The position numbers and the translations under genes were made by a program. Positions 1 through 64,000 of a stretch of 64,000 nt of DNA are shown piece by piece. How positions within the stretch are numbered: the first letter of the stretch is position 1; each line of letters opens with the position of its first letter. Under the pieces are notes generated by a model. It saw only the letters and a list, made by a program, of their open reading frames with translations. It was not told where the DNA came from and searched no databases. Source of the DNA: Bacteroidales bacterium (GTDB lineage: Bacteria; Bacteroidota; Bacteroidia; Bacteroidales; UBA7960); contig PWON01000040.1 in NCBI GenBank assembly GCA_003557385.1, positions 17,677 through 81,676 of the forward strand, written 5' to 3'.

Positions 1-567
1 GGGCTTTGCCTGGCCGGCACGATAGTTTCTCCACTCAGGATCGGTAAAACTGACTTCCTGGTATGCCATGAACCGGCCATCGGGCGAAAGTTGCCCTGTG
101 ACCGCCCTGGGAATGGGCAAAGCTTCGGGCATTCCCCCTTCTTTGTGTATGGTGTAAAAACGCGATTCGCGTGTGGGCACACCTTCCCTGCCGGAAGTAA
201 ACAAAACCCGTTCCCCGTCAGGAGTCCACCCACAGACCTGATCAGCTCCCGGATGCCAGGTAAGCCGCCTGGGCTGGCCTCCCTCTATAGGTACCACATA
301 AATGTCGTCATTGCCATCATATTGTGCGGTAAAGGCCACCATGGTGCCATCCGGGGATATATGCGGCAAACGTTCCGAACCTTCGTTGCTCGTCAGTCGC
401 CAGGCATCGCCGCCATCGCGTCCGGCTACCCAGAGGTCATTGGCGTAAACAAAAACAATGTGGTGATCGCTGATGGTGGGCTGACGCAACAAAAGCGTGC
501 CTTCATTTGCCCACAATGACATTCCCCAGAGCCAACAGGCCAGGGTTAAACAAAATACTTGTTTCAT
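1..567 (-). CDS. Tricorn protease homolog, N-terminal part (gene continues beyond the left edge of the window)
   Basis: Hand translation of the minus strand from the ATG at 567..565 gives MKQVFCLTLACWLWGMSLWANEGTLLLRQPTISDHHIVFVYANDLWVAGRDGGDAWRLTSNEGSERLPHISPDGTMVAFTAQYDGNDDIYVVPIEGGQPRRLTWHPG... and stays open to position 1. It shows a signal peptide plus tricorn/TolB-type propeller repeats. It is missing from the ORF track because it has no stop inside the window. The listed 91..519 + ORF is its antisense shadow. Confidence 0.8.
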   Translation of the reverse strand, partial: MKQVFCLTLACWLWGMSLWANEGTLLLRQPTISDHHIVFVYANDLWVAGRDGGDAWRLTSNEGSERLPHISPDGTMVAFTAQYDGNDDIYVVPIEGGQPRRLTWHPGADQVCGWTPDGERVLFTSGREGVPTRESRFYTIHKEGGMPEALPIPRAVTGQLSPDGRFMAYQEVSFTDPEWRNYRAGQAKP

Positions 568-652
568 GATTGAGATAATTTAGCCAGGTGATCAATGTAT
601 GGATTTCGCGCTAAAGTTAAGGCAATATCGCATTCCTGCAAAAGAAATTTCG

Positions 653-660
653 TAGATTTG
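653..660 (+). promoter_or_regulatory. Putative Bacteroidota -7 promoter box for the M28 peptidase gene
   Basis: TAGATTTG matches the TAnnTTTG -7 consensus, 30 nt upstream of the ATG at 690. Motif-only call. Confidence 0.35.
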
Positions 661-689
661 GGCATACATATAAAAAATCCAAACAAAGT

Positions 690-2225
690 ATGAAATTACA
701 ACCCGCAAAAAATTTTTTCATCATACTCGTTTTCTTTTTTCCTTCTCTTTTGTTGCCGGCACAAGTTGTAACGGAATATGGCAGCAACGACCAGGAAACG
801 CTTATCATGGCCTTGCATGCTGTATCTGAAGATGATATTTCCCATTGGATGCATGTGATGATATCTCCCGAAATGCGTGGTCGTTTGGCCGGAGATATCG
901 GCTACGATATGGCTGCTGACTGGGCGGCCGGAAAATTCGAGTCCTGGGGGCTGCAGCCTTTTTTTCCAGAAAAAGGTTTTTTACAAAAATTTGACCAGCC
1001 TTACACCCTGATCAAAGACAAGGGCCGTTTGGAAATCCATATCCCGGCTGGCGATGAAATCATTACCAAACACTATCAATACGGGGATGACTACTGGCCA
1101 TGGGGCATATCAGGCAGTGGCGAAGTAACGGCAGAAGTAATCTATGCCGGACATGGCATTTCTGCCCCGGAGCTTGGTTATGATGATTATGCCGGCATCG
1201 ACGTGGAGGGCAAAATCGTCATTACCGAACTGGGTATCCCATACAGTGGAAATAATCGGGACAGCCTGATGATGTGGCAACCCTATGTGGATCATTCAAA
1301 CAAAGTGAAGTTCGCCCTTGAAAATGGTTCGGCAGGCCTCATCTTTGCTTATCATGTGGCCAGCCCAAGGCCCACAGCAGACCCTGATTTTATATTTCTG
1401 GCCGCATCCGACCTGGTGGTTAAGGATTTGTTTGCAGGCACCGGAAAAGACCTGCAGGAAGTCAGGGAACATATCAAAAATACCCTGACACCGATGTCGT
1501 TCAGCACAGGCAAGGAAGCCACGCTGGCACTCCGGTCGGAGTATTATCCTGACGGAACCACGGCCAATGTGGTGGCCATGATTGAAGGAAGCGATCCGGA
1601 TCTGAAAGACGAATACCTGATTGTCGGCGCACACCTTGACCATTTGGGCATGATGCCGGTGCTGTTTCCGGGCGCGCTCGACAATGCCTCAGGCTGTGCC
1701 CTGGCCCTTGGAGTGGCCAAAGCCCTGGCTACATCCGGGATGGAACTGAAGCGAACCTTGATTATCCTGTTATTCGGGGCTGAGGAGGTGGGCCTTGTGG
1801 GAGCGCGACAATTTGTGGAACGTTTCCCCCATCCCAAAGAGCAGATCAGGATGATGATCAACCTGGATATGGTGGGGAGGGGCAACGCCTTTTTTGCGGT
1901 TACAGCAGACCCCTGGAGCGATTTGCTGGAAGTTCTGGAACGCAACAACGACCGTTGGGTCCACCGCCCCTTTATGACAAGGAGCAGCCCCTGGCAACCC
2001 CCAATACGTCCACGCACCGATGGCATGGTATTCTATATGGAAAAAATTCCGGCCATCACCTTCGGAACCCGCGGGGCCACCACCCCTACCCTGTATCATG
2101 TGCCTGAAGACACCATGGACCAGATTGATGTTGAGATCATGCGCGATGTAATTAAAGTGCTTACAATGAGCATAACAGAACTTGGAAACATGCCCAACAT
2201 AACCCTGGAACCCATTAACCCTTAG
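690..2225 (+). CDS. M28 family zinc aminopeptidase with PA domain, secreted
   Basis: 511-aa ORF with an N-terminal hydrophobic signal (FFIILVFFFPSLLLPAQ). M28 metal-site motifs are present: GAHLDHLG, LDNASGCA, LFGAEEVGLVGA, NLDMVGRG. Confidence 0.85.
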   Translation: MKLQPAKNFFIILVFFFPSLLLPAQVVTEYGSNDQETLIMALHAVSEDDISHWMHVMISPEMRGRLAGDIGYDMAADWAAGKFESWGLQPFFPEKGFLQKFDQPYTLIKDKGRLEIHIPAGDEIITKHYQYGDDYWPWGISGSGEVTAEVIYAGHGISAPELGYDDYAGIDVEGKIVITELGIPYSGNNRDSLMMWQPYVDHSNKVKFALENGSAGLIFAYHVASPRPTADPDFIFLAASDLVVKDLFAGTGKDLQEVREHIKNTLTPMSFSTGKEATLALRSEYYPDGTTANVVAMIEGSDPDLKDEYLIVGAHLDHLGMMPVLFPGALDNASGCALALGVAKALATSGMELKRTLIILLFGAEEVGLVGARQFVERFPHPKEQIRMMINLDMVGRGNAFFAVTADPWSDLLEVLERNNDRWVHRPFMTRSSPWQPPIRPRTDGMVFYMEKIPAITFGTRGATTPTLYHVPEDTMDQIDVEIMRDVIKVLTMSITELGNMPNITLEPINP

Positions 2226-2293
2226 ACCATTAGACATTTAGACCATTAGACCCTTAGACCTTTAGACATTTAGACATTCCGACATTCAGACCA
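2222..2293. repeat. Nine tandem 8-bp units (TTAGACNN; seven perfect TTAGAC cores plus two degenerate)
   Basis: Read directly: TTAGACCA TTAGACAT TTAGACCA TTAGACCC TTAGACCT TTAGACAT TTAGACAT TCCGACAT TCAGACCA. The array fills the whole gap between the peptidase stop codon and the first ATG of the dmsA ORF. Confidence 0.95.
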
Positions 2294-4719
2294 TGATAGA
2301 ACACCAGCCCGATCATATTCCACCCCCCGGAAATCCGGACCATCAGGGCATGGACCGCCGATGTTTTTTAAAAACAGGAGCTGTTTTTGCCGGTGGTATT
2401 GCAAGCCTGGGTTCTCTTTTTGGATGCACCGGTGATAAGGCGGGCATCCGCCTGCCCGGACGCCTGGAAAAAGACGGAACAGTGGTTGTGCGTGCCGGCT
2501 GCCCTGCCCACAATTGCGGGGGGCGGTGTGTATTGAAGCTATTCCTCAGGGAAGGAGAAATTGTCCGTATAGAAACAGACGACCGACCCGGCGACGACAT
2601 CAGCGACCCGCAACTCCGGGCTTGCATTCGCGGTCGTGCTTACCGCCGACGTCAATACCATCCTGATCGCTTAAAATACCCGCTGAAGCGTGTGGGCAGA
2701 CGCGGCGAAGGAAAATTTGAACGCATTTCATGGGATGATGCCCTGGATTTGATGGCATCGGAGCTAAACAGGGTAAAAAAAACCTATGGCAATTCAGCCA
2801 TCCTTGTGCCTTACGGAACCGGCAGTTATAATCAGACAAACGGCCGGCAAACAGCGGCAAGGCTTATGAATCTGTTCGGGGGTTCGCTGGGATTTTACAA
2901 CAGCTACTCCTGGGCCTGCATCAGCCGGGCCACACCTTATGTATATGGTACCGGGGTGACAGGCAACCAGCGACAAGATTGGATCAACTCCAGATACATC
3001 ATCCTTTGGGGCTGGAACCCGGCAGAAATGCGCGATGGGACCAATAGTGAATACTTTCTGAAAAAAGCCAGGGAGCGAGGGGCCAGGATCATATGCATAG
3101 ACCCCCGCATGAGCATGAGCGCCACAGCATTGGCCGATGAATGGATCCCGATCCGGCCTGGTACCGACACCGCCCTGATGAGTGCCATGGCCCATGTGAT
3201 CATCTCCGAAGACCTTCATGATAAGGCGTTTATTCGCCGTTGCTGCGTTGGTTTTGACCAGACACAGATGCCCGAAGGCATGGAAAACGAAGAAAGCTAT
3301 TGTGATTATATTTTCGGGACACACGATGGTCAGCCCAAAACGCCACAATGGGCAGAAGCCATCACAGGCATTCCGGCAAACACCATCATACGTATTGCCA
3401 GGGAATACGGATCCATCAAGCCAGCCATGCTTTATCAGGGTTATGGGATGCAACGCCGCGCATATGGTGAACAACCGGTACTGGGCGGCTGCGTATTGGC
3501 AGCCATTACGGGCAATGTAGGCATACCAGGTGGGTGGGCCAGCGGGATTGCCCTGCAGGCAGATGACGGCGGACCATTCTGGAACATATTCCCAACTGGA
3601 AGAAACCCGGTCAGTGCCATGATCCCGGTGTTTTTATGGACCGAAGCCATCCTGCGCGGAAAGGAGATGGGGGCTGAAGACGGTGTGATTGGTGCAGACA
3701 GGCTCGACAATAACATCAAACTGATCTGGTGCGTGGCTTCCAACATACTTATAAACCAGCATGCCGACACCAACCGGAGTGCCAGGATCCTGCAGGACGA
3801 AAGCCTTGTTGAATTCATTGCGGTACAGGACCAGTTCATGACGCCCTCGGCAAGATTTGCCGACCTGGTTTTGCCAGTGTGCACCCAGTTTGAAATGTGG
3901 GGGCTTGAAGATGGCTGGAAATATGGTGACGAAGTGATTTTGATGCCCAAAGTGCTTGAACCGCCACATGAGACAAAAAGTGACTACCAGATTGCTGCTG
4001 CCCTGGCAAAACGCCTGGGTTTAAAGGAAAAATATACCCTCGGGCGCAATGAGCGCGACTGGATCGAATGGGCGGTAAAATATTACCGGAATACACGCTT
4101 CCCCGACATACCCGACCTGGAAAAGTTGCATGAAATGAACCGGGGTGTGTTTACCAGGCCCGTGCATGAACCAAAGATAGCTTTCCGTGACTTTCGCAAA
4201 GACCCGGAAAAACACCCTTTAAACACCCCGTCGGGAAAGGTGGAAATTTTTTCTAAAACCCTCTTTGATATGGGCAGGCCCGATACCATACCGGCCGTCC
4301 CAAAATACATCCAGGAATGGGAAAGCCCTTTTGGTGAAGAAAGCAAACAATACCCGCTGCAGGCCATCGGTCACCATTATATGTCGCGGGTACATTCCAC
4401 CCACGATGGCATCGACTGGCTCGAAGAAGCCTTTCCGCAACGGGTGTTCATCAATCCAATCGATGCCCGGGCCAGGGAGATCAATGACGGAGACAATGTG
4501 CTTGTATTCAACGACCGGGGCAAAATAATGATTCCATGCCGGATCACCATGAAAATCATACCCGGGGTGGTCAACATTCCCCAGGGAGCCTGGTGGGAGC
4601 CTGATCAGGACGGCATAGACCGCCGCGGCAATGTAAATGTATTGACCAGTCACCGGTGGACACCCCTGGCTTTTGGCAATGCCCAGCATACAATAATGGT
4701 TGAAGTAAGAAAAACATGA
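2293..4719 (+). CDS. dmsA: DMSO-reductase-family molybdopterin oxidoreductase, catalytic A subunit (DmsA-like, substrate unknown)
   Basis: 808-aa ORF with a twin-arginine signal MDRRCFLKTGAVFAGG; the internal ATG at 2350 is the more likely true start. It has an N-terminal Fe-S motif CPAHNCGGRC and a DmsA-like region ISWDDALDLMASELNRVKKTYGNSAI. The stop overlaps the next start (ATGA at 4716..4719). Confidence 0.9.
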   Translation: MIEHQPDHIPPPGNPDHQGMDRRCFLKTGAVFAGGIASLGSLFGCTGDKAGIRLPGRLEKDGTVVVRAGCPAHNCGGRCVLKLFLREGEIVRIETDDRPGDDISDPQLRACIRGRAYRRRQYHPDRLKYPLKRVGRRGEGKFERISWDDALDLMASELNRVKKTYGNSAILVPYGTGSYNQTNGRQTAARLMNLFGGSLGFYNSYSWACISRATPYVYGTGVTGNQRQDWINSRYIILWGWNPAEMRDGTNSEYFLKKARERGARIICIDPRMSMSATALADEWIPIRPGTDTALMSAMAHVIISEDLHDKAFIRRCCVGFDQTQMPEGMENEESYCDYIFGTHDGQPKTPQWAEAITGIPANTIIRIAREYGSIKPAMLYQGYGMQRRAYGEQPVLGGCVLAAITGNVGIPGGWASGIALQADDGGPFWNIFPTGRNPVSAMIPVFLWTEAILRGKEMGAEDGVIGADRLDNNIKLIWCVASNILINQHADTNRSARILQDESLVEFIAVQDQFMTPSARFADLVLPVCTQFEMWGLEDGWKYGDEVILMPKVLEPPHETKSDYQIAAALAKRLGLKEKYTLGRNERDWIEWAVKYYRNTRFPDIPDLEKLHEMNRGVFTRPVHEPKIAFRDFRKDPEKHPLNTPSGKVEIFSKTLFDMGRPDTIPAVPKYIQEWESPFGEESKQYPLQAIGHHYMSRVHSTHDGIDWLEEAFPQRVFINPIDARAREINDGDNVLVFNDRGKIMIPCRITMKIIPGVVNIPQGAWWEPDQDGIDRRGNVNVLTSHRWTPLAFGNAQHTIMVEVRKT

Positions 4720-5336
4720 AGCAACTGGCCTTTTATTTTGACGCATCATCCTGTTCGGGCTGTAAAACCTGCCAGGTAGCATGCAAGGACAAGCACAACT
4801 CCCCCATGGCTGTGCTTTGGCGCAGGGTTTATGAAGTGTGCGGAGGTGATTGGGTCCGGAAGGGTCCGGCCTGGATCCCGAACATTTATGCCTACCATAT
4901 GTCAATGGCATGCAATCACTGTGAAGAACCCATTTGCCTGGATGACTGTCCAAACAAAGCCATCGTAAAAGACGATCATGGCATCGTGTTGATCGATTAT
5001 GACCGGTGCATGGGTTGTAAATATTGTGAATGGACCTGTCCTTATGGTGCCTTGCAATTCGACCCGATTAAAAAAGTCATGACAAAATGCACCTTTTGCG
5101 CCGACTACCTGGAAGAAGGCAAGCCACCCGCATGCGTTTCTGCCTGTCCGATGCGTGCTTTAGACTATGGCCACCTTGATAAACTGACGCAGCGGTATGG
5201 AAAAGACAACGAATTTTTTCCGTTGCCAAAAGAGAAATACACCAAACCGGCCCTGGTCATCACCCCGCACCGGGACACCAGGAAAGCTGGCAATAATGAA
5301 TTAAGTATTGCAAATAAAGAGGAGGTTAAGCCATGA
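4716..5336 (+). CDS. dmsB: 4Fe-4S ferredoxin-type electron-transfer subunit (DmsB-like)
   Basis: 206 aa with four cysteine clusters: CSGCKTCQVACKD, CNHCEEPICLDDCP, CMGCKYCEWTCP, CTFC..CVSACP. ATGA overlaps on both sides. Confidence 0.9.
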   Translation: MKQLAFYFDASSCSGCKTCQVACKDKHNSPMAVLWRRVYEVCGGDWVRKGPAWIPNIYAYHMSMACNHCEEPICLDDCPNKAIVKDDHGIVLIDYDRCMGCKYCEWTCPYGALQFDPIKKVMTKCTFCADYLEEGKPPACVSACPMRALDYGHLDKLTQRYGKDNEFFPLPKEKYTKPALVITPHRDTRKAGNNELSIANKEEVKP

Positions 5337-6202
5337 ACAACAACGAATGGCCTTTGGTATTCTTCACCCTGCTGTCGCAGATCAGTGTGGGCATTCTGAT
5401 CGGGGGCCTGGCCTTGTGGCTGGCAACAAAAAATTCAGTGTCCCCGGCCATGGATATACTCAAAAAGGTGTTTATAATCAGTGCTTTTTGTTTAATGGGC
5501 ATTGCACTGCTGACATCATTTCTGCATCTTGCCTCCCCCCTGCATTCAATATATGCCCTCAGCAATGCAGGCGCTTCCTGGCTGAGCAGGGAGATCATCC
5601 TGGCCTCCCTGTACTTGTTTACCCTGGCAATATGTTTCACATCCCTTCGCTTCAATGTACCCCACAGCAATCTGTTCAACCAGCTTTACCTGGCTTCACT
5701 GATCATTGGTTTGGTACTGATTTGGGCCATTTCACGTGTGTACATGATCCCGACGGTACCTTTATGGAATACCCCGGCCACACCCGTCGCTTTTTTCAGC
5801 ACAACGCTGCTTCTTGGCGGTAGCATGGTCCTGCTAATGATCAGTGTGCTGGCAGGCAAACATGTTCAACTGCCGGAGATCACGAAATTACAATCGGTTA
5901 TGTTTTACCTGGTAAGCTTCGCGGTTTTCATTACCCTGCTTAACATGCTTCTTATACAACCCGACATCAGTGCCGCCACCGGCAGTTTTCTGCTTCCCCA
6001 TGTTTCGCAGTGGTGGAAAACAGCCCGGATTCTATTTCTGCTGGCAGGGTTCAGTGGTCTGACCTACTGGTTTACTTACCAGTTGCCTTCACCCGGGGGC
6101 AGCACTTCATGGCTGATATACCTGTCTGCAGGCTGCCTGCTTCTTGCTGAAATTGCCGGCAAATATATTTTCTACGCTTCCTATTACAGGGTAGGTGTAT
6201 AA
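5333..6202 (+). CDS. dmsC: DmsC-like integral membrane anchor subunit
   Basis: 289 aa, about 8 hydrophobic helices. Its position directly after the A and B subunits, with an ATGA overlap, is typical of DmsC. Confidence 0.75.
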   Translation: MNNNEWPLVFFTLLSQISVGILIGGLALWLATKNSVSPAMDILKKVFIISAFCLMGIALLTSFLHLASPLHSIYALSNAGASWLSREIILASLYLFTLAICFTSLRFNVPHSNLFNQLYLASLIIGLVLIWAISRVYMIPTVPLWNTPATPVAFFSTTLLLGGSMVLLMISVLAGKHVQLPEITKLQSVMFYLVSFAVFITLLNMLLIQPDISAATGSFLLPHVSQWWKTARILFLLAGFSGLTYWFTYQLPSPGGSTSWLIYLSAGCLLLAEIAGKYIFYASYYRVGV

Positions 6203-6207
6203 ACCAA

Positions 6208-7920
6208 GTGATCCCGCATTTTATGGGCAAACAACACGACATCTGGTTAAAAGCAGCCGTCATTGGCAGTTTATGGGGTGCATCTGAAATTGTCCTGGGC
6301 AGTTTTCTCCACAACCTGAGGATCCCGTTCAGTGGAAATATGCTGACCGCCATCGGGATCATCCTGATGGTTTCCGGACACCGGTTGTGGCCACAAAGAG
6401 GGCTTATCATCCGGGCCGGATTGATATGTGCAGCACTGAAATCCCTGTCGCCAAGTCCCATTATCCTTGGTCCCATGCTTTCCATCTTTATGCAGGCCAC
6501 CCTTATGGAAGCAGCCCTGATTACAGGCCGGCGAAGCCATGCCGGCTATATCCTTGGAGGAGGGCTGGCCGTTAGCTGGAACCTCCTATACCGGATCTTA
6601 TCCACCATCGTTCTTTACGGCAGTCCGCTCATTGCATTGTATCAAAACCTGATTGATTTTTTTGTCAACCAGACCTCCTGGCATATACAGGGATATTGGG
6701 GGCCCATCCTGATTCTCTGGTCACTGTTTTTTTTATGGGGGGCTGCCGCCGGTATTGCCGGCATTATGATATCACGAACGGCCGAGAAAAATGCACACAA
6801 GTGGATGATCCCGCACGGAATGCCAAAGAAGGTTACACTGAATACCGAAGCTGTAAAAACCGGGAAAGTTTATTTATTGCGTCCATTTGGCGTATTAATG
6901 CTGATTGTCGCAGGACTTTACAGCCTGGTAAATTTGCCATTCATTCTGGCCACACCCATTCTGGCCATTTTTCTTATGATCCTATACATGTATGACCGTC
7001 AGCTCCTGACGCGTTTTGGCAAAAAACGCGGATTCTGGCTGGCCATTTTGATCATGGTTGCCTTGTCGGGCTTTTTAATGGGACCCGACTACGGGTTCAG
7101 TCGCGGGGGATTGATGATCGGGGTGGAGATGGGCATGCGCGCCATATACGTCATCGGTGGATTTGGGATCATCAGCAAAGAATTGCAGCGGCCCCAGGTG
7201 ATAGCCATGTTTCGCGGGAAGCGCCTGGACCCATTTTTATCGGCGGTCAGGATCGCTTTTCAAACCACCCCGATGCTGATCGAAAACATGCCGGGGAAAA
7301 GTGCCTGGCGGCGTCCGGCCAGGGTGCTCTCCAGCATGGTGGGAAGCATGGCCTGTTCATTGGAATATCTGCGCGCAACTCAACACCAGCACAAAGTGTT
7401 TCTGATAGTTGGCAAAAAGGGTGCGGGAAAAACAAGCCTTGCCGGGCAAATTACAGACATTTTGAAAAACAAGGGACTGCAGGTAGCAGGCCTTTTGGCG
7501 CCTGCTTTTTTTCAACATGGGGAAAGATCCGGTTATATGGTCAGGAATATCGAAAACGGTAAGGAAGCCCCATTGTGCAAGCGTACTACGGTTATAAATG
7601 AAAACATGCCGGGTAATTATGTTTTTGACCCGGAAGGCATACGCTACGGCGAACAATGGCTTTTCGAAACAGATCACGAACAAAAAGACCTGGTGGTCAT
7701 CGATGAACTGGGTCCGTTTGAGTTAAAAGGCATGGGCTGGGATCCTGCCCTTTTGAGACTCATGGAACAATATAAAGGGCCGATGCTCTGGGTGGTCAGG
7801 GAAACACTGACTGAAGAGATCACAAACAAATACGAGGTGGTGGTCATGGCACGGTTTTATGCGGGGAAAACCCCGCCCGGAGAGGCAGCAGAGACAATCA
7901 TCCAATCAATAAGGGGGTAA
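6208..7920 (+). CDS. Polytopic membrane protein fused to a C-terminal P-loop NTPase (THEP1/DUF2478-like)
   Basis: 570-aa ORF (GTG at 6208, ATG at 6223). About 370 aa hold 9-11 hydrophobic helices. These are followed by a Walker A motif VFLIVGKKGAGKTS and a Walker B-like motif DLVVIDELGPFELKGMGW. The gene sits between dmsC and mobA. Confidence 0.7.
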   Translation: MIPHFMGKQHDIWLKAAVIGSLWGASEIVLGSFLHNLRIPFSGNMLTAIGIILMVSGHRLWPQRGLIIRAGLICAALKSLSPSPIILGPMLSIFMQATLMEAALITGRRSHAGYILGGGLAVSWNLLYRILSTIVLYGSPLIALYQNLIDFFVNQTSWHIQGYWGPILILWSLFFLWGAAAGIAGIMISRTAEKNAHKWMIPHGMPKKVTLNTEAVKTGKVYLLRPFGVLMLIVAGLYSLVNLPFILATPILAIFLMILYMYDRQLLTRFGKKRGFWLAILIMVALSGFLMGPDYGFSRGGLMIGVEMGMRAIYVIGGFGIISKELQRPQVIAMFRGKRLDPFLSAVRIAFQTTPMLIENMPGKSAWRRPARVLSSMVGSMACSLEYLRATQHQHKVFLIVGKKGAGKTSLAGQITDILKNKGLQVAGLLAPAFFQHGERSGYMVRNIENGKEAPLCKRTTVINENMPGNYVFDPEGIRYGEQWLFETDHEQKDLVVIDELGPFELKGMGWDPALLRLMEQYKGPMLWVVRETLTEEITNKYEVVVMARFYAGKTPPGEAAETIIQSIRG

Positions 7921-7931
7921 TCGTTTAAAAA

Positions 7932-8489
7932 ATGGCGAAAATCGGTGGTGTGGTACTTGCCGGAGGAAAAAGCCTGCGGTTTGGCATGGATAAAGGCCTT
8001 TATCCATTCAGGGGGACACCCCTGGTGAAATACGCCCTGGACATTTTGCAGCCCCTTTGCGATGATGTGCTTATCAGCACCAACGACCCGGAAAGCTACA
8101 AATCCTTCGGTGTGAAGACCGTCACAGACATATTTACGGACTGCGGACCCCTTGGAGGCATCCACAGTGGACTGACCCATACAAATAGTGATTTGATCGC
8201 CCTGATTCCCTGCGATACCCCTTTTGTTCCGCCGGCACTTTACACCTACCTTCAAGATCATTGCGGAAACCACCAGGCCATCATACCTACCCATAGCAAA
8301 TACGTGGAACCCATGTGTGCCTTGTATGCAAAAAACTGCCTGGGGCATATTGAACAAGCCATCAGTGAAAAAAGATACAAAATCCTCGAAGCCCTGAAAA
8401 CAGCTGATGTATCATTTATCAACGTGGAAGACCAGGCGTTTTTTGGACCGGAGATCTTTCACAATATAAACTACAAAGAGAATCTCTGA
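7932..8489 (+). CDS. mobA: Molybdenum cofactor guanylyltransferase
   Basis: 185 aa. The N-terminal GVVLAGGKSLRFGMDKGL nucleotidyltransferase motif, the PCDTPF motif and the size are typical of MobA. Confidence 0.85.
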   Translation: MAKIGGVVLAGGKSLRFGMDKGLYPFRGTPLVKYALDILQPLCDDVLISTNDPESYKSFGVKTVTDIFTDCGPLGGIHSGLTHTNSDLIALIPCDTPFVPPALYTYLQDHCGNHQAIIPTHSKYVEPMCALYAKNCLGHIEQAISEKRYKILEALKTADVSFINVEDQAFFGPEIFHNINYKENL

Positions 8490-8580
8490 TTCAACATCCT
8501 GCCCGCCAAAACCCAGGCAAGCATCCGGGAATAAACCAGTCAAACGACCAGGTATATTTATCCGGCCTGCCCGCTCATGA

Positions 8581-8808
8581 TCACATCCCCAGATACTTCA
8601 TCAGTTCATATACCAGAAATACAGGCCATACAATTGCTTTCAGAACCCCAAGCACCCCGCCCCAGAATGATACGGCAGTAGCAATGTAATAAATGACTGC
8701 CCCGATAAAACCCATGCCGTAAATCACATTTTGCTGAGTATTTTTATGGATTTCACGTACGGGTGCTTTTGAAGCCTGTTGGGCGTTTGTTTTTTCTTCC
8801 ATCTCCAA
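8581..8808 (-). CDS. Small two-helix membrane protein, function unknown
   Basis: 75-aa ORF with a polar N-terminus followed by two clear hydrophobic helices (GMGFIGAVIYYIATAVSFWGGVLGVLKAIVWPVFLVY). No family recognised. Confidence 0.5.
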   Translation of the reverse strand: MEMEEKTNAQQASKAPVREIHKNTQQNVIYGMGFIGAVIYYIATAVSFWGGVLGVLKAIVWPVFLVYELMKYLGM

Positions 8809-8839
8809 TAATGTTTAAGTTTAAAGGTTCAGATTGACA

Positions 8840-9694
8840 TTAAAGACAGTCCGGGTCGATGCCCGACACATATGTTTCGATGACCCTGAGCTTTTTGGCC
8901 GTTTCATAACCGTCAAAGCCAACAATATCATCGTATGAAACCATGTCCTCGTAAGTCCGGAGAAATTCCGATGCAAGCGGCCGGTATGACCAATGCCATT
9001 TTTCTTCCTCATAACCTTCTTCACGTTGCTTTCCAAAAGCTGTATAGGGCTGACAAAACCCGAAAACGGCAGCATATTCCTGAAGCCATTGATATACCTT
9101 TTGACCTTCGCCCGATTCAAAATATTCATTTTGCAAGCTATTCAGGTCAATGTCTGTACCCCAATGGTGACGGGAAGTGCCTGGCATGGCACTGAAGCGA
9201 AGGATTTCACGTGCCCTGTCCAAAGGATCGGGAATGTCTGTAGCCAGGATATCCCCGTGCAAGACCTGCAGGCCATTCCATTTGTTTTCCCAGATGCGCC
9301 TTTGATGATTAAAGGGCCGGGCAGCCGACAATATGACCAGGCTGATCCCGTCATCCAGGGCTGCGTTGCGCATTGCCATAAATGCATCATAGGCCCGGGT
9401 ACGCAAATACATACCGGGGCGGCTGGCATGGCTTCGGTCGATCAGTGTAAAACCGTCATCCTTTGCAGGATCGATATGACCCAGCAACATGTCTTTGGTT
9501 ATATCGGGTAAATAAAATGCGTCGCCTTTCATCATATCCTTATCTTCTTTTTGTCCGGTATCGCAGGCCGGCAAATGAATACGCCGGGCTGCCCGATAGC
9601 CGCGTGAAAATATCATTAACACGGCCAGCAGCACCACCAGGGCGATCAGGAAGGCCCGGTGCCACATCGGTGCTTTGTTCCATGGTTTTTTCAT
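8840..9694 (-). CDS. M15 family metallopeptidase (VanY / D-Ala-D-Ala carboxypeptidase-like)
   Basis: ORF 8840..9742. The likely start is the internal ATG at 9694 (MKKPWNKAPMWHRAFLIALVVLLAVL membrane anchor), which removes the overlap with the upstream gene. The GTSRHHWGTDIDL zinc-site motif fits M15. Confidence 0.8.
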   Translation of the reverse strand: MKKPWNKAPMWHRAFLIALVVLLAVLMIFSRGYRAARRIHLPACDTGQKEDKDMMKGDAFYLPDITKDMLLGHIDPAKDDGFTLIDRSHASRPGMYLRTRAYDAFMAMRNAALDDGISLVILSAARPFNHQRRIWENKWNGLQVLHGDILATDIPDPLDRAREILRFSAMPGTSRHHWGTDIDLNSLQNEYFESGEGQKVYQWLQEYAAVFGFCQPYTAFGKQREEGYEEEKWHWSYRPLASEFLRTYEDMVSYDDIVGFDGYETAKKLRVIETYVSGIDPDCL

Positions 9695-9717
9695 GATGCC
9701 AAAACCTTCCGGCCTTT

Positions 9718-11748
9718 TTATTTTAACCACTCGTCGAGCCAACGGAAGAACTCACGCTGCCACAAGATCCCGTTCTGGGGTTGTAAAACCCAGTGATTCT
9801 CATCATGGAAAAACAACAAACGGCTTGGTATGCCCTGAAGCTGGGCTGCATTGAACGCCTGAAGGCCTTCGGCATAGGGTACCCTGTAATCTTTCGCTCC
9901 ATGGATCACCATGATCGGGGTGTCCCATTTATGCACGTTAAGGTGCGGGGAAAAATCATAACTGTGCGGACGGGGCTCTTCCCAATAACCGCCACCCAGG
10001 TCATGGTTGGCAAAGAACATCTCTTCGGTAGTGGCGTACCAGCTTTCCAGGTTAAACAATCCGCAATGCGATATAAAGGCGCTGAAACGTTTGTCATGAT
10101 TTCCGGCCAGCCAAAATACACTGTATCCCCCATAGCTTGCACCAATGGCGCCCAGGCGCCTTTCGTCCACATAGGGTTCCGCCTTCACTGCATCAATGGC
10201 GCTCAGGTAATCCTTCATGTTTTGTCCGCCATAATCCTGGCTGATCTGGTCGTTCCACTCCTGTCCGAAAGTTGGCAATCCTCTCCTGTTGGGTGCCACA
10301 ATTATATAATCGTTGGCAGCCATAATCTGGAAATTCCACCGGTAGGAGAAAAACTGGCTGACTGCACTCTGGGGTCCCCCGCCACAGTACAATAAAGCCG
10401 GATACTTCCTGGAAGGATCAAAATTTGGCGGATAAATAACCCAAACCAGCATCTCCCTATCATCTGTGGTGGTCACCCAGCGTTCTTCCACCCGCCCCAT
10501 GCTGATCCTGTCGAGTATTTCGCGGTTCACATAACTCAATTGCACCTGATCGCCACTTTCAATATGCACCCTGAATATTTCTGTGGGCATTGACATTGAC
10601 ATGCGCTCCGCAAACAAATAATTACCTGCACATGCCACTGACTGGTAATTATGATGTCCCTCTGTCAGTTGCCTGATCGCTCCCGACGTAACGTTAAGGG
10701 CATACAGCTGATAGGTGGCATGAATGCCGCTCACAAAAAACAAAGTCCGGCTGTCGGCTGACCATGAAAAACCACTGGAACTCTGGTCAAAACCGGCCGA
10801 ATAATCCCGGTATTTCCCTGTAGCCAGATCCATGATCATGATGCGGTTCTTATCTGATTCAAATCCCGGAGTAGCCATGCTCTCCCAGGCCATATAACGC
10901 CCATCAGGCGAAAAAACCGGATTTTTATCATACCCGTCATTGAAAGGTGTCATATTCCTGGTGACCCCATCTTCCACGTGGTAAAAATAGATATCTGAAT
11001 TGGTGGATGTGGTCCAGTCTTTCCCGGTCTTTTTCTTGGCAGTATAAGCCAGGAACCTGCCGTCAGCACCCCATTCAATCTGTGCACTGCCGCCAAAGGG
11101 AGGCAATGGCGAATGCCATGCTTCGCCTTGCATAATGTCCAGGCCCTCGGCGATCTGTTCTTTATGATAGGTAGCCACAAACACATGGCTGAACCTGCCG
11201 TCATGCCAGCGATCCCAATGCCTGTACATCAAATCATCCGCAATGTTTGCGTTGGCCTTTTCAAGATCGGGATGCCGGTCGGCAACTACCTGCGCTACCT
11301 TAACCCGCCGGGTGTAGTAGATATGTTGCATGTCGGGAGCATAACCAAAGCCGGTAATGCCACCTTCTATGCGGGTCATCTGACGGATGTTACCCCCATC
11401 GGGATCCATCTCGAAAAGCTGGTTGCTGCCATCAACCGGTTTTAAGAATCCGATCCGTCGTCCGTCGGGCCGCCAAACTGCACCAGACTCGGAAACATCC
11501 GAATTGGTAATATTTACCGGTTCGCCACCATCCGAAGAAAGCACAAAAAGGTCGCGAATGCCTTTATTTTCCTGAATGTCATATTGCGTGACTCCAAACA
11601 GTATTGTATTTCCATCGGGCGATACCCGGACATCGCCAATGCGCCCGAATTCCCAGAGAATCTCCGGCGTCATAACTTTCGGTTGTCCATTGGACGAAGC
11701 AGAAATGGTCATAATAATCAATGTTGTGATAAAAATCAATTTCTTCAT
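9718..11748 (-). CDS. S9 family serine peptidase (beta-propeller plus prolyl-oligopeptidase-type hydrolase domain)
   Basis: 676 aa with a signal peptide, TolB-like propeller repeats (SPDG motifs), the nucleophile elbow GASYGGYS and a C-terminal catalytic His region HDENHW. Confidence 0.85.
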   Translation of the reverse strand: MKKLIFITTLIIMTISASSNGQPKVMTPEILWEFGRIGDVRVSPDGNTILFGVTQYDIQENKGIRDLFVLSSDGGEPVNITNSDVSESGAVWRPDGRRIGFLKPVDGSNQLFEMDPDGGNIRQMTRIEGGITGFGYAPDMQHIYYTRRVKVAQVVADRHPDLEKANANIADDLMYRHWDRWHDGRFSHVFVATYHKEQIAEGLDIMQGEAWHSPLPPFGGSAQIEWGADGRFLAYTAKKKTGKDWTTSTNSDIYFYHVEDGVTRNMTPFNDGYDKNPVFSPDGRYMAWESMATPGFESDKNRIMIMDLATGKYRDYSAGFDQSSSGFSWSADSRTLFFVSGIHATYQLYALNVTSGAIRQLTEGHHNYQSVACAGNYLFAERMSMSMPTEIFRVHIESGDQVQLSYVNREILDRISMGRVEERWVTTTDDREMLVWVIYPPNFDPSRKYPALLYCGGGPQSAVSQFFSYRWNFQIMAANDYIIVAPNRRGLPTFGQEWNDQISQDYGGQNMKDYLSAIDAVKAEPYVDERRLGAIGASYGGYSVFWLAGNHDKRFSAFISHCGLFNLESWYATTEEMFFANHDLGGGYWEEPRPHSYDFSPHLNVHKWDTPIMVIHGAKDYRVPYAEGLQAFNAAQLQGIPSRLLFFHDENHWVLQPQNGILWQREFFRWLDEWLK

Positions 11749-11784
11749 GATGATGTTTTATTTAAATGGATTTTGCTAAAGATT

Positions 11785-12825
11785 TTATGATGACTCGGCC
11801 AGGGCCTCCTTGATTTTTGCTTCCAGTTCTTCGGCAAGTTCCAGGTTATCTGCCAGCAATTCCTTGACGGCGTCACGGCCCTGTCCAAGCTTGGTATCGC
11901 CGTAGCTGAACCACGAACCGGATTTTTTGACAATGTTTTGATCTACGGCCAGGTCGATGATTTCCCCTGTCTTTGAGATGCCCTTGCCGTATATGATGTC
12001 AAATTCAGCCTGGCGGAATGGGGGAGCCAGTTTGTTTTTCACCACCTTGACGCGCGTGCGGTTGCCCATCACACTATCGCCTTCCTTGATCTGTGAAGAT
12101 CGCCGGATATCAATACGCACGGAAGCATAAAACTTCAGTGCATTGCCCCCGGTGGTGGTTTCCGGATTGCCAAACATGACTCCGATCTTTTCACGCAACT
12201 GGTTGATAAAAATACAGCAGCAATTGGTTTTGTTGATGGTTCCGGTAAGTTTACGAAGTGCCTGCGACATCAACCGGGCTTGCAAACCCATTTTTGAGTC
12301 GCCCATTTCTCCCTCAATTTCACTCTTGGGGGTTAAAGCGGCCACAGAGTCTATGACAATGATGTCAATGGCTCCTGAACGGATCAGGTTTTCTGCTATT
12401 TCAAGGGCTTGTTCACCATTGTCGGGCTGACTGACCAAAAGGTTTTCAATATCCACACCCAGCTTACCCGCATAATTGCTGTCAAAGGCATTCTCTGCAT
12501 CAATAAATGCCGCGACTCCGCCCAGTTTTTGCGCCTCCGCAATCGCATGTATGGCCAGGGTCGTTTTGCCCGAGGCTTCGGGTCCGTATATTTCCACTAC
12601 ACGCCCCCGGGGCAAGCCTCCGGTGCCCAATGCCAGGTCGAGTGTGATTGAACCGGTGGGGATCACATCCACGGGAACTACGGCTGAATCGCCAAGTTTC
12701 ATCACCGTTCCTTTGCCATAAGATTTCTCGATTTTGTCCAGGGTCAGCTGCAGGGCTTTCATCTTTTCCTTATGGACTGCCTGTTCTTTGTTCTGCGCTG
12801 CACCTTGCTCTTTTTCTTTGCTCAT
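11785..12825 (-). CDS. recA: Recombinase RecA
   Basis: 346 aa. Unmistakable RecA sequence: [65 protein letters not shown]. Confidence 0.98.
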
Positions 12826-12864
12826 GATGTTATATTTTTAAGTTTTAGATAATAATTATACAAA

Positions 12865-12872
12865 CAAAGATA
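12865..12872 (-). promoter_or_regulatory. Putative -7 promoter box for recA
   Basis: The minus strand reads TATCTTTG (TAnnTTTG), about 40 nt upstream of the recA ATG, in an AT-rich spacer. Motif-only call. Confidence 0.35.
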
Positions 12873-12886
12873 ATATTTTATTTTAT

Positions 12887-13516
12887 CTATCGATATTTTT
12901 TATAAATATGAACCAGTTTTTTTGTTTCAAAAAACGATTCTGAAAAAAATACCGACAAATCAAACAAGCGGTGAGGGCAATCCAACTCCCTCAGTTCGCT
13001 GTCAAATTCTCCTCCTTTCAGGTAAAGGATCCCGTTGGCCAGGGAGTGTCCATGATCTGCACTGATCTTGTCCGCCACCCATCGATAAAAAACCGGCAGC
13101 GATTTAACAGCCCTGCTGGTAATGAAATCAAAATGACCATCCACCCCTTCGGCCCTGGTTCTTAAAGTGCGTATATTGTCCAGAGCAAGCTCATTGACCA
13201 CTTCTTCAACCACCCTGATCTTTTTCCCGACAGAATCCACGAGGAGAAACTGCGTTTCCGGACTGCAAATGGCCAGGGGGATCCCAGGAAAACCACCGCC
13301 GGTTCCAACATCCAGAACGGAAGCACCCGGGTTGAAATCAATCACTTTCAGAATCGCCATGGAATGGAGAACATGCCTTGTATAAAAGTGGTCAATGTCC
13401 TTCCGGGATATCAGGTTGATTTTTTGATTCCAGTATTTGTATAGCGGCCACAACTGCTGCAGTTTATCAAACTGCCTGTGGCTGAGATGCGGAAAATATT
13501 TTTTTACGATTTCCAT
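12887..13516 (-). CDS. rsmG: 16S rRNA (guanine527-N7)-methyltransferase RsmG
   Basis: 209 aa with the SAM-binding motif VLDVGTGGGFPGIPLAI; the overall GidB/RsmG layout is recognisable. Confidence 0.9.
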   Translation of the reverse strand: MEIVKKYFPHLSHRQFDKLQQLWPLYKYWNQKINLISRKDIDHFYTRHVLHSMAILKVIDFNPGASVLDVGTGGGFPGIPLAICSPETQFLLVDSVGKKIRVVEEVVNELALDNIRTLRTRAEGVDGHFDFITSRAVKSLPVFYRWVADKISADHGHSLANGILYLKGGEFDSELRELDCPHRLFDLSVFFSESFFETKKLVHIYKKYR

Positions 13517-13538
13517 TCAACAAATGCAGGAATTGGTG

Positions 13539-13546
13539 TATTTTTG
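13539..13546 (+). promoter_or_regulatory. Putative -7 promoter box for the glucosaminidase-LysM gene
   Basis: TATTTTTG matches TAnnTTTG, about 60 nt upstream of the start at 13606/13612. Motif-only call. Confidence 0.3.
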
Positions 13547-13605
13547 AGTCCCGAAAAGGTCAGACAAGCCAAAAGTTCCCTGAGTATTTTTATCTATCAA
13601 AAATA

Positions 13606-14613
13606 GTGTTTATGCATCAATTATTGAAAGGCATTTTAAAAAAGCTGCTACTTTCTTTATTTCTTTTGCACGCCAGCCTGTTTGCCCAGGAAAATATCTC
13701 ACTTCCGGAATACATTGAAACCTACAAGCACATTGCCATGGCAGAGATGCGTGAATCAGGCATCCCGGCAAGCATCAAACTGGCACAGGCCATCCTGGAA
13801 TCCGGTTTTGGAAATGGTGAGCTGGCCGTTTATGCCAACAATCATTTTGGCATCAAGTGTCATGGATGGCAGGGCATGACTTATTATTATGATGACGACG
13901 AGCCCGGTGAATGTTTCAGGAAATATACAGACCCCGTGCAATCTTTTCTTGACCATTCGGAGTTCTTGTCGACAAGGCCCTGGTATGCTACCCTGTTTGA
14001 GCTTGAACCGGACGACTATGTGGCATGGGCGCACGGACTTAAAGAAGCGGGATATGCCACCAATCCGCAATATGCCCACAAGCTCATCCGGATAATCAAC
14101 GAACATGAACTCGACCGTTTCGACCGCAAGGCCTTCGATCCGGGTTACCTGGCCGCGGAGCATCTTTACGCAGACCGACCCGACGAAAAAGAGAAAATGC
14201 TTGCGGAGCAAACAGAGGATATCAGCCCGGAAGAGGATCAGCGAAGGATTCTCATCTACAACCGCATAAAATATGTCATTGCCGGCGAAGGCGACACCCC
14301 GCGCTCTCTTGCCCGGGAACTGGACATGCGGCCGCGCCAGATCATCAATTACAATAACCTGGACGGACCGGAGCCTTTTGAAGCGGGTCAGCGGGTTTAC
14401 CTTCAACCCAAGCGGCGCAAAGGAGGCGAAGCCTATCATATAGTCAGTCAGGGCGACACCATGGAAGAAATCTCCCAGAGATACGGCATACGGATTGAAA
14501 ACCTTTACCGGCGAAACGACATGACTTACGGAATGGAACCGGAGCCTGGCCAAAAAATCCTGTTGCAGGATTACAAGGGTACCTTTTTTCAATACCTTTT
14601 TCGCCGGCCATAA
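13606..14613 (+). CDS. Peptidoglycan hydrolase: N-acetylglucosaminidase domain plus two LysM repeats
   Basis: 335 aa with a signal peptide. The glucosaminidase motif is SIKLAQAILESGFGNGELAVYANNHFGIK. Two LysM-like repeats follow (YVIAGEGDTPRSLARELDM..., YHIVSQGDTMEEISQRYGI...). Confidence 0.85.
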   Translation: MFMHQLLKGILKKLLLSLFLLHASLFAQENISLPEYIETYKHIAMAEMRESGIPASIKLAQAILESGFGNGELAVYANNHFGIKCHGWQGMTYYYDDDEPGECFRKYTDPVQSFLDHSEFLSTRPWYATLFELEPDDYVAWAHGLKEAGYATNPQYAHKLIRIINEHELDRFDRKAFDPGYLAAEHLYADRPDEKEKMLAEQTEDISPEEDQRRILIYNRIKYVIAGEGDTPRSLARELDMRPRQIINYNNLDGPEPFEAGQRVYLQPKRRKGGEAYHIVSQGDTMEEISQRYGIRIENLYRRNDMTYGMEPEPGQKILLQDYKGTFFQYLFRRP

Positions 14614-14654
14614 ACAGTAAAACTTCACAGAAAACCTCTTAAATCAAAAGGCAC

Positions 14655-14927
14655 ATGATCGAAGTACTTGTCATCATGTCGGCGGGAATTATTGTTGGAT
14701 ACCTGATGCGGCACAGGCGTCGTGCGATCAGGATATTCGACTCATTGCTGGTGTGGAGCATCTTTTTACTCTTGTTTCTGCTTGGATTTACCATTGGTCG
14801 CGACCCGTTGATTATGTCTGCACTTCCCTCGCTGGGGATGATCGCGCTGGTGATCAGTGTTGCCGCCATGACCGGAAGCATTCTCCTTGCCTTTATTTTG
14901 TGGAAGTTCTTTTATAACAAAAAGTAA
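14655..14927 (+). CDS. LysO/DUF340 family membrane protein, small subunit-like ORF
   Basis: 90 aa with three hydrophobic helices. It is followed directly by the larger DUF340-type ORF, the split arrangement common in Bacteroidota. Confidence 0.65.
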   Translation: MIEVLVIMSAGIIVGYLMRHRRRAIRIFDSLLVWSIFLLLFLLGFTIGRDPLIMSALPSLGMIALVISVAAMTGSILLAFILWKFFYNKK

Positions 14928-15540
14928 AAAGAATTTGAAAAACAGCCTGAAAATATTGGTGGCGTTTTCGCTGGGTGTCTTGTTGGGATATTCGGGATGG
15001 TTGCCCCTTGCAACTTATGATGGCAACCCCGGCAAATACGCCTTGTATATTTTGATGTTCCTGGTGGGCATCAGTATTGGTGCCGATCACCGTTCCCTGT
15101 TATTGATCAGGGAGCAGGGGATCCGGCTTTTTTTGCTTCCAATGGCCACCATTGCAGGAACCTTTGCCGGGATTTTGGCAGTCATACATTTTGTCGACGG
15201 TTTGGGGGTCAGGGAAGGTTTGGCCGTTGGAGCAGGATTTGGGTATTACAGCTTGTCAAGCATTCTGATTACACAAATGCACAGCGAAGCCCTGGGAGTT
15301 ATTGCATTGCTTTCAAACATTATTCGGGAGATCATAACCCTGATCATGGCCCCGGCCATGGCAATCTGTTTTGGAAAACTGGCACCTGTAAGTGCGGCCG
15401 GGGCCACCAGCATGGACACCAGTTTGCCCATCATTACCACGGCCTCAGGAAAAGAGTTTTCAGTCATTGCGTTGTTTCATGGCATATTGCTTACCATGCT
15501 CGTTCCCATATTGGTTACCCTTGCGCTGACCCTGTTCTGA
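14887..15540 (+). CDS. LysO/DUF340 family lysine-exporter-like membrane protein, large part
   Basis: 217-aa maximal ORF (TTG start). A TTG at 14935, just after the upstream stop, is a more plausible start. Polytopic; C-terminal motif AAGATSMDTSLPII. Confidence 0.65.
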   Translation: MPLFCGSSFITKSKKNLKNSLKILVAFSLGVLLGYSGWLPLATYDGNPGKYALYILMFLVGISIGADHRSLLLIREQGIRLFLLPMATIAGTFAGILAVIHFVDGLGVREGLAVGAGFGYYSLSSILITQMHSEALGVIALLSNIIREIITLIMAPAMAICFGKLAPVSAAGATSMDTSLPIITTASGKEFSVIALFHGILLTMLVPILVTLALTLF

Positions 15541-17714
15541 CCACTTACATCTGTTCCTCCCTGATAAGCTCCCCTGCTTCGCATATTCCAGACCCTCACC
15601 CCGGCTTCCAGACAGGCTTCCTCCATTCTGTCTGCATTCCATCGGCTGTTGGATGCATCGAGAATTACCATGGAGGGTTTAAAAACACGAAAAACAAGCT
15701 CCATATCAAGCCGGGGGTTTTGTGTGATCAATAAATAGTCTACTTTAAATGGGAAAGAAAGATGCACGGGTATTTTTTCGCTTATATCAGTAAGACCTGA
15801 AGCATCCAACTGCTTTTTAAAACCCTCCCCGCCAATCAGCACCAATGTGAAACCGTTGAATGCCAGAAAGTGTCTGTCCCGCAAAAAACCATGCGCTGAA
15901 AAACGGGTGACTGAATCATTGATGGAAATGATTTGATTGTTGCGAAAAACGCCTTTTTGCAATCGATAGCCATCTGTATGGAATGCTTTGAGTCCCGGAT
16001 CATGCAGCACCTGATCGCAAGCCAGCATATAGGCTGTTTTGCCGACAATAAAATCGATGGCCGTTGCCTGGTTGATGCTGTATACCACAAAAGTCCGTTG
16101 CATGCTGTTGCGGATACCTCTTTGTGTAAAGGAAGATGCAAGAACAGCCAAAACCAGAAGCGATGTCAGAAAGGATTTACGGCAACCCATGATCCAGTAA
16201 GCAAAAAAGAACAGAAGCAAAACAAATACCAGAATTGTTTCCGGAGCTGTCAGATAAACTCCCCTGGCCGTTGAATAAGGCAAGGCTTCGATTAAACGAA
16301 CCGATTGATGCAGGCAGTTGAGTACAGCGGACAGCAAATAACCCATAAACAGACCGGCTGCAGGTACCGGGTTCAGTAAAAGCGTCAGAAAGGAAGCATA
16401 TATGATGATGCCTGCCAGGGGGATCACCACCAGGTTGGTCAACAGGAAATAATTTGGAAACTGATTGAAATAGTAGAGGGCAAGGGGCCCTGTGGCCAAT
16501 TGTGCAGCCACCGAAACCGTCATGATAGACCAGGCTTTCTCCAAAACGGGATGTTTGACCGGTATGATGGTATACAGGCGGGGTTGCAGGCTTACAATAC
16601 TGATCACAGCCAGATAAGACAATTGGAATCCTATATGCGTAATAATCATTGGATTGCTGATTACAAGCACGAAGGCAGACGCAGCCAGTGTATTATAAAT
16701 GTTTGCCGTTCGGCTGAAATGATGCCCCACAGCCACAAAACTGAACATAACCGATGCCCGCAATACCGAGGGACTGAAACCGGTTATGGCTGCATAAAGC
16801 CATATGCACAGGATGATGCAAAGGGTACGCATATAACGGCCTCCGCGTATGCGGACAAAAAACGAGAAGATGTTTTTCAGGACCATGAAAATAATTCCTA
16901 CATGAAGTCCTGAAACACAGAGTATATGCATGGCTCCGGCTCCTGCAAATTCACGACGGAGATCTTCGTCCAGATATTCCCGGTACCCCAAAAGCAATGC
17001 AGTGATCACGGCAAAATCGCGTTCCGACAACGGATTGTCCTGAAAAATCAGCATGGCCTGTTCACGCAAGCGAAGTGCAAGGTGCATATGCCTGCGGCCA
17101 TGGTTCTCTCCCGTATGATGCCATCGTTCTCGCTGAATATAGGCTGAATGGTAAATGTTGTTTCTGGCAAGGTATTGCTTGTAATTAAATGCATTGGGAT
17201 TTTGCGGGGGTAAAATATCATTGTAGTTGTTGTGGATAAGTATGCGGTCCCCGTAATCTATTGCGGGGGGCAGACTGTCTTTTGCCAGATACAGGATCAA
17301 CCGGCCCTTAACGCGGGTATGGCTTTCGTCACTTATAAAATAAAGGACGTCTGCAAGCACCTGGTGGGAGTTGGTCTTTTCGGCCGGCGGTTCCCTCGAC
17401 TGCACCATCAGGTACCCCGGCTGGTCCTGGTAATGCCTGAAATGGTCTTTCCTGCTATACTGGTTGTGTTGCATGGCCAGCCAGTATCCGGCGAAAAACA
17501 ATGCAGCAAATATGCTGCAACCGAAATACCATCCTTTGCCATATGCTGAAATATTCATGAATACCACAGAAAACATCAGCAGGAAACCAACAACCAGCCC
17601 TATGGCCAGGTGGTTGGCCGGAAACACTTCAGGATACTTCAGATACACCAATATACCAGCTCCAAACGGCAAAAACAACCTGGGAAGCGGCATGTATATT
17701 CGCCATCCATTCAT
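15477..17714 (-). CDS. comEC: ComEC/Rec2 family DNA internalisation channel protein
   Basis: 745 aa with an N-terminal membrane/OB region, a central competence domain (FAGAGAMHILCVSGLHVGII) and a C-terminal MBL-like region lacking the HxHxDH motif. The 3' end overlaps the convergent LysO gene by 64 nt. Confidence 0.85.
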   Translation of the reverse strand: MNGWRIYMPLPRLFLPFGAGILVYLKYPEVFPANHLAIGLVVGFLLMFSVVFMNISAYGKGWYFGCSIFAALFFAGYWLAMQHNQYSRKDHFRHYQDQPGYLMVQSREPPAEKTNSHQVLADVLYFISDESHTRVKGRLILYLAKDSLPPAIDYGDRILIHNNYNDILPPQNPNAFNYKQYLARNNIYHSAYIQRERWHHTGENHGRRHMHLALRLREQAMLIFQDNPLSERDFAVITALLLGYREYLDEDLRREFAGAGAMHILCVSGLHVGIIFMVLKNIFSFFVRIRGGRYMRTLCIILCIWLYAAITGFSPSVLRASVMFSFVAVGHHFSRTANIYNTLAASAFVLVISNPMIITHIGFQLSYLAVISIVSLQPRLYTIIPVKHPVLEKAWSIMTVSVAAQLATGPLALYYFNQFPNYFLLTNLVVIPLAGIIIYASFLTLLLNPVPAAGLFMGYLLSAVLNCLHQSVRLIEALPYSTARGVYLTAPETILVFVLLLFFFAYWIMGCRKSFLTSLLVLAVLASSFTQRGIRNSMQRTFVVYSINQATAIDFIVGKTAYMLACDQVLHDPGLKAFHTDGYRLQKGVFRNNQIISINDSVTRFSAHGFLRDRHFLAFNGFTLVLIGGEGFKKQLDASGLTDISEKIPVHLSFPFKVDYLLITQNPRLDMELVFRVFKPSMVILDASNSRWNADRMEEACLEAGVRVWNMRSRGAYQGGTDVSGQNRVSARVTNMGTSMVSNMP

Positions 17715-17841
17715 CAGAAGATAAATATATAAATTTATCCTCTGTAGAGTATATATTTTAAGACTATATTATAGCGTTTGGTGGTTAGCGAGTGTTTTGC
17801 GGCAAGACCCCATGAAATTGCCCGGGCATGTTATGCAAGCA

Positions 17842-18981
17842 TCATGGTTTAATATTCCCGGCCTTATGTACAAAATCCGTAATGATCCTGGCAGCTTTTT
17901 CCGATGCGCCGGGACCACCCAGTTTTTGTTCCATCAAACGGTAATCTTCCCTCATGGCCTTGCGACAGGATGTGTCATGCAACAACGAATCCAGCACTTT
18001 AAACAAATTTTCCTGATTAAAATCATGTTGGATCATCTCCTGAAGTACAGGCTTATCCATGATGAGATTTACAAGGGAAATGTATTTCACACGGATGAGT
18101 TGGCGGGCGATAAAATAAGACAAAAGGTTGGCTTTATAACATACCGCCTGGGGTACGCCAAACAGGGCTGCTTCCAGTGTAGCCGTACCACTGGCCACCA
18201 GGGCGGCCCCAGCATTGGCCAGCAGGGAATAGGTCTGGTCATAGACCACAGAAACATTGGGCTGTTGAGCAAAATGTAAATAAAGGTCCTTATCCTGGCT
18301 TGAAACCGCAGCGACCACGAATTGGTAATCAATGAAACGGGGTGCCATGGTGATCATTTCCTCAAGCATGCGACGTATTTCCTGTTTCCGGCTCCCCGGG
18401 AGCAGTGCAACCAGTGGTTTATCCTGCAGCCCATTGTCCTCCCTGAATGATGCATGGTCTTTTGATCCCCTTAATGGGAGGACTTCATCCAGCAGGGGAT
18501 GACCGGGAAATTCAACCTGCATGCCAAAGCGTTGATAAAACTCCTGTTCAAAAGGAAGGATCACCAGGAGTTTATCCACGTCGCGCCTGAGCTTCCTGAC
18601 CCTCGATTCTTTCCAGGCCCATACCTGCGGCCCGATATAATATACAACCGGGATCCGGTGTGTTTTGGCAAACCTGGCCATACGCAGGTTGAATCCCGGA
18701 TAGTCCACCAGGATGAGCACATCGGCCTGATAGGCCAGCAGGTCATGTTTACAGAGATTGATGTTGCTCAAAATGGTTCTCAGGTTGCTGACTACCTCAA
18801 AAAAACCCATAAAGGATAACTCCCTGATGTGTTTAACAATATGACCACCTTCGTGCAGCATGCGATCTCCGCCCCAGCACCGGAAATCGGCATGGGGGTC
18901 GTGCCGCCTGATCTCCTTCATCAGATTGGCAGCGTGCATGTCTCCCGAAGACTCACCGGCTATGATATAATAACGGGCCAT
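17842..18981 (-). CDS. lpxB: Lipid-A-disaccharide synthase
   Basis: 379 aa. The N-terminus YIIAGESSGDMHAANLM and the internal motifs GPQVWAWK and LLPGSR are typical of LpxB. Confidence 0.92.
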   Translation of the reverse strand: MARYYIIAGESSGDMHAANLMKEIRRHDPHADFRCWGGDRMLHEGGHIVKHIRELSFMGFFEVVSNLRTILSNINLCKHDLLAYQADVLILVDYPGFNLRMARFAKTHRIPVVYYIGPQVWAWKESRVRKLRRDVDKLLVILPFEQEFYQRFGMQVEFPGHPLLDEVLPLRGSKDHASFREDNGLQDKPLVALLPGSRKQEIRRMLEEMITMAPRFIDYQFVVAAVSSQDKDLYLHFAQQPNVSVVYDQTYSLLANAGAALVASGTATLEAALFGVPQAVCYKANLLSYFIARQLIRVKYISLVNLIMDKPVLQEMIQHDFNQENLFKVLDSLLHDTSCRKAMREDYRLMEQKLGGPGASEKAARIITDFVHKAGNIKP

Positions 18982-18990
18982 GTGGTCAAA

Positions 18991-19266
18991 TCACATTAAG
19001 AAGTAAAAAAAAACCAGGGCAAGCAAAAAAGTAAGCAAAAGGATTCCCCTGCCGGTCCGGTCATACTTTTTATTTACCATGTAGTACCTGAAGGGAAGGA
19101 GGTTAGAGAATATGGCCAGCAAGAATGGCACCCGGGGGCGCGGCATATACACCAGGTTCTCCACCTGGCCCCATGGAATGAGAATGGTCAATACAAGGCC
19201 ATAAACAAGCAAAGGCGTTATGATGCCAATGACTGCCCCAAGCACCCATGAATCTTTATTCAGCAT
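18991..19266 (-). CDS. Small membrane protein between surE and lpxB, function unknown
   Basis: 91-aa ORF with three hydrophobic helices. It is tightly coupled, overlapping the surE end by 11 nt. Confidence 0.5.
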   Translation of the reverse strand: MLNKDSWVLGAVIGIITPLLVYGLVLTILIPWGQVENLVYMPRPRVPFLLAIFSNLLPFRYYMVNKKYDRTGRGILLLTFLLALVFFYFLM

Positions 19267-20029
19267 CGATCTGCCATTTTTTAATTTCCGGGATCAGATC
19301 GTGGGCCGTAAAGTCAAACTGTGTCGGAACAACCGAAATGTATTGGTTGGCCAGCGCCCATTCATCTGTTTCATTGCTGTTTTCGTGCAGGGCAAAACGG
19401 CCTGTGAGCCAGTAATAATCTTTTCCGCGCGGATCTTTTCTGTAATCAAATTCCTCTTCCCAGTTGCCCCGTGCCTGCCTGCACACCTTGATGCCTTTGA
19501 TCTCAGACTCTTTAACTGCAGGTATGTTTACATTTAAACAAATCCCTTTGGGCAACCCATGTTCAATTACATTGGATGCCAACAACTGGATATATTTTTT
19601 TGCCTGTGTAAAATCAGCGTCAAAACGATAATCCAGCAGGGAGAAACCAATGGAAGGTATACTTTCCATTGCCCCCTCTATGGCTGCCGACATGGTGCCA
19701 CTGTAAATGACGCTGATCGAAGAATTGGCGCCGTGATTAATTCCCGACACCAGCAAATCGGGTTTACGCTTCAATACCCTGTTCACAGCAAGTTTTACGC
19801 AGTCCACAGGGGTTCCGCTGCAACTGTATTCGTCATGATCCCCCTCTACGGTGATCTTTTCCAGGCGCAACGGATTGGTAATGGTAACGGCATGTCCCAT
19901 ACCACTTTGGGGCTTGTCGGGGGCTACCACCACCACATTGCCAAGCTCGAGCATGAATTTTACCAGGTTACGTATGCCGGGGGCCATGACCCCATCGTCA
20001 TTGGTAATCAGAATCAGGGCTTTTTTCAT
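19256..20029 (-). CDS. surE: 5'/3'-nucleotidase SurE
   Basis: 257 aa with the N-terminal ILITNDDG motif, then GINHGAN and SGTMSAA motifs. Confidence 0.92.
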   Translation of the reverse strand: MKKALILITNDDGVMAPGIRNLVKFMLELGNVVVVAPDKPQSGMGHAVTITNPLRLEKITVEGDHDEYSCSGTPVDCVKLAVNRVLKRKPDLLVSGINHGANSSISVIYSGTMSAAIEGAMESIPSIGFSLLDYRFDADFTQAKKYIQLLASNVIEHGLPKGICLNVNIPAVKESEIKGIKVCRQARGNWEEEFDYRKDPRGKDYYWLTGRFALHENSNETDEWALANQYISVVPTQFDFTAHDLIPEIKKWQIDAE

Positions 20030-20048
20030 AGGGCTTTTTTTTCAGCTA

Positions 20049-20056
20049 CAAAGCTA
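20049..20056 (-). promoter_or_regulatory. Putative -7 promoter box for the surE-lpxB operon
   Basis: The minus strand reads TAGCTTTG (TAnnTTTG), 20 nt upstream of the surE ATG. Motif-only call. Confidence 0.3.
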
Positions 20057-20148
20057 ATCAGAATATGGTTTATTACAAATCCATAGTGCTTAACTTTTTT
20101 TAACGGACGCCAAAATGACAGTAAAAAATAAATGGCCCGCTTTTTGAT

Positions 20149-20156
20149 TAATTTTG
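20149..20156 (+). promoter_or_regulatory. Putative -7 promoter box for the zinc metallopeptidase gene
   Basis: TAATTTTG matches TAnnTTTG, about 40 nt upstream of the ATG at 20195. Motif-only call. Confidence 0.35.
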
Positions 20157-20194
20157 CATGTTCAAACGAAAAAACCAATTAATCCTTTATATCC

Positions 20195-20884
20195 ATGATC
20201 ATAAATATGGAAATCCTGATCATATTTGGGGTATTCATGATCCTCAGCTGGCTGGTATCGAACCAGCTCAAGACACGCTTTGCAAAATATTCGCGAATGC
20301 CCCTTCGCAGTGGTTTGTCAGGTCGCGACATTGCCGAAAAAATGCTGCAGGAAAGCGGGGTTGAAAATGTGCGCATCATTTCCACCCCCGGGCGCCTGAC
20401 CGACCATTACAATCCACTTGACAGGACTGTGAATCTAAGCCCTGAAGTGTACAACGGCCGTTCGGTAGCTGCCGCCGCTGTTGCAGCCCACGAATGCGGA
20501 CACGCTGTGCAGCATGCACGTGCATACGCCTTTTTAAAAATGCGCTCGGCACTGGTCCCGGTGATCAGTGTCAGTTCACGCTATATGCAATGGATATTGC
20601 TTATTGGGATTTTGACCGTAGAAGCTTTTCCTGCCATTTTGCTTACCGGTATCGTCATGTTTGCCGCTACCACCCTGTTTAGCTTCATTACCCTGCCGGT
20701 AGAATTTGACGCCACAAAACGCGCCCTGGCCTGGCTGACAGATACCGGAATGACCGTTGGTGAAGAATACAGCAATGCCAGGGATGCACTGAAATGGGCC
20801 GCCCTGACCTATGTGGTTGCTGCACTGGCCTCTCTGGCAACCCTGCTTTACTACATCATGATCTTTCTGGGAAGACGCAATTAG
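20195..20884 (+). CDS. Membrane zinc metallopeptidase (putative neutral zinc metallopeptidase family)
   Basis: 229 aa with an N-terminal helix, the HECGHAVQH zinc motif and three C-terminal helices. Confidence 0.8.
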   Translation: MIINMEILIIFGVFMILSWLVSNQLKTRFAKYSRMPLRSGLSGRDIAEKMLQESGVENVRIISTPGRLTDHYNPLDRTVNLSPEVYNGRSVAAAAVAAHECGHAVQHARAYAFLKMRSALVPVISVSSRYMQWILLIGILTVEAFPAILLTGIVMFAATTLFSFITLPVEFDATKRALAWLTDTGMTVGEEYSNARDALKWAALTYVVAALASLATLLYYIMIFLGRRN

Positions 20885-21110
20885 GGCATTGTCCGGCATT
20901 GCAAACAGCCTTTAAAGCATCTTCCTTTACAGGTTTGCCGACCTGTGTGAATGCCTGTTTACACTATATATAGTGGTGTATTCCATAAAAAATGACGATA
21001 TTAGCGGAATCATTGAAAGATGAACCGAGCCATACCTTGGTGCTGCCACACGGATGGATGATTATCGGCTGGCGACTTACATCTGACCGAAACAATAGAT
21101 TTATTGACAT

Positions 21111-22190
21111 ATGAAAAAAACCTTTCCCGTACTGTTAATGGCTGTCTTGATAGCCGCCATCATATCGGTGATGGTAGTGCGTCTGCCCTATAACGTTCGC
21201 GGAAAAGGAATGGTAAAGCCCTTGCAGGAGTGGGGATTATATAAATCTTCAGATGGTACCCTGGTAAATATTCTGGAAAATTACCTCCACGGCAGCATAC
21301 ATGAATACAAAGTGCTTGAATTCCAGCGTGGCGATATGGTGTCTTTTTTGTTTAATGAGGCGTTGATCCAGGATGCAATCATACAACAAGGGGATACCAT
21401 TGCCTGGATCATGTCGCACGACCTGGACATGCGCATGGTGGAAATGCACGGAGAGATGCTTTATCAGGAAGCCCTCCTTGAGGTTTACCTCACGGGCGAA
21501 AAACCCGAAGCCATCCGCATGGCACTGGATGAAGTGGAACTTGCCCGCCAGGAATTGACCACACAAGAGAAACTGACCGGCAGAATAGAAAACCTATATC
21601 AACAAGACCTTGTATCACGGCAGGAATATGAATTGTCAATGAATGACCTGCGGGTTAAACAGTATGCACTGGAGATTGCCCAATCCAATTACCGCGCATT
21701 GCTTGCGGGTGAAAAAGAAGAAGAACTGGGTGTGATCCGTTCACGCATTGCCTCCCTCAACGACCAGATCAGTCAACTGGCAAAACAAAAGGAAGCCATG
21801 AATATTTTATCGCCCATTTCGGGACATGTCATCCGCCAGCAGGAATTCGGCGAAACCTCATCTGACCAGGTGATACGTGTGGCAGACATGTCATCCTTCC
21901 TGGTATTTGTACCGGTCGACATTCATGAAAAAAACTACATTCAAACCGGACAGCAGGTGCGCATCCGCGCCAACAACCGTCATCCTGAAATCATTGGCAA
22001 GGTTGTTGGTATTGACAATGCAGTACAATTGATAAACCGGCGGCCGAAAATCTTCGTTTCGGTATTGACCGGAAATCCGGCGGCGGCTGACCTTTTGCCA
22101 AACATGATCGTGGATGCCCGGATCACGACCGATACGGTACTGTTAAAAGATTACCTGCTCCGCCAGTCGAGGGTGGTTTACCAGAACTGA
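21111..22190 (+). CDS. HlyD-family membrane-fusion (periplasmic adaptor) protein, no cognate transporter adjacent
   Basis: 359 aa with a single N-terminal anchor (FPVLLMAVLIAAIISVMVV), a long coiled-coil middle and a C-terminal beta-barrel-like region (ILSPISGHVI...). Confidence 0.7.
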   Translation: MKKTFPVLLMAVLIAAIISVMVVRLPYNVRGKGMVKPLQEWGLYKSSDGTLVNILENYLHGSIHEYKVLEFQRGDMVSFLFNEALIQDAIIQQGDTIAWIMSHDLDMRMVEMHGEMLYQEALLEVYLTGEKPEAIRMALDEVELARQELTTQEKLTGRIENLYQQDLVSRQEYELSMNDLRVKQYALEIAQSNYRALLAGEKEEELGVIRSRIASLNDQISQLAKQKEAMNILSPISGHVIRQQEFGETSSDQVIRVADMSSFLVFVPVDIHEKNYIQTGQQVRIRANNRHPEIIGKVVGIDNAVQLINRRPKIFVSVLTGNPAAADLLPNMIVDARITTDTVLLKDYLLRQSRVVYQN

Positions 22191-22197
22191 TGATTGT

Positions 22198-22941
22198 ATG
22201 TTACGATATGAACGAAAATATTTGGTACCCAATTACCTCCTGAACGACCTGAGAAGCCGGGTAAGAGGGTTTGTCCGTGAAGACCTGTACGCCACCACCA
22301 ATGGAAACGGTTTGCCACAATATTCCGTCCGGTCAATATATTTTGACACCCCCGACCTTGTCAACTATCATGAAAAGATAGAGGGCCTGCAGCAAAGGCG
22401 CAAACTCCGGGTCAGGGCATACAATACGAACAAAAACGACAAACCGGTGATCCTGGAGATCAAGCGTAAATTTGGCAACAGGATAAAAAAACACAGGGCA
22501 CCGGTAGCCTTCAGCAACTTGCAAAAGTTATTAGATACCGGGGATTTAAACACCTACATTGATTTTGCAAGTGTGGAAAACCCAAAGCTTTGCCTGGATG
22601 ATGCAAAACGGTTCTTTTTTCATTACAAGCTCCGGTCTTTCTCTCCCACAGTTCTGGTAACTTACGAAAGAGAGGCCTATAACGGTAAAATTAATGCCGG
22701 TACCAGGATCACCTTCGATAAAAATATCCGAAGCCGGAATTATCCCAGCCTCGACGAACTCTACTCAGAAGAAGACCTGCGTTTTTTGTTTAAGAGCCAC
22801 TTTATCATGGAAATAAAATATTTTGAAAACAAGATGCCGGGCTGGGCCAGGAATATCGTGCATGATTTCAAACTACGCAACGAAGCCCTCTCCAAATATG
22901 TGATCGGTTTTGATGTCAATAAAACATTTGCACACTATTAA
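22198..22941 (+). CDS. VTC-domain protein (polyphosphate-polymerase-like triphosphate tunnel fold)
   Basis: 247 aa starting MLRYERKYLVP. Alternating charged strand motifs YERKY, VILEIKRKF and FIMEIKYF are typical of VTC/CYTH tunnel enzymes. It starts 7 nt after the HlyD-like stop. Confidence 0.75.
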   Translation: MLRYERKYLVPNYLLNDLRSRVRGFVREDLYATTNGNGLPQYSVRSIYFDTPDLVNYHEKIEGLQQRRKLRVRAYNTNKNDKPVILEIKRKFGNRIKKHRAPVAFSNLQKLLDTGDLNTYIDFASVENPKLCLDDAKRFFFHYKLRSFSPTVLVTYEREAYNGKINAGTRITFDKNIRSRNYPSLDELYSEEDLRFLFKSHFIMEIKYFENKMPGWARNIVHDFKLRNEALSKYVIGFDVNKTFAHY

Positions 22942-22944
22942 TCA

Positions 22945-23637
22945 TTGATTGAAAACAACGCCATGGCCAGTGACTTTGCAGACATATTCACCTTATCGGT
23001 AAGCCTCAGGGATGTTGTATTCAATCTCCTGGTGGCCCTGTTTTGTGGCATCATTATCTCCCTGTTATACCGGTTCACATACAAGGGTCTGAATTACTCC
23101 TCCTCCTTTGCGGTGTCCATGATCATGCTGACCATGATCACGTCGATCGTCATCATGGTGATCGGGAACAACCTGGCGCGTGCTTTTGGCATGGTGGGGG
23201 CCATGTCAATTATCCGTTTCCGGACTGCCGTGAAAGATGCCACCGACATCATGTTCATATTTTTTTCTCTGACCATTGGGCTGGCGGCTGGGGTCAAAAT
23301 GTATGCCGTGGCCATCTTTGGCACCTTGTTCATTAGTTTTATTTTTTTGATTATCAGCCAGTTTAATTTTGGCTTGGCCACAAGGAAGGAATACCTTCTG
23401 CAAATTCTAATGTCCACCGATGATGTAACGGGTGAGCAAGCAGCAAAGGTTATCCGGTCATACTGCAGGCGCTACAAACTGGTCAATGTAAAAGCCCTGG
23501 GGGAAGAAGGCAGCGAACTCATGGAGTTCTCCTATCACGTGTTCCTTGCAAGTGAAGAAAAAGGCAATCAAATGACCCGGGAACTGAAAAAGATTTCACA
23601 GGTAAAGAATGTCAACCTGTTCTTTGATGAAAATTAG
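22945..23637 (+). CDS. DUF4956 family membrane protein
   Basis: 230 aa with four to five hydrophobic helices, the motif GAMSIIRFRTAVKDATD and a soluble ~80-aa tail. It starts 3 nt after the VTC stop. Confidence 0.7.
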   Translation: MIENNAMASDFADIFTLSVSLRDVVFNLLVALFCGIIISLLYRFTYKGLNYSSSFAVSMIMLTMITSIVIMVIGNNLARAFGMVGAMSIIRFRTAVKDATDIMFIFFSLTIGLAAGVKMYAVAIFGTLFISFIFLIISQFNFGLATRKEYLLQILMSTDDVTGEQAAKVIRSYCRRYKLVNVKALGEEGSELMEFSYHVFLASEEKGNQMTRELKKISQVKNVNLFFDEN

Positions 23638-26600
23638 TATTTCTACACTTTTTATGCGTTACTATATCCGGTATAGCCGTTCTTTTGCAGCAATATTCCT
23701 GATCTTATTCTTGTTCCTTGTCATTCCATCTCCGGGCCTTACAGCCAATCAGGATCAAGACAGTCTTCAGATTCAATCCCCTGTTTTTTCGCACAAGGGA
23801 GGTTTTTTTAGCGAACCCTTTAACTTATTGCTTGAAACGGAACACACCGGCACTTACAACTATAAGGTGGAAAAAACCGGTTATCAATCCGTACATGGTG
23901 AAGTCAATATTGTTGACCAAGATGTGGACATTTTGGTTACCCTTCAGGCACAGGGTAACAAGGAAAATACATTCGATTTGTCGCCTGAAAAAGCCTCAGC
24001 GAAATCTTTTCAGGTTACGTTTCAGGTCGATATGATCGATTCCCCTTACCAGTCGGGCGATGTGGTATATATCAGTGGCACCATGGCCGACCCGCAATGG
24101 CCCGAACCGGGATCCAGCGATGACATGATCCTGGAGCCACTGGATGAGGAGAACAATATATTCGGGATCACTTTCCAACTGGCACCCGGAAATTATGCCT
24201 ACAAATATTTCCTGAATGCAGGTTGGGGAGGCGGCGAATGGGGCGGTGACCCGAACAGGGTGGTTTCGGTCTACGGACCTGCAACCTTTCATGATGTCTG
24301 GGGTGTAATTGACCCGGTTGATGAGCCGGACGATCCGGTAACATATTCGGTAACATTTGTGGTAAACGACCAGGATGGCCTGTCCATTGATGATGCCACC
24401 GTCACTTTTGACGGTACGGTGTATCCCCAGGGTATTTACCAGATTGAAGATGTAATACCTGCAGCCGTCATACGCTATACTACCGATGGCAGCATTCCCG
24501 GCAGGAACAGTCCTGTTTATGACTCCCCGGTCGCGATTACCGACCGTAGCGGCGATCCCAATGTCATCTCAATGATCCCAACAAACAACATCGGTCCCGG
24601 ACACGTATATAACGAACACTGGCAGGAACCGGCTGGTGAAATATTCAAGATCAACACCATCAGGGCAAGGGCATTTTTACCCAATGGCTATGGTGGCCAG
24701 GCAGCCACTCATAGCTATCTGGTGCATGAAAGCGGTAACCAGCGCTATTCAATGCCGCTGATCTCCATCAATGCCCACGCCGGTGCCTTTTTCGATGCCG
24801 ACACAGGCATATACGTCCACGGCAATCACAACAATTATTTCCAGCGCGGAGAAGAATGGGAGCGCCTGGTCCACCTGGAGTTTTTTGAAAGCAACGGGAA
24901 CCTGGCATTTTCGCAAGAGATGGGAGCACGCATACACGGGGGTACCAGCCGGAACCGACCCAGGAAATCACTTCGCATGTATGCCCGCTCCGATTACGGC
25001 ACCACATGGGTGGATTACCCCCTTTTTCCCAACAAAGAAATTCACCGTTACAAGCGCTTTCTTTTGCGTAACAGCGGAAACGACTGGGGTGACGCTATTA
25101 TTAGGGATGCTTTCATGCAATCATTGTTTAAAGGGTTTGGGCTCGACATGCAATACTCAAGGCCAGCTATCGTATTTATCAATGGTGAGTACTGGGGGGT
25201 CCATAACATTCGAGACAGGCTCGACAACCGGTATATTCAGACGCATTATGGCCTGGATGACGAAATGGATTACACCATCCTGGAAAGACACGGCGAATTG
25301 GACAGGGGTAATCCGGCTGGTGTCCAGCATTACTGGGACATGCTTGATTTCCTTGAAAGCCCTGGTGTTGCTGACCCGGAAAACTATGCAGAAATAAAAA
25401 CCCGCATGGATGTCGGCAACTTCATCAATTACCAGATCGGCCAAATCTATGTGATGAACACCGACTGGCCGGGCAACAACATTCAATACTGGCGTTACTA
25501 TACAGACACCTATGACCCCAATGCGCCTTTTGGATTGGACGGGCGCTGGCGATGGCAGGTGTTTGACCTTGATTTCGGCTTTGGATTAAACTTTGATTAT
25601 GTAACGGGCGTACAGGAAGGTCCCGCCCACAATACCCTGGCCTTTGCACTTGAACCAAACGGACCTGACTGGCCCAATCCTCCCTGGTCAACTTTTATTT
25701 TACGAAAACTGATGGAGAACCAAAATTTCCAATATCAGTTTATTGCCCGTTTTGCCGATTTATTGAATACGGATTTTAAGGCATCATATGTATTGCAACA
25801 ACTTGAGTCATGGCGCGAATTGTATTTGCCTGAAATGCCGGAACACATCCATCGGTGGCGCATGCCCGACGGAATGGATCACTGGGAAGCGGAATTGGCG
25901 GTCATGCGTGACTTCGCCACAAGACGGCCCGGATATATGCGTCAATACCTTGCCGAAGAATTTGGCCTTGGAGAAGAAACCAACCTCCATGTTTCCCTGG
26001 TAAACCCTACACAGGGCAGCGTCCGGGTAAATACAACAGAAATAGGTACAGAGGGACAGCCATGGACAGGCGTATATTTCAAGAACATGGAGATTCAACT
26101 GCAGGCCCTACCCGGTCCGGGTCACCGCTTCAGTCATTGGGATGGCCTGGAGGACACCTTGTCACCCATAACCGGTTTTACCCTGGAAGAAGAAACCAGC
26201 GTAACAGCCTATTTTCAGGACGCGCTCTTGCATTACTGGCATTTCAACAACCTGCCTGACGGACACCTGGAGATGGTAGAAGCCGACTACAGTGCATCGG
26301 GTGCGGCCCACATAACTTATCCTGGTACAGGTAACGGATATATGGACCGCACTGATGGTACGCTCCTTAACGCACACCAAGGTTATACGGCAGGTTATGG
26401 CCTGAGGGTGCGTAATCCTTCCGACACCCGTGAGTTACTCATTCAGGCTCCCTCTGTAGGCTACGAAGAGCTGATCTTTTCTTTTGCATCTCACAGAACA
26501 ACCAATGGGGCCAGGCAACAGGAATTATATTATTCGCCTGATGACGGACAAACCTGGACACAATTGGGAGATGCCTATGACATTGAGCCTGAGTTCCAGT

Positions 26601-27823
26601 TGTACACATTTGACCTCAGGCACCTGGACGAGGTAAATGACAATCCCGGTCTGCAATTTAAAATAGTATTCACAGGGCCGGAGGCTTCCGGACCGGACGG
26701 CAACAACCGCTTTGATAATGTGGTACTGTCCGGAACAGCCATAAACCTTACCATAAATAAAACCAATCCTCCTGCTGCATTTATGGACGAAACCTATTTG
26801 GGACATTATTTTTCTGCCTCAGGAGGTTCGCCACCCTATACTTTTGAAATTACCAATGGCAGTATCCCTCCGGGAATGCACCTGTCATCCGGCGGACATC
26901 TTTCCGGAACGCCCGCTGATCATGGTTTTTTTGAATTCACCGTAACAGTAAGCGACCAGGAGGGGGCCCAGGATGCCCACACCTACGAACTGAATGTAGA
27001 ACATAAATCTGTGATTTATTACTGGCATTTTAATGATCTGCCTGAGGGGACACTGTATAACGTGAAGGCCGATTATTACATCACAGACCATCCGGCAACC
27101 ATAAGCTATCCCGGTACCGGAAACGGATACATGGATCGTACCGATGGAACACTGCTCAATGCCAGATTCAATGCAGGAGCCGGTTACGGCTTGCGGGTCA
27201 GAAATCCATCAAACACACGGGAATTGATCTTTGACCTTTCATCAAGGGGATATGAACAGCTGGAGTTTTCATTTGCCCTGCACAGGACCAGCAACGGGGC
27301 CAGGCAACAGGAACTGTATTATTCTGCCGACGGTGGCATCCATTGGAACCTGGTTGCATACACCTACAATATCGGCACAAGTTTTGACGTCTATAGTTAT
27401 GACCTTTCGGACTTTGCAGCGGCAAATGACAATCCTGACCTGAAATTGAAAATTTTGTTTACCGGGCCGGAAGCTTCAGGCACTTCCGGGAATAACCGGT
27501 TCGACAATGTGGTATTGCACGGCACAAGGAAAGTTGTGTCCGTGGAAGATAACAAAGCTGCAGGTTTCGGACTGGGGCAAAACCATCCGAACCCCTTCCG
27601 TGGGAAAACGACCATTCCTTTTACCACCCGGCAGGAGGGGCATGTAAGAATAGACGTATTCAACCTTTACGGGATGCATGTGGCCAATCTGGCAGACGGT
27701 TTTCACGGGCCAGGCCAACACCAGGTAGTATTCGACGGCAGTACTTTGCCTGGAGGTGTATATATTATACGCCTGCAAAGTTCAGGCCAACATGAAAGCA
27801 GACAAATGATCCTGGTCAGGTAA
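23609..27823 (+). CDS. Giant secreted CotH-kinase-family protein 1 (CBM-like insert, CotH core, two HYWHFN modules, Ig-like domain, T9SS C-terminal domain)
   Basis: 1404-aa ORF (alternative ATG at 23627) with a signal peptide. CotH core motifs are LLRNSGNDW, INGEYWGVHN, NTDWPGNNIQYWRY and FDLDFGFG. An InlB-B-repeat-like segment (GHRFSHWDG) follows, then two ~170-aa repeats ending GNNRFDNVVL. The C-terminal sorting domain reads NHPNPFRGKTTIPF...GVYIIRL. Confidence 0.85.
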   Translation: MSTCSLMKISISTLFMRYYIRYSRSFAAIFLILFLFLVIPSPGLTANQDQDSLQIQSPVFSHKGGFFSEPFNLLLETEHTGTYNYKVEKTGYQSVHGEVNIVDQDVDILVTLQAQGNKENTFDLSPEKASAKSFQVTFQVDMIDSPYQSGDVVYISGTMADPQWPEPGSSDDMILEPLDEENNIFGITFQLAPGNYAYKYFLNAGWGGGEWGGDPNRVVSVYGPATFHDVWGVIDPVDEPDDPVTYSVTFVVNDQDGLSIDDATVTFDGTVYPQGIYQIEDVIPAAVIRYTTDGSIPGRNSPVYDSPVAITDRSGDPNVISMIPTNNIGPGHVYNEHWQEPAGEIFKINTIRARAFLPNGYGGQAATHSYLVHESGNQRYSMPLISINAHAGAFFDADTGIYVHGNHNNYFQRGEEWERLVHLEFFESNGNLAFSQEMGARIHGGTSRNRPRKSLRMYARSDYGTTWVDYPLFPNKEIHRYKRFLLRNSGNDWGDAIIRDAFMQSLFKGFGLDMQYSRPAIVFINGEYWGVHNIRDRLDNRYIQTHYGLDDEMDYTILERHGELDRGNPAGVQHYWDMLDFLESPGVADPENYAEIKTRMDVGNFINYQIGQIYVMNTDWPGNNIQYWRYYTDTYDPNAPFGLDGRWRWQVFDLDFGFGLNFDYVTGVQEGPAHNTLAFALEPNGPDWPNPPWSTFILRKLMENQNFQYQFIARFADLLNTDFKASYVLQQLESWRELYLPEMPEHIHRWRMPDGMDHWEAELAVMRDFATRRPGYMRQYLAEEFGLGEETNLHVSLVNPTQGSVRVNTTEIGTEGQPWTGVYFKNMEIQLQALPGPGHRFSHWDGLEDTLSPITGFTLEEETSVTAYFQDALLHYWHFNNLPDGHLEMVEADYSASGAAHITYPGTGNGYMDRTDGTLLNAHQGYTAGYGLRVRNPSDTRELLIQAPSVGYEELIFSFASHRTTNGARQQELYYSPDDGQTWTQLGDAYDIEPEFQLYTFDLRHLDEVNDNPGLQFKIVFTGPEASGPDGNNRFDNVVLSGTAINLTINKTNPPAAFMDETYLGHYFSASGGSPPYTFEITNGSIPPGMHLSSGGHLSGTPADHGFFEFTVTVSDQEGAQDAHTYELNVEHKSVIYYWHFNDLPEGTLYNVKADYYITDHPATISYPGTGNGYMDRTDGTLLNARFNAGAGYGLRVRNPSNTRELIFDLSSRGYEQLEFSFALHRTSNGARQQELYYSADGGIHWNLVAYTYNIGTSFDVYSYDLSDFAAANDNPDLKLKILFTGPEASGTSGNNRFDNVVLHGTRKVVSVEDNKAAGFGLGQNHPNPFRGKTTIPFTTRQEGHVRIDVFNLYGMHVANLADGFHGPGQHQVVFDGSTLPGGVYIIRLQSSGQHESRQMILVR

Positions 27824-27834
27824 AAATCTGCCTG

Positions 27835-30800
27835 TCAGGGAACCAAAATCTTGGCGTATTTCCCCTCATCGGTTATCAAAAAATAAACCCCGCCGGCCAG
27901 GTCAGGTATGCTGATCTTTCTGGCACCTTGTTCAGACAATACAAGCCGCCCATAGACATCATACAGTCGCACATTATAGGCCTCCATAAAATATAAGACC
28001 CCATCAGTCACAGGATTGGGAAAAACAAACAGTTCATTTTTTTCAATATATTCAGGTGCAACCACACCGCGCAAAACTACATTGTCGAAACGGTTGTTGC
28101 CCGATGTATTGTCTGATTCGGGGCCCAAAAACAGTATCCGCAACAACAAATCCGGGTTATCTGCGGAATAGGCATAATTATACAGATTGAATGTCTTCAG
28201 ATTATAGTCGGTGGTGATGCGGTACTGGGCTCCCACACTGGCCCAGTTCTTTCCATTATCGGGAGAATATTGCAGCAACTGCCAGCGTGCACCATTGTTT
28301 GTCCGGTGCACCGCAAAAGAGAATTGCAGGTAATCAAAGCCATCGGAAGGGACTTTGAACCACAATTCACGTTGCCCGGAGGGATTCCTTACCCGGAGTC
28401 CGCTCCCCGCCGAAGCGTCCGACCAGGCATTCAGCCCGGTGCCCTCTACCTTGTCCATATATCCATCGCCCGTGCCATGATAGTAAACAAAGGCCCTTTG
28501 TTCTGTTGCACTATAGTCGGAAAATACCGTATCCAGGGTTGTACCGGGCAGGTTGTTGAAATGCCAGTAGTGTATCAGCTGATCATCGAATATTTTCAAC
28601 ACATAGGTTTGGCGTGCATGGGCTTGTCTGGCATCTGTCACCTCTGCCTCAAACACATAAGAACCTGTATATTTGGGAGTACCGGATATGGTGCCGTCTG
28701 CAGACAACTCCAGGCCTTGTGGCAGGCGGCCACCCACCTTCTCAAACCGGTAGGGGCTTTCACCGTAGCGGGCCATAAGCGAATAGGAATAATGTTCACG
28801 AATCCTGCCTGCAGGCGGATTGTGCTCGCTTAGTGTTAAAGGGGCGACCTTCAGCACCACATTGTCAAACCGGTTATTGCCCGAAGTATTGGCCGCCGCA
28901 TCATCGGTAAACAGTATTCGAATAAGCAGGTCCGGATTGTCGTTGGTTTCAGGATATTCGCTTAAGTCAAAGGCGTGCCTGACATAGTCAGTGGTAACAT
29001 GCACTTGCGGGGCAATGGGCTGCCAGCTGACCCCGTTATCGGGTGAAAAACAAACGGACTGAATCCGGGCGCCATTGTTTGTGCGACGCACAGCATAGGA
29101 AAAACCGAGATGATCATGGCCTGTACTGGGAACCCTGAACAGCAATGAACGCGTATTGGAGGGATTGCGCACCCTCAGGCCATAACCCGGCAGAACACCC
29201 ATATGTGCATTGAGCCCGGTCCCCTCCGAAACCCTGTCCATATACCCCGGGCCACTGCCCGGATAGGTGATCAGCGCCTCATCGGGATGCAGGCTGTAGT
29301 CCGCATTGACACTCTCCACAAAATCATCGTCCGGAAGGTCGTTGAAATGCCAGTAATGAATAATGCCGTCCCAGAAATGCGCTGTCAGGGTCGTGTCATG
29401 CTCCAGGGTGATGGTTGTCCGGGCAGGGGTTCCTTCCGGGAGACCTTCCCAATGGCTGAATACCATGCCGGGTTCAGGAATGGCTTCAATTTCCAGGGGT
29501 ACTCCGTGAAAATAAGTGCCGGTCCACTCACCCGGATCATCAACGCCCGGCAAACCGTCTTTTACCTGAATGGTGTTGATCCGGATACTTCCCCTGACGG
29601 GATTGGTTTTCAGGGTCACGTTACTGGTGTCGGGAAGCCCGAAGACATCCATCAATTCACTTTTTTGTCTGGATGGGCGACGGTTGAGAAAATCGCGCAT
29701 ATGATCCACATCGGGAATGGAGTTCCTGTTCCAGCGCCCCTGATCAATGGGTGCTTCATGACTGACCGCCTGGTGGCGTTTTTCCAAAACATCCAGGGCA
29801 TGGGCAGGAAGAAAATGGGTATTCATCAGATCTGCCATCCGGTTGATGAAACGGTGCCTGAACCATTCATTATCAGAGAGATTCAGAATGATAGCCGACG
29901 GTTCATTTTCCGGATCAAATACATCGGTAAGCAGGTCGTAATTATAGTCTGAAAATCCGTTGTCAAAATCCCAAATCATCATGCGCCATTTTCCGTCCTG
30001 GTATGGCTTTTGGGATCTCTCGCGAACTCTCCAGAAACGGAAGTGCTTGGCACCCACATGATCACGTCCGCCCCAGTCGCTATTTGCCAGGTAAATAAAA
30101 GAGAGGTAATAATCGATGTAGCTGTCCATGTCCATTTGGCCTGCAGCCATGTCAAACATGGTATCATCCGACATGTCGTTTTGTGTGACCAAACGATAGA
30201 ACATGTTAAAATACTCAAGGTCCTCAGGAACCCCTTCTTCCAATTGGCCGGTTCCGGTTATCTTATACGGGGAGTCTATGATGATGACATTATCCGGGTC
30301 TATATCGTATTCATATGCGATATGATAGCGGTCCTGGCGGTCGCGGAAATTCATCAGTCCCCAGTACACCCCGTTTACAAAGTGCACGGCCGGTTCTGTC
30401 CGCTGTATGCCCACATGGGTGTTTTGCATAAGGTCTTGTGCCACGACATCCCGTATGATACGGTTTCCGTTGCCTCCCGTCCGGAACAAAAGCCGTTTGA
30501 ATATGTCCGGGTCCTGGCCATCAATCGTTCGGCCCTGGCCGGGAAAAAAGATGTAGTGTATTTCGTTGTCAGTATCATAGATGTTTCGGGCATAAACCCG
30601 CAGGGATTTTTTGGGGTTTGAACGGCTCCAGCCGCCATGGATGCGCATGCCCAAATTTTGGCGCAGCAGTGCCGATCCTCCTGCATCAAATATTTCAAGA
30701 TGCATTTCCCGCTCCCATCCGAAGCCCCTGTATCCCCAGTTTGCCGGGGCAGCAGGCCAGATCTCCCTGTCAGGGTGTTCTTTCCTCCAATTGTCAAACG

Positions 30801-31833
30801 CTTTGCCTGCAACATATATACCACGGTTATACTCAAACAGCGAGGTATCGGGAATGGCGACAGACACTACAGGCAAATCAAAACGATCAAAGATGCCTTC
30901 TCCCGGCAAATAGGTATGTGTGGCCACCTTGCCCGGCAAATAGCCTTCCCTGTATGCCCTTGCCCTTACAACCACGCCTTCGGCAACCTCATCCTGGGGT
31001 ACCAGGGGCGTTACGGTAAAAGAGGTGTTGATCAGATGAATTCCGTCAGGATTGCCCGTCTGATCCAGAATGTGAATAGGATCCGAATATTTGTAGGTTC
31101 TGAAAGACCTTTCCAGAAACGGGCCAAAGGGAGTTCCGGGATATTGCGGATACCGGTTTTTATATTGAAAAGTGGTTCCTCCCACGTTGGCAGAATCAGG
31201 CACGGATCCATCAAGGGTATAATAGATCATTGTTTCATCCCCGGCCGACAACTCGAGAAAAAAGTCGGACGCATAAAACCCTCCCGGATGTGAAAAATCG
31301 GGAGGCCCCTGTATTCCTTCCCATGGATTCGTAGTATTTGCAGTTCCCGGTGTAGGCTCATCAAAAAAATACCAGCTGCTTACATCACCCGGAATGCGCC
31401 CAATGGTTATCCCGGTTGGGATATTGACCGGCTCCAACTCATCGACAATGGTTCCATCGGGGGATGTAAGCAATACCTCCTCCCCTGCCGAACTGATAGA
31501 AAAAATGGTGTGCAGCGGCTTTCCAGGCACCCTGCGGTTTTTTCCCGAAGCCCATACCAGCAAATACTCCCCTGCACCAATGACCACCTCAGGAAAACAC
31601 CATCTGAACAGATCCCCATAATCGTCCGAAAGGCCAAAACCTTCCAGGTTAATATCCTCTTCACCATAATTGTAAAGTTCAATCCAGTCTTCATGATCCC
31701 CGTCTTCATCGGCTATGGTACCGGCATTGGAGGCCATCACCTCATTGATGATAATATCTTGCCCCCGGCCCTGATTAGACACGATCAACACCATAAAAAA
31801 AATCAATATGAACCTCCGATCAGGAAAAGTCAT
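27835..31833 (-). CDS. Giant secreted CotH-kinase-family protein 2 (LTD, CotH core, two HYWHFN modules, Ig-like domain, T9SS C-terminal domain)
   Basis: The ORF runs to 31857 (GTG). The first ATG, at 31833, overlaps the upstream stop as ATGA. The lamin-tail-like domain reads IIINEVMASN..EDWIELYN..GFGLSDD. The CotH core has LFRTGGNGN, VNGVYWGLMN and a divergent NSDWGGRDHVGAKHFRFWR / WDFDNGF. The T9SS tail reads FPNPVTDG...GVYFLIT. Confidence 0.85.
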   Translation of the reverse strand: MTFPDRRFILIFFMVLIVSNQGRGQDIIINEVMASNAGTIADEDGDHEDWIELYNYGEEDINLEGFGLSDDYGDLFRWCFPEVVIGAGEYLLVWASGKNRRVPGKPLHTIFSISSAGEEVLLTSPDGTIVDELEPVNIPTGITIGRIPGDVSSWYFFDEPTPGTANTTNPWEGIQGPPDFSHPGGFYASDFFLELSAGDETMIYYTLDGSVPDSANVGGTTFQYKNRYPQYPGTPFGPFLERSFRTYKYSDPIHILDQTGNPDGIHLINTSFTVTPLVPQDEVAEGVVVRARAYREGYLPGKVATHTYLPGEGIFDRFDLPVVSVAIPDTSLFEYNRGIYVAGKAFDNWRKEHPDREIWPAAPANWGYRGFGWEREMHLEIFDAGGSALLRQNLGMRIHGGWSRSNPKKSLRVYARNIYDTDNEIHYIFFPGQGRTIDGQDPDIFKRLLFRTGGNGNRIIRDVVAQDLMQNTHVGIQRTEPAVHFVNGVYWGLMNFRDRQDRYHIAYEYDIDPDNVIIIDSPYKITGTGQLEEGVPEDLEYFNMFYRLVTQNDMSDDTMFDMAAGQMDMDSYIDYYLSFIYLANSDWGGRDHVGAKHFRFWRVRERSQKPYQDGKWRMMIWDFDNGFSDYNYDLLTDVFDPENEPSAIILNLSDNEWFRHRFINRMADLMNTHFLPAHALDVLEKRHQAVSHEAPIDQGRWNRNSIPDVDHMRDFLNRRPSRQKSELMDVFGLPDTSNVTLKTNPVRGSIRINTIQVKDGLPGVDDPGEWTGTYFHGVPLEIEAIPEPGMVFSHWEGLPEGTPARTTITLEHDTTLTAHFWDGIIHYWHFNDLPDDDFVESVNADYSLHPDEALITYPGSGPGYMDRVSEGTGLNAHMGVLPGYGLRVRNPSNTRSLLFRVPSTGHDHLGFSYAVRRTNNGARIQSVCFSPDNGVSWQPIAPQVHVTTDYVRHAFDLSEYPETNDNPDLLIRILFTDDAAANTSGNNRFDNVVLKVAPLTLSEHNPPAGRIREHYSYSLMARYGESPYRFEKVGGRLPQGLELSADGTISGTPKYTGSYVFEAEVTDARQAHARQTYVLKIFDDQLIHYWHFNNLPGTTLDTVFSDYSATEQRAFVYYHGTGDGYMDKVEGTGLNAWSDASAGSGLRVRNPSGQRELWFKVPSDGFDYLQFSFAVHRTNNGARWQLLQYSPDNGKNWASVGAQYRITTDYNLKTFNLYNYAYSADNPDLLLRILFLGPESDNTSGNNRFDNVVLRGVVAPEYIEKNELFVFPNPVTDGVLYFMEAYNVRLYDVYGRLVLSEQGARKISIPDLAGGVYFLITDEGKYAKILVP

Positions 31834-34800
31834 CGCATCACCTGTAATTTTTTCCACACCGTGGCATTGTCTGTCCGAATAACCACAATATACATGCCGT
31901 TCCGGAAAGCCTGTGTATTGATGTTGTGACTAAAGGCATTCACGGCCTGGTGTTGGTATACTTCCTGGCCGGAGAGGTTGTAGATGTGAACGCTTTTGAT
32001 GGTCTCAAGCATTGCAATGCTGGTCATTTCATTGGCAGGATTTGGATACAGAACAGCCTGATCTTTGTAATCGTCAATAATCTCGGCATTCAGGGAAAAA
32101 CTTACCTGAAGCTGATGATTGTCGTGGATGTTTGTCATTAAAAATTTTGCACTGCCTTCTCCTGCCGGCTCAATCTCTCCCAAAACGCTCTCGCCATCCA
32201 GGGTGAGATCGCCGATGTGATGATTCTCGAAGGGAATGATCAAAAATTCAATTTCTGCACCCTGGTAGACGGGGATCTTGCCCGAAGGGAAAATACTGCC
32301 ATGGGCACCCGATAGGGCATGTACAACAAATGACCCTACAGATATCCCATCCAGGCTGATGTTATTGAAGGTGACCCGGTTGCCGGCATCTGCATGCATT
32401 TGATCTCCGTCAAAGCGGATCCGGACTTTAAAATGTGGGTTGTTTCCTGTTTCCGGGATTTGACTGAAATCAATTTCATACAGCTGATAGACCTGCTGGA
32501 GGGGCAATTGATGCTCCGAAAGGCCTGCCGTGGTCCATACTTCATGTTCCTCCCCGGTCTGATAATCGATCAGGAGCATTTCTGCAGCCCCTTCATCCAT
32601 GACAGCGAACCGCAGGATGATGTCTGAAAATCCGGTGGTCGGCAAATGCAGGATCATGGTATTTTCCCTGCCGTTATCTGCAAAAGGCTGCCTGACCTGC
32701 AAGCCCCGCATATTGGCCTGGTGATAGGGAATGCCGTGATTGCCTTCAGGACGGTAGTTGATGGCCGTGGGCCGATTGCGACGTTCCATTGATGCCTTGC
32801 GCCACAAGGGGTGGGACGCATCAAAAGGGTAACCTTCCAGGGAACTGTGGTACTCAATCATCCCGTCGTCGCGGACGCCGTAAAAAGCCTCCAGTGTCAT
32901 TAAGGGTGTATCGTTTGGCATACTTGTATCAAACAGCCAGTAATGGATCAGCACCGGGGTGTCAATTTTTTCAAAATGAGCGGTTAACTGGATGTCCTGG
33001 TCTATATCCACAGACAGTGTTGGTTCGTTTGAATAAAAAGAACCTTCCCAGTGCGAAAATTCAAAACCCGGCACCGCCACAGCACTTACCTCGATGGGAA
33101 CCCCGGCAAAATATCTGCCCTGCCATGGAAATGGATATTCCGGCACACCCGGAGTAGTTGGTTTGATATCCACGGTATTGATCCGGATATGGCCCTTAAG
33201 CTGGTTGGATACATCCACCGTCAACCGGTACATGCCATCCAGGTCAAAATATTCAAGGATATGCTGTCTTTGATATTGAGGGCGTTTTTCTGCAAATTCA
33301 AGCATGATGTCCACATGTTCAAGCCATTGCCCATATCCATCAGGATATCCCCAACGGGCATAGTGTTCGGCAATTTCAGGTGCAATGGCCTCTTGCATAC
33401 GCTGAATGACATCCACCGTCCTGTCAGGGTGAAAAGCCGTATTCAACTGATCCGCAAAACGGTTGATAAACTGGTTGCGGAATGTTTGGTTCTTCAGCAT
33501 GCTTCTGAGAAGGAAAGTGGACCAGGGCGGATTGGGCCATTCATGACCTTCTTCGGTGGTGGCAAATTCAAGGGTGTTGTGCTTATATGCCCGGTTCTCC
33601 CCCACCAGGTCAACAAGGCCAAAGCCAAAATCCATATCGAAAAGCATCCAGCGCCACCTCCCATCGTGCCCGGGAGGTGCGCCGGCCACATAAGTGCTGG
33701 TGCGCAGCCGCCAGAAATCGATATTGTTTCCCGGCCAGTCGGTATTGTCGGCAAAAATATTGGCAATCTGGTAATCCATGAAGTTCTGCTCATCGATGCG
33801 TGTCAGCACCCAGGCATAATGCGCATCGCTTTCCACACCGTGGTTTTCAATGTATTGAATGGTTGCCTTGAAGTGCAGGTTGTCCCCCTCCTTTACCTCA
33901 TCCTTTCCTGTAAGCAAATCGATGTTTTCTTCATCCACGCCGTAGTTCCGGTGCAGATAATGTTTGTCATACCGCTCACGGATATTCTGCAACCCCCAGT
34001 ATTCGCCGTTTAGAAACAGGATGGCCGGACGATAGGCCTGGGTATCAAAACGCATATGCTGCAAAATATGCTGAATGGCCGCATCGCGGAACATGGTTCG
34101 TGAAGAATAGTCGGGCCGCCAGATATCTGTCGGAAAATCATTGCCGGAATTTCTTAATATCAGGCGTTTATACGACTGTTGTTGGGTTTCGAAGAAATCA
34201 TGGGTAAGGTGGGAGTTGCCGTACCGGTTACGGGCATAAAGCCTCAGTGATTTCATGGGAAACGACCGGGTGGCGCCTCCGTGTATGCGCAGGCCGATAT
34301 CCTGTGCAAGCACCCGTTCTTTCCCGGGATGCTCAAACAATTCAATATGGGCGGGATATTCCCATTCAACACCCCGGCGGTGGAAATTGCCGTAAAAGGG
34401 CCAGGCAAACACTTCGCCGGGATTGTCGATGCGCCACTGGTCGGCATCCACTCCAGGGGTATAAATGCCCTGGTGATAATCAAAGAGGTAGTTTTCCTGA
34501 ACATTGATGGCAATGACCGGCAAATCAAAACGCGCATCGCCCTCCGGAGAAATAAAATAGCTGTGGCTGATGATCTCGCCGGGCAAGTAGCCTTCCTTGA
34601 ATGCGCGGGCACGCACTACCGTACCTTTATACACCGGATCATCAGGCATGTATAGTGGCGGATGGATGGTGCCGGATATGCGGGTCAGTTTGTCTGCATC
34701 CTGCGAACGGTCTTCAATGGCAATGCCACCATCAAACACTTCTGATATGAAGCTGTGTTCAAGAAATTCACCAAACGGGTCACCGGGGAAAAAAGGATAG

Positions 34801-35516
34801 TCGTTTTTATATTGATAAGTGATGCCCCCAATATGCTGGATGCATGGTTCGGAGCCATCTCTCGTATATACAATGATGACCTCAGGATCGGCATGATGTA
34901 TCTCCAATTGAAAACCACCGGTATAAAAACCACCCGGAACGGAAAAAACCGGGGGCTCCAGGATACCTGCATAACCTTCAGTGGTATTTGACATCCCGGG
35001 CGTGGGATCACTGAAAAAGTACCACGCATGTCCGCCATCGGGTTGCCGCCCATAAGAAATATCAGTCGGAATGGGAATTGGAGCCAGTTCATCTGCCCTG
35101 GTGCCATCCGGGTGGGTGATCAGCACCTCCTCTCCGGCTGCACTGATACTGAAATTTGTATGCAAGGGCTGTGCCGGGTTGCTCCGGTTTTTCACGGAAG
35201 CCCAGATCAGCAGGAATGCGCCCGCTTCGATGGTGATATCCGGGATCACCCACCTGTATGGATTGTCGTAATCATCCGAAAGGCCATAACCTGCCAGATT
35301 TATGGGTGTGTCACCGGCATTATAAAGCTCTATCCAGTCTTCATAATCACCGTCCTCGTCGGCAATGGTCACGGCATTGGAAGCCATAATCTCATTGATG
35401 ACAACCTGTTGTGACCAGGCCCGCGGCGAGGCAAAGATGATCATGCCCAGAAACAATACAGACCACCAGCAGCGATAAGCCACTCTATTTATTCCAACAA
35501 GCCCCGAACCAATCAT
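31830..35516 (-). CDS. Giant secreted CotH-kinase-family protein 3 (LTD, CotH core, one divergent HYW module, InlB-B-repeat-like domain, T9SS C-terminal domain)
   Basis: The ORF runs to 35534 (TTG); the first ATG is at 35516. The LTD reads VVINEIMASN..EDWIELYN..GYGLSDD. CotH motifs are ILRNSGNDF, LNGEYWGLQN, NTDWPGNNIDFWRL and FDMDFGFG. The T9SS tail reads YPNPANEM...GMYIVVI. Confidence 0.85.
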   Translation of the reverse strand: MIGSGLVGINRVAYRCWWSVLFLGMIIFASPRAWSQQVVINEIMASNAVTIADEDGDYEDWIELYNAGDTPINLAGYGLSDDYDNPYRWVIPDITIEAGAFLLIWASVKNRSNPAQPLHTNFSISAAGEEVLITHPDGTRADELAPIPIPTDISYGRQPDGGHAWYFFSDPTPGMSNTTEGYAGILEPPVFSVPGGFYTGGFQLEIHHADPEVIIVYTRDGSEPCIQHIGGITYQYKNDYPFFPGDPFGEFLEHSFISEVFDGGIAIEDRSQDADKLTRISGTIHPPLYMPDDPVYKGTVVRARAFKEGYLPGEIISHSYFISPEGDARFDLPVIAINVQENYLFDYHQGIYTPGVDADQWRIDNPGEVFAWPFYGNFHRRGVEWEYPAHIELFEHPGKERVLAQDIGLRIHGGATRSFPMKSLRLYARNRYGNSHLTHDFFETQQQSYKRLILRNSGNDFPTDIWRPDYSSRTMFRDAAIQHILQHMRFDTQAYRPAILFLNGEYWGLQNIRERYDKHYLHRNYGVDEENIDLLTGKDEVKEGDNLHFKATIQYIENHGVESDAHYAWVLTRIDEQNFMDYQIANIFADNTDWPGNNIDFWRLRTSTYVAGAPPGHDGRWRWMLFDMDFGFGLVDLVGENRAYKHNTLEFATTEEGHEWPNPPWSTFLLRSMLKNQTFRNQFINRFADQLNTAFHPDRTVDVIQRMQEAIAPEIAEHYARWGYPDGYGQWLEHVDIMLEFAEKRPQYQRQHILEYFDLDGMYRLTVDVSNQLKGHIRINTVDIKPTTPGVPEYPFPWQGRYFAGVPIEVSAVAVPGFEFSHWEGSFYSNEPTLSVDIDQDIQLTAHFEKIDTPVLIHYWLFDTSMPNDTPLMTLEAFYGVRDDGMIEYHSSLEGYPFDASHPLWRKASMERRNRPTAINYRPEGNHGIPYHQANMRGLQVRQPFADNGRENTMILHLPTTGFSDIILRFAVMDEGAAEMLLIDYQTGEEHEVWTTAGLSEHQLPLQQVYQLYEIDFSQIPETGNNPHFKVRIRFDGDQMHADAGNRVTFNNISLDGISVGSFVVHALSGAHGSIFPSGKIPVYQGAEIEFLIIPFENHHIGDLTLDGESVLGEIEPAGEGSAKFLMTNIHDNHQLQVSFSLNAEIIDDYKDQAVLYPNPANEMTSIAMLETIKSVHIYNLSGQEVYQHQAVNAFSHNINTQAFRNGMYIVVIRTDNATVWKKLQVMR

Positions 35517-35596
35517 TTGCCAATTACTTAACAACTACAAGCCATGATCAATAGCTACTTAAAACACACATGCCAACAGGTTGCTCCGGAAAAAAC

Positions 35597-36193
35597 CTAG
35601 CTGCAAAGCATCTCCTTCAGCGCCTCATACACCTTATGCACAGGCAAACCCATCACATTGTGGTAAGATCCCTGAATGCCGGTAATGCCAATGTATCCTA
35701 TCCACTCCTGGATGCCATATGCACCTGCCTTGTCATAGGGAGCAAAATGTTCAATGTAATACGATATCTCTTCGGCAGCCAGCTTTCGGAATGTAACCAG
35801 CGAATGGTCGCAAAACAGCCTCTCGTCGTCACCATGGCGAATGCACACCCCTGTATACACTTCATGGGTGCTTCCCGACAATTCACTCAACATGTTAAAA
35901 GCCTGTTCTGCCCCGGCCGGTTTGTTAATGATCTTTCCGTGCTGCACCACAATGGTGTCGGCCGTGATCACCACCACCCCGGGCCTTTTCAGTTCATCTC
36001 CGAAGCAGCTTATTTTTTGCCGGCACAAATGCGCCACCACACCGGCAGGAGGCAAATGTTCCGGATACAATTCGGCGGTGGGCCTGGCCATGATCCGGAA
36101 AGGGATCCCGGCACCTTCCAGCAATGCTTTTCGACGGGGAGACTGGGAGGCCAGGATGATGTCGTATTGTGTAAACCTTTCAAGACAGTACAT
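35597..36193 (-). CDS. maf: Maf family nucleoside-triphosphate pyrophosphatase
   Basis: 198 aa with the motifs ILASQSPRRKALL, ITADTIV and AGAYGIQ. Confidence 0.88.
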   Translation of the reverse strand: MYCLERFTQYDIILASQSPRRKALLEGAGIPFRIMARPTAELYPEHLPPAGVVAHLCRQKISCFGDELKRPGVVVITADTIVVQHGKIINKPAGAEQAFNMLSELSGSTHEVYTGVCIRHGDDERLFCDHSLVTFRKLAAEEISYYIEHFAPYDKAGAYGIQEWIGYIGITGIQGSYHNVMGLPVHKVYEALKEMLCS

Positions 36194-36205
36194 ACAAACG
36201 TTTCA

Positions 36206-36727
36206 TTACCAGAGAAAGCCATCGTCGTCAAACCAGGTGCCATGTACTTTCATCACCTGTTCTATTACATCGCGCACACAACCATTGCCGCCCTCAAATG
36301 AGGAGATATATTTGGAAACAGCCTTGATCTCCTCCACGGCATTGGCCGGACAGGCGGGCACTCCCACCTTATTCATGACCTTGAAATCAGGGATGTCATC
36401 ACCCATATACAAAACCCTGACAGGATCCAGTTTATTATCTGACAACAATTTTTCAAAAAGTTTCAGCTTGTTTCCCACGCCCAGATACACCTCATCAATC
36501 CCCAAAAGCTGAAAGCGATGCCTGACAGATTCACAACTGCCACCTGAAATAATGATGATTTGGTAGCCTTTTCTGACTGCCAGCTGCAGCGCATAACCAT
36601 CTTTTACATTCATGCTGCGAAGCATTTCTCCACCCGGGCTCAGTAAAACAATGCCGCTCGTCATCACCCCATCCACATCAAAAATAAAGGTGTTGATGTT
36701 CGACAAAAGTTGCTTGTAGTTCTTCAT
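36206..36727 (-). CDS. kdsC: 3-deoxy-D-manno-octulosonate-8-phosphate phosphatase (HAD, KdsC type)
   Basis: 173 aa with the motifs FIFDVDGVMT, DGYALQ, IISGG and YMGDDIPD. Confidence 0.85.
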   Translation of the reverse strand: MKNYKQLLSNINTFIFDVDGVMTSGIVLLSPGGEMLRSMNVKDGYALQLAVRKGYQIIIISGGSCESVRHRFQLLGIDEVYLGVGNKLKLFEKLLSDNKLDPVRVLYMGDDIPDFKVMNKVGVPACPANAVEEIKAVSKYISSFEGGNGCVRDVIEQVMKVHGTWFDDDGFLW

Positions 36728-36864
36728 ATGTACATAATTTTAATATTCCGGCAACATAAACCGGGACACTTGCGGACTTGCCGGGGCAAGTTCCATAATA
36801 TGATCAGTCCACTGTATGTCAAGCCGGATGTAAAGGCTGTTTCAAAAAAAACATTATTTTTTAA

Positions 36865-37647
36865 TCACTGATGATATGCCTTCTGTATACTTTCGCTGAT
36901 AAAGGTATACATTTTGCGATATTCAGGGTTGGCTGACAACATTTTCCGGTGTTCTTCCATGATATTTTTGTTATGGCGCCGGGCAGGGCCTGTTTGCATA
37001 TCACGGGGATCTCCTTTCATGGCTTTACGGGCTGTTTCTTCGATCAGTGGCCTCAACAGGTCAAATGCAAGGCCATTTTCTTCAAGGATGCCGGCAGCCA
37101 TGGCATACATATGGTTCACGAAATTGCAGCCAAAAACAGCTGCCACATGTAAAATCCGGCGCTGGTCAGACGGGATCCATGTCACGGTATTGCTGAGCGA
37201 ACGGGCAAGGGCCTCCAGTTTATCCCTGTCTGCAGAACGCAATGCTTCAAGGCATAAAGGAATTTTGCTGAAATCAACAGGCACATCCCTGGAAAATGTT
37301 TGCAACGGATACAAAACGCCAGTTTGATCGCTTCCCGCTTGCAACACATTCAGGGGAGTGGTCCCGGAGGTATGCACCAATAGCTTGTCCCTAAACGGGA
37401 AACAAGCGGATACTTCTGCAATGGCGTCATCTGTAACTGCTATTACATACAGGTCGGCTTCGGGTGTCAAAGCCTCCATGCGGCAGGTAAAGGCACAGCC
37501 CAGTTTTTGTGCAAGTACTTCTGCCGTAGCAAGCCTTTTACTGTATACCTGTACTATGTTGTAACCTGCAAGCTGCAGGGCCGATCCAAGGTGCGCGGCC
37601 ACATTTCCTGCACCCAACAGGACAATTTTTTCGATCATCTCCATCAT
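36865..37647 (-). CDS. Rossmann-fold / DUF2520 domain protein (predicted NAD(P)-dependent oxidoreductase)
   Basis: The ORF extends to 37758, but that part overlaps the ccsA 3' end. The ATG at 37647 precedes the dinucleotide-binding motif IVLLGAGNVAAHLGSAL. Confidence 0.7.
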   Translation of the reverse strand: MMEMIEKIVLLGAGNVAAHLGSALQLAGYNIVQVYSKRLATAEVLAQKLGCAFTCRMEALTPEADLYVIAVTDDAIAEVSACFPFRDKLLVHTSGTTPLNVLQAGSDQTGVLYPLQTFSRDVPVDFSKIPLCLEALRSADRDKLEALARSLSNTVTWIPSDQRRILHVAAVFGCNFVNHMYAMAAGILEENGLAFDLLRPLIEETARKAMKGDPRDMQTGPARRHNKNIMEEHRKMLSANPEYRKMYTFISESIQKAYHQ

Positions 37648-37685
37648 TCGTCCCTTATTGATGTTTGACTGTTCCTCCGGTTTGT

Positions 37686-40070
37686 TCAGCGCACATGGTG
37701 CCTTCTGTGGTGAAAAGAGATCCACAACCCAATGAGCAGGATCACTATGCTCAGCCACAATAAATTGATCATGGGGAAAATCACTGTCTTGATGATGATG
37801 AATTCAGGTTCCTCTTCATAAATCGCAAGTTCAACGGTATATGGTTCATCATCCAGGCGAAGCAAGCGGAATTTGAGGTTCATTTCCCGCAACAGATGAT
37901 CCTCGTGGATGAGTACACCATCAACAAAAATTAAAGCCGTTTGTACCGGATAGCTAACCCCGAAATGTGTGTTCATCTCCATAACGGCCACAATCCTTGC
38001 ATTGTCATCATCTTCAATTCCTGTGAGCGGTTCAGCTATAATATCTTTAAATATCAACTGATTATTATTCAACGGCATGGTGTCTCCCACAGCAATGGAG
38101 AATGCATCAACCCGGGTATAAGGATCCGCATCCTTGTCCTGGTCCAGGGCAGCAAAAGTGACATAGGTGAATATATCGCGCAATGGAAACACCTTTGCAT
38201 ATGGTTCATATACGTTTCCCATCCGTTCATTCAACAAGACTGAAGGAAACGAACTGAATACCTTGAAGTATTCGCCCTCCTGGTTTTTCTTAAGGAAATC
38301 AACCTGGTAATGAAAGCGTTCCCCGTCGAAACGTCTGCCCGCATAACTCACATGATATTCACCCATTGGCAGGATATCACCTTTAATCAACAAAAGGTTC
38401 TCGGTTTCTTTAAAATGCTCTCCAAGTGAAAAACCGGAGGTATTTTCAGAAATGGTTGTTTTTTTTGAGAAGGTAAGCAATATGGCCAGTAATAAGAGGG
38501 CCATGCCCAGATGCGATACAGCCCCGCCGGTGCTGATCAGTTGCCGGCGAAACCGGAATAACATGTCGAGCGAAGAAAATAAGGCGAACAGGGTGGCAAA
38601 CAGCATCAGGACATGTCCCAGCCCGGCAATGCCGTATAATATGGCTGTGAACATAGTGGCCACCAGTGCCAGGCTTAATGAAAAGCTGATTCTCAATATA
38701 AAGGTTTTCAGGTCATTCCTGCCCCATTTAATAAAATGGGTAAGCCCCATGATCAAGGAAATGGCCACGGCAAAAGGAAGTTGCCATTGGTTGTAGTAAG
38801 CCACCACGTTGGCAGGGGGTGCCAGTCGCGTGCCCAATAACTTGTTGAATACCGGGATGGATGTACTGAAAATGATCTGAAATGCTGAAAGCACCAAAAC
38901 AAGGGCAGCCACAAAAAGCCAGAAATCGCGTGTCAATATTTGCTCCCCTTCTTTAGATGGCAAATGCCCGTAATGTTTAATAAACAGTACCAGGCCCATC
39001 AACAGAAAAGTAAATAAATACAGGAGAATATGATTGCCCATCCCATCGCTGCCGAATGAATGCACAGAAGTATCAGAAAGCACCCCGCTGCGCGTCAAAT
39101 AGGTGGCATAAATCACCAATACATAGGCCAGGATCACAAACAGCAGGGCAGGCGCATACGTATGCCTTTTATTCCAGGCAACAAGCATAAGATGCAGTCC
39201 TGCAACCAAAATCAACCAGGGGACCAGCGAAGCATTTTCAATGGGGTCCCATGCCCAGAAACCCCCAAATGTCAATGATTCGTATGCCCATACACCCCCA
39301 AGCAATATCCCTGCACCAAGGAATAGGATGCCCAGTATGGCCCACGGCAGGGCGGGTCTGATCCAGTCATGGAACTTCCCTGTCCACAAACCAGCCACAG
39401 CATAACAATAAGGGACAAGTACCGCAGCATAGCCTATAAAAGTAACCGGGGGGTGTGACAACATCCAGAAGTTGCGGAGTAGGGGATTCAGGCCGTTGCC
39501 ATCTGTAATCAGGGCCAGGTAATCGGGATTATGGAAGAACTGGTTGCTGATGTTTTCCGGGGCCATTCTCAAGAGCACGAATGGATCCAGCCCAATGGCA
39601 GTATTGCCGAAGCGTATGCCCAGCAACATGCTGATCAAAAAAACCTGGGAAACCGAAAACACCGTCATAACCTGCATCTCCCATTGCCTGGCATAACGTA
39701 TCAGCAACAAACCAAAAAATGCCTGGCACAGCGCCCAGAATAACAGGCTGCCCTCCTGGCCCGCCCAAAAGCCGGCAATACGATATCCCAGGGCAAGGTC
39801 ATTTTCTATGTGTATCCAAACATATCGATACTCATAGAAACGACTGAGCAGGATATAGAGCAATATAAAAGCGGCGAGGCCTGCCATGAGTGAATGAAAC
39901 CTGAAAGCCTTCCGCCCCCAGCTTCTCCACTGGCGATAATCCAAACGGCCGGTGGCGGATGCCCTGAAGTAGGCAAAAGAGGCAAATATGGCAGAGAAAA
40001 AAGCTGCAAACAGGGCAAAACGACCGGCATTGCCCCAGAACAACTGTTCGCCAACATATTGTATATCCAT
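37686..40070 (-). CDS. ccsA: Cytochrome c biogenesis protein, fused CcsB/CcsA (ResBC-type heme handling)
   Basis: 794 aa, polytopic. The WWD heme-handling motif is FGGFWAWDPIENASLVPWL. Confidence 0.85.
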   Translation of the reverse strand: MDIQYVGEQLFWGNAGRFALFAAFFSAIFASFAYFRASATGRLDYRQWRSWGRKAFRFHSLMAGLAAFILLYILLSRFYEYRYVWIHIENDLALGYRIAGFWAGQEGSLLFWALCQAFFGLLLIRYARQWEMQVMTVFSVSQVFLISMLLGIRFGNTAIGLDPFVLLRMAPENISNQFFHNPDYLALITDGNGLNPLLRNFWMLSHPPVTFIGYAAVLVPYCYAVAGLWTGKFHDWIRPALPWAILGILFLGAGILLGGVWAYESLTFGGFWAWDPIENASLVPWLILVAGLHLMLVAWNKRHTYAPALLFVILAYVLVIYATYLTRSGVLSDTSVHSFGSDGMGNHILLYLFTFLLMGLVLFIKHYGHLPSKEGEQILTRDFWLFVAALVLVLSAFQIIFSTSIPVFNKLLGTRLAPPANVVAYYNQWQLPFAVAISLIMGLTHFIKWGRNDLKTFILRISFSLSLALVATMFTAILYGIAGLGHVLMLFATLFALFSSLDMLFRFRRQLISTGGAVSHLGMALLLLAILLTFSKKTTISENTSGFSLGEHFKETENLLLIKGDILPMGEYHVSYAGRRFDGERFHYQVDFLKKNQEGEYFKVFSSFPSVLLNERMGNVYEPYAKVFPLRDIFTYVTFAALDQDKDADPYTRVDAFSIAVGDTMPLNNNQLIFKDIIAEPLTGIEDDDNARIVAVMEMNTHFGVSYPVQTALIFVDGVLIHEDHLLREMNLKFRLLRLDDEPYTVELAIYEEEPEFIIIKTVIFPMINLLWLSIVILLIGLWISFHHRRHHVR

Positions 40071-40129
40071 CGTATTACATGGTATTTTGCGACAAATTTA
40101 CATATTTAAAACCGGATCCCCTGTCTGCT

Positions 40130-41674
40130 TTACCATTTGATGATTCGCATGGCGGCATTGAATCCGGGGCCATGCAGGTGCAACACATAGATTCCCGGAA
40201 GCAACCCCTCGATGCCTTCACCCAAGAACACTTCCCTGTTTGATATTTCCCCGGGCGAGGCGCGCCAGGCCACACGGCCATGCAGGTCCACCAGGCTCAA
40301 TGAGTAAGGACCAGACAGTTCTTTGCAGATCCTGACTGTCAAACGGCTTCTAAAAGGGTTTGGGTAAGCATATAAGGGTTCGGGGCAAACAGCGTCAACA
40401 GAAGGAAGGCTTGTTTCATAATCCGACAACTCCCGGTAATATACACCTGCCTTGAAAGAATTTTCGATCATATCATCAAATTGGTCAGCCAGATGGATGG
40501 CAAAACCAAGCACCAGGGTATCTCCCGGGAACAGTTGATGCGGACCGCTGCTGAGCAATGATGAAATATCATTGTCGCCCTGGTAATATCCGGCATGCAA
40601 ACGGTTTGAAGTCAGGGCATAATATTTCTGAAAATCAGAAAAACCGTCAAGCAAAGAAATGCTGCCACCGGCGCCCTGGTTGTCGAAGGCATAATGACGC
40701 ATTCCATGCCCTTCTGATAAAAGCTGAATCCCGGTATAATGACCACCACCGTAAGAATATGCATAGGCAAGTCCCAAGGGCGCATAAAATGTCGCCCGGT
40801 GCAGCTTGTTGTTGCGCAACACCCAATCGGCAAAAAAACCGGCATACATGTCCTGATAAACAACATCCGATTGGTTGACAATATGATATTGCAGGATGAA
40901 AAAATCTTCTGCCGGCATGTTGTCCCAGAAAAATGCATTGTAATCAATTCCAACATTCAACGGGAAGTGTCCATTATTGGCCTGGTCCCGTAATTTGCCG
41001 GATACCCTTATGGGAGCCAGCGGGTGGTCTGTATGCAGCATTGGAAGTTCCTCCGGCTCAAGTGTTTCACTGAAGCTTCCCGGAGAAAGCCCATACACAT
41101 TGTCCACCACCTGAAAGGCGCTGTTTGCAACCAAAATACCTCCTGATTTCAATACGGTATAGCCATTGTGAAAGGTGAGCCCTCTCCCCTGGCTGTAATC
41201 CGGATAATTAAATCCGATCGCCCCCCTGCGGGATACGGTTGTGGTGATGGGACCTGCATAAACATTCACATAATCAAGATTAAGAAAACGGCGAAATGAA
41301 TGCCGGCCAATTCTTTGCTGTGCCTCATCATAAAAAGTGACCGTAAAATATGCCTCATGATTGATTTGGATTTCGGGCAATACACTGATAATAAATGGTT
41401 TATCAATATTGTCAATCACCTGCATGCTGTCAATATCCCCCAGGGAAATGCTGTCTGTTGTGATGTCAAGCATGTCGGAATTGGTAGTGAGAACTGCCGT
41501 AACACCCTGGGCTGATGCCAGGAGGTTCTGGAACTCCATCTGGAGCAGGATGATATCTCCGGGCCTGGCGGCAGAAAAGTCCTCTTCACCTGTCAGGTGT
41601 GTGGCGATGCGAATATATGGCCAGTGCGTTTCAGTCAGTGCCCTGTATAGGTTAAGCCGTCCGTGACCGAGCAA
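40130..41674 (-). CDS. C-terminal 514 codons of the interrupted S8 peptidase (GRLN end of the catalytic domain, middle region, T9SS sorting domain)
   Basis: This ORF is in the same frame as 41687..43027 and is separated from it only by TAA plus 4 codons. It begins (TTG) LGHGRLNLYRAL, the usual end of a subtilase domain, and ends with a T9SS tail YAYPNPFRSRLTV...GIYVLHL. No plausible independent ATG start. Confidence 0.6.
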   Translation of the reverse strand: MLGHGRLNLYRALTETHWPYIRIATHLTGEEDFSAARPGDIILLQMEFQNLLASAQGVTAVLTTNSDMLDITTDSISLGDIDSMQVIDNIDKPFIISVLPEIQINHEAYFTVTFYDEAQQRIGRHSFRRFLNLDYVNVYAGPITTTVSRRGAIGFNYPDYSQGRGLTFHNGYTVLKSGGILVANSAFQVVDNVYGLSPGSFSETLEPEELPMLHTDHPLAPIRVSGKLRDQANNGHFPLNVGIDYNAFFWDNMPAEDFFILQYHIVNQSDVVYQDMYAGFFADWVLRNNKLHRATFYAPLGLAYAYSYGGGHYTGIQLLSEGHGMRHYAFDNQGAGGSISLLDGFSDFQKYYALTSNRLHAGYYQGDNDISSLLSSGPHQLFPGDTLVLGFAIHLADQFDDMIENSFKAGVYYRELSDYETSLPSVDAVCPEPLYAYPNPFRSRLTVRICKELSGPYSLSLVDLHGRVAWRASPGEISNREVFLGEGIEGLLPGIYVLHLHGPGFNAAMRIIKW

Positions 41675-41686
41675 TCCGGCATAGGC

Positions 41687-43027
41687 TTAGTTTTCTTCAA
41701 CGCTGTCAATGGGATCGGCGGTCATTTTCAAAATGGCGCCCGTTTGCAAGGCGTCAAGCGACGGGAAATGGGACCTGAGAATGGCGGCAGCCCCGGCTAC
41801 AATGGGCGAAGACATCGAAGTTCCGCCCGAAAACAGGTAAGAATCATTGACCCAGGTAGACAAGATGCCGGTACCGGGGGCAGCAATGTCCACAAAAAAC
41901 CCATAGGAAGAGAAACCCGTTTTACGGTCGAGGCTGTCGGTGGCCGCCACACCAATTACATGGTCAAAGGAAGCAGGATAAAATGGAGCCGGTGTATTCG
42001 CATTCCCTGCACCCGCCACCACCAGCACATCTTTGTTCAGCACAGCATAATCGATGACATCCTGACCAAACGGACCTGAATTGAAGTGACTTCCCCAGGA
42101 ACAATTGATCACGGATACACCCTGGTCGGCCGAATAAACAATTCCTTCATAGGCTTTTACAAGCCGGCCAAATTCATCATCGATTTTAACGGGAAGGAAT
42201 TTCGACCTGAAACCCACCCCGGCGATTCCCTCATTATTATCGGGCGTTGCAGCTGCAATGCCCGATACATGCAGCCCGTGGGCAGATTTATTGAATGTGG
42301 GATCATTGTTGCCTTCACCGAGATCCCAGCCATGAAAGTTGTCCACGTATCCGTCATTGTCTGAATCTTCTCCATTGATGGGATCATCATAATTGTATTT
42401 AATGGCATCCACCAGGTCGGGATGATACAGATCCACTCCTGTGTCTACAATGCTGATAACTGTATTGGTATCACCCTTTGATATGGTCCATGCCTGGAAT
42501 GCTGAAATGCTTTCAAGATAATACTGATCTGCAAGCAAAGGATCGTTGGGGAAATATCCGGTTTCTGACCGGTGTTCATGTATGATCAATGGCTCAGGCA
42601 CATAACGGGGTTGCACATATTCCGTCAGTCCGGTGGCTGCAAGCGCCTGCATGGTTTCCAGCATCCGGTCATGGTCTTCAATGACCACCTCATATATGCG
42701 CGACAGGTCAGCCAGTGCCCTCCCCGAGTAATGGTACTTCTCGGCGGGGGGCTCATGGTGGGGAAATACCCGGTAAGGAATGCCCGCGTTTTTAGCATTC
42801 AATACAGATGCAATGGCCGGGGGTATTTCGCTGGTGCCGCTTCGGGTGTCAGAAACTTCCGGGATCACCTTAAACAGGATATGGCCAGGTAAAACATAAG
42901 GACTCTCAACAATGGCCGGAATATCATTTCCAGGATACATGTATCCCCGGGCCGGGAGCATCAGCAACGCCAACAGCGCACACAAATACCATATTCGCCC
43001 GTATCCCTTATAACATGCACCATTCAT
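41687..43027 (-). CDS. S8 (subtilisin) family serine peptidase, N-terminal catalytic part ending at an in-frame TAA
   Basis: The ATG at 43027 overlaps the upstream stop as ATGA. It has a signal peptide and the catalytic triad motifs VDTGVDLYHPDL, HGLHVSGIAAA and GGTSMSSPIVAGAAA. The stop is TAA at 41687..41689. Confidence 0.8.
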   Translation of the reverse strand: MNGACYKGYGRIWYLCALLALLMLPARGYMYPGNDIPAIVESPYVLPGHILFKVIPEVSDTRSGTSEIPPAIASVLNAKNAGIPYRVFPHHEPPAEKYHYSGRALADLSRIYEVVIEDHDRMLETMQALAATGLTEYVQPRYVPEPLIIHEHRSETGYFPNDPLLADQYYLESISAFQAWTISKGDTNTVISIVDTGVDLYHPDLVDAIKYNYDDPINGEDSDNDGYVDNFHGWDLGEGNNDPTFNKSAHGLHVSGIAAATPDNNEGIAGVGFRSKFLPVKIDDEFGRLVKAYEGIVYSADQGVSVINCSWGSHFNSGPFGQDVIDYAVLNKDVLVVAGAGNANTPAPFYPASFDHVIGVAATDSLDRKTGFSSYGFFVDIAAPGTGILSTWVNDSYLFSGGTSMSSPIVAGAAAILRSHFPSLDALQTGAILKMTADPIDSVEEN

Positions 43028-43491
43028 AGCACACAATCTTTTATAAGCACCGAATAATCGGGTACCTCATCCAGGAACCGCCATATCCCGGCCCTGGTAT
43101 CCCTCACGCAGCAATAATGTTCAAGGCCATTGGTTACCGCCAGGACAGGGACGCCAAACGGAAAATTGTATCTTGCTATCTGATCAAACACATCCTGTGT
43201 GATCTTTTGCTCTGCCGACTTGCACTCAATAATCATCACCGGCTTTCGTTCAGGACCAAACACAATGGCATCGGCACGCTTTGGCATGCGATTGTATTGC
43301 AGGGACGCCTCCACAATGATCAGGGAACCCGGAAAACCTTTGTGGGTCTTAAGCCACCACAAAAAATGCTGCCGCACCCATTCTTCAGGGCTAAGCACCA
43401 CATACCGCTTTCTGAATATATCAAATACTAGCTCTTTGCCTTCTTTTTTGATAATCTTTAAGGGGAATGATGGCAGGTTCAGGTCGTGCAT
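43024..43491 (-). CDS. Type I restriction enzyme HsdR N-terminal-domain-like (PD-(D/E)xK fold) protein
   Basis: The maximal ORF reaches 43569, but homolog-like sequence starts at MHDLNLPSFPLKIIKK (ATG at 43491). Nuclease-like motifs are RADAIVF and VMIIECK. Confidence 0.65.
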   Translation of the reverse strand: MHDLNLPSFPLKIIKKEGKELVFDIFRKRYVVLSPEEWVRQHFLWWLKTHKGFPGSLIIVEASLQYNRMPKRADAIVFGPERKPVMIIECKSAEQKITQDVFDQIARYNFPFGVPVLAVTNGLEHYCCVRDTRAGIWRFLDEVPDYSVLIKDCVL

Positions 43492-43536
43492 ATACAAATA
43501 TACAGCAAAAATGAGACTGCCTTCGAAAGCTTTCAT

Positions 43537-43544
43537 TATTTTTG
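43537..43544 (+). promoter_or_regulatory. Putative -7 promoter box for holA
   Basis: TATTTTTG matches TAnnTTTG, 24 nt upstream of the ATG at 43568. Motif-only call. Confidence 0.35.
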
Positions 43545-43567
43545 CCATATCCCAATGCATTTTCACC

Positions 43568-44596
43568 ATGGCCGAAATGAATGTCCATCAGATACTGAAA
43601 GATGTCGGCAACAAAGTCGTGCATCCGGTGTACTTTTTAATGGGTGAAGAAACCTATTATATTGATGTGATTGCAGACAACCTGGAAGAAAGCATTCTTA
43701 CGGACACGGAAAAAGAATTCAACCTGACCATCTTTTACGGGAAGGATACCGAAATACCCGAAATTATCAGTACAGCCAGGCGATACCCCATGATGGCCAG
43801 CCATAATATCGTGATTGTGCGCGAAGCCCAGCACCTGAAAGACATCGACGCATTGATGACCTATCTGCAGAAGCCCCTGGAATCGACCATCCTGGTGGTT
43901 TGCTACAAATACAAATCCCTGGATAAGCGCACCAGGTTTTACAAATTCCTCAACCACTCCGGGGTGGTATACAACGGGAAAAAACTATACGACAGCCAGG
44001 TTCCGGACTGGATTTCAGGCTATGTAAAACAAAACGGTTACCGGATCAGTCCTGCGGCCACAAAATTGCTGTCCGATCACCTGGGTAGTGATCTGGGAAA
44101 GATCGTCAATGAAGTGAAGAAACTATTCATCAACCTGAACAAAGGCAGTGAAATTACCCCCCTGGTCATTGAAGAAAACATCGGGATCAGCAAAGACTTT
44201 AACATGTTTGAGTTTCAAAATGCACTGGGGGCCAAAAACAAACAAAAAGCCTACCAGATCGCCAAATACTTTGCCGACAACCCGCGTTCAAACCCCTTTG
44301 TAATGACCTCCGGAATCCTGTACCAGTTTTTTTCAAAAGTACTCCTGTATCATAGCTTAAAAGACAAAAGCCAGAAAAATGCAGCCACCGAACTGGGTGT
44401 CCATTCTTTTTTTATAAAAGACTACATGCAGGCGGCAAAAAATTATTCACCAAACAGGATCATTGAGATATTCAGCCAGTTAAGGAGTTATGATCTTAAA
44501 TCCAAGGGCCTGGGCAATGAAACAACAGACCAGGGAGAACTGGTCAAAGAACTGACATACAAAATACTGAACCATGCAAAAACAAAACATCCATGA
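43568..44596 (+). CDS. holA: DNA polymerase III delta subunit
   Basis: The ORF track extends it to 43199 across the divergent gene. The real protein starts MAEMNVHQILKDVGNKVVHPVYFLMGEETYYID and is ~342 aa with the typical HolA layout. Confidence 0.8.
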   Translation: MAEMNVHQILKDVGNKVVHPVYFLMGEETYYIDVIADNLEESILTDTEKEFNLTIFYGKDTEIPEIISTARRYPMMASHNIVIVREAQHLKDIDALMTYLQKPLESTILVVCYKYKSLDKRTRFYKFLNHSGVVYNGKKLYDSQVPDWISGYVKQNGYRISPAATKLLSDHLGSDLGKIVNEVKKLFINLNKGSEITPLVIEENIGISKDFNMFEFQNALGAKNKQKAYQIAKYFADNPRSNPFVMTSGILYQFFSKVLLYHSLKDKSQKNAATELGVHSFFIKDYMQAAKNYSPNRIIEIFSQLRSYDLKSKGLGNETTDQGELVKELTYKILNHAKTKHP

Positions 44597-44787
44597 ATTA
44601 TTGGTTGGTTAAGAGTGAGCCGGCAGCATATTCCTGGCAACAATTTGTAAAAGACGGACGCACCATGTGGGATGGTGTCAGAAACTATCAGACCAGGTTG
44701 TCGGTAATGCCTTTAACTAAAGAAACGTTTGACATCATTGTATCCCTGGGAGATACCAGGCAAGGTTCATTAAAACAATCAAAATGA
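44593..44787 (+). pseudogene. EVE-domain gene remnant with a large in-frame internal deletion (64 codons left)
   Basis: The N-terminus MNYWLVKSEPAAYSWQQFVKDGRTMWDGVRNYQ matches EVE-domain starts. It is joined directly to RLSVMPLTKETFDIIVSLG, which matches EVE C-termini. The ~90-aa core of the fold is absent. Confidence 0.5.
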
Positions 44788-45269
44788 ACATACTGGATAT
44801 TATTATCGCCGTTTTTCTGCTACTGGGCGCCATTCGTGGATACCAGAAAGGCTTTTTTCATGAGGTGGCCGTTTTGACAGGGTTGGTAGCGGGTGTTTTC
44901 CTGGCCATCCTTTCGGCCAATATTGCTGGAAATATTTTCGAAAGCCTTTTCAGCTGGAATATTCAGGTTGTGAGAGTGGTGGCTTTTGTAATTGTTTTTA
45001 TTCTGGTGGTTGCGCTGATGCGCTTGCTGGGAGCTTTGCTCACCAACCTGTTCTCGGCCCTGATGCTGGGATTCATCAATCGCCTGGCCGGACTGGCCAT
45101 CGGCATTGTAAAGTGGGGATTGATTCTGGCCATACTCTTTATGTTGGTGGACATGATTGACCATGGCAACTGGCTGATCAAGGAACAAACACGTTTGGAC
45201 AGTTTGCTTTACCCCCAGTTGGAGAGACTGTATGCAAGCATCACCGGGGCCATTGGATTCAGGCTGTAA
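44784..45269 (+). CDS. cvpA: CvpA family membrane protein
   Basis: 161 aa with four helices and the typical start MNILDIIIAVFLLLGAIRGYQKGF. Confidence 0.8.
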   Translation: MNILDIIIAVFLLLGAIRGYQKGFFHEVAVLTGLVAGVFLAILSANIAGNIFESLFSWNIQVVRVVAFVIVFILVVALMRLLGALLTNLFSALMLGFINRLAGLAIGIVKWGLILAILFMLVDMIDHGNWLIKEQTRLDSLLYPQLERLYASITGAIGFRL

Positions 45270-46677
45270 TCTCCAGACTGGCCTTTTTGATCAATTGCCA
45301 TGCCTGTTGCACATGCCGGGCTGAAGTAGTGCGCTGCCCGATTGAAAGCCTCAGGGTAAACCTGCCGCGCAAAATGGTGTGTGTAAGGAATACCGTTCCT
45401 GTCGCATTAATCCGCTCCATGAGTTGTTGATTTATATGGTTGAGGTCCTTGTCGTTGAGGGCACCTGGATTGAATCTGAAACATACCAGGCTGAGTTGCT
45501 GCGGAGCCATCAGTTCAAATGATGCATCGGCCTCCAGCCAGGAAGCAAAATCCCGCGCCATGGCAATGTGCCTGTTCACCAGATCCCGGATGCCTGCTAT
45601 ACCATAAGACCTTATCACGAACCACAATTTGAGGGCGCGAAACCTGCGCCCCAGCTGTATGCCCCAGTCACGGTAATTTTTTACCTCTGTATCGGCCGCT
45701 GTTTTCAGGTATTCGGGCTGCATGCCAAGGGTGCGCAGCAATACATCCGGCTTGCGGACAAAATAGGCCGAACAGTCAAAGTTTGTAAGCATCCATTTGT
45801 GCGGGTTAAACACAAAAGAATCACAATGCCCGGTACCTTTCATGAACCATCTGTGATCCGGATCAATAGCGGCGGTACCCGCAAAAGCGGCATCCACATG
45901 CAACCATACATTGAATTGTTTGCAAATGTTCGCTATGGCTTCCACCGGGTCCATGGCCATTGAGGAAGTGGTGCCCAGGGTAGCCACCACACAGGCTGGT
46001 TTGCGTCCATTTTCCAGGTCTTTTGCAATGGCCTGTGAAAGGGACTCAGGGCACATGGAAAAATCTTCCCTGGTTTGTATCAGCCGCAGGTTTTCTTTTC
46101 CAAACCCGGCGATCTTAACCCCTTTTTCAATGCTGGAATGTGCTTCGGTGGATGTATATACCATCAGGGGTGGTTCATACATCCCTTGTTGATTGGCTGA
46201 ATAACCGCTTACCTGTTCCCTGGCAGACAACAGGGCACATAAACTGGCCGTAGATGCTGTATCCTGGATAACTCCGGTAAATTCCGGAGGCAGGCCGATC
46301 ATTTGCCTAAGCCAATCCATGACACGTTCCTCCAACTCTGTGGCCGCCGGAGAGGTCTGCCAGCTCATACACTGGCTTCCAAGCCCGGAAGTAAGCATTT
46401 CAGCAAGCACCGAAGCCGGACTGTTGTTTGCCGGGAAATAGGCAAACCAGGAGGGGTGCTGCCAATGACTGATGCCAGGCATGATCAATGCACGAAAATC
46501 ATTGAATATCTCATCCATCGATTCGCCACCTTCAGGAGCAGACAAAGGCAGCTGTGACAGCAAATCTCCGGGAAGGGACCTTGATTTTACAGGATATTGT
46601 TCAATGTGTTCGAAATAATCGGCAAGCCAGTCCACAAATATATGCCCGTACCGGCGAAAATGATCATGGTCTGTCAT
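45259..46677 (-). CDS. Group II pyridoxal-phosphate-dependent decarboxylase (aromatic-L-amino-acid / tyrosine decarboxylase-like)
   Basis: 472 aa with the PLP-lysine motif SFVFNPHKWM, plus HWQHPSWFAYFP and the overall DDC-like layout. Confidence 0.85.
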   Translation of the reverse strand: MTDHDHFRRYGHIFVDWLADYFEHIEQYPVKSRSLPGDLLSQLPLSAPEGGESMDEIFNDFRALIMPGISHWQHPSWFAYFPANNSPASVLAEMLTSGLGSQCMSWQTSPAATELEERVMDWLRQMIGLPPEFTGVIQDTASTASLCALLSAREQVSGYSANQQGMYEPPLMVYTSTEAHSSIEKGVKIAGFGKENLRLIQTREDFSMCPESLSQAIAKDLENGRKPACVVATLGTTSSMAMDPVEAIANICKQFNVWLHVDAAFAGTAAIDPDHRWFMKGTGHCDSFVFNPHKWMLTNFDCSAYFVRKPDVLLRTLGMQPEYLKTAADTEVKNYRDWGIQLGRRFRALKLWFVIRSYGIAGIRDLVNRHIAMARDFASWLEADASFELMAPQQLSLVCFRFNPGALNDKDLNHINQQLMERINATGTVFLTHTILRGRFTLRLSIGQRTTSARHVQQAWQLIKKASLEITA

Positions 46678-46741
46678 GGCAGGATTTTTTCTAAGTTTCA
46701 GATAATCTGCAGATAAGAACCTGTCAGTCAGTCATCAGGTG

Positions 46742-47131
46742 CTAAAACGGCAAGTCGTCCTCTTCGCTTGCAGGGGGAATATACGCATCATTTGGCATGG
46801 GTGCATCATTTGACGGGGGTGCCCCCGCCGACATGGATGGATCAGGGCCGGCAAAGGATTCCTCCTGCCCTTCCCTGTTTACTTTCCAGGCCTTTACATC
46901 GGTATACCAGCGGCCGTTGAATTCACGGCTTTCAATATTTACCGACGCGATAATGAACTCCCCCTCTTTCAGTGAAAACTGGTCGATTTTATCTCCCCAC
47001 ACAGAAATACATACTTTGCGGGGGTATTGCCCCTGGGTTTCTAAGATAAAATCCTGTTTGCGCCAGGGGCCATTGCGACCCTCACCCTGCTGTTCAGGTA
47101 ATATAGAGAGAATCTTGCCGCTTATTTCCAT
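46742..47131 (-). CDS. DUF3127 (OB-fold-like) protein with an SSB-type acidic C-terminal tip
   Basis: The ORF extends to 47194, but the family-typical start is MEISGKILSILPEQQGEGRNGPWRKQDFILE (ATG at 47131). It ends ...PPASEEDDLPF. Confidence 0.7.
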   Translation of the reverse strand: MEISGKILSILPEQQGEGRNGPWRKQDFILETQGQYPRKVCISVWGDKIDQFSLKEGEFIIASVNIESREFNGRWYTDVKAWKVNREGQEESFAGPDPSMSAGAPPSNDAPMPNDAYIPPASEEDDLPF

Positions 47132-47238
47132 AATGATTGTTCCCGGTAAAGAAATAAATATTAACAGCCCAAAAGTACACGAAATTTTGTTCATATGAAA
47201 GCGCAGCGGTTCCTCCTGTTAGCATATTGCGTTCAAAT

Positions 47239-47850
47239 TCATACAACAAAACCCCGCACCCCGAAAGGGACTTCGTTGTTGTTGGCGATCACCAGCGTTT
47301 TATCAGCTTTCCAAAGATATTTCAGATTTCCGTGAATATTTATCCGTGTCATCTGATCCAGTTCGGCCCGGCTGATCAATTGATTCTTTTTATAAAAAGT
47401 GGCCTCAAACCGGCATGCATAAAAACTTTCCAGCACCACAAAACGGCCGTTTGCCTGACGCCATCTGCCCCATCGGTCGGTCCTGCGCAGATTGTTTATT
47501 TTGGGATGCAGTTGCAGCTGATTGATTCCCAGATAAGCCCCCCTGATATCGCTGATGTCAATACGGATCCGCAGGTCGTCAGACAACCTGCCGCTTAAAG
47601 AAATCACACCCAGTACATGTGCCCCGCCGCCCAATTTGCGGCTGGCTGCGATCATCCCGTATACAATGCTTGCCTCAGAGTGGTGCACAACCCAGGATGC
47701 TTCAGGCTCTTCGGGAAGCAGGTCGCGGCAATGACCCATCAAATGCAGTTTTTTGGCATCCAGCAATATACCCGGCACATAATGTTTCATGCTTACGGGC
47801 AATATGCGCAACCCGGGTATGTGTCGGTTAATAAATCTTTGCAATATCAT
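47239..47850 (-). CDS. Hypothetical 203-aa soluble, beta-rich protein, no family recognised
   Basis: Clean ORF preceded by its own AT-rich promoter region. No signal peptide or TM segment; alternating hydrophobic/polar strand-like stretches. Confidence 0.55.
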   Translation of the reverse strand: MILQRFINRHIPGLRILPVSMKHYVPGILLDAKKLHLMGHCRDLLPEEPEASWVVHHSEASIVYGMIAASRKLGGGAHVLGVISLSGRLSDDLRIRIDISDIRGAYLGINQLQLHPKINNLRRTDRWGRWRQANGRFVVLESFYACRFEATFYKKNQLISRAELDQMTRINIHGNLKYLWKADKTLVIANNNEVPFGVRGFVV

Positions 47851-47879
47851 ATTATGTAGATTTAAATTTATTTTTTGTT

Positions 47880-47887
47880 CAAATTTA
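47880..47887 (-). promoter_or_regulatory. Putative -7 promoter box for the 203-aa orphan gene
   Basis: The minus strand reads TAAATTTG (TAnnTTTG), 30 nt upstream of the ATG at 47850, within a 165-bp AT-rich divergent spacer. Confidence 0.35.
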
Positions 47888-47982
47888 ATTTATTTTATAT
47901 TACAAATAACTATTTTTTTTCGTTTAAAAAAAATATGTGCTTGCTTTCCCTTTGCACATTTTTCCGACTCATGCAAAAACAC

Positions 47983-47990
47983 TATTTTTG
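47983..47990 (+). promoter_or_regulatory. Putative -7 promoter box for the MscS-family gene
   Basis: TATTTTTG matches TAnnTTTG, 26 nt upstream of the ATG at 48016. Confidence 0.35.
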
Positions 47991-48015
47991 ATCAGGGTAT
48001 AAAAACAATCAACAC

Positions 48016-48951
48016 ATGAACCATATTAAACGATTTATCCTGCCGGTGATCATTTTCCTCCTGGCTACATTTGTAAAAAGCCTTGGCCGGCAATTGGGGA
48101 TCATACCGGAGGTTTTTTACAACAGCATGCAACCAATCGCTTCAGTATTATTTGTGATTGCAGTCGCCTGGGGCATGATCGCAGTAGTCCGCACAGCAAA
48201 GATCAAGCTTCTTGCCCGATACAATTTGGAGGTGGCAGACAATCTGCGCATACGCAAGCTGCATACCCAATACAATATCCTCGAAAAGATCCTGATCTTT
48301 GTAATCATACTGATTGCTTTGGGCATTACGCTGATGCAAATTGAGGGCGTTCGAAATATCGGGATCAGTCTTTTTGCATCGGCCGGTATTGCAGGTCTGG
48401 TAATCGGGCTGGCCGCCCAAAAAGCACTGGGAACAATCCTTGCGGGCTTCCAGATTGCCATTACCCAGCCAATCCGCCTCGACGACGTGGTAATCGTCGA
48501 GAACGAATGGGGGTGGATAGAAGAAATCAACCTGACCTATGTGGTGGTGCGGATTTGGGACAAACGCCGTTTGGTAGTGCCCACCACATATTTTCTGGAA
48601 AAACCATTTCAAAACTGGACCCGCACCTCAGCCGATATTCTTGGCACAGTGTTTATTTACACCGACTACACCATTCCCTTAAACGCCCTGCGCAAGGAGC
48701 TGACCCGCCTGCTGAAATCCAGCCCCTACTGGGATAAAAAAGTCAACGTTCTTCAGGTAACCGATGCCAAAGAAAACACTTTGGAAATAAGGGCACTTAT
48801 GAGTGCTGCCAGTTCACCGGATGCCTGGGAACTCAGGGTTTTTATCAGGGAAAAACTCGTGGAATTCATCCAGCGCGAATACCCCCATTGCCTGCCCAAA
48901 ACAAGGGTTAAGGTCAACGATCAGGCCACATCAAACCAAACAACGCAATGA
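48016..48951 (+). CDS. Mechanosensitive ion channel (MscS family)
   Basis: 311 aa with three N-terminal helices and the pore-helix region GISLFASAGIAGLVIGLAAQKALGTILAGFQIAITQPIRLDD. Confidence 0.85.
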   Translation: MNHIKRFILPVIIFLLATFVKSLGRQLGIIPEVFYNSMQPIASVLFVIAVAWGMIAVVRTAKIKLLARYNLEVADNLRIRKLHTQYNILEKILIFVIILIALGITLMQIEGVRNIGISLFASAGIAGLVIGLAAQKALGTILAGFQIAITQPIRLDDVVIVENEWGWIEEINLTYVVVRIWDKRRLVVPTTYFLEKPFQNWTRTSADILGTVFIYTDYTIPLNALRKELTRLLKSSPYWDKKVNVLQVTDAKENTLEIRALMSAASSPDAWELRVFIREKLVEFIQREYPHCLPKTRVKVNDQATSNQTTQ

Positions 48952-48994
48952 TTCCATTCATGCAATAATATTCAATGAGTAAATACCTGCAACC

Positions 48995-50359
48995 ATGTTA
49001 ACCTCTATCAATCCTGTAAATGGCCAGATTATCGCAGAATATCATGAACACAACCCGGAAGAGATCAATGCCATCATCGACCAGACAGCCCTGGCACAAA
49101 ACAATTGGGCAAAAACTGATTTTTCTGAACGGGCCGGACGCATGAAAGCCCTGGCCGGCATATTGCGCGAACGCCTGGAAATCAATGCACGCCTGATCAG
49201 CCTGGAAATGGGGAAACCCATCGTTCAATCCAGGGCAGAAATTGAGAAATGTGCCGGTGTTTGTGAATATTACGCAAAGCATGCGACCGGCTTTTTGGCC
49301 AATGAGCCGGTTCCGACCGCTGCCACCCAGAGTTATATCGCCTACCGGCCCCTGGGGGTGGTTTTGGCCGTGATGCCATGGAATTTTCCCTTTTGGCAGG
49401 TCTTTCGTTTTGCTGCCCCGGCCCTGATGGCTGGCAATGGGGCCTTACTAAAACATGCCTCCAATGTTACGGGTTCAGCCCTGGCCATCGAATCTGCTTT
49501 TGAAATGGCCGGTTTCCCGGCCAATTTATTCAGTATATTGAAGGTGCCGGGGCATAAAACGGGCGAAATCATAGGCAATCAGCATATCAAGGCGATCACC
49601 CTTACCGGGAGTGTTGGTGCCGGGCGTGCCATTGCCTCCAGGGCCGGCTCCATGCTAAAAAAAACCGTCCTGGAGCTGGGCGGGAGCGATCCGTATATTA
49701 TCCTGGAAGATGCCCATCTGGAACAGGCGGTGCAGGTATGTGTCAGCAGCCGGCTGATCAACAGCGGACAGAGTTGCATTGCCGCCAAACGTTTTGTTGT
49801 GGTACGGTCATTGCGCAAAGAATTTGAAAAACAGTTTGTTCAGGTCATGAGGGAAAAAATCATGGGAGATCCCATGAACGAGGATACGGATATCGGGCCA
49901 CAGGCCAGTGTGGCACTGCGCGATGAGTTACACAGGCAGGTCACCACCAGTGTGAAAAAAGGTACCAGATGCCTGTTGGGGGGCAGGATTCCTGACCGGG
50001 AGGGGGCATGGTACCCACCTACTGTGTTGTCCGGAGTAAAACCAGGCATGCCGGCTTACGAGGAAGAGATATTCGGACCGGTGGCGTCCATCATTGAAGC
50101 CGCCGGCGAAGCCGAAGCCATAAGGATAGCCAATGACACCGTATTCGGGTTGGGCGCTGCGGTATTTACCAGTCACGAAGACCGCGGCCGGCATATTGCC
50201 GAAACCGCTTTACATGCAGGCAGCTGCTTTGTCAACGATTCTGTCCGGTCAGATCCTCGCCTGCCCTTTGGGGGAATCGGCGACAGCGGTTACGGCAGGG
50301 AGCTTTCCTATATCGGCATCCGCGAATTCACCAACATCAAAACCGTTTATGTAAAATAA
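48995..50359 (+). CDS. NAD(P)-dependent aldehyde dehydrogenase, succinate-semialdehyde dehydrogenase-like
   Basis: 454 aa. ALDH motifs are present: MPWNFPFWQV, the catalytic region VLELGGSDP, QSCIAAKR and EEIFGPV. Confidence 0.8.
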   Translation: MLTSINPVNGQIIAEYHEHNPEEINAIIDQTALAQNNWAKTDFSERAGRMKALAGILRERLEINARLISLEMGKPIVQSRAEIEKCAGVCEYYAKHATGFLANEPVPTAATQSYIAYRPLGVVLAVMPWNFPFWQVFRFAAPALMAGNGALLKHASNVTGSALAIESAFEMAGFPANLFSILKVPGHKTGEIIGNQHIKAITLTGSVGAGRAIASRAGSMLKKTVLELGGSDPYIILEDAHLEQAVQVCVSSRLINSGQSCIAAKRFVVVRSLRKEFEKQFVQVMREKIMGDPMNEDTDIGPQASVALRDELHRQVTTSVKKGTRCLLGGRIPDREGAWYPPTVLSGVKPGMPAYEEEIFGPVASIIEAAGEAEAIRIANDTVFGLGAAVFTSHEDRGRHIAETALHAGSCFVNDSVRSDPRLPFGGIGDSGYGRELSYIGIREFTNIKTVYVK

Positions 50360-50364
50360 GGGAA

Positions 50365-52557
50365 TCAGTTGGTTTTTAGCTTTTCAAGCAATGCAATGGC
50401 CTCGGACTGCTCCCTGATCACAAATTTTGCAGCCGTTTGCGACAAACCGACTTTTACAGACCAGGCATGCTCCGGCATGGTCTGGAACAGCAACTCGTCA
50501 GACCACCCGGCACCGATGGCCAGGATAAAATCATAGGGTCTTCTGTTTAACCAGTGCATGGCAAGTTCTCCCTTGTTTATCCCACTGTTGCTGACCTCAA
50601 TGACCTTGCTGCCATGGATCACATGTGCGCTGATGTTGGTGGTAATCGAGAGGAGGTGGTCATTAACCTCTTTGACCAGATGGGAGGCTTGCTCAATGTC
50701 TGATCTATGGTAATGCCAGGCCACTGAATAATCCCGCTCCTGTAAGTAGGAACCAGGCAGGCGGTCGGTGTACATTTCCAAAATTGGGATCACCTCTTCT
50801 TTCCATTCCGATGACAGCGGCTTGAACAACCGCCATTCTTTTTCGCCGGCTTCACGGATCCAGGACCCATGTTCGGCAGTAAGGCTCAAAGGCAAAGGAC
50901 CCAGCCATTCATCCAGCTCATCCTTGCCCCTGCCACTGATGATCACTATGTCGGTCTTTACATCTGCATCCAGGTTCTCCATCAAGCCAAGCAGCGCCCT
51001 GGGCGGTTCGGCCGAAGCCGGGTACTTTGTAAAGGGCACCAGGGTGCCGTCGTAATTCACGAGGATGATCCTTTTTTTTGCTTCCACATAATTTTTTACC
51101 AGCTGACCGGTCAATGAGGCATTCAGTAATTTATTGCTGACAGAGTCCCTGGAAATGTTACTTGTTTTCAGCATATTATCCACAAAGTCAGTGGCCCATT
51201 TGGTTACGTTATAGCGCTTCAGCCGTTTCTGCATAATTCTGTTGCCCCTGATCTGGTCTTTTACGGGAATATTCAACGCCTCTGCAATCGACTCGGCTAT
51301 TTCGTCAATGCTGTTGGGGTTGATCACCACCGATTCGCTCAACTCTTTGGCAGCACCGGTGAATTCGCTCAGGATCAGCACACCTTTCTGGTCGGCAAGT
51401 GAGGCGATATACTCTTTGGCCACCAGGTTCATGCCATCTCTGAGTGGGGTCAGCAGGGCTACATCACTCATGCGATACTGTGCGATCAGTTCTTTATGCG
51501 GCAACGAGGTATACTGGTAAATAACCGGTGTCCATGTCATACTGCCGTAAGTCCCGTTAATATAGCCCACCAGCTCATCCAGGCGGCTTTTTATTTTCCG
51601 GTAAGCTCCCACATCGGTCCGTGAAGGTACCACAATCATATTCAAACAGACCTTGTTGTGCCATTCGGGATGATTCCTCAAAAAGAGTTCAAATCCTTTC
51701 AACCGGTTTACGATCCCTTTGGAATAATCGAGCCGGTCTACAGACAAAACCATTTTTGGCTTGCCTTTCCCCGGTTTGGATGAAGGGAACGGGGACACAT
51801 CCATGGTGTGGAACTTTTCAAAATCAATGCCCATCGGAAAGGTGCTTACTTCAACAGTATGGTCGGGCATGGCTATCTTTCCCATATGATTTTCTTTACC
51901 CAGTATGCGCAACACACACCGCAGAAAATGCTGTGTGTAATCATGAGTATGAAAACCTATGAGGTCAGCCCCCATAAGTCCCTCCAGGATCCCCGTACGG
52001 CTGTCTTTGTGCAGCATCCGGTACATTTCATAAGAGGGAAAGGGGATATGCAAAAAGAAGCCGATGGGGTTGCTTACCTGTTCGCGCAACATCGAAGGCA
52101 AAAGCATCAGATGGTAATCATGCACCCATATGATGTCGTCTTTTTGGATCTCTTTAAGCAACTCATCGCGGAATACCTCATTCATTCTCTTGTATTCATT
52201 CCAGTAATCCAGGTTGAAATGCGCATAATTTGGAAAATAATGGAACAACGGCCAGATGGTCCTGTTGCAAAAACCCAGGTACACTTTTTCCATCAGTTTT
52301 TTTGACAAAAAAACCGGAGAAGCCTTGAACTCTCTCTGCAAAGTGTCGCGTACAAGTGCTTCATCGCCTTTTTCAATGTCGGTCCCGGGCCAGCCCATCC
52401 ATATATAATCTTGAATGTCCGATGCTTTCCGGCCCAGTGAAACAAGATAATCGATTAGTCCGGAAACCAGTCCCCCGGCACTTTTTTCCATGCCGAACCC
52501 GTCGTTCTGCTTGTTTACAACAACCGGTAAACGGTTGGATACAATCAATAACCTCAT
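50365..52557 (-). CDS. Bifunctional trehalose-6-phosphate synthase (GT20) / trehalose-6-phosphate phosphatase fusion
   Basis: 730 aa. The N-terminus MRLLIVSNRLPVVV and the GT20 core resemble OtsA. The C-terminal HAD motif ILVNYDGTLVPF and IGAGWSDE resemble OtsB. Confidence 0.88.
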   Translation of the reverse strand: MRLLIVSNRLPVVVNKQNDGFGMEKSAGGLVSGLIDYLVSLGRKASDIQDYIWMGWPGTDIEKGDEALVRDTLQREFKASPVFLSKKLMEKVYLGFCNRTIWPLFHYFPNYAHFNLDYWNEYKRMNEVFRDELLKEIQKDDIIWVHDYHLMLLPSMLREQVSNPIGFFLHIPFPSYEMYRMLHKDSRTGILEGLMGADLIGFHTHDYTQHFLRCVLRILGKENHMGKIAMPDHTVEVSTFPMGIDFEKFHTMDVSPFPSSKPGKGKPKMVLSVDRLDYSKGIVNRLKGFELFLRNHPEWHNKVCLNMIVVPSRTDVGAYRKIKSRLDELVGYINGTYGSMTWTPVIYQYTSLPHKELIAQYRMSDVALLTPLRDGMNLVAKEYIASLADQKGVLILSEFTGAAKELSESVVINPNSIDEIAESIAEALNIPVKDQIRGNRIMQKRLKRYNVTKWATDFVDNMLKTSNISRDSVSNKLLNASLTGQLVKNYVEAKKRIILVNYDGTLVPFTKYPASAEPPRALLGLMENLDADVKTDIVIISGRGKDELDEWLGPLPLSLTAEHGSWIREAGEKEWRLFKPLSSEWKEEVIPILEMYTDRLPGSYLQERDYSVAWHYHRSDIEQASHLVKEVNDHLLSITTNISAHVIHGSKVIEVSNSGINKGELAMHWLNRRPYDFILAIGAGWSDELLFQTMPEHAWSVKVGLSQTAAKFVIREQSEAIALLEKLKTN

Positions 52558-52565
52558 ATTCTGCC

Positions 52566-54965
52566 TTATTTTTTTAGTGAAAACTCTTTTTCATCGTCGG
52601 TCTCAAAATAATATTTACGGCCGTTCACTCCAATATACACAGGATTTGCCCATCCATGACAAAAATGTACCTTTAATTTTTTGTGATCCATCTCCAGTTT
52701 AATCCAGTGGCTGCGGTAACGCACATGAAATGACAGTGACTTAATGTCGGCAGGCAATTGCGGATTCATCCAGAGCACTTCATCCCTTATCTCCAGACCC
52801 GAATAACAACGCTGAAGCAAGTCAAGGCTGCCTGCCATGGCTCCCAGGTGAATGCCTTCGTGGGTGGTGCCCCCCTGAATGTCTTTAAAATCGCTCATCA
52901 ATGCTTTTTTAAAACTTTTCCAGGAACGCCCACGATGACTTCTTGCATACACCCACGCATGGATCACCTGGCTTAAAGTAGATCCGTGTGATGTTCGCCG
53001 GTAATAATAATCTATGTTTTTGGGAATCATTTCAGGTTTGAAGGCATAACCCAACTTTTCGAAGATGGCTTGCAGTTTCTCGCAAGAGAACAAATAAAAT
53101 AGCATCAGCACATCGGCCTGTTTGCTCGCTTTGTAGCAATTCGGTGAATCGTCTTCGCTTTCCAGGATCCTGTCGAGGCGCATGGTCTCTCCGTATTTGT
53201 TCCGGTAGCGATCCCAGTCAAGTTCCTTAAGTTCTTCATAGCCTTCAAACTGTGATATAATGTCCCCTTCATGAAAAGGAATATACATTTTGGTGCTGAT
53301 CTCTTCCCAGCGTTCCTTATCCTCACCGGTGATGCCCATCTTTTCAGCCAGTTCCATGCAACAAGTTTTATTCAGCAGGCCAAGAAGCTTAATTGCGCGC
53401 TCAATGACCCAAACAGCCATCACATTGGTATAGGCATTGTTGTTAAGGCCCGGTTTCTCAATACCGGGATAGTGGGTGTGGTATTCATCAGGGCCCATCA
53501 CACCAAGTATTTCGTACCGGTCCCGGCGGGGATTGAATTGCGCGATATCAGACCAGAACAAGGCAGTGGCAAAAATAATCTCTGCCCCATAGGCATTCAG
53601 AAAATCGGCATCACCGGTACTCTGGTAGTAATGCCAGACATTATAGGGTATTGCCACATTGATATGATACTGAAGATGAGACACATCAGGAAGCCAACGT
53701 CCGGATTTGGGATTCAGGTGAATCTTCTGGGTTTCTTCACGGCCATTGCTCCCACTCTGCCACGGGAAGAGTGCACCCCTGTATCCGGCTTCCCCGGCGG
53801 CTTCATATGCTTCCGGAAGACGGCGGTACCGGTACATGAGCAGGGCGCGTGACAACTGTGGATAATGGAGGTCAATAAAGGGTTGTATATACAGTTCATC
53901 CCAGAAGATATGGCCACGGTAACCCTCCCCATGCCATCCCCGTGCCGGGATACCTATATCATAATCAATGCTGTTTTTCGATACCGTCTGATAGAGATGA
54001 AACACATGCAGACGAACAACCATCTGATCCTGCTTGCCGGAATTCACATGCATGTCATTGTAACTCCATATATTTTTCCACGACATTCTATGGCGTCGTA
54101 CCAGGTCTGCAAACCCATGCATCCGTCTAAGTTTGTTTTTGCATTCTGTAAGCGGATCACTGATGGCCACATCCCTGGAAGTATAAAGCACAGCAAGTTT
54201 TTCGATTCTGATGGGTTGCAGTTTCCGGCATTCAAGGCGATAATCTCCGGCAATGGCATCTTTCAAAGGCACCACCTTTTGTTTCAGACCCAGTGCTTCA
54301 TGATGCACATAAAACCTGGTTCTGACAGCCTGGGTCATGCGAATGTCAGACTGCCTGGTCCGGCTCGTCAAATACACGCTGTTGTCATTCAGACCACCTT
54401 TTTCAACAACCTCCAGGTGGTTTTGATTCAAATCGCTGTATCGTGCCACATTATTATTGATGACATTACCGTCTATGCCCGAACGAATGGTTACCGGACC
54501 CGACCAGTTTTCAGGGATAAAAGTCCATTCAAGTCCCGCCACATGGTAATCGTCCATGCTGACAAGCCTGCGGCTGATGATGGTAGTGATGTGGCCTTTG
54601 GCATCCTCAAAGCGCATTTTTCGCTCCAGGATCCCTTCCTTTATATTCAGTGAGGTGATAAAACCCAGTACATTCACGTCTTTCAGGCTAAACCAGGATA
54701 AATTGTCTATCCGGAATGTAAGCATCAGCCAGTTGGGCCAGTTCACCAGGTCTTCGTTTTCAATTTCCTTTCCCTGTATGGTTGATTTCATTCTGTTATA
54801 CCCTCCCGCCACGTAGGTGCCAGGGTAATTGTACCGGTTGTCCTTTTCCATCTCCAAAGACCCCCTGGTAACAAAACATCCATTGCCAAGTGCACACAAG
54901 GCTTCTTGCAACGGATGTTCATCAGGATCCCAGCATTCATATTCAAGCAACCAGCTATTTTTCAT
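52566..54965 (-). CDS. Glycoside hydrolase family 65 disaccharide phosphorylase (trehalose / trehalose-6-P / maltose / kojibiose type)
   Basis: 799 aa. N-terminal motif EALCALGNGCFVTRGSLEME. The size and central (alpha/alpha)6 region fit GH65. It starts 8 nt after the upstream gene. Confidence 0.85.
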   Translation of the reverse strand: MKNSWLLEYECWDPDEHPLQEALCALGNGCFVTRGSLEMEKDNRYNYPGTYVAGGYNRMKSTIQGKEIENEDLVNWPNWLMLTFRIDNLSWFSLKDVNVLGFITSLNIKEGILERKMRFEDAKGHITTIISRRLVSMDDYHVAGLEWTFIPENWSGPVTIRSGIDGNVINNNVARYSDLNQNHLEVVEKGGLNDNSVYLTSRTRQSDIRMTQAVRTRFYVHHEALGLKQKVVPLKDAIAGDYRLECRKLQPIRIEKLAVLYTSRDVAISDPLTECKNKLRRMHGFADLVRRHRMSWKNIWSYNDMHVNSGKQDQMVVRLHVFHLYQTVSKNSIDYDIGIPARGWHGEGYRGHIFWDELYIQPFIDLHYPQLSRALLMYRYRRLPEAYEAAGEAGYRGALFPWQSGSNGREETQKIHLNPKSGRWLPDVSHLQYHINVAIPYNVWHYYQSTGDADFLNAYGAEIIFATALFWSDIAQFNPRRDRYEILGVMGPDEYHTHYPGIEKPGLNNNAYTNVMAVWVIERAIKLLGLLNKTCCMELAEKMGITGEDKERWEEISTKMYIPFHEGDIISQFEGYEELKELDWDRYRNKYGETMRLDRILESEDDSPNCYKASKQADVLMLFYLFSCEKLQAIFEKLGYAFKPEMIPKNIDYYYRRTSHGSTLSQVIHAWVYARSHRGRSWKSFKKALMSDFKDIQGGTTHEGIHLGAMAGSLDLLQRCYSGLEIRDEVLWMNPQLPADIKSLSFHVRYRSHWIKLEMDHKKLKVHFCHGWANPVYIGVNGRKYYFETDDEKEFSLKK

Positions 54966-54973
54966 TGTTCAGC

Positions 54974-56533
54974 TTATTTTTCATTCAACGCAATGATCTT
55001 TCTGAAAAACTGCCTTACCTGGAATACATTTTTCAGGCTATAATCGGCAGCAGTGTCCTGGCCCCGGTTCTCCACCAAAATACCCAGCCCTTTACCCTTC
55101 AGCGCTTTAAAAGCATCTTCATCCGTTACGTCATCACCGATAAAAACCGGTATATGATCCGGTTTTTTAGCCAAACCCAGGGCTTCATATATCCACAAAA
55201 CAGCCTTACCCTTATGCCAGTCGATGTCGGGTTTGATCTCCACCACCATTTTCCCTTCGCCGCTTTTCAGATTCTGGTATTTCTCCAGCATCTTTTCTAC
55301 CACCTCAAAAACAAAGGGAACATCTTTTTCTTCAGCATTCCTGTAATGAACGGCAATGGCATACCGTTTCCGGTCGATCTGAACTCCTGCGGCCTGTCCA
55401 TCCAGCAGGTCATGAAGGTCGTGTTCAACTTTGTCCATGGTTTGAATGATCTTTTCAGATTCTTCATGTTCCATATACAGACCTTCCGGGCCGGACGTTA
55501 CATATCCATGACTTCCCGAATAGATCAGGTTATCGAGCCGGATAAAATCACGGACATCCTCCTTGTCCCTTCCAGTCACTACAGCCACCGTAAAACACCC
55601 GGCAAGGTCTGACAATGTATCGCGCATTTCGTCTGAAATGACGGCATCTTCCGGATGCTGAACAATGGGTGTAAGGGTGCCATCATAATCAAGGAAGAAA
55701 ACCGGGGTTTTTTCTGCCAGCCTGTCAAATACATCAGCATCTGCTGAAAACACCATCGGTTTTGTATACCTGAAATAACCGGCAATATTCTCATCACCAA
55801 AAAGGTCAAATTCATCAAAGTCAGGGATGCATAAATCAGCCCCATGGCCAAGTAATTCCTCCCTGTTATCGAAACGGGCCAATCCAACCACCAGTCCGAA
55901 AAAACCATTCTGTCCGGCCTGTACTCCGGAAATGGCGTCTTCAAAAACAATGCTGCGCTCGGGCCGGGCACCGAGGGCCCTGGCTGCCTCCAGAAAGATA
56001 TCCGGATCCGGTTTCCCTTTAAGGTTGCGGTCAGCCGATACAAGACCGTCTACACGTACATCGAACAAAGCGGATATGCCGGCTTGTTCAATAATGGTTT
56101 TACAGTTTTTGCTTGACGATACAATGGCTGTTTTAATCCCTTTCCCGCGCCATTGTTCAATGCGTTTGACCGCCCCGTCATAGACCTTGACCCCTTCTTC
56201 TTTGATCAGGTCATTGAAAATGCGGTTTTTTTTGTTCCCCAGGGCGCAAATGGTATCGTTTCCGGGTTTGTCACCTTCGCTGCCGAAAGGCAGCTCAATA
56301 CCACGCGAAGACAAAAAACTTTTTATCCCATCGTACCGGGGTTTTCCGTCAATATACGCATCATAATCATCACTGCTCATCGAAGCTTCGCCTTTGGTTT
56401 CTTCAAAAAAACCATCAAACAAACGCCTCCATGCCTTTATGTGAAGCTCCCTGGTTTGAGTAATCACACCATCAAGGTCAAATATCAGGGCATCAAGGTC
56501 TTTGGGTTTCAATTTTTCCCGGCTACTGCTCAT
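54974..56533 (-). CDS. Fusion of a beta-phosphoglucomutase-type HAD hydrolase and a trehalose-6-phosphate-phosphatase-type HAD domain
   Basis: 519 aa. The N-terminal half has LIFDLDGVITQT, SSSKN, GKPDPDIFL and FEDAISGVQAG (beta-PGM). The C-terminal half has VFFLDYDGTLTPIV, SGSHG and IGDDVTDEDAF (T6PP). Confidence 0.8.
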   Translation of the reverse strand: MSSSREKLKPKDLDALIFDLDGVITQTRELHIKAWRRLFDGFFEETKGEASMSSDDYDAYIDGKPRYDGIKSFLSSRGIELPFGSEGDKPGNDTICALGNKKNRIFNDLIKEEGVKVYDGAVKRIEQWRGKGIKTAIVSSSKNCKTIIEQAGISALFDVRVDGLVSADRNLKGKPDPDIFLEAARALGARPERSIVFEDAISGVQAGQNGFFGLVVGLARFDNREELLGHGADLCIPDFDEFDLFGDENIAGYFRYTKPMVFSADADVFDRLAEKTPVFFLDYDGTLTPIVQHPEDAVISDEMRDTLSDLAGCFTVAVVTGRDKEDVRDFIRLDNLIYSGSHGYVTSGPEGLYMEHEESEKIIQTMDKVEHDLHDLLDGQAAGVQIDRKRYAIAVHYRNAEEKDVPFVFEVVEKMLEKYQNLKSGEGKMVVEIKPDIDWHKGKAVLWIYEALGLAKKPDHIPVFIGDDVTDEDAFKALKGKGLGILVENRGQDTAADYSLKNVFQVRQFFRKIIALNEK

Positions 56534-56777
56534 ATTGTCAACATTTTTTCAAACACTTTCAGGCAAAACATAATTTATGCCAATATGGGTTAGTGTTTGA
56601 ATGATAGGGTTATTTCTACAATATATGATGTTTTTGTCGAAAAACACGGTTTTTTTTGTGAAAACCAACCCCTTTGATGGGGAAAATATTTCACAGTATA
56701 TGTTTTTGGGGTTAATCAATAATCACTATTTTTAACGCCCGTAACCAAGTCCGTTCCATGATTAAACCATACACTCC

Positions 56778-59708
56778 ATGAATCGAACATGTATTCCCCT
56801 GCTGTTCCTGTTACTATTTTTCTCTATACCACAATCAAAAACCCAAACCGCACGGGTAGAGGGTCTGCGCGAAAACACCCCGGGGGTATTCGTGCTGGAA
56901 AATGCAAACATTGTTACAAGCCCCGGACACCTGCTGCAGGAGGCAAGTCTTGTGGTACGCAATGGTGTCATTACGGCACTGGGGCACAATGTAGAAATCC
57001 CGGCCGATGCCACCAAATTAGATTTGCAGGGGCGCATGATCTACCCGGGATTTATAGATATGTTTGCCACTTATGGCATACCCGAATACCAGCATGAGGG
57101 GCCTGTTTACTGGAATCCCCAGATCAGGAGCAATGTCAGCAGCGCCTTACTGTTCAACCCGGACAGAGAAAAAGCAGCAGTTTTGCGCAGCCAGGGTTTT
57201 GTAGCTGTCCACACGATGCCTGCATTGGGGCTTCTTGGCGGTAAATCAAGCATCGTCAGCCTGGGTGAAGGGGATGCAAGCAAGTTGATCATCCGACAGG
57301 ATGTGGCGCAGCATATGGCTTTCAGGCCTTCAGAGGCGCTCGGTTCGGGCTATCCCACATCAGCCATGGGTGCCATCGCCCTCATTCGCCAGTCTTTATA
57401 CGATGCAACATGGTATACGGAAGCCCACCATGCTTTCCAAATGAACCCTGTATCGAAGCGTCCTGAAACCAATAAGACGCTGGAAGCGCTTGCTTTTTCC
57501 AGACAACAATCGATGCCTTTTGTGGCCGAAGCAGAAAACGAACAATGGTTCTTGCGCGCAGCAGCTATTGCCGGCGAATTCGGACTGCCCTTGTGGATTA
57601 GAGGCAGCGGTCATGAATACCGGCGCCTGGGGACGATAAAAAAGACCGGCATGCCCATCATCCTGCCCCTGGCCTTTCCAGAAATGCCTGATGTAAATAC
57701 CCCGGAACAGGCCATCAATGTTTCTCTGGAAACACTCAGGCATTGGTACCTGGCCCCCGAAAATCCCGCCACGCTAACCGAAGCCGGCATGCAAGTCGCC
57801 TTCACGTGTCATGGCAGCGGAAAATCGTTTCTCAGCAACCTTAAAACTGCTGTTGAAAGGGGTCTTGACAAAACAGAAGCCCTGGCCGCCCTGACGACCA
57901 CGCCAGCAGCATTATTGGGTATTGACAAACATTACGGCACAATAGCCATAGGTAAGTCTGCCAGCTTTATCATCACCGACGATGATCTCTTTGCAAACCA
58001 TACAAAAATAGAGGAAGTATGGGTAGACGGTCAACGCTTTGATTTACTGGCCGGACAAGAAGAAGCAAGGGGGCAGTGGACAGTTTTATCAGGGAAAAGC
58101 CTTGAAGGGGCAAGGTTTGAAATCAGAGGCAGTGCCGGAAGCCTTCGCGGAAGCATACATCACAACGACCAACAGGTCAGGCTTACAAGAGCAAGGTATG
58201 ACGGGCAGCGACTCCACATAATATTCACAGGCGACTCCGTGGGTTTATCCGGAGTGTACAGGTTGTCGGCCAACTTGAGTGAGAACGAACTTCTGGGTGC
58301 AGGTGAGTTAAGCACAGGTGAATTCTTTACCTGGAAGGCATCCAGGACCCGGCCCCATGCAGAAGAAAGAGACAGATCCGAAAAACAATTGAAGCCCCTG
58401 GAACTGCCTGTGCGTTTTCCGTCCATGGAGTACGGCGTTTCCCGTATGCCCGAACAACCTGATCATGTGCTGGTCCGCAACGCAACCATTTGGACTCAGG
58501 GGCCCGGGGGCATCATGGAAAATGCTGATCTACTGGTCAGCAAGGGAAAAATTGCCCGGGTGGGCTACAATATATCTGCACCACGCCGTGCCATGATCAT
58601 TGATGCCAGTGGATTGCACCTTACCCCCGGACTGATAGACCCGCATATTCATGCCGGCATTGCGGGGGGGGTAAATGAAACCGGCGATGCCATCACTTCA
58701 GAAACACGCATTGCAGATGTGATGCATGGCGACAATGTCTGGATTTATCGCCTGCTTGCGGGGGGCATTACTTCTGCCACACTTTTTCACGGCTCAGCAA
58801 ATCCCATCGGCGGCCAGAGTGCAGTGATCAAAATGCGCTGGGGACATTTGCCCGGCGCTTTGCTGATTGAAGATGCCACCCCGGGATTAAAAATGGCCCT
58901 GGGAGAGAATGTAAAGCGCATGTCTGAACGTTATCCAAGCAGCAGGCAGGGCACAGAACAGATCATGAAAGATGCATTTCAAGCCGCCCTCGAATACCAG
59001 ACTGCCTGGAACAATTTCAATCAACATGCCGGGGTGATTCCTCCACGCCGCGATTTGCAGCTTGAGCCCATACTCGAAGTGATCAATGGCCAACGTGGTG
59101 CCCATGTCCATGCCTATCGTCAGGACGAGATGCTTATGATGCTCAGGTTGGCGGAAGAATACGGCTTTACCATAGCTTCTTTTGAACATACCCTTGAGGG
59201 ATATAAAATTGCCGATGAACTTCGCGAACACGGTGCCGGGGCTGTTGTATGGACTGACTGGTCCTCATTTAAGGTAGAGGCTTACGATGGTATTTTGTAC
59301 AACGCCAGGCTGTTAAATGAAGTCGGGGTGCTTACTTCATTGCATTCAGACAATACCCAGTTGTCGACCCGAATGAACTGGGAGGCTGCTAAAACTTTAA
59401 TGACAGGGGTTTCTGAAGAAGAAGCCATGAACTTCATTACACTGAATCCGGCGAAAATCATGGGGATTGACCACCGGACGGGTTCTATTGAAGTGGGAAA
59501 AGATGCTGACTTTGTCATATGGAACGGCCATCCCATGTCGGCATTTACTACCGCAGAACAAACCTGGGTGGACGGCATAAAATATTTTGACCGCGATGAA
59601 GACACCCGGCTACAGGAAGAGATGATACAGGAAAGGGCGCTTATCATAGGCAGGATACTTGAATTGTCGCGCAGGCAAACAATGCAAAATATGCGTGAAA
59701 GAAATTAA
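56778..59708 (+). CDS. Secreted double-domain amidohydrolase family protein
   Basis: 976 aa with a signal peptide. Two amidohydrolase-type units are present (PGFIDMF..., then PGLIDPHIHAG), and a C-terminal motif GSIEVGKDADFVIW. Confidence 0.8.
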   Translation: MNRTCIPLLFLLLFFSIPQSKTQTARVEGLRENTPGVFVLENANIVTSPGHLLQEASLVVRNGVITALGHNVEIPADATKLDLQGRMIYPGFIDMFATYGIPEYQHEGPVYWNPQIRSNVSSALLFNPDREKAAVLRSQGFVAVHTMPALGLLGGKSSIVSLGEGDASKLIIRQDVAQHMAFRPSEALGSGYPTSAMGAIALIRQSLYDATWYTEAHHAFQMNPVSKRPETNKTLEALAFSRQQSMPFVAEAENEQWFLRAAAIAGEFGLPLWIRGSGHEYRRLGTIKKTGMPIILPLAFPEMPDVNTPEQAINVSLETLRHWYLAPENPATLTEAGMQVAFTCHGSGKSFLSNLKTAVERGLDKTEALAALTTTPAALLGIDKHYGTIAIGKSASFIITDDDLFANHTKIEEVWVDGQRFDLLAGQEEARGQWTVLSGKSLEGARFEIRGSAGSLRGSIHHNDQQVRLTRARYDGQRLHIIFTGDSVGLSGVYRLSANLSENELLGAGELSTGEFFTWKASRTRPHAEERDRSEKQLKPLELPVRFPSMEYGVSRMPEQPDHVLVRNATIWTQGPGGIMENADLLVSKGKIARVGYNISAPRRAMIIDASGLHLTPGLIDPHIHAGIAGGVNETGDAITSETRIADVMHGDNVWIYRLLAGGITSATLFHGSANPIGGQSAVIKMRWGHLPGALLIEDATPGLKMALGENVKRMSERYPSSRQGTEQIMKDAFQAALEYQTAWNNFNQHAGVIPPRRDLQLEPILEVINGQRGAHVHAYRQDEMLMMLRLAEEYGFTIASFEHTLEGYKIADELREHGAGAVVWTDWSSFKVEAYDGILYNARLLNEVGVLTSLHSDNTQLSTRMNWEAAKTLMTGVSEEEAMNFITLNPAKIMGIDHRTGSIEVGKDADFVIWNGHPMSAFTTAEQTWVDGIKYFDRDEDTRLQEEMIQERALIIGRILELSRRQTMQNMRERN

Positions 59709-59753
59709 TTGGAACATTCATCAGGTATTGAAACAAATCAAAACATCGTCAAC

Positions 59754-61082
59754 ATGATTTCAGGAAGCAGATTCAGGACAATCTTTGAGGAATCAAATAA
59801 AATAATCTTTTTGTCTATCCTTGCATGCAGTTTGGGGATATTAACAAATATTCAGGCCATTGCACAACCACCTGCTCCGCCCCAGCAAGGTCCTGTCGCA
59901 ATAACCGGTGCAACCATCCATACGGTCACTGAAGGTGTCATTGAGGGTGGCGCAGTGTTGTTTGAGAACGGGTTAATCACGGCCACCGGGATCGGCATTG
60001 ACATTCCAACAAACGCTGAAATCATTGATGCCACAGGCAAACATGTTTACCCAGGCTTTATTCACAGCCAAACCACCCTCGGACTGATGGAAATTGCCCG
60101 CATCCAGGAAAGCACTGATCTGCAGGAGACCGGACAGATCAACCCAAACATCAGGGCGCAGGTGGCTTTTCATCCCGCAAGCGAACATCTCGCAGTAGCG
60201 GCAGTACATGGTGTAACCACCGTGGTTCCCGCGCCCCGGGGCAGCCTCATTGCAGGGAGGCTTGCAGCCATGATGACTGACGGATGGACCTGGGAAGAGA
60301 TGACTGTAAGGGAAGGTCTGGGCATGGTGGTTGAGTGGCCGGCAATGCGCAACACCGAATCTTACCTGAAAGATATACGTTTACTTCAGGAAGCTTTTGA
60401 TAAAGCACGCAGGTACAAGGTGGCCAGGCAGGCAATGAAAGATGGTGCAGGCGTGCATCATCCCCACGACATAAAGTGGGAGTCCCTGATACCTGTGTTA
60501 ACCGGCGAAATGCCAGTATTTATTTCCGTGGGAGAGATCAAACAAATACAGGCAGCCATTGCATGGGCAGAAAAAGAAGGGTTACAGACCGTTTTGGTGG
60601 GCAACAGGGATATGGGGCTTGTTGCCGGTCAATTGGCGGAAAAGGGGATCCCGGTTATTCTTACCGGAGTGATTGCCGGTCCGGCCAGGCAGTGGGAAGG
60701 TTATGGTCAGGCCTATAAAACTCCTTTGCAATTGTTTGAAGCCGGGGTAGATTTTTGTATTGCCGGCGATATGGGTGCTGCCAGTGCTTACAGGATCCAT
60801 CACCATGCCTCATCGGCCGTGGCTTTCGGTTTGCCGGAGGAAGAAGCCCTCAGGTCCATTACAATCCGTGCTGCCAGGATCCTTGGAATAGATGATTTGG
60901 TTGGAAGCATTGAGCCCGGGAAAGAAGCCACCCTGATGATTACCGATGGCAATGCTTTGGAGTTATGGACCAGAAAAGAAATGGTTTTTATTCGCGGGCG
61001 ACAGATTGAAATGAGAGACAAACATTTGCGTTTGTATGAGCAATACATGGAGAAGCACCGGCAAAAACAAATGCCTGAATAG
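59754..61082 (+). CDS. Secreted amidohydrolase family protein (partner of the preceding gene)
   Basis: The ORF track starts at a TTG (59709); the first ATG is at 59754. It has a signal peptide and the motifs PGFIHSQT and GSIEPGKEATLMI. Confidence 0.75.
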   Translation: MISGSRFRTIFEESNKIIFLSILACSLGILTNIQAIAQPPAPPQQGPVAITGATIHTVTEGVIEGGAVLFENGLITATGIGIDIPTNAEIIDATGKHVYPGFIHSQTTLGLMEIARIQESTDLQETGQINPNIRAQVAFHPASEHLAVAAVHGVTTVVPAPRGSLIAGRLAAMMTDGWTWEEMTVREGLGMVVEWPAMRNTESYLKDIRLLQEAFDKARRYKVARQAMKDGAGVHHPHDIKWESLIPVLTGEMPVFISVGEIKQIQAAIAWAEKEGLQTVLVGNRDMGLVAGQLAEKGIPVILTGVIAGPARQWEGYGQAYKTPLQLFEAGVDFCIAGDMGAASAYRIHHHASSAVAFGLPEEEALRSITIRAARILGIDDLVGSIEPGKEATLMITDGNALELWTRKEMVFIRGRQIEMRDKHLRLYEQYMEKHRQKQMPE

Positions 61083-61183
61083 TTTTAAAAATCATTTTTT
61101 TTTCTTATTTTTCCGGAAAATCCCAAGAGCCGGCAAAAGTTAACTGAACACCGGTTATTTTTTAATTACAAAAAAAAGACGTC

Positions 61184-61609
61184 ATGAAAAGTCATTACAA
61201 ATTTCATCAAAGAACCCTTACCATGCTGGGCATCTTCATCCTGGCTTTATTTCTCTGGTCATGTGGTGACGGACAAAGGCAGGCCCAGGAAAAAAAGCTA
61301 AAAGAGGTCAAGGAAGATACTGAATTACAAATCAGGCAATTGAGAAATGACATACAGGAACGCATTAAATACCTGGATGAACAAATCGAAGAAGCAAGCG
61401 GTGAACTTGAGGAAGAACTTGAAGAAGCCCGTGCGGAATTGAAAAAACAAATTGAACTGATAGACAAAGAGATGGAAAACGTAAAGGATGCAACCCTGGA
61501 AACCTGGGAGTCTGTCAGACAAGGGGTACAGCAATCTTACCAGGAAGCACGAAAAAAGACCAATGAAGCCTCAAAAAAGGTTCGCGAGTTACTTGAAGAT
61601 ATTGAATAA
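61184..61609 (+). CDS. Coiled-coil lipoprotein, function unknown
   Basis: 141 aa with a lipobox (ALFLWSCG). The remainder is a highly charged E/K-rich heptad-like helix. Confidence 0.6.
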   Translation: MKSHYKFHQRTLTMLGIFILALFLWSCGDGQRQAQEKKLKEVKEDTELQIRQLRNDIQERIKYLDEQIEEASGELEEELEEARAELKKQIELIDKEMENVKDATLETWESVRQGVQQSYQEARKKTNEASKKVRELLEDIE

Positions 61610-61646
61610 ATATGTTAACAGCCCGTAACGGGGCAAATTCATATAC

Positions 61647-61681
61647 AGCCCGGTCCTGATTATGGTCCGGGCTTTTGTTTT
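61647..61681 (+). terminator. Rho-independent terminator after the lipoprotein gene
   Basis: The stem AGCCCGG(TCC)...(GGT)CCGGGCT is followed by TTTTGTTTT and lies 38 nt after the stop codon. Confidence 0.6.
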
Positions 61682-61725
61682 GAATAAACCAAAGGTTTTA
61701 TAGTGAATAATTGATCTGATTTTTT

Positions 61726-61733
61726 TACTTTTG
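61726..61733 (+). promoter_or_regulatory. Putative -7 promoter box for feoAB
   Basis: TACTTTTG matches TAnnTTTG, 50 nt upstream of the ATG at 61783. Confidence 0.35.
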
Positions 61734-61782
61734 CACTGTCTTAATTCAATCTTAATAAAAACAATACACAGCCAGGCTCCAC

Positions 61783-64000
61783 ATGACGCTATTTGATCTA
61801 CAGAACGGAGAAAGTGGTATTATAACCAAGGTAAAAGGGCGGGGCGGTTTCCGCCGCAGGATCATTGAAATGGGATTTGTGGTTGGGAAAACCGTACAGG
61901 TAATCAAAAAAGCCCCCTTGCGCGACCCGATAGAATATAGCGTCATGGGTTATAATGTTTCGCTGCGTCGCAATGAATCCCGTCTGATAGAAGTGATCCC
62001 GGAAAAAGATTTCCGGCCCTCAAAAGAACAATTCTTTGAGGGTGTTTTTTTTACCGAAAAAGCCGCTTCGTTCAGAAAACCTGGCAACACCATCAATGTA
62101 GCCCTGGTTGGGAATCCCAATAGCAGCAAAACAACATTCTTCAACCATGCATCCGGTTCGCGTGAACGCGTTGGCAATTACAGCGGGGTTACTGTAGAAG
62201 CCAAGGAAGCCCGGTACGATCTGAAGGGTTACAGGTTTAACATCACAGACCTTCCCGGCACCTATTCCATATCGGCGTATACACCCGAAGAGATATTTGT
62301 GCGTGACTTCATTACGGAGAAAATTCCCGACGTGGTGATCAATATTGTGGATGCATCCAACCTTGAGCGCAATCTTTATTTGACCACACAACTAATTGAC
62401 ATGGATATCCGTGTGGTCATGGTTCTCAATATGTATGATGAGATGCAGGCCAAAGGGGATGTCCTGGATTATGAAAGCCTGGGGAGAATGATTGGTGTTC
62501 CGATTGTTCCGGCCGTCAGCCACAAAGGCAAGGGAATCACAGACGTATTCAGCAAAGTGATCGAAGTATATGAAGACAGGGATGAAGTGGTGAGGCACAT
62601 CCACATCAATCATGGTGTATTGGTTGAGGATTCATTGAAAAAAATCCAGGAACTGATCAGGAAAGAGGGCAATGAACACCTTACAGATTTGATTTCCAGC
62701 CGTTTTCTGGCCATCAAGCTGTTAGAAAATGACAAGGAGGCGTTACGCAGGATACGTGAACAATGCCACAATCATGATGAGATTATTGCCACAGCAGTTC
62801 AGGAAACAGAAAAACTGGAGCGCGAATTCGGGGAGCCTTCGGAATCGGCCATCACCGACCTGAAATATGGTTTTATTTCCGGAGCACTCAAGGAAACGCT
62901 GCAGCCGGGCGATGCAGAAAAAAGAAAAGCCGGTGAGATCATTGATGCATTTTTGACACACAAACTTTTTGGCTTTCCCATTTTTCTGTTTTTCATGTGG
63001 ATCATGTTTTCCGTGACATTTATCCTGGGAAGTTATCCCATGGACTGGATTGAAGCAGGCGTGGAAAGCCTGGGGGGCTTCCTGGACGCCAACATGCAGG
63101 CAGGCCCTTTCAAAGACCTGTTGATTAATGGTGTAGTAAGCGGAGTGGGAGGAGTTATTGTATTTCTGCCCAACATCATGATCCTGTTCTTTTTCATCAG
63201 CCTGATGGAGGACACGGGCTATATGTCGCGCGCTGTATTTATCATGGACAAACTCATGCATAAAATCGGCCTGCATGGTAAATCATTTATCCCTTTACTG
63301 ATGGGCTTTGGATGTAACGTTCCGGCCATCATGGCCACCCGTACACTGGCAAGTCGAAATGACCGCATGTTAACCATGCTCATCAATCCATTCATCTCAT
63401 GCAGTGCCCGATTACCCATATACGTTCTCTTTATTTCTGCATTTTTTGTGAATTACCAGGGCACCATGCTATTTTTAATCTATGCCACAGGGATCCTTGT
63501 GGCTGTCGGGATGGCTTTGTTGTTTAAAAAAACCCTGTTCCGCACCGAAGAAGCCCCATTTGTTATGGAACTTCCGCCCTACCGGATCCCCACCATGAAA
63601 GCCATCACCATTCATATGTGGAGCAAAGCCGTGCATTACCTGAAAAAGATCAGCGGCATCATCCTGGTGGCATCCATCATTATTTGGGCACTGGGCTATT
63701 TCCCAAATGGAAGCAATTACACCCATGTTGTAGAAGAGAAAATTTCAGCCATTGAAAACGAATTTGACCGGCGCAAAGAGATGCTGGATGTCAAAAACCA
63801 AAACAACCTCAAGCAACTTGAGTATGAAAAAGATATTGCCATCCGGAACATGGAAACAACCCTTTATATGGAACGGCAGGAAAACAGCTACATTGGGAAA
63901 CTGGGCAAAACCATTCAACCCTTTATGGCACCCCTGGGCTTTGATTGGAAAATGACCATCAGCATATTATCCGGGGTGGCGGCAAAAGAAATCGTGGTAA
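61783..64000 (+). CDS. feoB: Ferrous iron transporter, FeoA-FeoB fusion (3' end beyond the window)
   Basis: Hand translation from the ATG at 61783 gives MTLFDLQNGESGIITKVKGRGGFRRRIIEMGFVVGKTVQVI (FeoA SH3-like). The FeoB G-domain follows (INVALVGNPNSSKTTFFN, DLPGTYS), then the membrane domain (FLPNIMILFFFISLMEDTGYM). The frame stays open to position 64000. It is missing from the ORF track because it has no stop inside the window. Confidence 0.9.
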   Translation, partial: MTLFDLQNGESGIITKVKGRGGFRRRIIEMGFVVGKTVQVIKKAPLRDPIEYSVMGYNVSLRRNESRLIEVIPEKDFRPSKEQFFEGVFFTEKAASFRKPGNTINVALVGNPNSSKTTFFNHASGSRERVGNYSGVTVEAKEARYDLKGYRFNITDLPGTYSISAYTPEEIFVRDFITEKIPDVVINIVDASNLERNLYLTTQLIDMDIRVVMVLNMYDEMQAKGDVLDYESLGRMIGVPIVPAVSHKGKGITDVFSKVIEVYEDRDEVVRHIHINHGVLVEDSLKKIQELIRKEGNEHLTDLISSRFLAIKLLENDKEALRRIREQCHNHDEIIATAVQETEKLEREFGEPSESAITDLKYGFISGALKETLQPGDAEKRKAGEIIDAFLTHKLFGFPIFLFFMWIMFSVTFILGSYPMDWIEAGVESLGGFLDANMQAGPFKDLLINGVVSGVGGVIVFLPNIMILFFFISLMEDTGYMSRAVFIMDKLMHKIGLHGKSFIPLLMGFGCNVPAIMATRTLASRNDRMLTMLINPFISCSARLPIYVLFISAFFVNYQGTMLFLIYATGILVAVGMALLFKKTLFRTEEAPFVMELPPYRIPTMKAITIHMWSKAVHYLKKISGIILVASIIIWALGYFPNGSNYTHVVEEKISAIENEFDRRKEMLDVKNQNNLKQLEYEKDIAIRNMETTLYMERQENSYIGKLGKTIQPFMAPLGFDWKMTISILSGVAAKEIVV

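Follow-up and report, generated by a model that had tools for sequence, protein, structure and literature searches.

Among described systems, the nearest to the locus presented here is a set of adjoining cotH, VTC and DUF4956 genes, reported as accessory genes next to the pel operons of streptococci, clostridia and bifidobacteria (Whitfield et al., bioRxiv 10.1101/768473). In S. intermedius the set corresponds to SIR_1592-1594 (bioRxiv 10.1101/2024.04.20.589940) and in C. perfringens it lies in NELoc-2 as CP4_0460-0465 (PMC2879425). In this Gram-positive set CotH is secreted, the VTC protein is cytoplasmic with its catalytic residues, and DUF4956 has been likened to MgtC and credited with an ACT domain. 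Deletion of the three S. intermedius genes gave no Pel or aggregation phenotype; the authors found the trio nowhere but in pel operons and took the polyphosphate to be cytoplasmic (bioRxiv 10.1101/2024.04.20.589940). Individual components also have known counterparts. Yeast couples the making of polyphosphate to its translocation. In B. subtilis, the CotH mutants D228Q and D251A are inactive. Finally, an RxxxLxxxxxxS motif forms the TolC-binding interface of the adaptors MacA, AcrA, MexA and HlyD (PMC3391258).

The locus described here, contained in a window of 64,000 nucleotides (the whole stretch of DNA analysed), is a diderm form of the Gram-positive set, since that set has already been published. 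Its host is a soda-lake member of the Bacteroidales. The original prediction held that no function had been demonstrated for this gene combination. This is still true, but the combination itself was already on record. Unlike the published set, the locus lacks pel and other exopolysaccharide genes (none occur in the 64-kb window), includes a dedicated predicted periplasmic adaptor which is universal in Bacteroidota, and encodes three CotH proteins of 1230-1400 aa with predicted T9SS tails, where the published set has a single CotH of about 470-570 aa. The six genes, their spacing and their domains are borne out by the ORF calls and by Pfam (Table 1). The adaptor, VTC and DUF4956 genes are separated by 7 and 3 nt. 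A likelier start for DUF4956 is the ATG at 22963 (224 aa), as called in a 96%-identical relative, L001. CotH-1 overlaps the DUF4956 stop, and hence is assigned to the same operon; the two genes share 29 nt, which shrinks to 11 nt if CotH-1 begins at the ATG of codon 7. The stops of CotH-1 and CotH-2 are 11 nt apart, and the CotH-3/CotH-2 ATGA overlap is present when CotH-2 is called from its ATG. The minus-strand CotH pair does not stand isolated: maf, on the same strand, ends 62 nt upstream of CotH-3.

Table 1. Features of the locus (window positions in nt; LTD and He_PIG assigned by Pfam; signal peptides putative)
Feature	Position	Strand	Product	Details
Adaptor ORF	21111-22190	+	359 aa	
RxxxLxxxxxxS (RLS) motif	21582..21617	+		R158, L162, S169; predicted hairpin tip
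VTC ORF	22198-22941	+	247 aa	
DUF4956 ORF	22945-23637	+	230 aa from TTG start	
CotH-1 ORF	23609-27823	+	1404 aa	signal peptide, CHB_HEX_C/Fn3_assoc, CotH core, Flg_new_2, He_PIG, T9SS type A C-terminal domain
CotH-1 core	24929-25939	+		
CotH-1 T9SS type A C-terminal domain	27587-27811	+		
CotH-2 ORF	27835-31857	-	1340 aa; 1332 aa from ATG at 31833	signal peptide, LTD, Fn3_assoc, CotH core, Flg_new_2, He_PIG, probable T9SS C-terminal domain
CotH-2 core	29674-30645	-		
CotH-3 ORF	31830-35534	-	1234 aa	signal peptide, LTD, CotH core, Flg_new_2, T9SS C-terminal domain (50.6 bits)
CotH-3 core	33273-34292	-		
maf	35597-36193	-		

Conservation was surveyed over 80 species-level Bacteroidota loci, with CotH counted within 10 kb. 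The order and strand of adaptor > VTC > DUF4956 are invariant, the adaptor being present in 80/80 and DUF4956 in 79/80, and no other neighbouring family recurs in more than 15 of the 80. CotH is a neighbour in 21 loci and absent from 59. It is immediately adjacent in 20, in four arrangements (binomial P<=5e-20, even when each genome is allowed 20 CotH genes). Most species, including the cultured Alkalitalea, Alkaliflexus and Natronoflexus, carry the triad without an adjacent CotH, and among distant relatives with full flanks CotH is present in 4 of 33 and absent from 29. In metagenome loci, gene orders include VTC>DUF>CotH, DUF>VTC>CotH and CotH>VTC>DUF. Most CotH genes are located away from any VTC gene. 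Since CotH is missing from most triad loci and most CotH genes lie away from VTC, neither strictly needs the other to be adjacent. The invariant unit is adaptor > VTC > DUF4956, and CotH is a frequent but facultative partner; what was first read as a single gene combination is obligate only in the triad.

Close relatives retain further parts of the arrangement. The CotH-1 orthologue keeps its position (with a gap of -100 to +163 nt in 11), the convergent position of CotH-2 is common to L001, L007, L010, L011, L020 and L093, and a third CotH occupies the position of CotH-3 in L001 and L093; an arrangement of at least two CotH genes is retained in L007, L010, L011, L012 and L020. Synteny beyond this genome, on which the original prediction depended, is wide and includes Firmicutes. 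Indeed, all six Firmicutes and Actinobacteria matches contain the VTC > DUF4956 pair, and CotH also adjoins VTC/DUF4956 in Planococcus, Pseudobutyrivibrio and Enterococcus. No adaptor homologue was found in the Planococcus operon, which fits the expectation for a monoderm. The loci here, where the cotH, VTC and DUF4956 trio lies outside pel operons, contradict the restriction to pel operons reported by the S. intermedius authors.

The best Pfam match of the VTC protein is VTC (130.7 bits) and its profile matches yeast Vtc4 (3g3q) at E 8e-8. Alignment confirmed that all tunnel and catalytic residues are present: K7, R71, R73, K89, Y156, R158, E205, S232 and K233 correspond to the nine triphosphate/Mn ligands of Vtc4 (K200, R264, R266, K281, Y359, R361, E426, S457 and K458) and are invariant in the homologues aligned. 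The position of K233 is occupied by I or L in the inactive Vtc2 and Vtc3. The N-terminus is without a basic-then-hydrophobic stretch, hence not of signal-peptide type, and the VTC domain is stand-alone in all of the best-scoring 150 representatives listed. The protein is stand-alone, probably cytoplasmic and, by its residues, of the active Vtc4-like type. The yeast VTC complex (Vtc4/Vtc3/Vtc1), whose catalytic tunnel domain has the same nine ligands, would share its basic principle with this locus, in that a polymerase in the cytoplasm works together with a component in the membrane. In contrast to the yeast complex, however, VTC here has no SPX, fused transmembrane domain or Vtc1-type subunit, its membrane partner appears to belong to an unrelated MgtC-like family, the proposed target is the cell exterior rather than the vacuole lumen, and the locus adds a predicted periplasmic adaptor.

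The DUF4956 protein matches Pfam DUF4956 (53.4 bits) and MgtC (22 bits) together with NCBIfam MgtC/SapB (E 1.7e-8 over residues 77-225), the MgtC-type scores being far under the family cutoffs (34 bits versus 214 and 22 bits versus 31.4). It had been described as a membrane protein of 4-5 helices; the AF2 model (pLDDT 68) has five, but also a C-terminal beta-alpha-beta-beta-alpha-beta domain which that description missed and which resembles both ACT domains and the C-terminal domains of MgtC (2lqj, 7qa5). We predict an MgtC/SapB-like protein with five transmembrane helices and an ACT-like cytoplasmic domain. MgtC/SapB/YhiD proteins have this same architecture, with weak full-length model matches, but DUF4956 differs from them in an invariant 50-residue block with its own motif block, GNNLARAFGMVGAMSIIRFRTAVKD, and in its obligate VTC partner. 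By profile and model it is a relative of MgtC/SapB and not of the yeast Vtc1-type channel, so that a membrane partner which takes the chain is an analogy only.

The putative adaptor, first labelled HlyD-like, matches Pfam HlyD_D23 (30.4 bits) and HlyD_3 (26.1 bits), both barely over cutoff, and NCBIfam CzcB, HlyD, EmrA, DevB and RND_mfp (E 1e-12 to 1e-6); none of these NCBIfam matches comes near its model cutoff. Its AF2 model (pLDDT 83) includes an N-terminal membrane helix, beta domains, an alpha-hairpin of ~125 residues and a beta-barrel; the best Foldseek matches are MacA and EmrA (E ~1e-14 to 1e-13). The RLS site is located in the model at the tip between helices 132-164 and 170-199. R and L are conserved in 39/39 homologues and the third position is S in 27, A in 8 and P in 4. 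Fold and motif predict a genuine periplasmic adaptor of the MacA/EmrA type, and they strengthen the earlier proposal that it bridges the periplasm, where it may dock to an outer-membrane channel. Like MacAB-TolC, EmrAB-TolC and HlyBD-TolC, which share this fold and tip motif, the locus has the adaptor gene directly upstream of the genes for inner-membrane components. Unlike these exporters, it pairs the adaptor with an inner-membrane protein outside the ABC, MFS and RND transporters, a tunnel polymerase stands where the energising ATPase would be, and the operon is without an outer-membrane factor.

The CotH proteins score 176.9 (CotH-1), 115.0 (CotH-2) and 178.8 (CotH-3) bits against Pfam CotH. 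Each had been assigned a signal peptide, a CotH core and a T9SS tail. The cores stand, as do the tails of CotH-1 (Por_Secre_tail, 29.2 bits) and CotH-3, while that of CotH-2 is borderline (26.1 bits, 0.9 bit under cutoff); on inspection, a basic and then a hydrophobic stretch begins all three. They belong to the same Pfam family as the Bacillus spore-coat kinase (B. cereus 5jd9/5jda) and align to 5jd9 residues 53-357 (profile, E 8e-18). Three of the motif pairs originally drawn with Bacillus were right, but LRNSGND was off register with LIRNR: it falls opposite LNSEFMD, and LIRNK opposite the next motif. Both catalytic aspartates are invariant and kept in all three paralogues, in agreement with a kinase-fold core, as their mutation inactivates Bacillus CotH. 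In contrast to the latter, which is assembled inside an ATP-containing mother cell, the proteins here are predicted to be T9SS-secreted, are 3-4x larger with LTD, CHB_HEX_C/Fn3_assoc, Flg_new_2 and He_PIG modules, and occur in a host that does not form spores. Wherever VTC-linked CotH proteins were examined they had modules for extracellular targeting, which in this locus is a T9SS C-terminal domain and in others dockerin or LRR.

We tentatively favour, at somewhat less than an even chance, a polyphosphate export machine whose polymer is used by CotH. The three plus-strand genes adaptor > VTC > DUF4956 would form one envelope-spanning machine, in which the cytoplasmic Vtc4-type tunnel enzyme would polymerise phosphate from ATP and pass the growing chain into an inner-membrane oligomer of DUF4956, an arrangement like that of yeast Vtc4 seated on its polyphosphate channel. 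The membrane-anchored adaptor would lead the product through the periplasm and on to a TolC-type channel of the outer membrane, the gene for which would lie elsewhere. At the cell surface, the three T9SS-delivered CotH enzymes would act on or with the polymer, most likely as a phosphoryl donor with which to phosphorylate proteins or glycans of the surface or matrix in a compartment that lacks ATP. Such export and use by secreted CotH is plausible. The complete Vtc4 ligand set, the coupling of synthesis to translocation in yeast, the invariance of the triad, the VTC > DUF4956 pair outside Bacteroidota, the adjacency of CotH, its recurrence across phyla, the targeting modules and the conserved aspartates all count in its favour. 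The TolC-docking motif argues for export of the VTC product, as a dedicated adaptor makes little sense with a purely cytoplasmic one; its presence in Bacteroidota also argues against the cytoplasmic polyphosphate assumed for S. intermedius. Against the mechanism count the lack of an outer-membrane factor gene in the window or recurring beside the triad in the surveyed loci, the many triad loci with no CotH within 10 kb, the S. intermedius deletions without phenotype, and the literature searched, which yielded no biochemical evidence for any bacterial VTC-domain protein. Further points against it are that DUF4956 is related to MgtC, whose known role is that of a regulator and not of a channel, instead of to the Vtc1 transmembrane domain, and that the DUF4956 monomer model, of only moderate confidence, shows no pore. 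Protein kinases are not known to use polyphosphate as donor.

Export might also have polyphosphate as its end product, with CotH placed beside the triad only through acting on one and the same surface layer, and not using the polymer as donor. The polymer could then serve at the surface or in the periplasm as a polyanion that buffers cations and pH in the soda lake, that nucleates minerals or that is matrix material. The CotH proteins could for instance be matrix or adhesin proteins, whether ATP-dependent or non-catalytic, or exopolysaccharide glycan kinases. The many triads without adjacent CotH, the Gram-positive and other loci within exopolysaccharide operons (GT2 synthase, deacetylase, GH16, pel, pyruvyl transferases) and the carbohydrate-associated CHB_HEX_C and Fn3_assoc modules are in keeping with this. 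Nevertheless, we consider it somewhat unlikely: the tight CotH-VTC-DUF4956 adjacency, repeatedly re-invented across phyla, suggests more than a shared location, exopolysaccharide genes are absent from the window, and the conserved aspartates do not suit purely structural CotH proteins. That the arms of the locus are unrelated, CotH-2 and CotH-3 belonging to a maf/kdsC-like housekeeping unit which lies beside the plus-strand operon by chance, is highly improbable in spite of the proximity of maf, given the arrangements retained in relatives, the overlap of CotH-1 with DUF4956 and the adjacency statistics.

Other explanations concern the product itself. VTC and DUF4956 could be a cytoplasmic-membrane module for phosphate, Mg2+ or energy homeostasis without export, the MgtC-like protein regulating or anchoring a polymerase of intracellular polyphosphate and the adaptor serving an unlinked transporter or a structural role. 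This would agree with the MgtC/SapB models and ACT-like domain, with the action of Salmonella MgtC on phosphate metabolism through PhoR, with the assumption of the S. intermedius authors and with the OmpR-type two-component systems that flank the pair in 3/6 Gram-positive loci. It is improbable, however, as it leaves unexplained both an adaptor with a TolC-docking motif a few nt upstream of VTC in 80/80 Bacteroidota loci and the recurrent link to secreted CotH. Quite improbable too is a VTC protein that is not a polymerase and hydrolyses or cyclises a triphosphate substrate (as tripolyphosphatase, nucleotide cyclase or synthase of a small phosphoanhydride), the triad exporting or signalling with a small molecule. 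The activities of the triphosphate-tunnel superfamily are diverse (PMC9582702), and the bacterial protein, stand-alone among the representatives listed, is without the SPX and transmembrane parts of Vtc4. Yet it is VTC in particular that Pfam matches best (131 bits), and no Vtc4 ligand is missing, not even the counterpart of K458 which separates active Vtc4 from inactive Vtc2/Vtc3.

The gene set had thus been noticed before in Gram-positive bacteria; what the Bacteroidota add to it is the predicted periplasmic adaptor and CotH proteins that would be delivered by the T9SS.

The triad of adaptor, VTC and DUF4956 genes and the CotH genes beside it form a real, conserved system, a diderm variant of a known gene set. 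An ORF check of the window recovered the six ORFs at the positions and spacings of the original prediction: the triad and CotH-1 on the plus strand, facing CotH-2 and CotH-3 on the minus strand. The convergent stops of CotH-1 and CotH-2 lie 11 nt apart, and the CotH-1 start overlaps the DUF4956 end by 29 nt, or by 11 nt if the second ATG is used. The proposed ATGA overlap between CotH-3 and CotH-2 holds with CotH-2 read from its ATG, the start called in the 96%-identical relative L001. Every domain call was borne out by Pfam, with the adaptor models barely above cutoff and the CotH-2 sorting domain marginal; the CotH-1 core covers roughly residues 430-790.

One flank of the locus carries ComEC, LpxB, SurE and a zinc peptidase and the other Maf, a HAD protein, DUF2520 and CcmF, all ordinary housekeeping genes. 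No polyphosphate, exopolysaccharide, TolC-like or T9SS gene turned up among the remaining ORFs scanned across the 64 kb window. Scans for sigma-70 promoters and terminators, with a model ill-suited to Bacteroidota, gave counts no higher than the shuffle expectation. The minus-strand CotH arm may be reached by read-through from the housekeeping maf and HAD genes. Soda-lake sediments are the source of the nearest relatives, uncultured Bacteroidales (CSSed, T3Sed and SL_3KL contigs). GCA_036681025.1 comes closest, with a VTC protein that is 96% identical and the same gene order, all three CotH genes included. The trehalose cluster found elsewhere in the window is consistent with compatible-solute metabolism in a haloalkaline habitat.

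Coordinates of features in the window and in comparison loci from other genomes and metagenomes
Sequence	Positions	Strand	Content
Window	2293-8489	plus	DmsABC-type operon: molybdopterin oxidoreductase, 4Fe-4S subunit, DmsC-like anchor; next, a 570-aa protein with NTPase domain and MobA-like cofactor transferase
Window	35570-36301	plus	ORF without family match, probably spurious
Window	35597-36727	minus	maf and HAD (KdsC-like) genes directly upstream of CotH-3; maf-CotH-3 gap 62 nt
Window	40130-41674	minus	514-aa ORF without Pfam match, adjoining a subtilase (S8) gene
Window	50365-56533	minus	Trehalose cluster: OtsA-OtsB fusion (GT20 and trehalose phosphatase), GH65 phosphorylase, and HAD/beta-phosphoglucomutase-like protein fused to trehalose phosphatase
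L003, Alkalitalea saponilacus CP021904	15886-16773		PPK2 polyphosphate kinase gene, about 5 kb downstream of the triad
L005, JGI contig Ga0645779_00244, Bacteroidales relative	11510-13408		632-aa protein after the triad, no Pfam match
L089, Paenibacillus	5712-11353		OmpR-type two-component system and VTC > DUF4956; downstream, a Cthe_2159 beta-helix protein replaces CotH
L091, Acetoanaerobium	5729-11042		OmpR-type two-component system and VTC > DUF4956; downstream, a PLD/cardiolipin-synthase-like enzyme replaces CotH
L092, Enterococcus	7881-13008		VTC, DUF4956, OmpR-type two-component system, then CotH
L124, metagenome contig Ga0209467_1000084	5429-12201		GH16 > GT2 synthase > VTC > DUF4956 > LTD-CotH > polysaccharide deacetylase; no adaptor

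Scanning one genome per species yielded 80 Bacteroidota loci, which were annotated by phmmer and hmmsearch with the window proteins. An adaptor homologue is present in all 80 and DUF4956 in 79, the sole exception having just 18 nt of contig remaining. The order adaptor > VTC > DUF4956 and the common strand are constant, with gaps of a few nucleotides, and the surrounding genes are lineage-specific housekeeping blocks; a search for additional conserved neighbours, an outer-membrane factor for instance, found no other family in more than 15 of the approximately 80 loci. Synteny, which the original prediction had proposed as a test, extends well past the source genome, as the triad in the Bacteroidota survey and as the VTC > DUF4956 pair in other phyla. 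Chance adjacency of the two arms was rejected on the conserved arrangements in relatives. In the cultured species Alkalitalea saponilacus no CotH gene adjoins the triad. Natronoflexus pectinivorans and Alkaliflexus imshenetskii likewise carry just the triad, and in Marinilabiliaceae bacterium ANBcel2 (L054) a convergent CotH accompanies it. The 632-aa protein of L005 proved by comparison to be neither CotH-like nor Cthe_2159-like and may be another kind of partner. In Bacteroides thetaiotaomicron, an iron-limitation transcriptome table lists a co-changing DUF4956 and DUF2490 gene pair, BT3498-BT3499 (-7.6 fold, P 0.175); in Bacteroides the envelope partner may be a different one, the DUF2490 protein.

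Outside Bacteroidota, all six Firmicutes and Actinobacteria matches of a tblastn search over plasmids and chromids carry the VTC > DUF4956 pair. Planococcus maritimus carries a TIM-barrel-like gene > VTC > DUF4956 > CotH > 689-aa protein > HEAT > GT2 chitin-synthase-like gene, an order identical to that of CP4_0459-0468 in the NELoc-2 locus of Clostridium perfringens. The Planococcus gene upstream of VTC was considered as an adaptor counterpart and rejected, since it has no similarity to the adaptor and looks TIM-barrel-like, as expected if the adaptor is a diderm-specific addition. In Pseudobutyrivibrio, CotH > VTC > DUF4956 lies within a cluster of glycosyltransferase, acyltransferase and pyruvyl-transferase genes. 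The metagenomic L124 is an exopolysaccharide-type operon that holds the trio of cotH, VTC-type polymerase and DUF4956 outside any pel locus, and at another metagenome locus the VTC-linked CotH bears a dockerin.

Parts of this arrangement have been described before. The accessory genes that Whitfield et al. (bioRxiv 10.1101/768473) described in Gram-positive pel operons include cotH, DUF4956, DUF4832 and a gene for a polyphosphate polymerase, and Lepp et al. (PMC2879425) described VTC, a membrane protein annotated "tubulin/FtsZ" and CotH in NELoc-2. In Streptococcus intermedius the three proteins were modelled and each was deleted, with Pel and aggregation unaffected; that study took polyphosphate to be cytoplasmic and found no instance of the trio beyond pel operons (bioRxiv 10.1101/2024.04.20.589940). 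The three families are mutually adjacent in the Gram-positive pel accessory set, as they are in the window; that set, however, adjoins pelDEADAFG and a DUF4832 glycoside hydrolase, whereas the window locus has neither and lies between housekeeping genes. The gene combination is therefore already known, and its novelty was overstated in the original prediction, whose interpretation is partly supported and is still the leading hypothesis. New are the triad with its adaptor, universal among the Bacteroidota loci surveyed, the RLS motif of that adaptor, the wide occurrence outside pel loci and a CotH arm of several paralogues delivered by the T9SS.

The window VTC protein is 247 aa long and consists of the VTC domain alone (PF09359, 130.7 bits against a cutoff of 23, positions 2-231 of 235), with neither an SPX domain nor a fused C-terminal transmembrane domain. 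As single-sequence PDB queries, this protein and the CotH-1 core gave no matches, and an exact look-up of the VTC sequence returned no record; a 19-sequence VTC profile aligns to structures of the Vtc4 catalytic domain (E 8e-8). The cryo-EM study of the yeast VTC complex identified K200, R264, R266, K281, R361, K458, S457 and Y359 as triphosphate ligands, all eight of which are needed for polyphosphate synthesis as judged by mutation, and E426 as a ligand of the Mn ion; K458 alone among the triphosphate ligands is replaced, by I or L, in the inactive Vtc2 and Vtc3. Window residues K7, R71, R73, K89, Y156, R158, E205, S232 and K233 correspond to Vtc4 K200, R264, R266, K281, Y359, R361, E426, S457 and K458. 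The N-terminal matches come from the Vtc4 profile alignment and the C-terminal ones from the Vtc3 alignment ("VMEIK...FSLY" versus "ilEvK...alSKY"), which places K233 at the K458 position. All nine positions are invariant in the 19 Bacteroidota sequences, and the C-terminal ones also in three Firmicutes proteins; the tunnel residues called for in the original prediction are therefore present. The family of stand-alone VTC proteins in bacteria is large, with 8955 clusters at 50% identity. Of these 8955 representatives the best 150 all stand alone, with lengths of about 160-310 aa, and there were no SPX or membrane fusions either among them or among the 120 closest homologues. Domain and ligand residues point to a Vtc4-type enzyme, predicted to synthesise polyphosphate from ATP. 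We found no characterised bacterial VTC-domain protein in the literature searched, in which VTC-type polymerases are regarded as eukaryotic, with PPK as their bacterial counterpart.

Of the three triad proteins DUF4956 is the best conserved, with 59-92% identity among the 120 closest clusters and an invariant block, VIMVIGNNLARAFGMVGAMSIIRFRTAVKD..DIMFIFF.L.IGLAAGV. R73, R85, R87 and K91 are invariant; the family as a whole comprises more than 6600 clusters at 90% identity. The window protein is a member by its Pfam score (53.4 bits, cutoff 30.6). MgtC/SapB models cover most of its length, weakly (Pfam MgtC 22.2 bits, cutoff 31.4; NF007431 34.3 bits, cutoff 214). Judged from these alignments it is a relative of MgtC/SapB and not a member; its S. 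intermedius counterpart SIR_1592 has been described likewise, as MgtC-like with an ACT domain. It is also, by sequence, unrelated to the Vtc1-type channel: the yeast complex has Vtc1-type subunits, whereas the membrane neighbour of VTC in the window is MgtC-like. An AF2 model (pLDDT 68) has five helices followed by a beta-alpha-beta-beta-alpha-beta domain. Structure search matched this C-terminal domain alone, and weakly, to ACT domains and to the MgtC C-terminal domains 2lqj and 7qa5 (all E ~1e-3), with no solved structural analogue of the membrane domain.

The adaptor barely passes its Pfam cutoffs (30.4 bits against 30; 26.1 against 22.2), and the NCBIfam models CzcB, HlyD, EmrA, DevB and RND_mfp all match far under theirs; on these scores it is a divergent family of its own. 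Its AF2 model, built from 39 homologues (mean pLDDT 83.2), begins with a membrane helix (4-22) and continues with beta domains, a hairpin at 103-229 and a beta-barrel, the predicted hairpin helices being 103-128, 132-164, 170-199 and 202-229. The model thus displays the membrane anchor, lipoyl-like beta domain, alpha-hairpin and beta-barrel architecture, and Foldseek retrieved with it MacA 3fpp (E 1.8e-14) and EmrA 8zar (E 3e-13), then MexA, AcrA and ZneB. At the predicted hairpin tip, R158-x3-L162-x6-S169 reproduces the motif RxxxLxxxxxxS, with R and L conserved in 39 of 39 homologues and S in 27. This motif is the TolC-binding interface in MacA, AcrA, MexA and HlyD, and the serine is its most permissive position (PMC3391258). 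The motif for contact with an outer-membrane factor is present, and docking is predicted; the adaptor suggests passage through an outer-membrane duct, a gene for which was not linked to the locus. MacA, EmrA and HlyD exporters pair their adaptor with an ABC, MFS or RND transporter, whereas the neighbours here are VTC and DUF4956 in 80 of 80 loci, and neither such a transporter nor an outer-membrane factor was found among the ORFs scanned in the window.

Pfam CotH (PF08757) matches CotH-1, CotH-2 and CotH-3 at 176.9, 115.0 and 178.8 bits. A profile of Bacteroidota sequences only (A2) failed to reach 5jd9, the cores being too distant from this solved Bacillus protein, and the Planococcus CotH alone aligned to its N-lobe and nothing more. 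A mixed profile (A3) of Bacteroidota and three Firmicutes CotH proteins aligns to residues 53-357 of B. cereus CotH 5jd9 (E 8.4e-18), with NTDWPGNN at QNFD224GFVHN and FD(L/M)DFGFG at PWD247YDATWG. Both of these motifs, which are among the core motifs listed in the original prediction, fall at the catalytic aspartates: the B. subtilis mutants D228Q and D251A are catalytically dead (PMC7821199), and from the identical 23-residue spacing we infer a 4-residue numbering offset and hence the same two positions. The two aspartates, like the asparagine that precedes, do not vary across 13 Bacteroidota cores, the three window paralogues included; kinase activity is predicted. A spore-coat role for CotH is unlikely in a Bacteroidales organism. 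All three proteins have, as read from the sequence, a basic and then hydrophobic N-terminus, in line with the proposed signal peptides, which VTC does not have. The T9SS sorting domain proposed for each, of type A, was upheld for CotH-1 and CotH-3 (TIGR04183 26.3 and 44.9 bits, cutoff 23); the sorting domain of CotH-2 is borderline, just under both cutoffs (TIGR04183 22.9 bits; Pfam 26.1 bits, cutoff 27). The T9SS genes PorZ and GldH occur in the relative L005. VTC-linked CotH proteins share a common core of CHB_HEX_C/Fn3_assoc, CotH and Flg_new_2, to which lineage-specific extracellular anchors (T9SS domain, dockerin, LRR or LTD) are added. No link between CotH and the T9SS in bacteria was found in the literature searched.

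Treating the locus as one conserved system was justified, but CotH was overstated as a core member: it is found in 21 of 80 loci (core within 10 kb), against a near-universal triad. Where at least 4 kb is available on both sides, CotH occurs in 13 of 42 loci, comprising 9 of 9 close relatives and 4 of 33 distant ones. In 20 of the 21 CotH-bearing loci it lies -100 to +288 nt from the triad, in four arrangements (downstream, either on the same strand or convergent, and upstream, either on the same strand or divergent), whose differences indicate repeated assembly. Twenty immediate adjacencies in 80 loci have P ~5e-20, assuming 20 CotH genes per 3000-gene genome, and eight in 62 distant loci P ~2e-6, both ignoring phylogenetic non-independence. 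A reverse survey of 79 metagenome loci selected for a CotH core of this type found VTC directly beside CotH in 14, usually with DUF4956, and neither in 64; gene orders vary, DUF4956 and VTC sometimes exchanging positions. Together the two surveys identify CotH as a strongly linked yet facultative partner.

The best-supported reading of the mechanism is an exporter coupled to polymerisation. The tunnel polymerase would make polyphosphate at the cytoplasmic face, the MgtC-like DUF4956 protein would be the inner-membrane component, the adaptor would extend to a TolC-type channel and the T9SS-displayed CotH enzymes would meet the exported polyphosphate. For yeast VTC it is established that polyphosphate is synthesised and moved through an electropositive channel in a coupled process. 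The chain as a whole, in which we infer everything beyond family identity, is held tentatively, at somewhat under an even chance. Purely cytoplasmic polyphosphate homeostasis would leave the adaptor unexplained, and among the new arguments for exit of the VTC product from the cytoplasm the adaptor with its RLS motif is the strongest.

The main rival accepts export and makes polyphosphate the end product, with CotH working on the same surface layer. That layer may be exopolysaccharide in Gram-positive bacteria, because the trio is repeatedly embedded in exopolysaccharide operons. Use of polyphosphate by CotH as phosphoryl donor, the step on which that rival parts from the exporter reading, is by itself unlikely. 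A bolder version is quite improbable: the triad as an unrecognised trans-envelope secretion machine, with a tunnel polymerase in place of the transporter ATPase, polymerisation driving polyphosphate through an MgtC-like pore and an adaptor/TolC duct, and CotH proteins as the first polyphosphate-dependent extracellular kinases.

Extracellular or surface polyphosphate has been reported for several bacteria, and to our knowledge the export route is not known for any; nor do we know of an obvious phosphoryl donor outside the cell for secreted kinase-fold proteins such as CotH. With an RLS-motif adaptor fixed beside VTC and DUF4956 in all Bacteroidota loci examined, both questions, of export and of donor, become testable with a three-gene construct. 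If the proposal is true, CotH with polyphosphate would solve the problem of phosphorylation outside the cell, where ATP is scarce, and a role would be assigned to an MgtC-like family and to accessory genes of Gram-positive pel and necrotic-enteritis loci.
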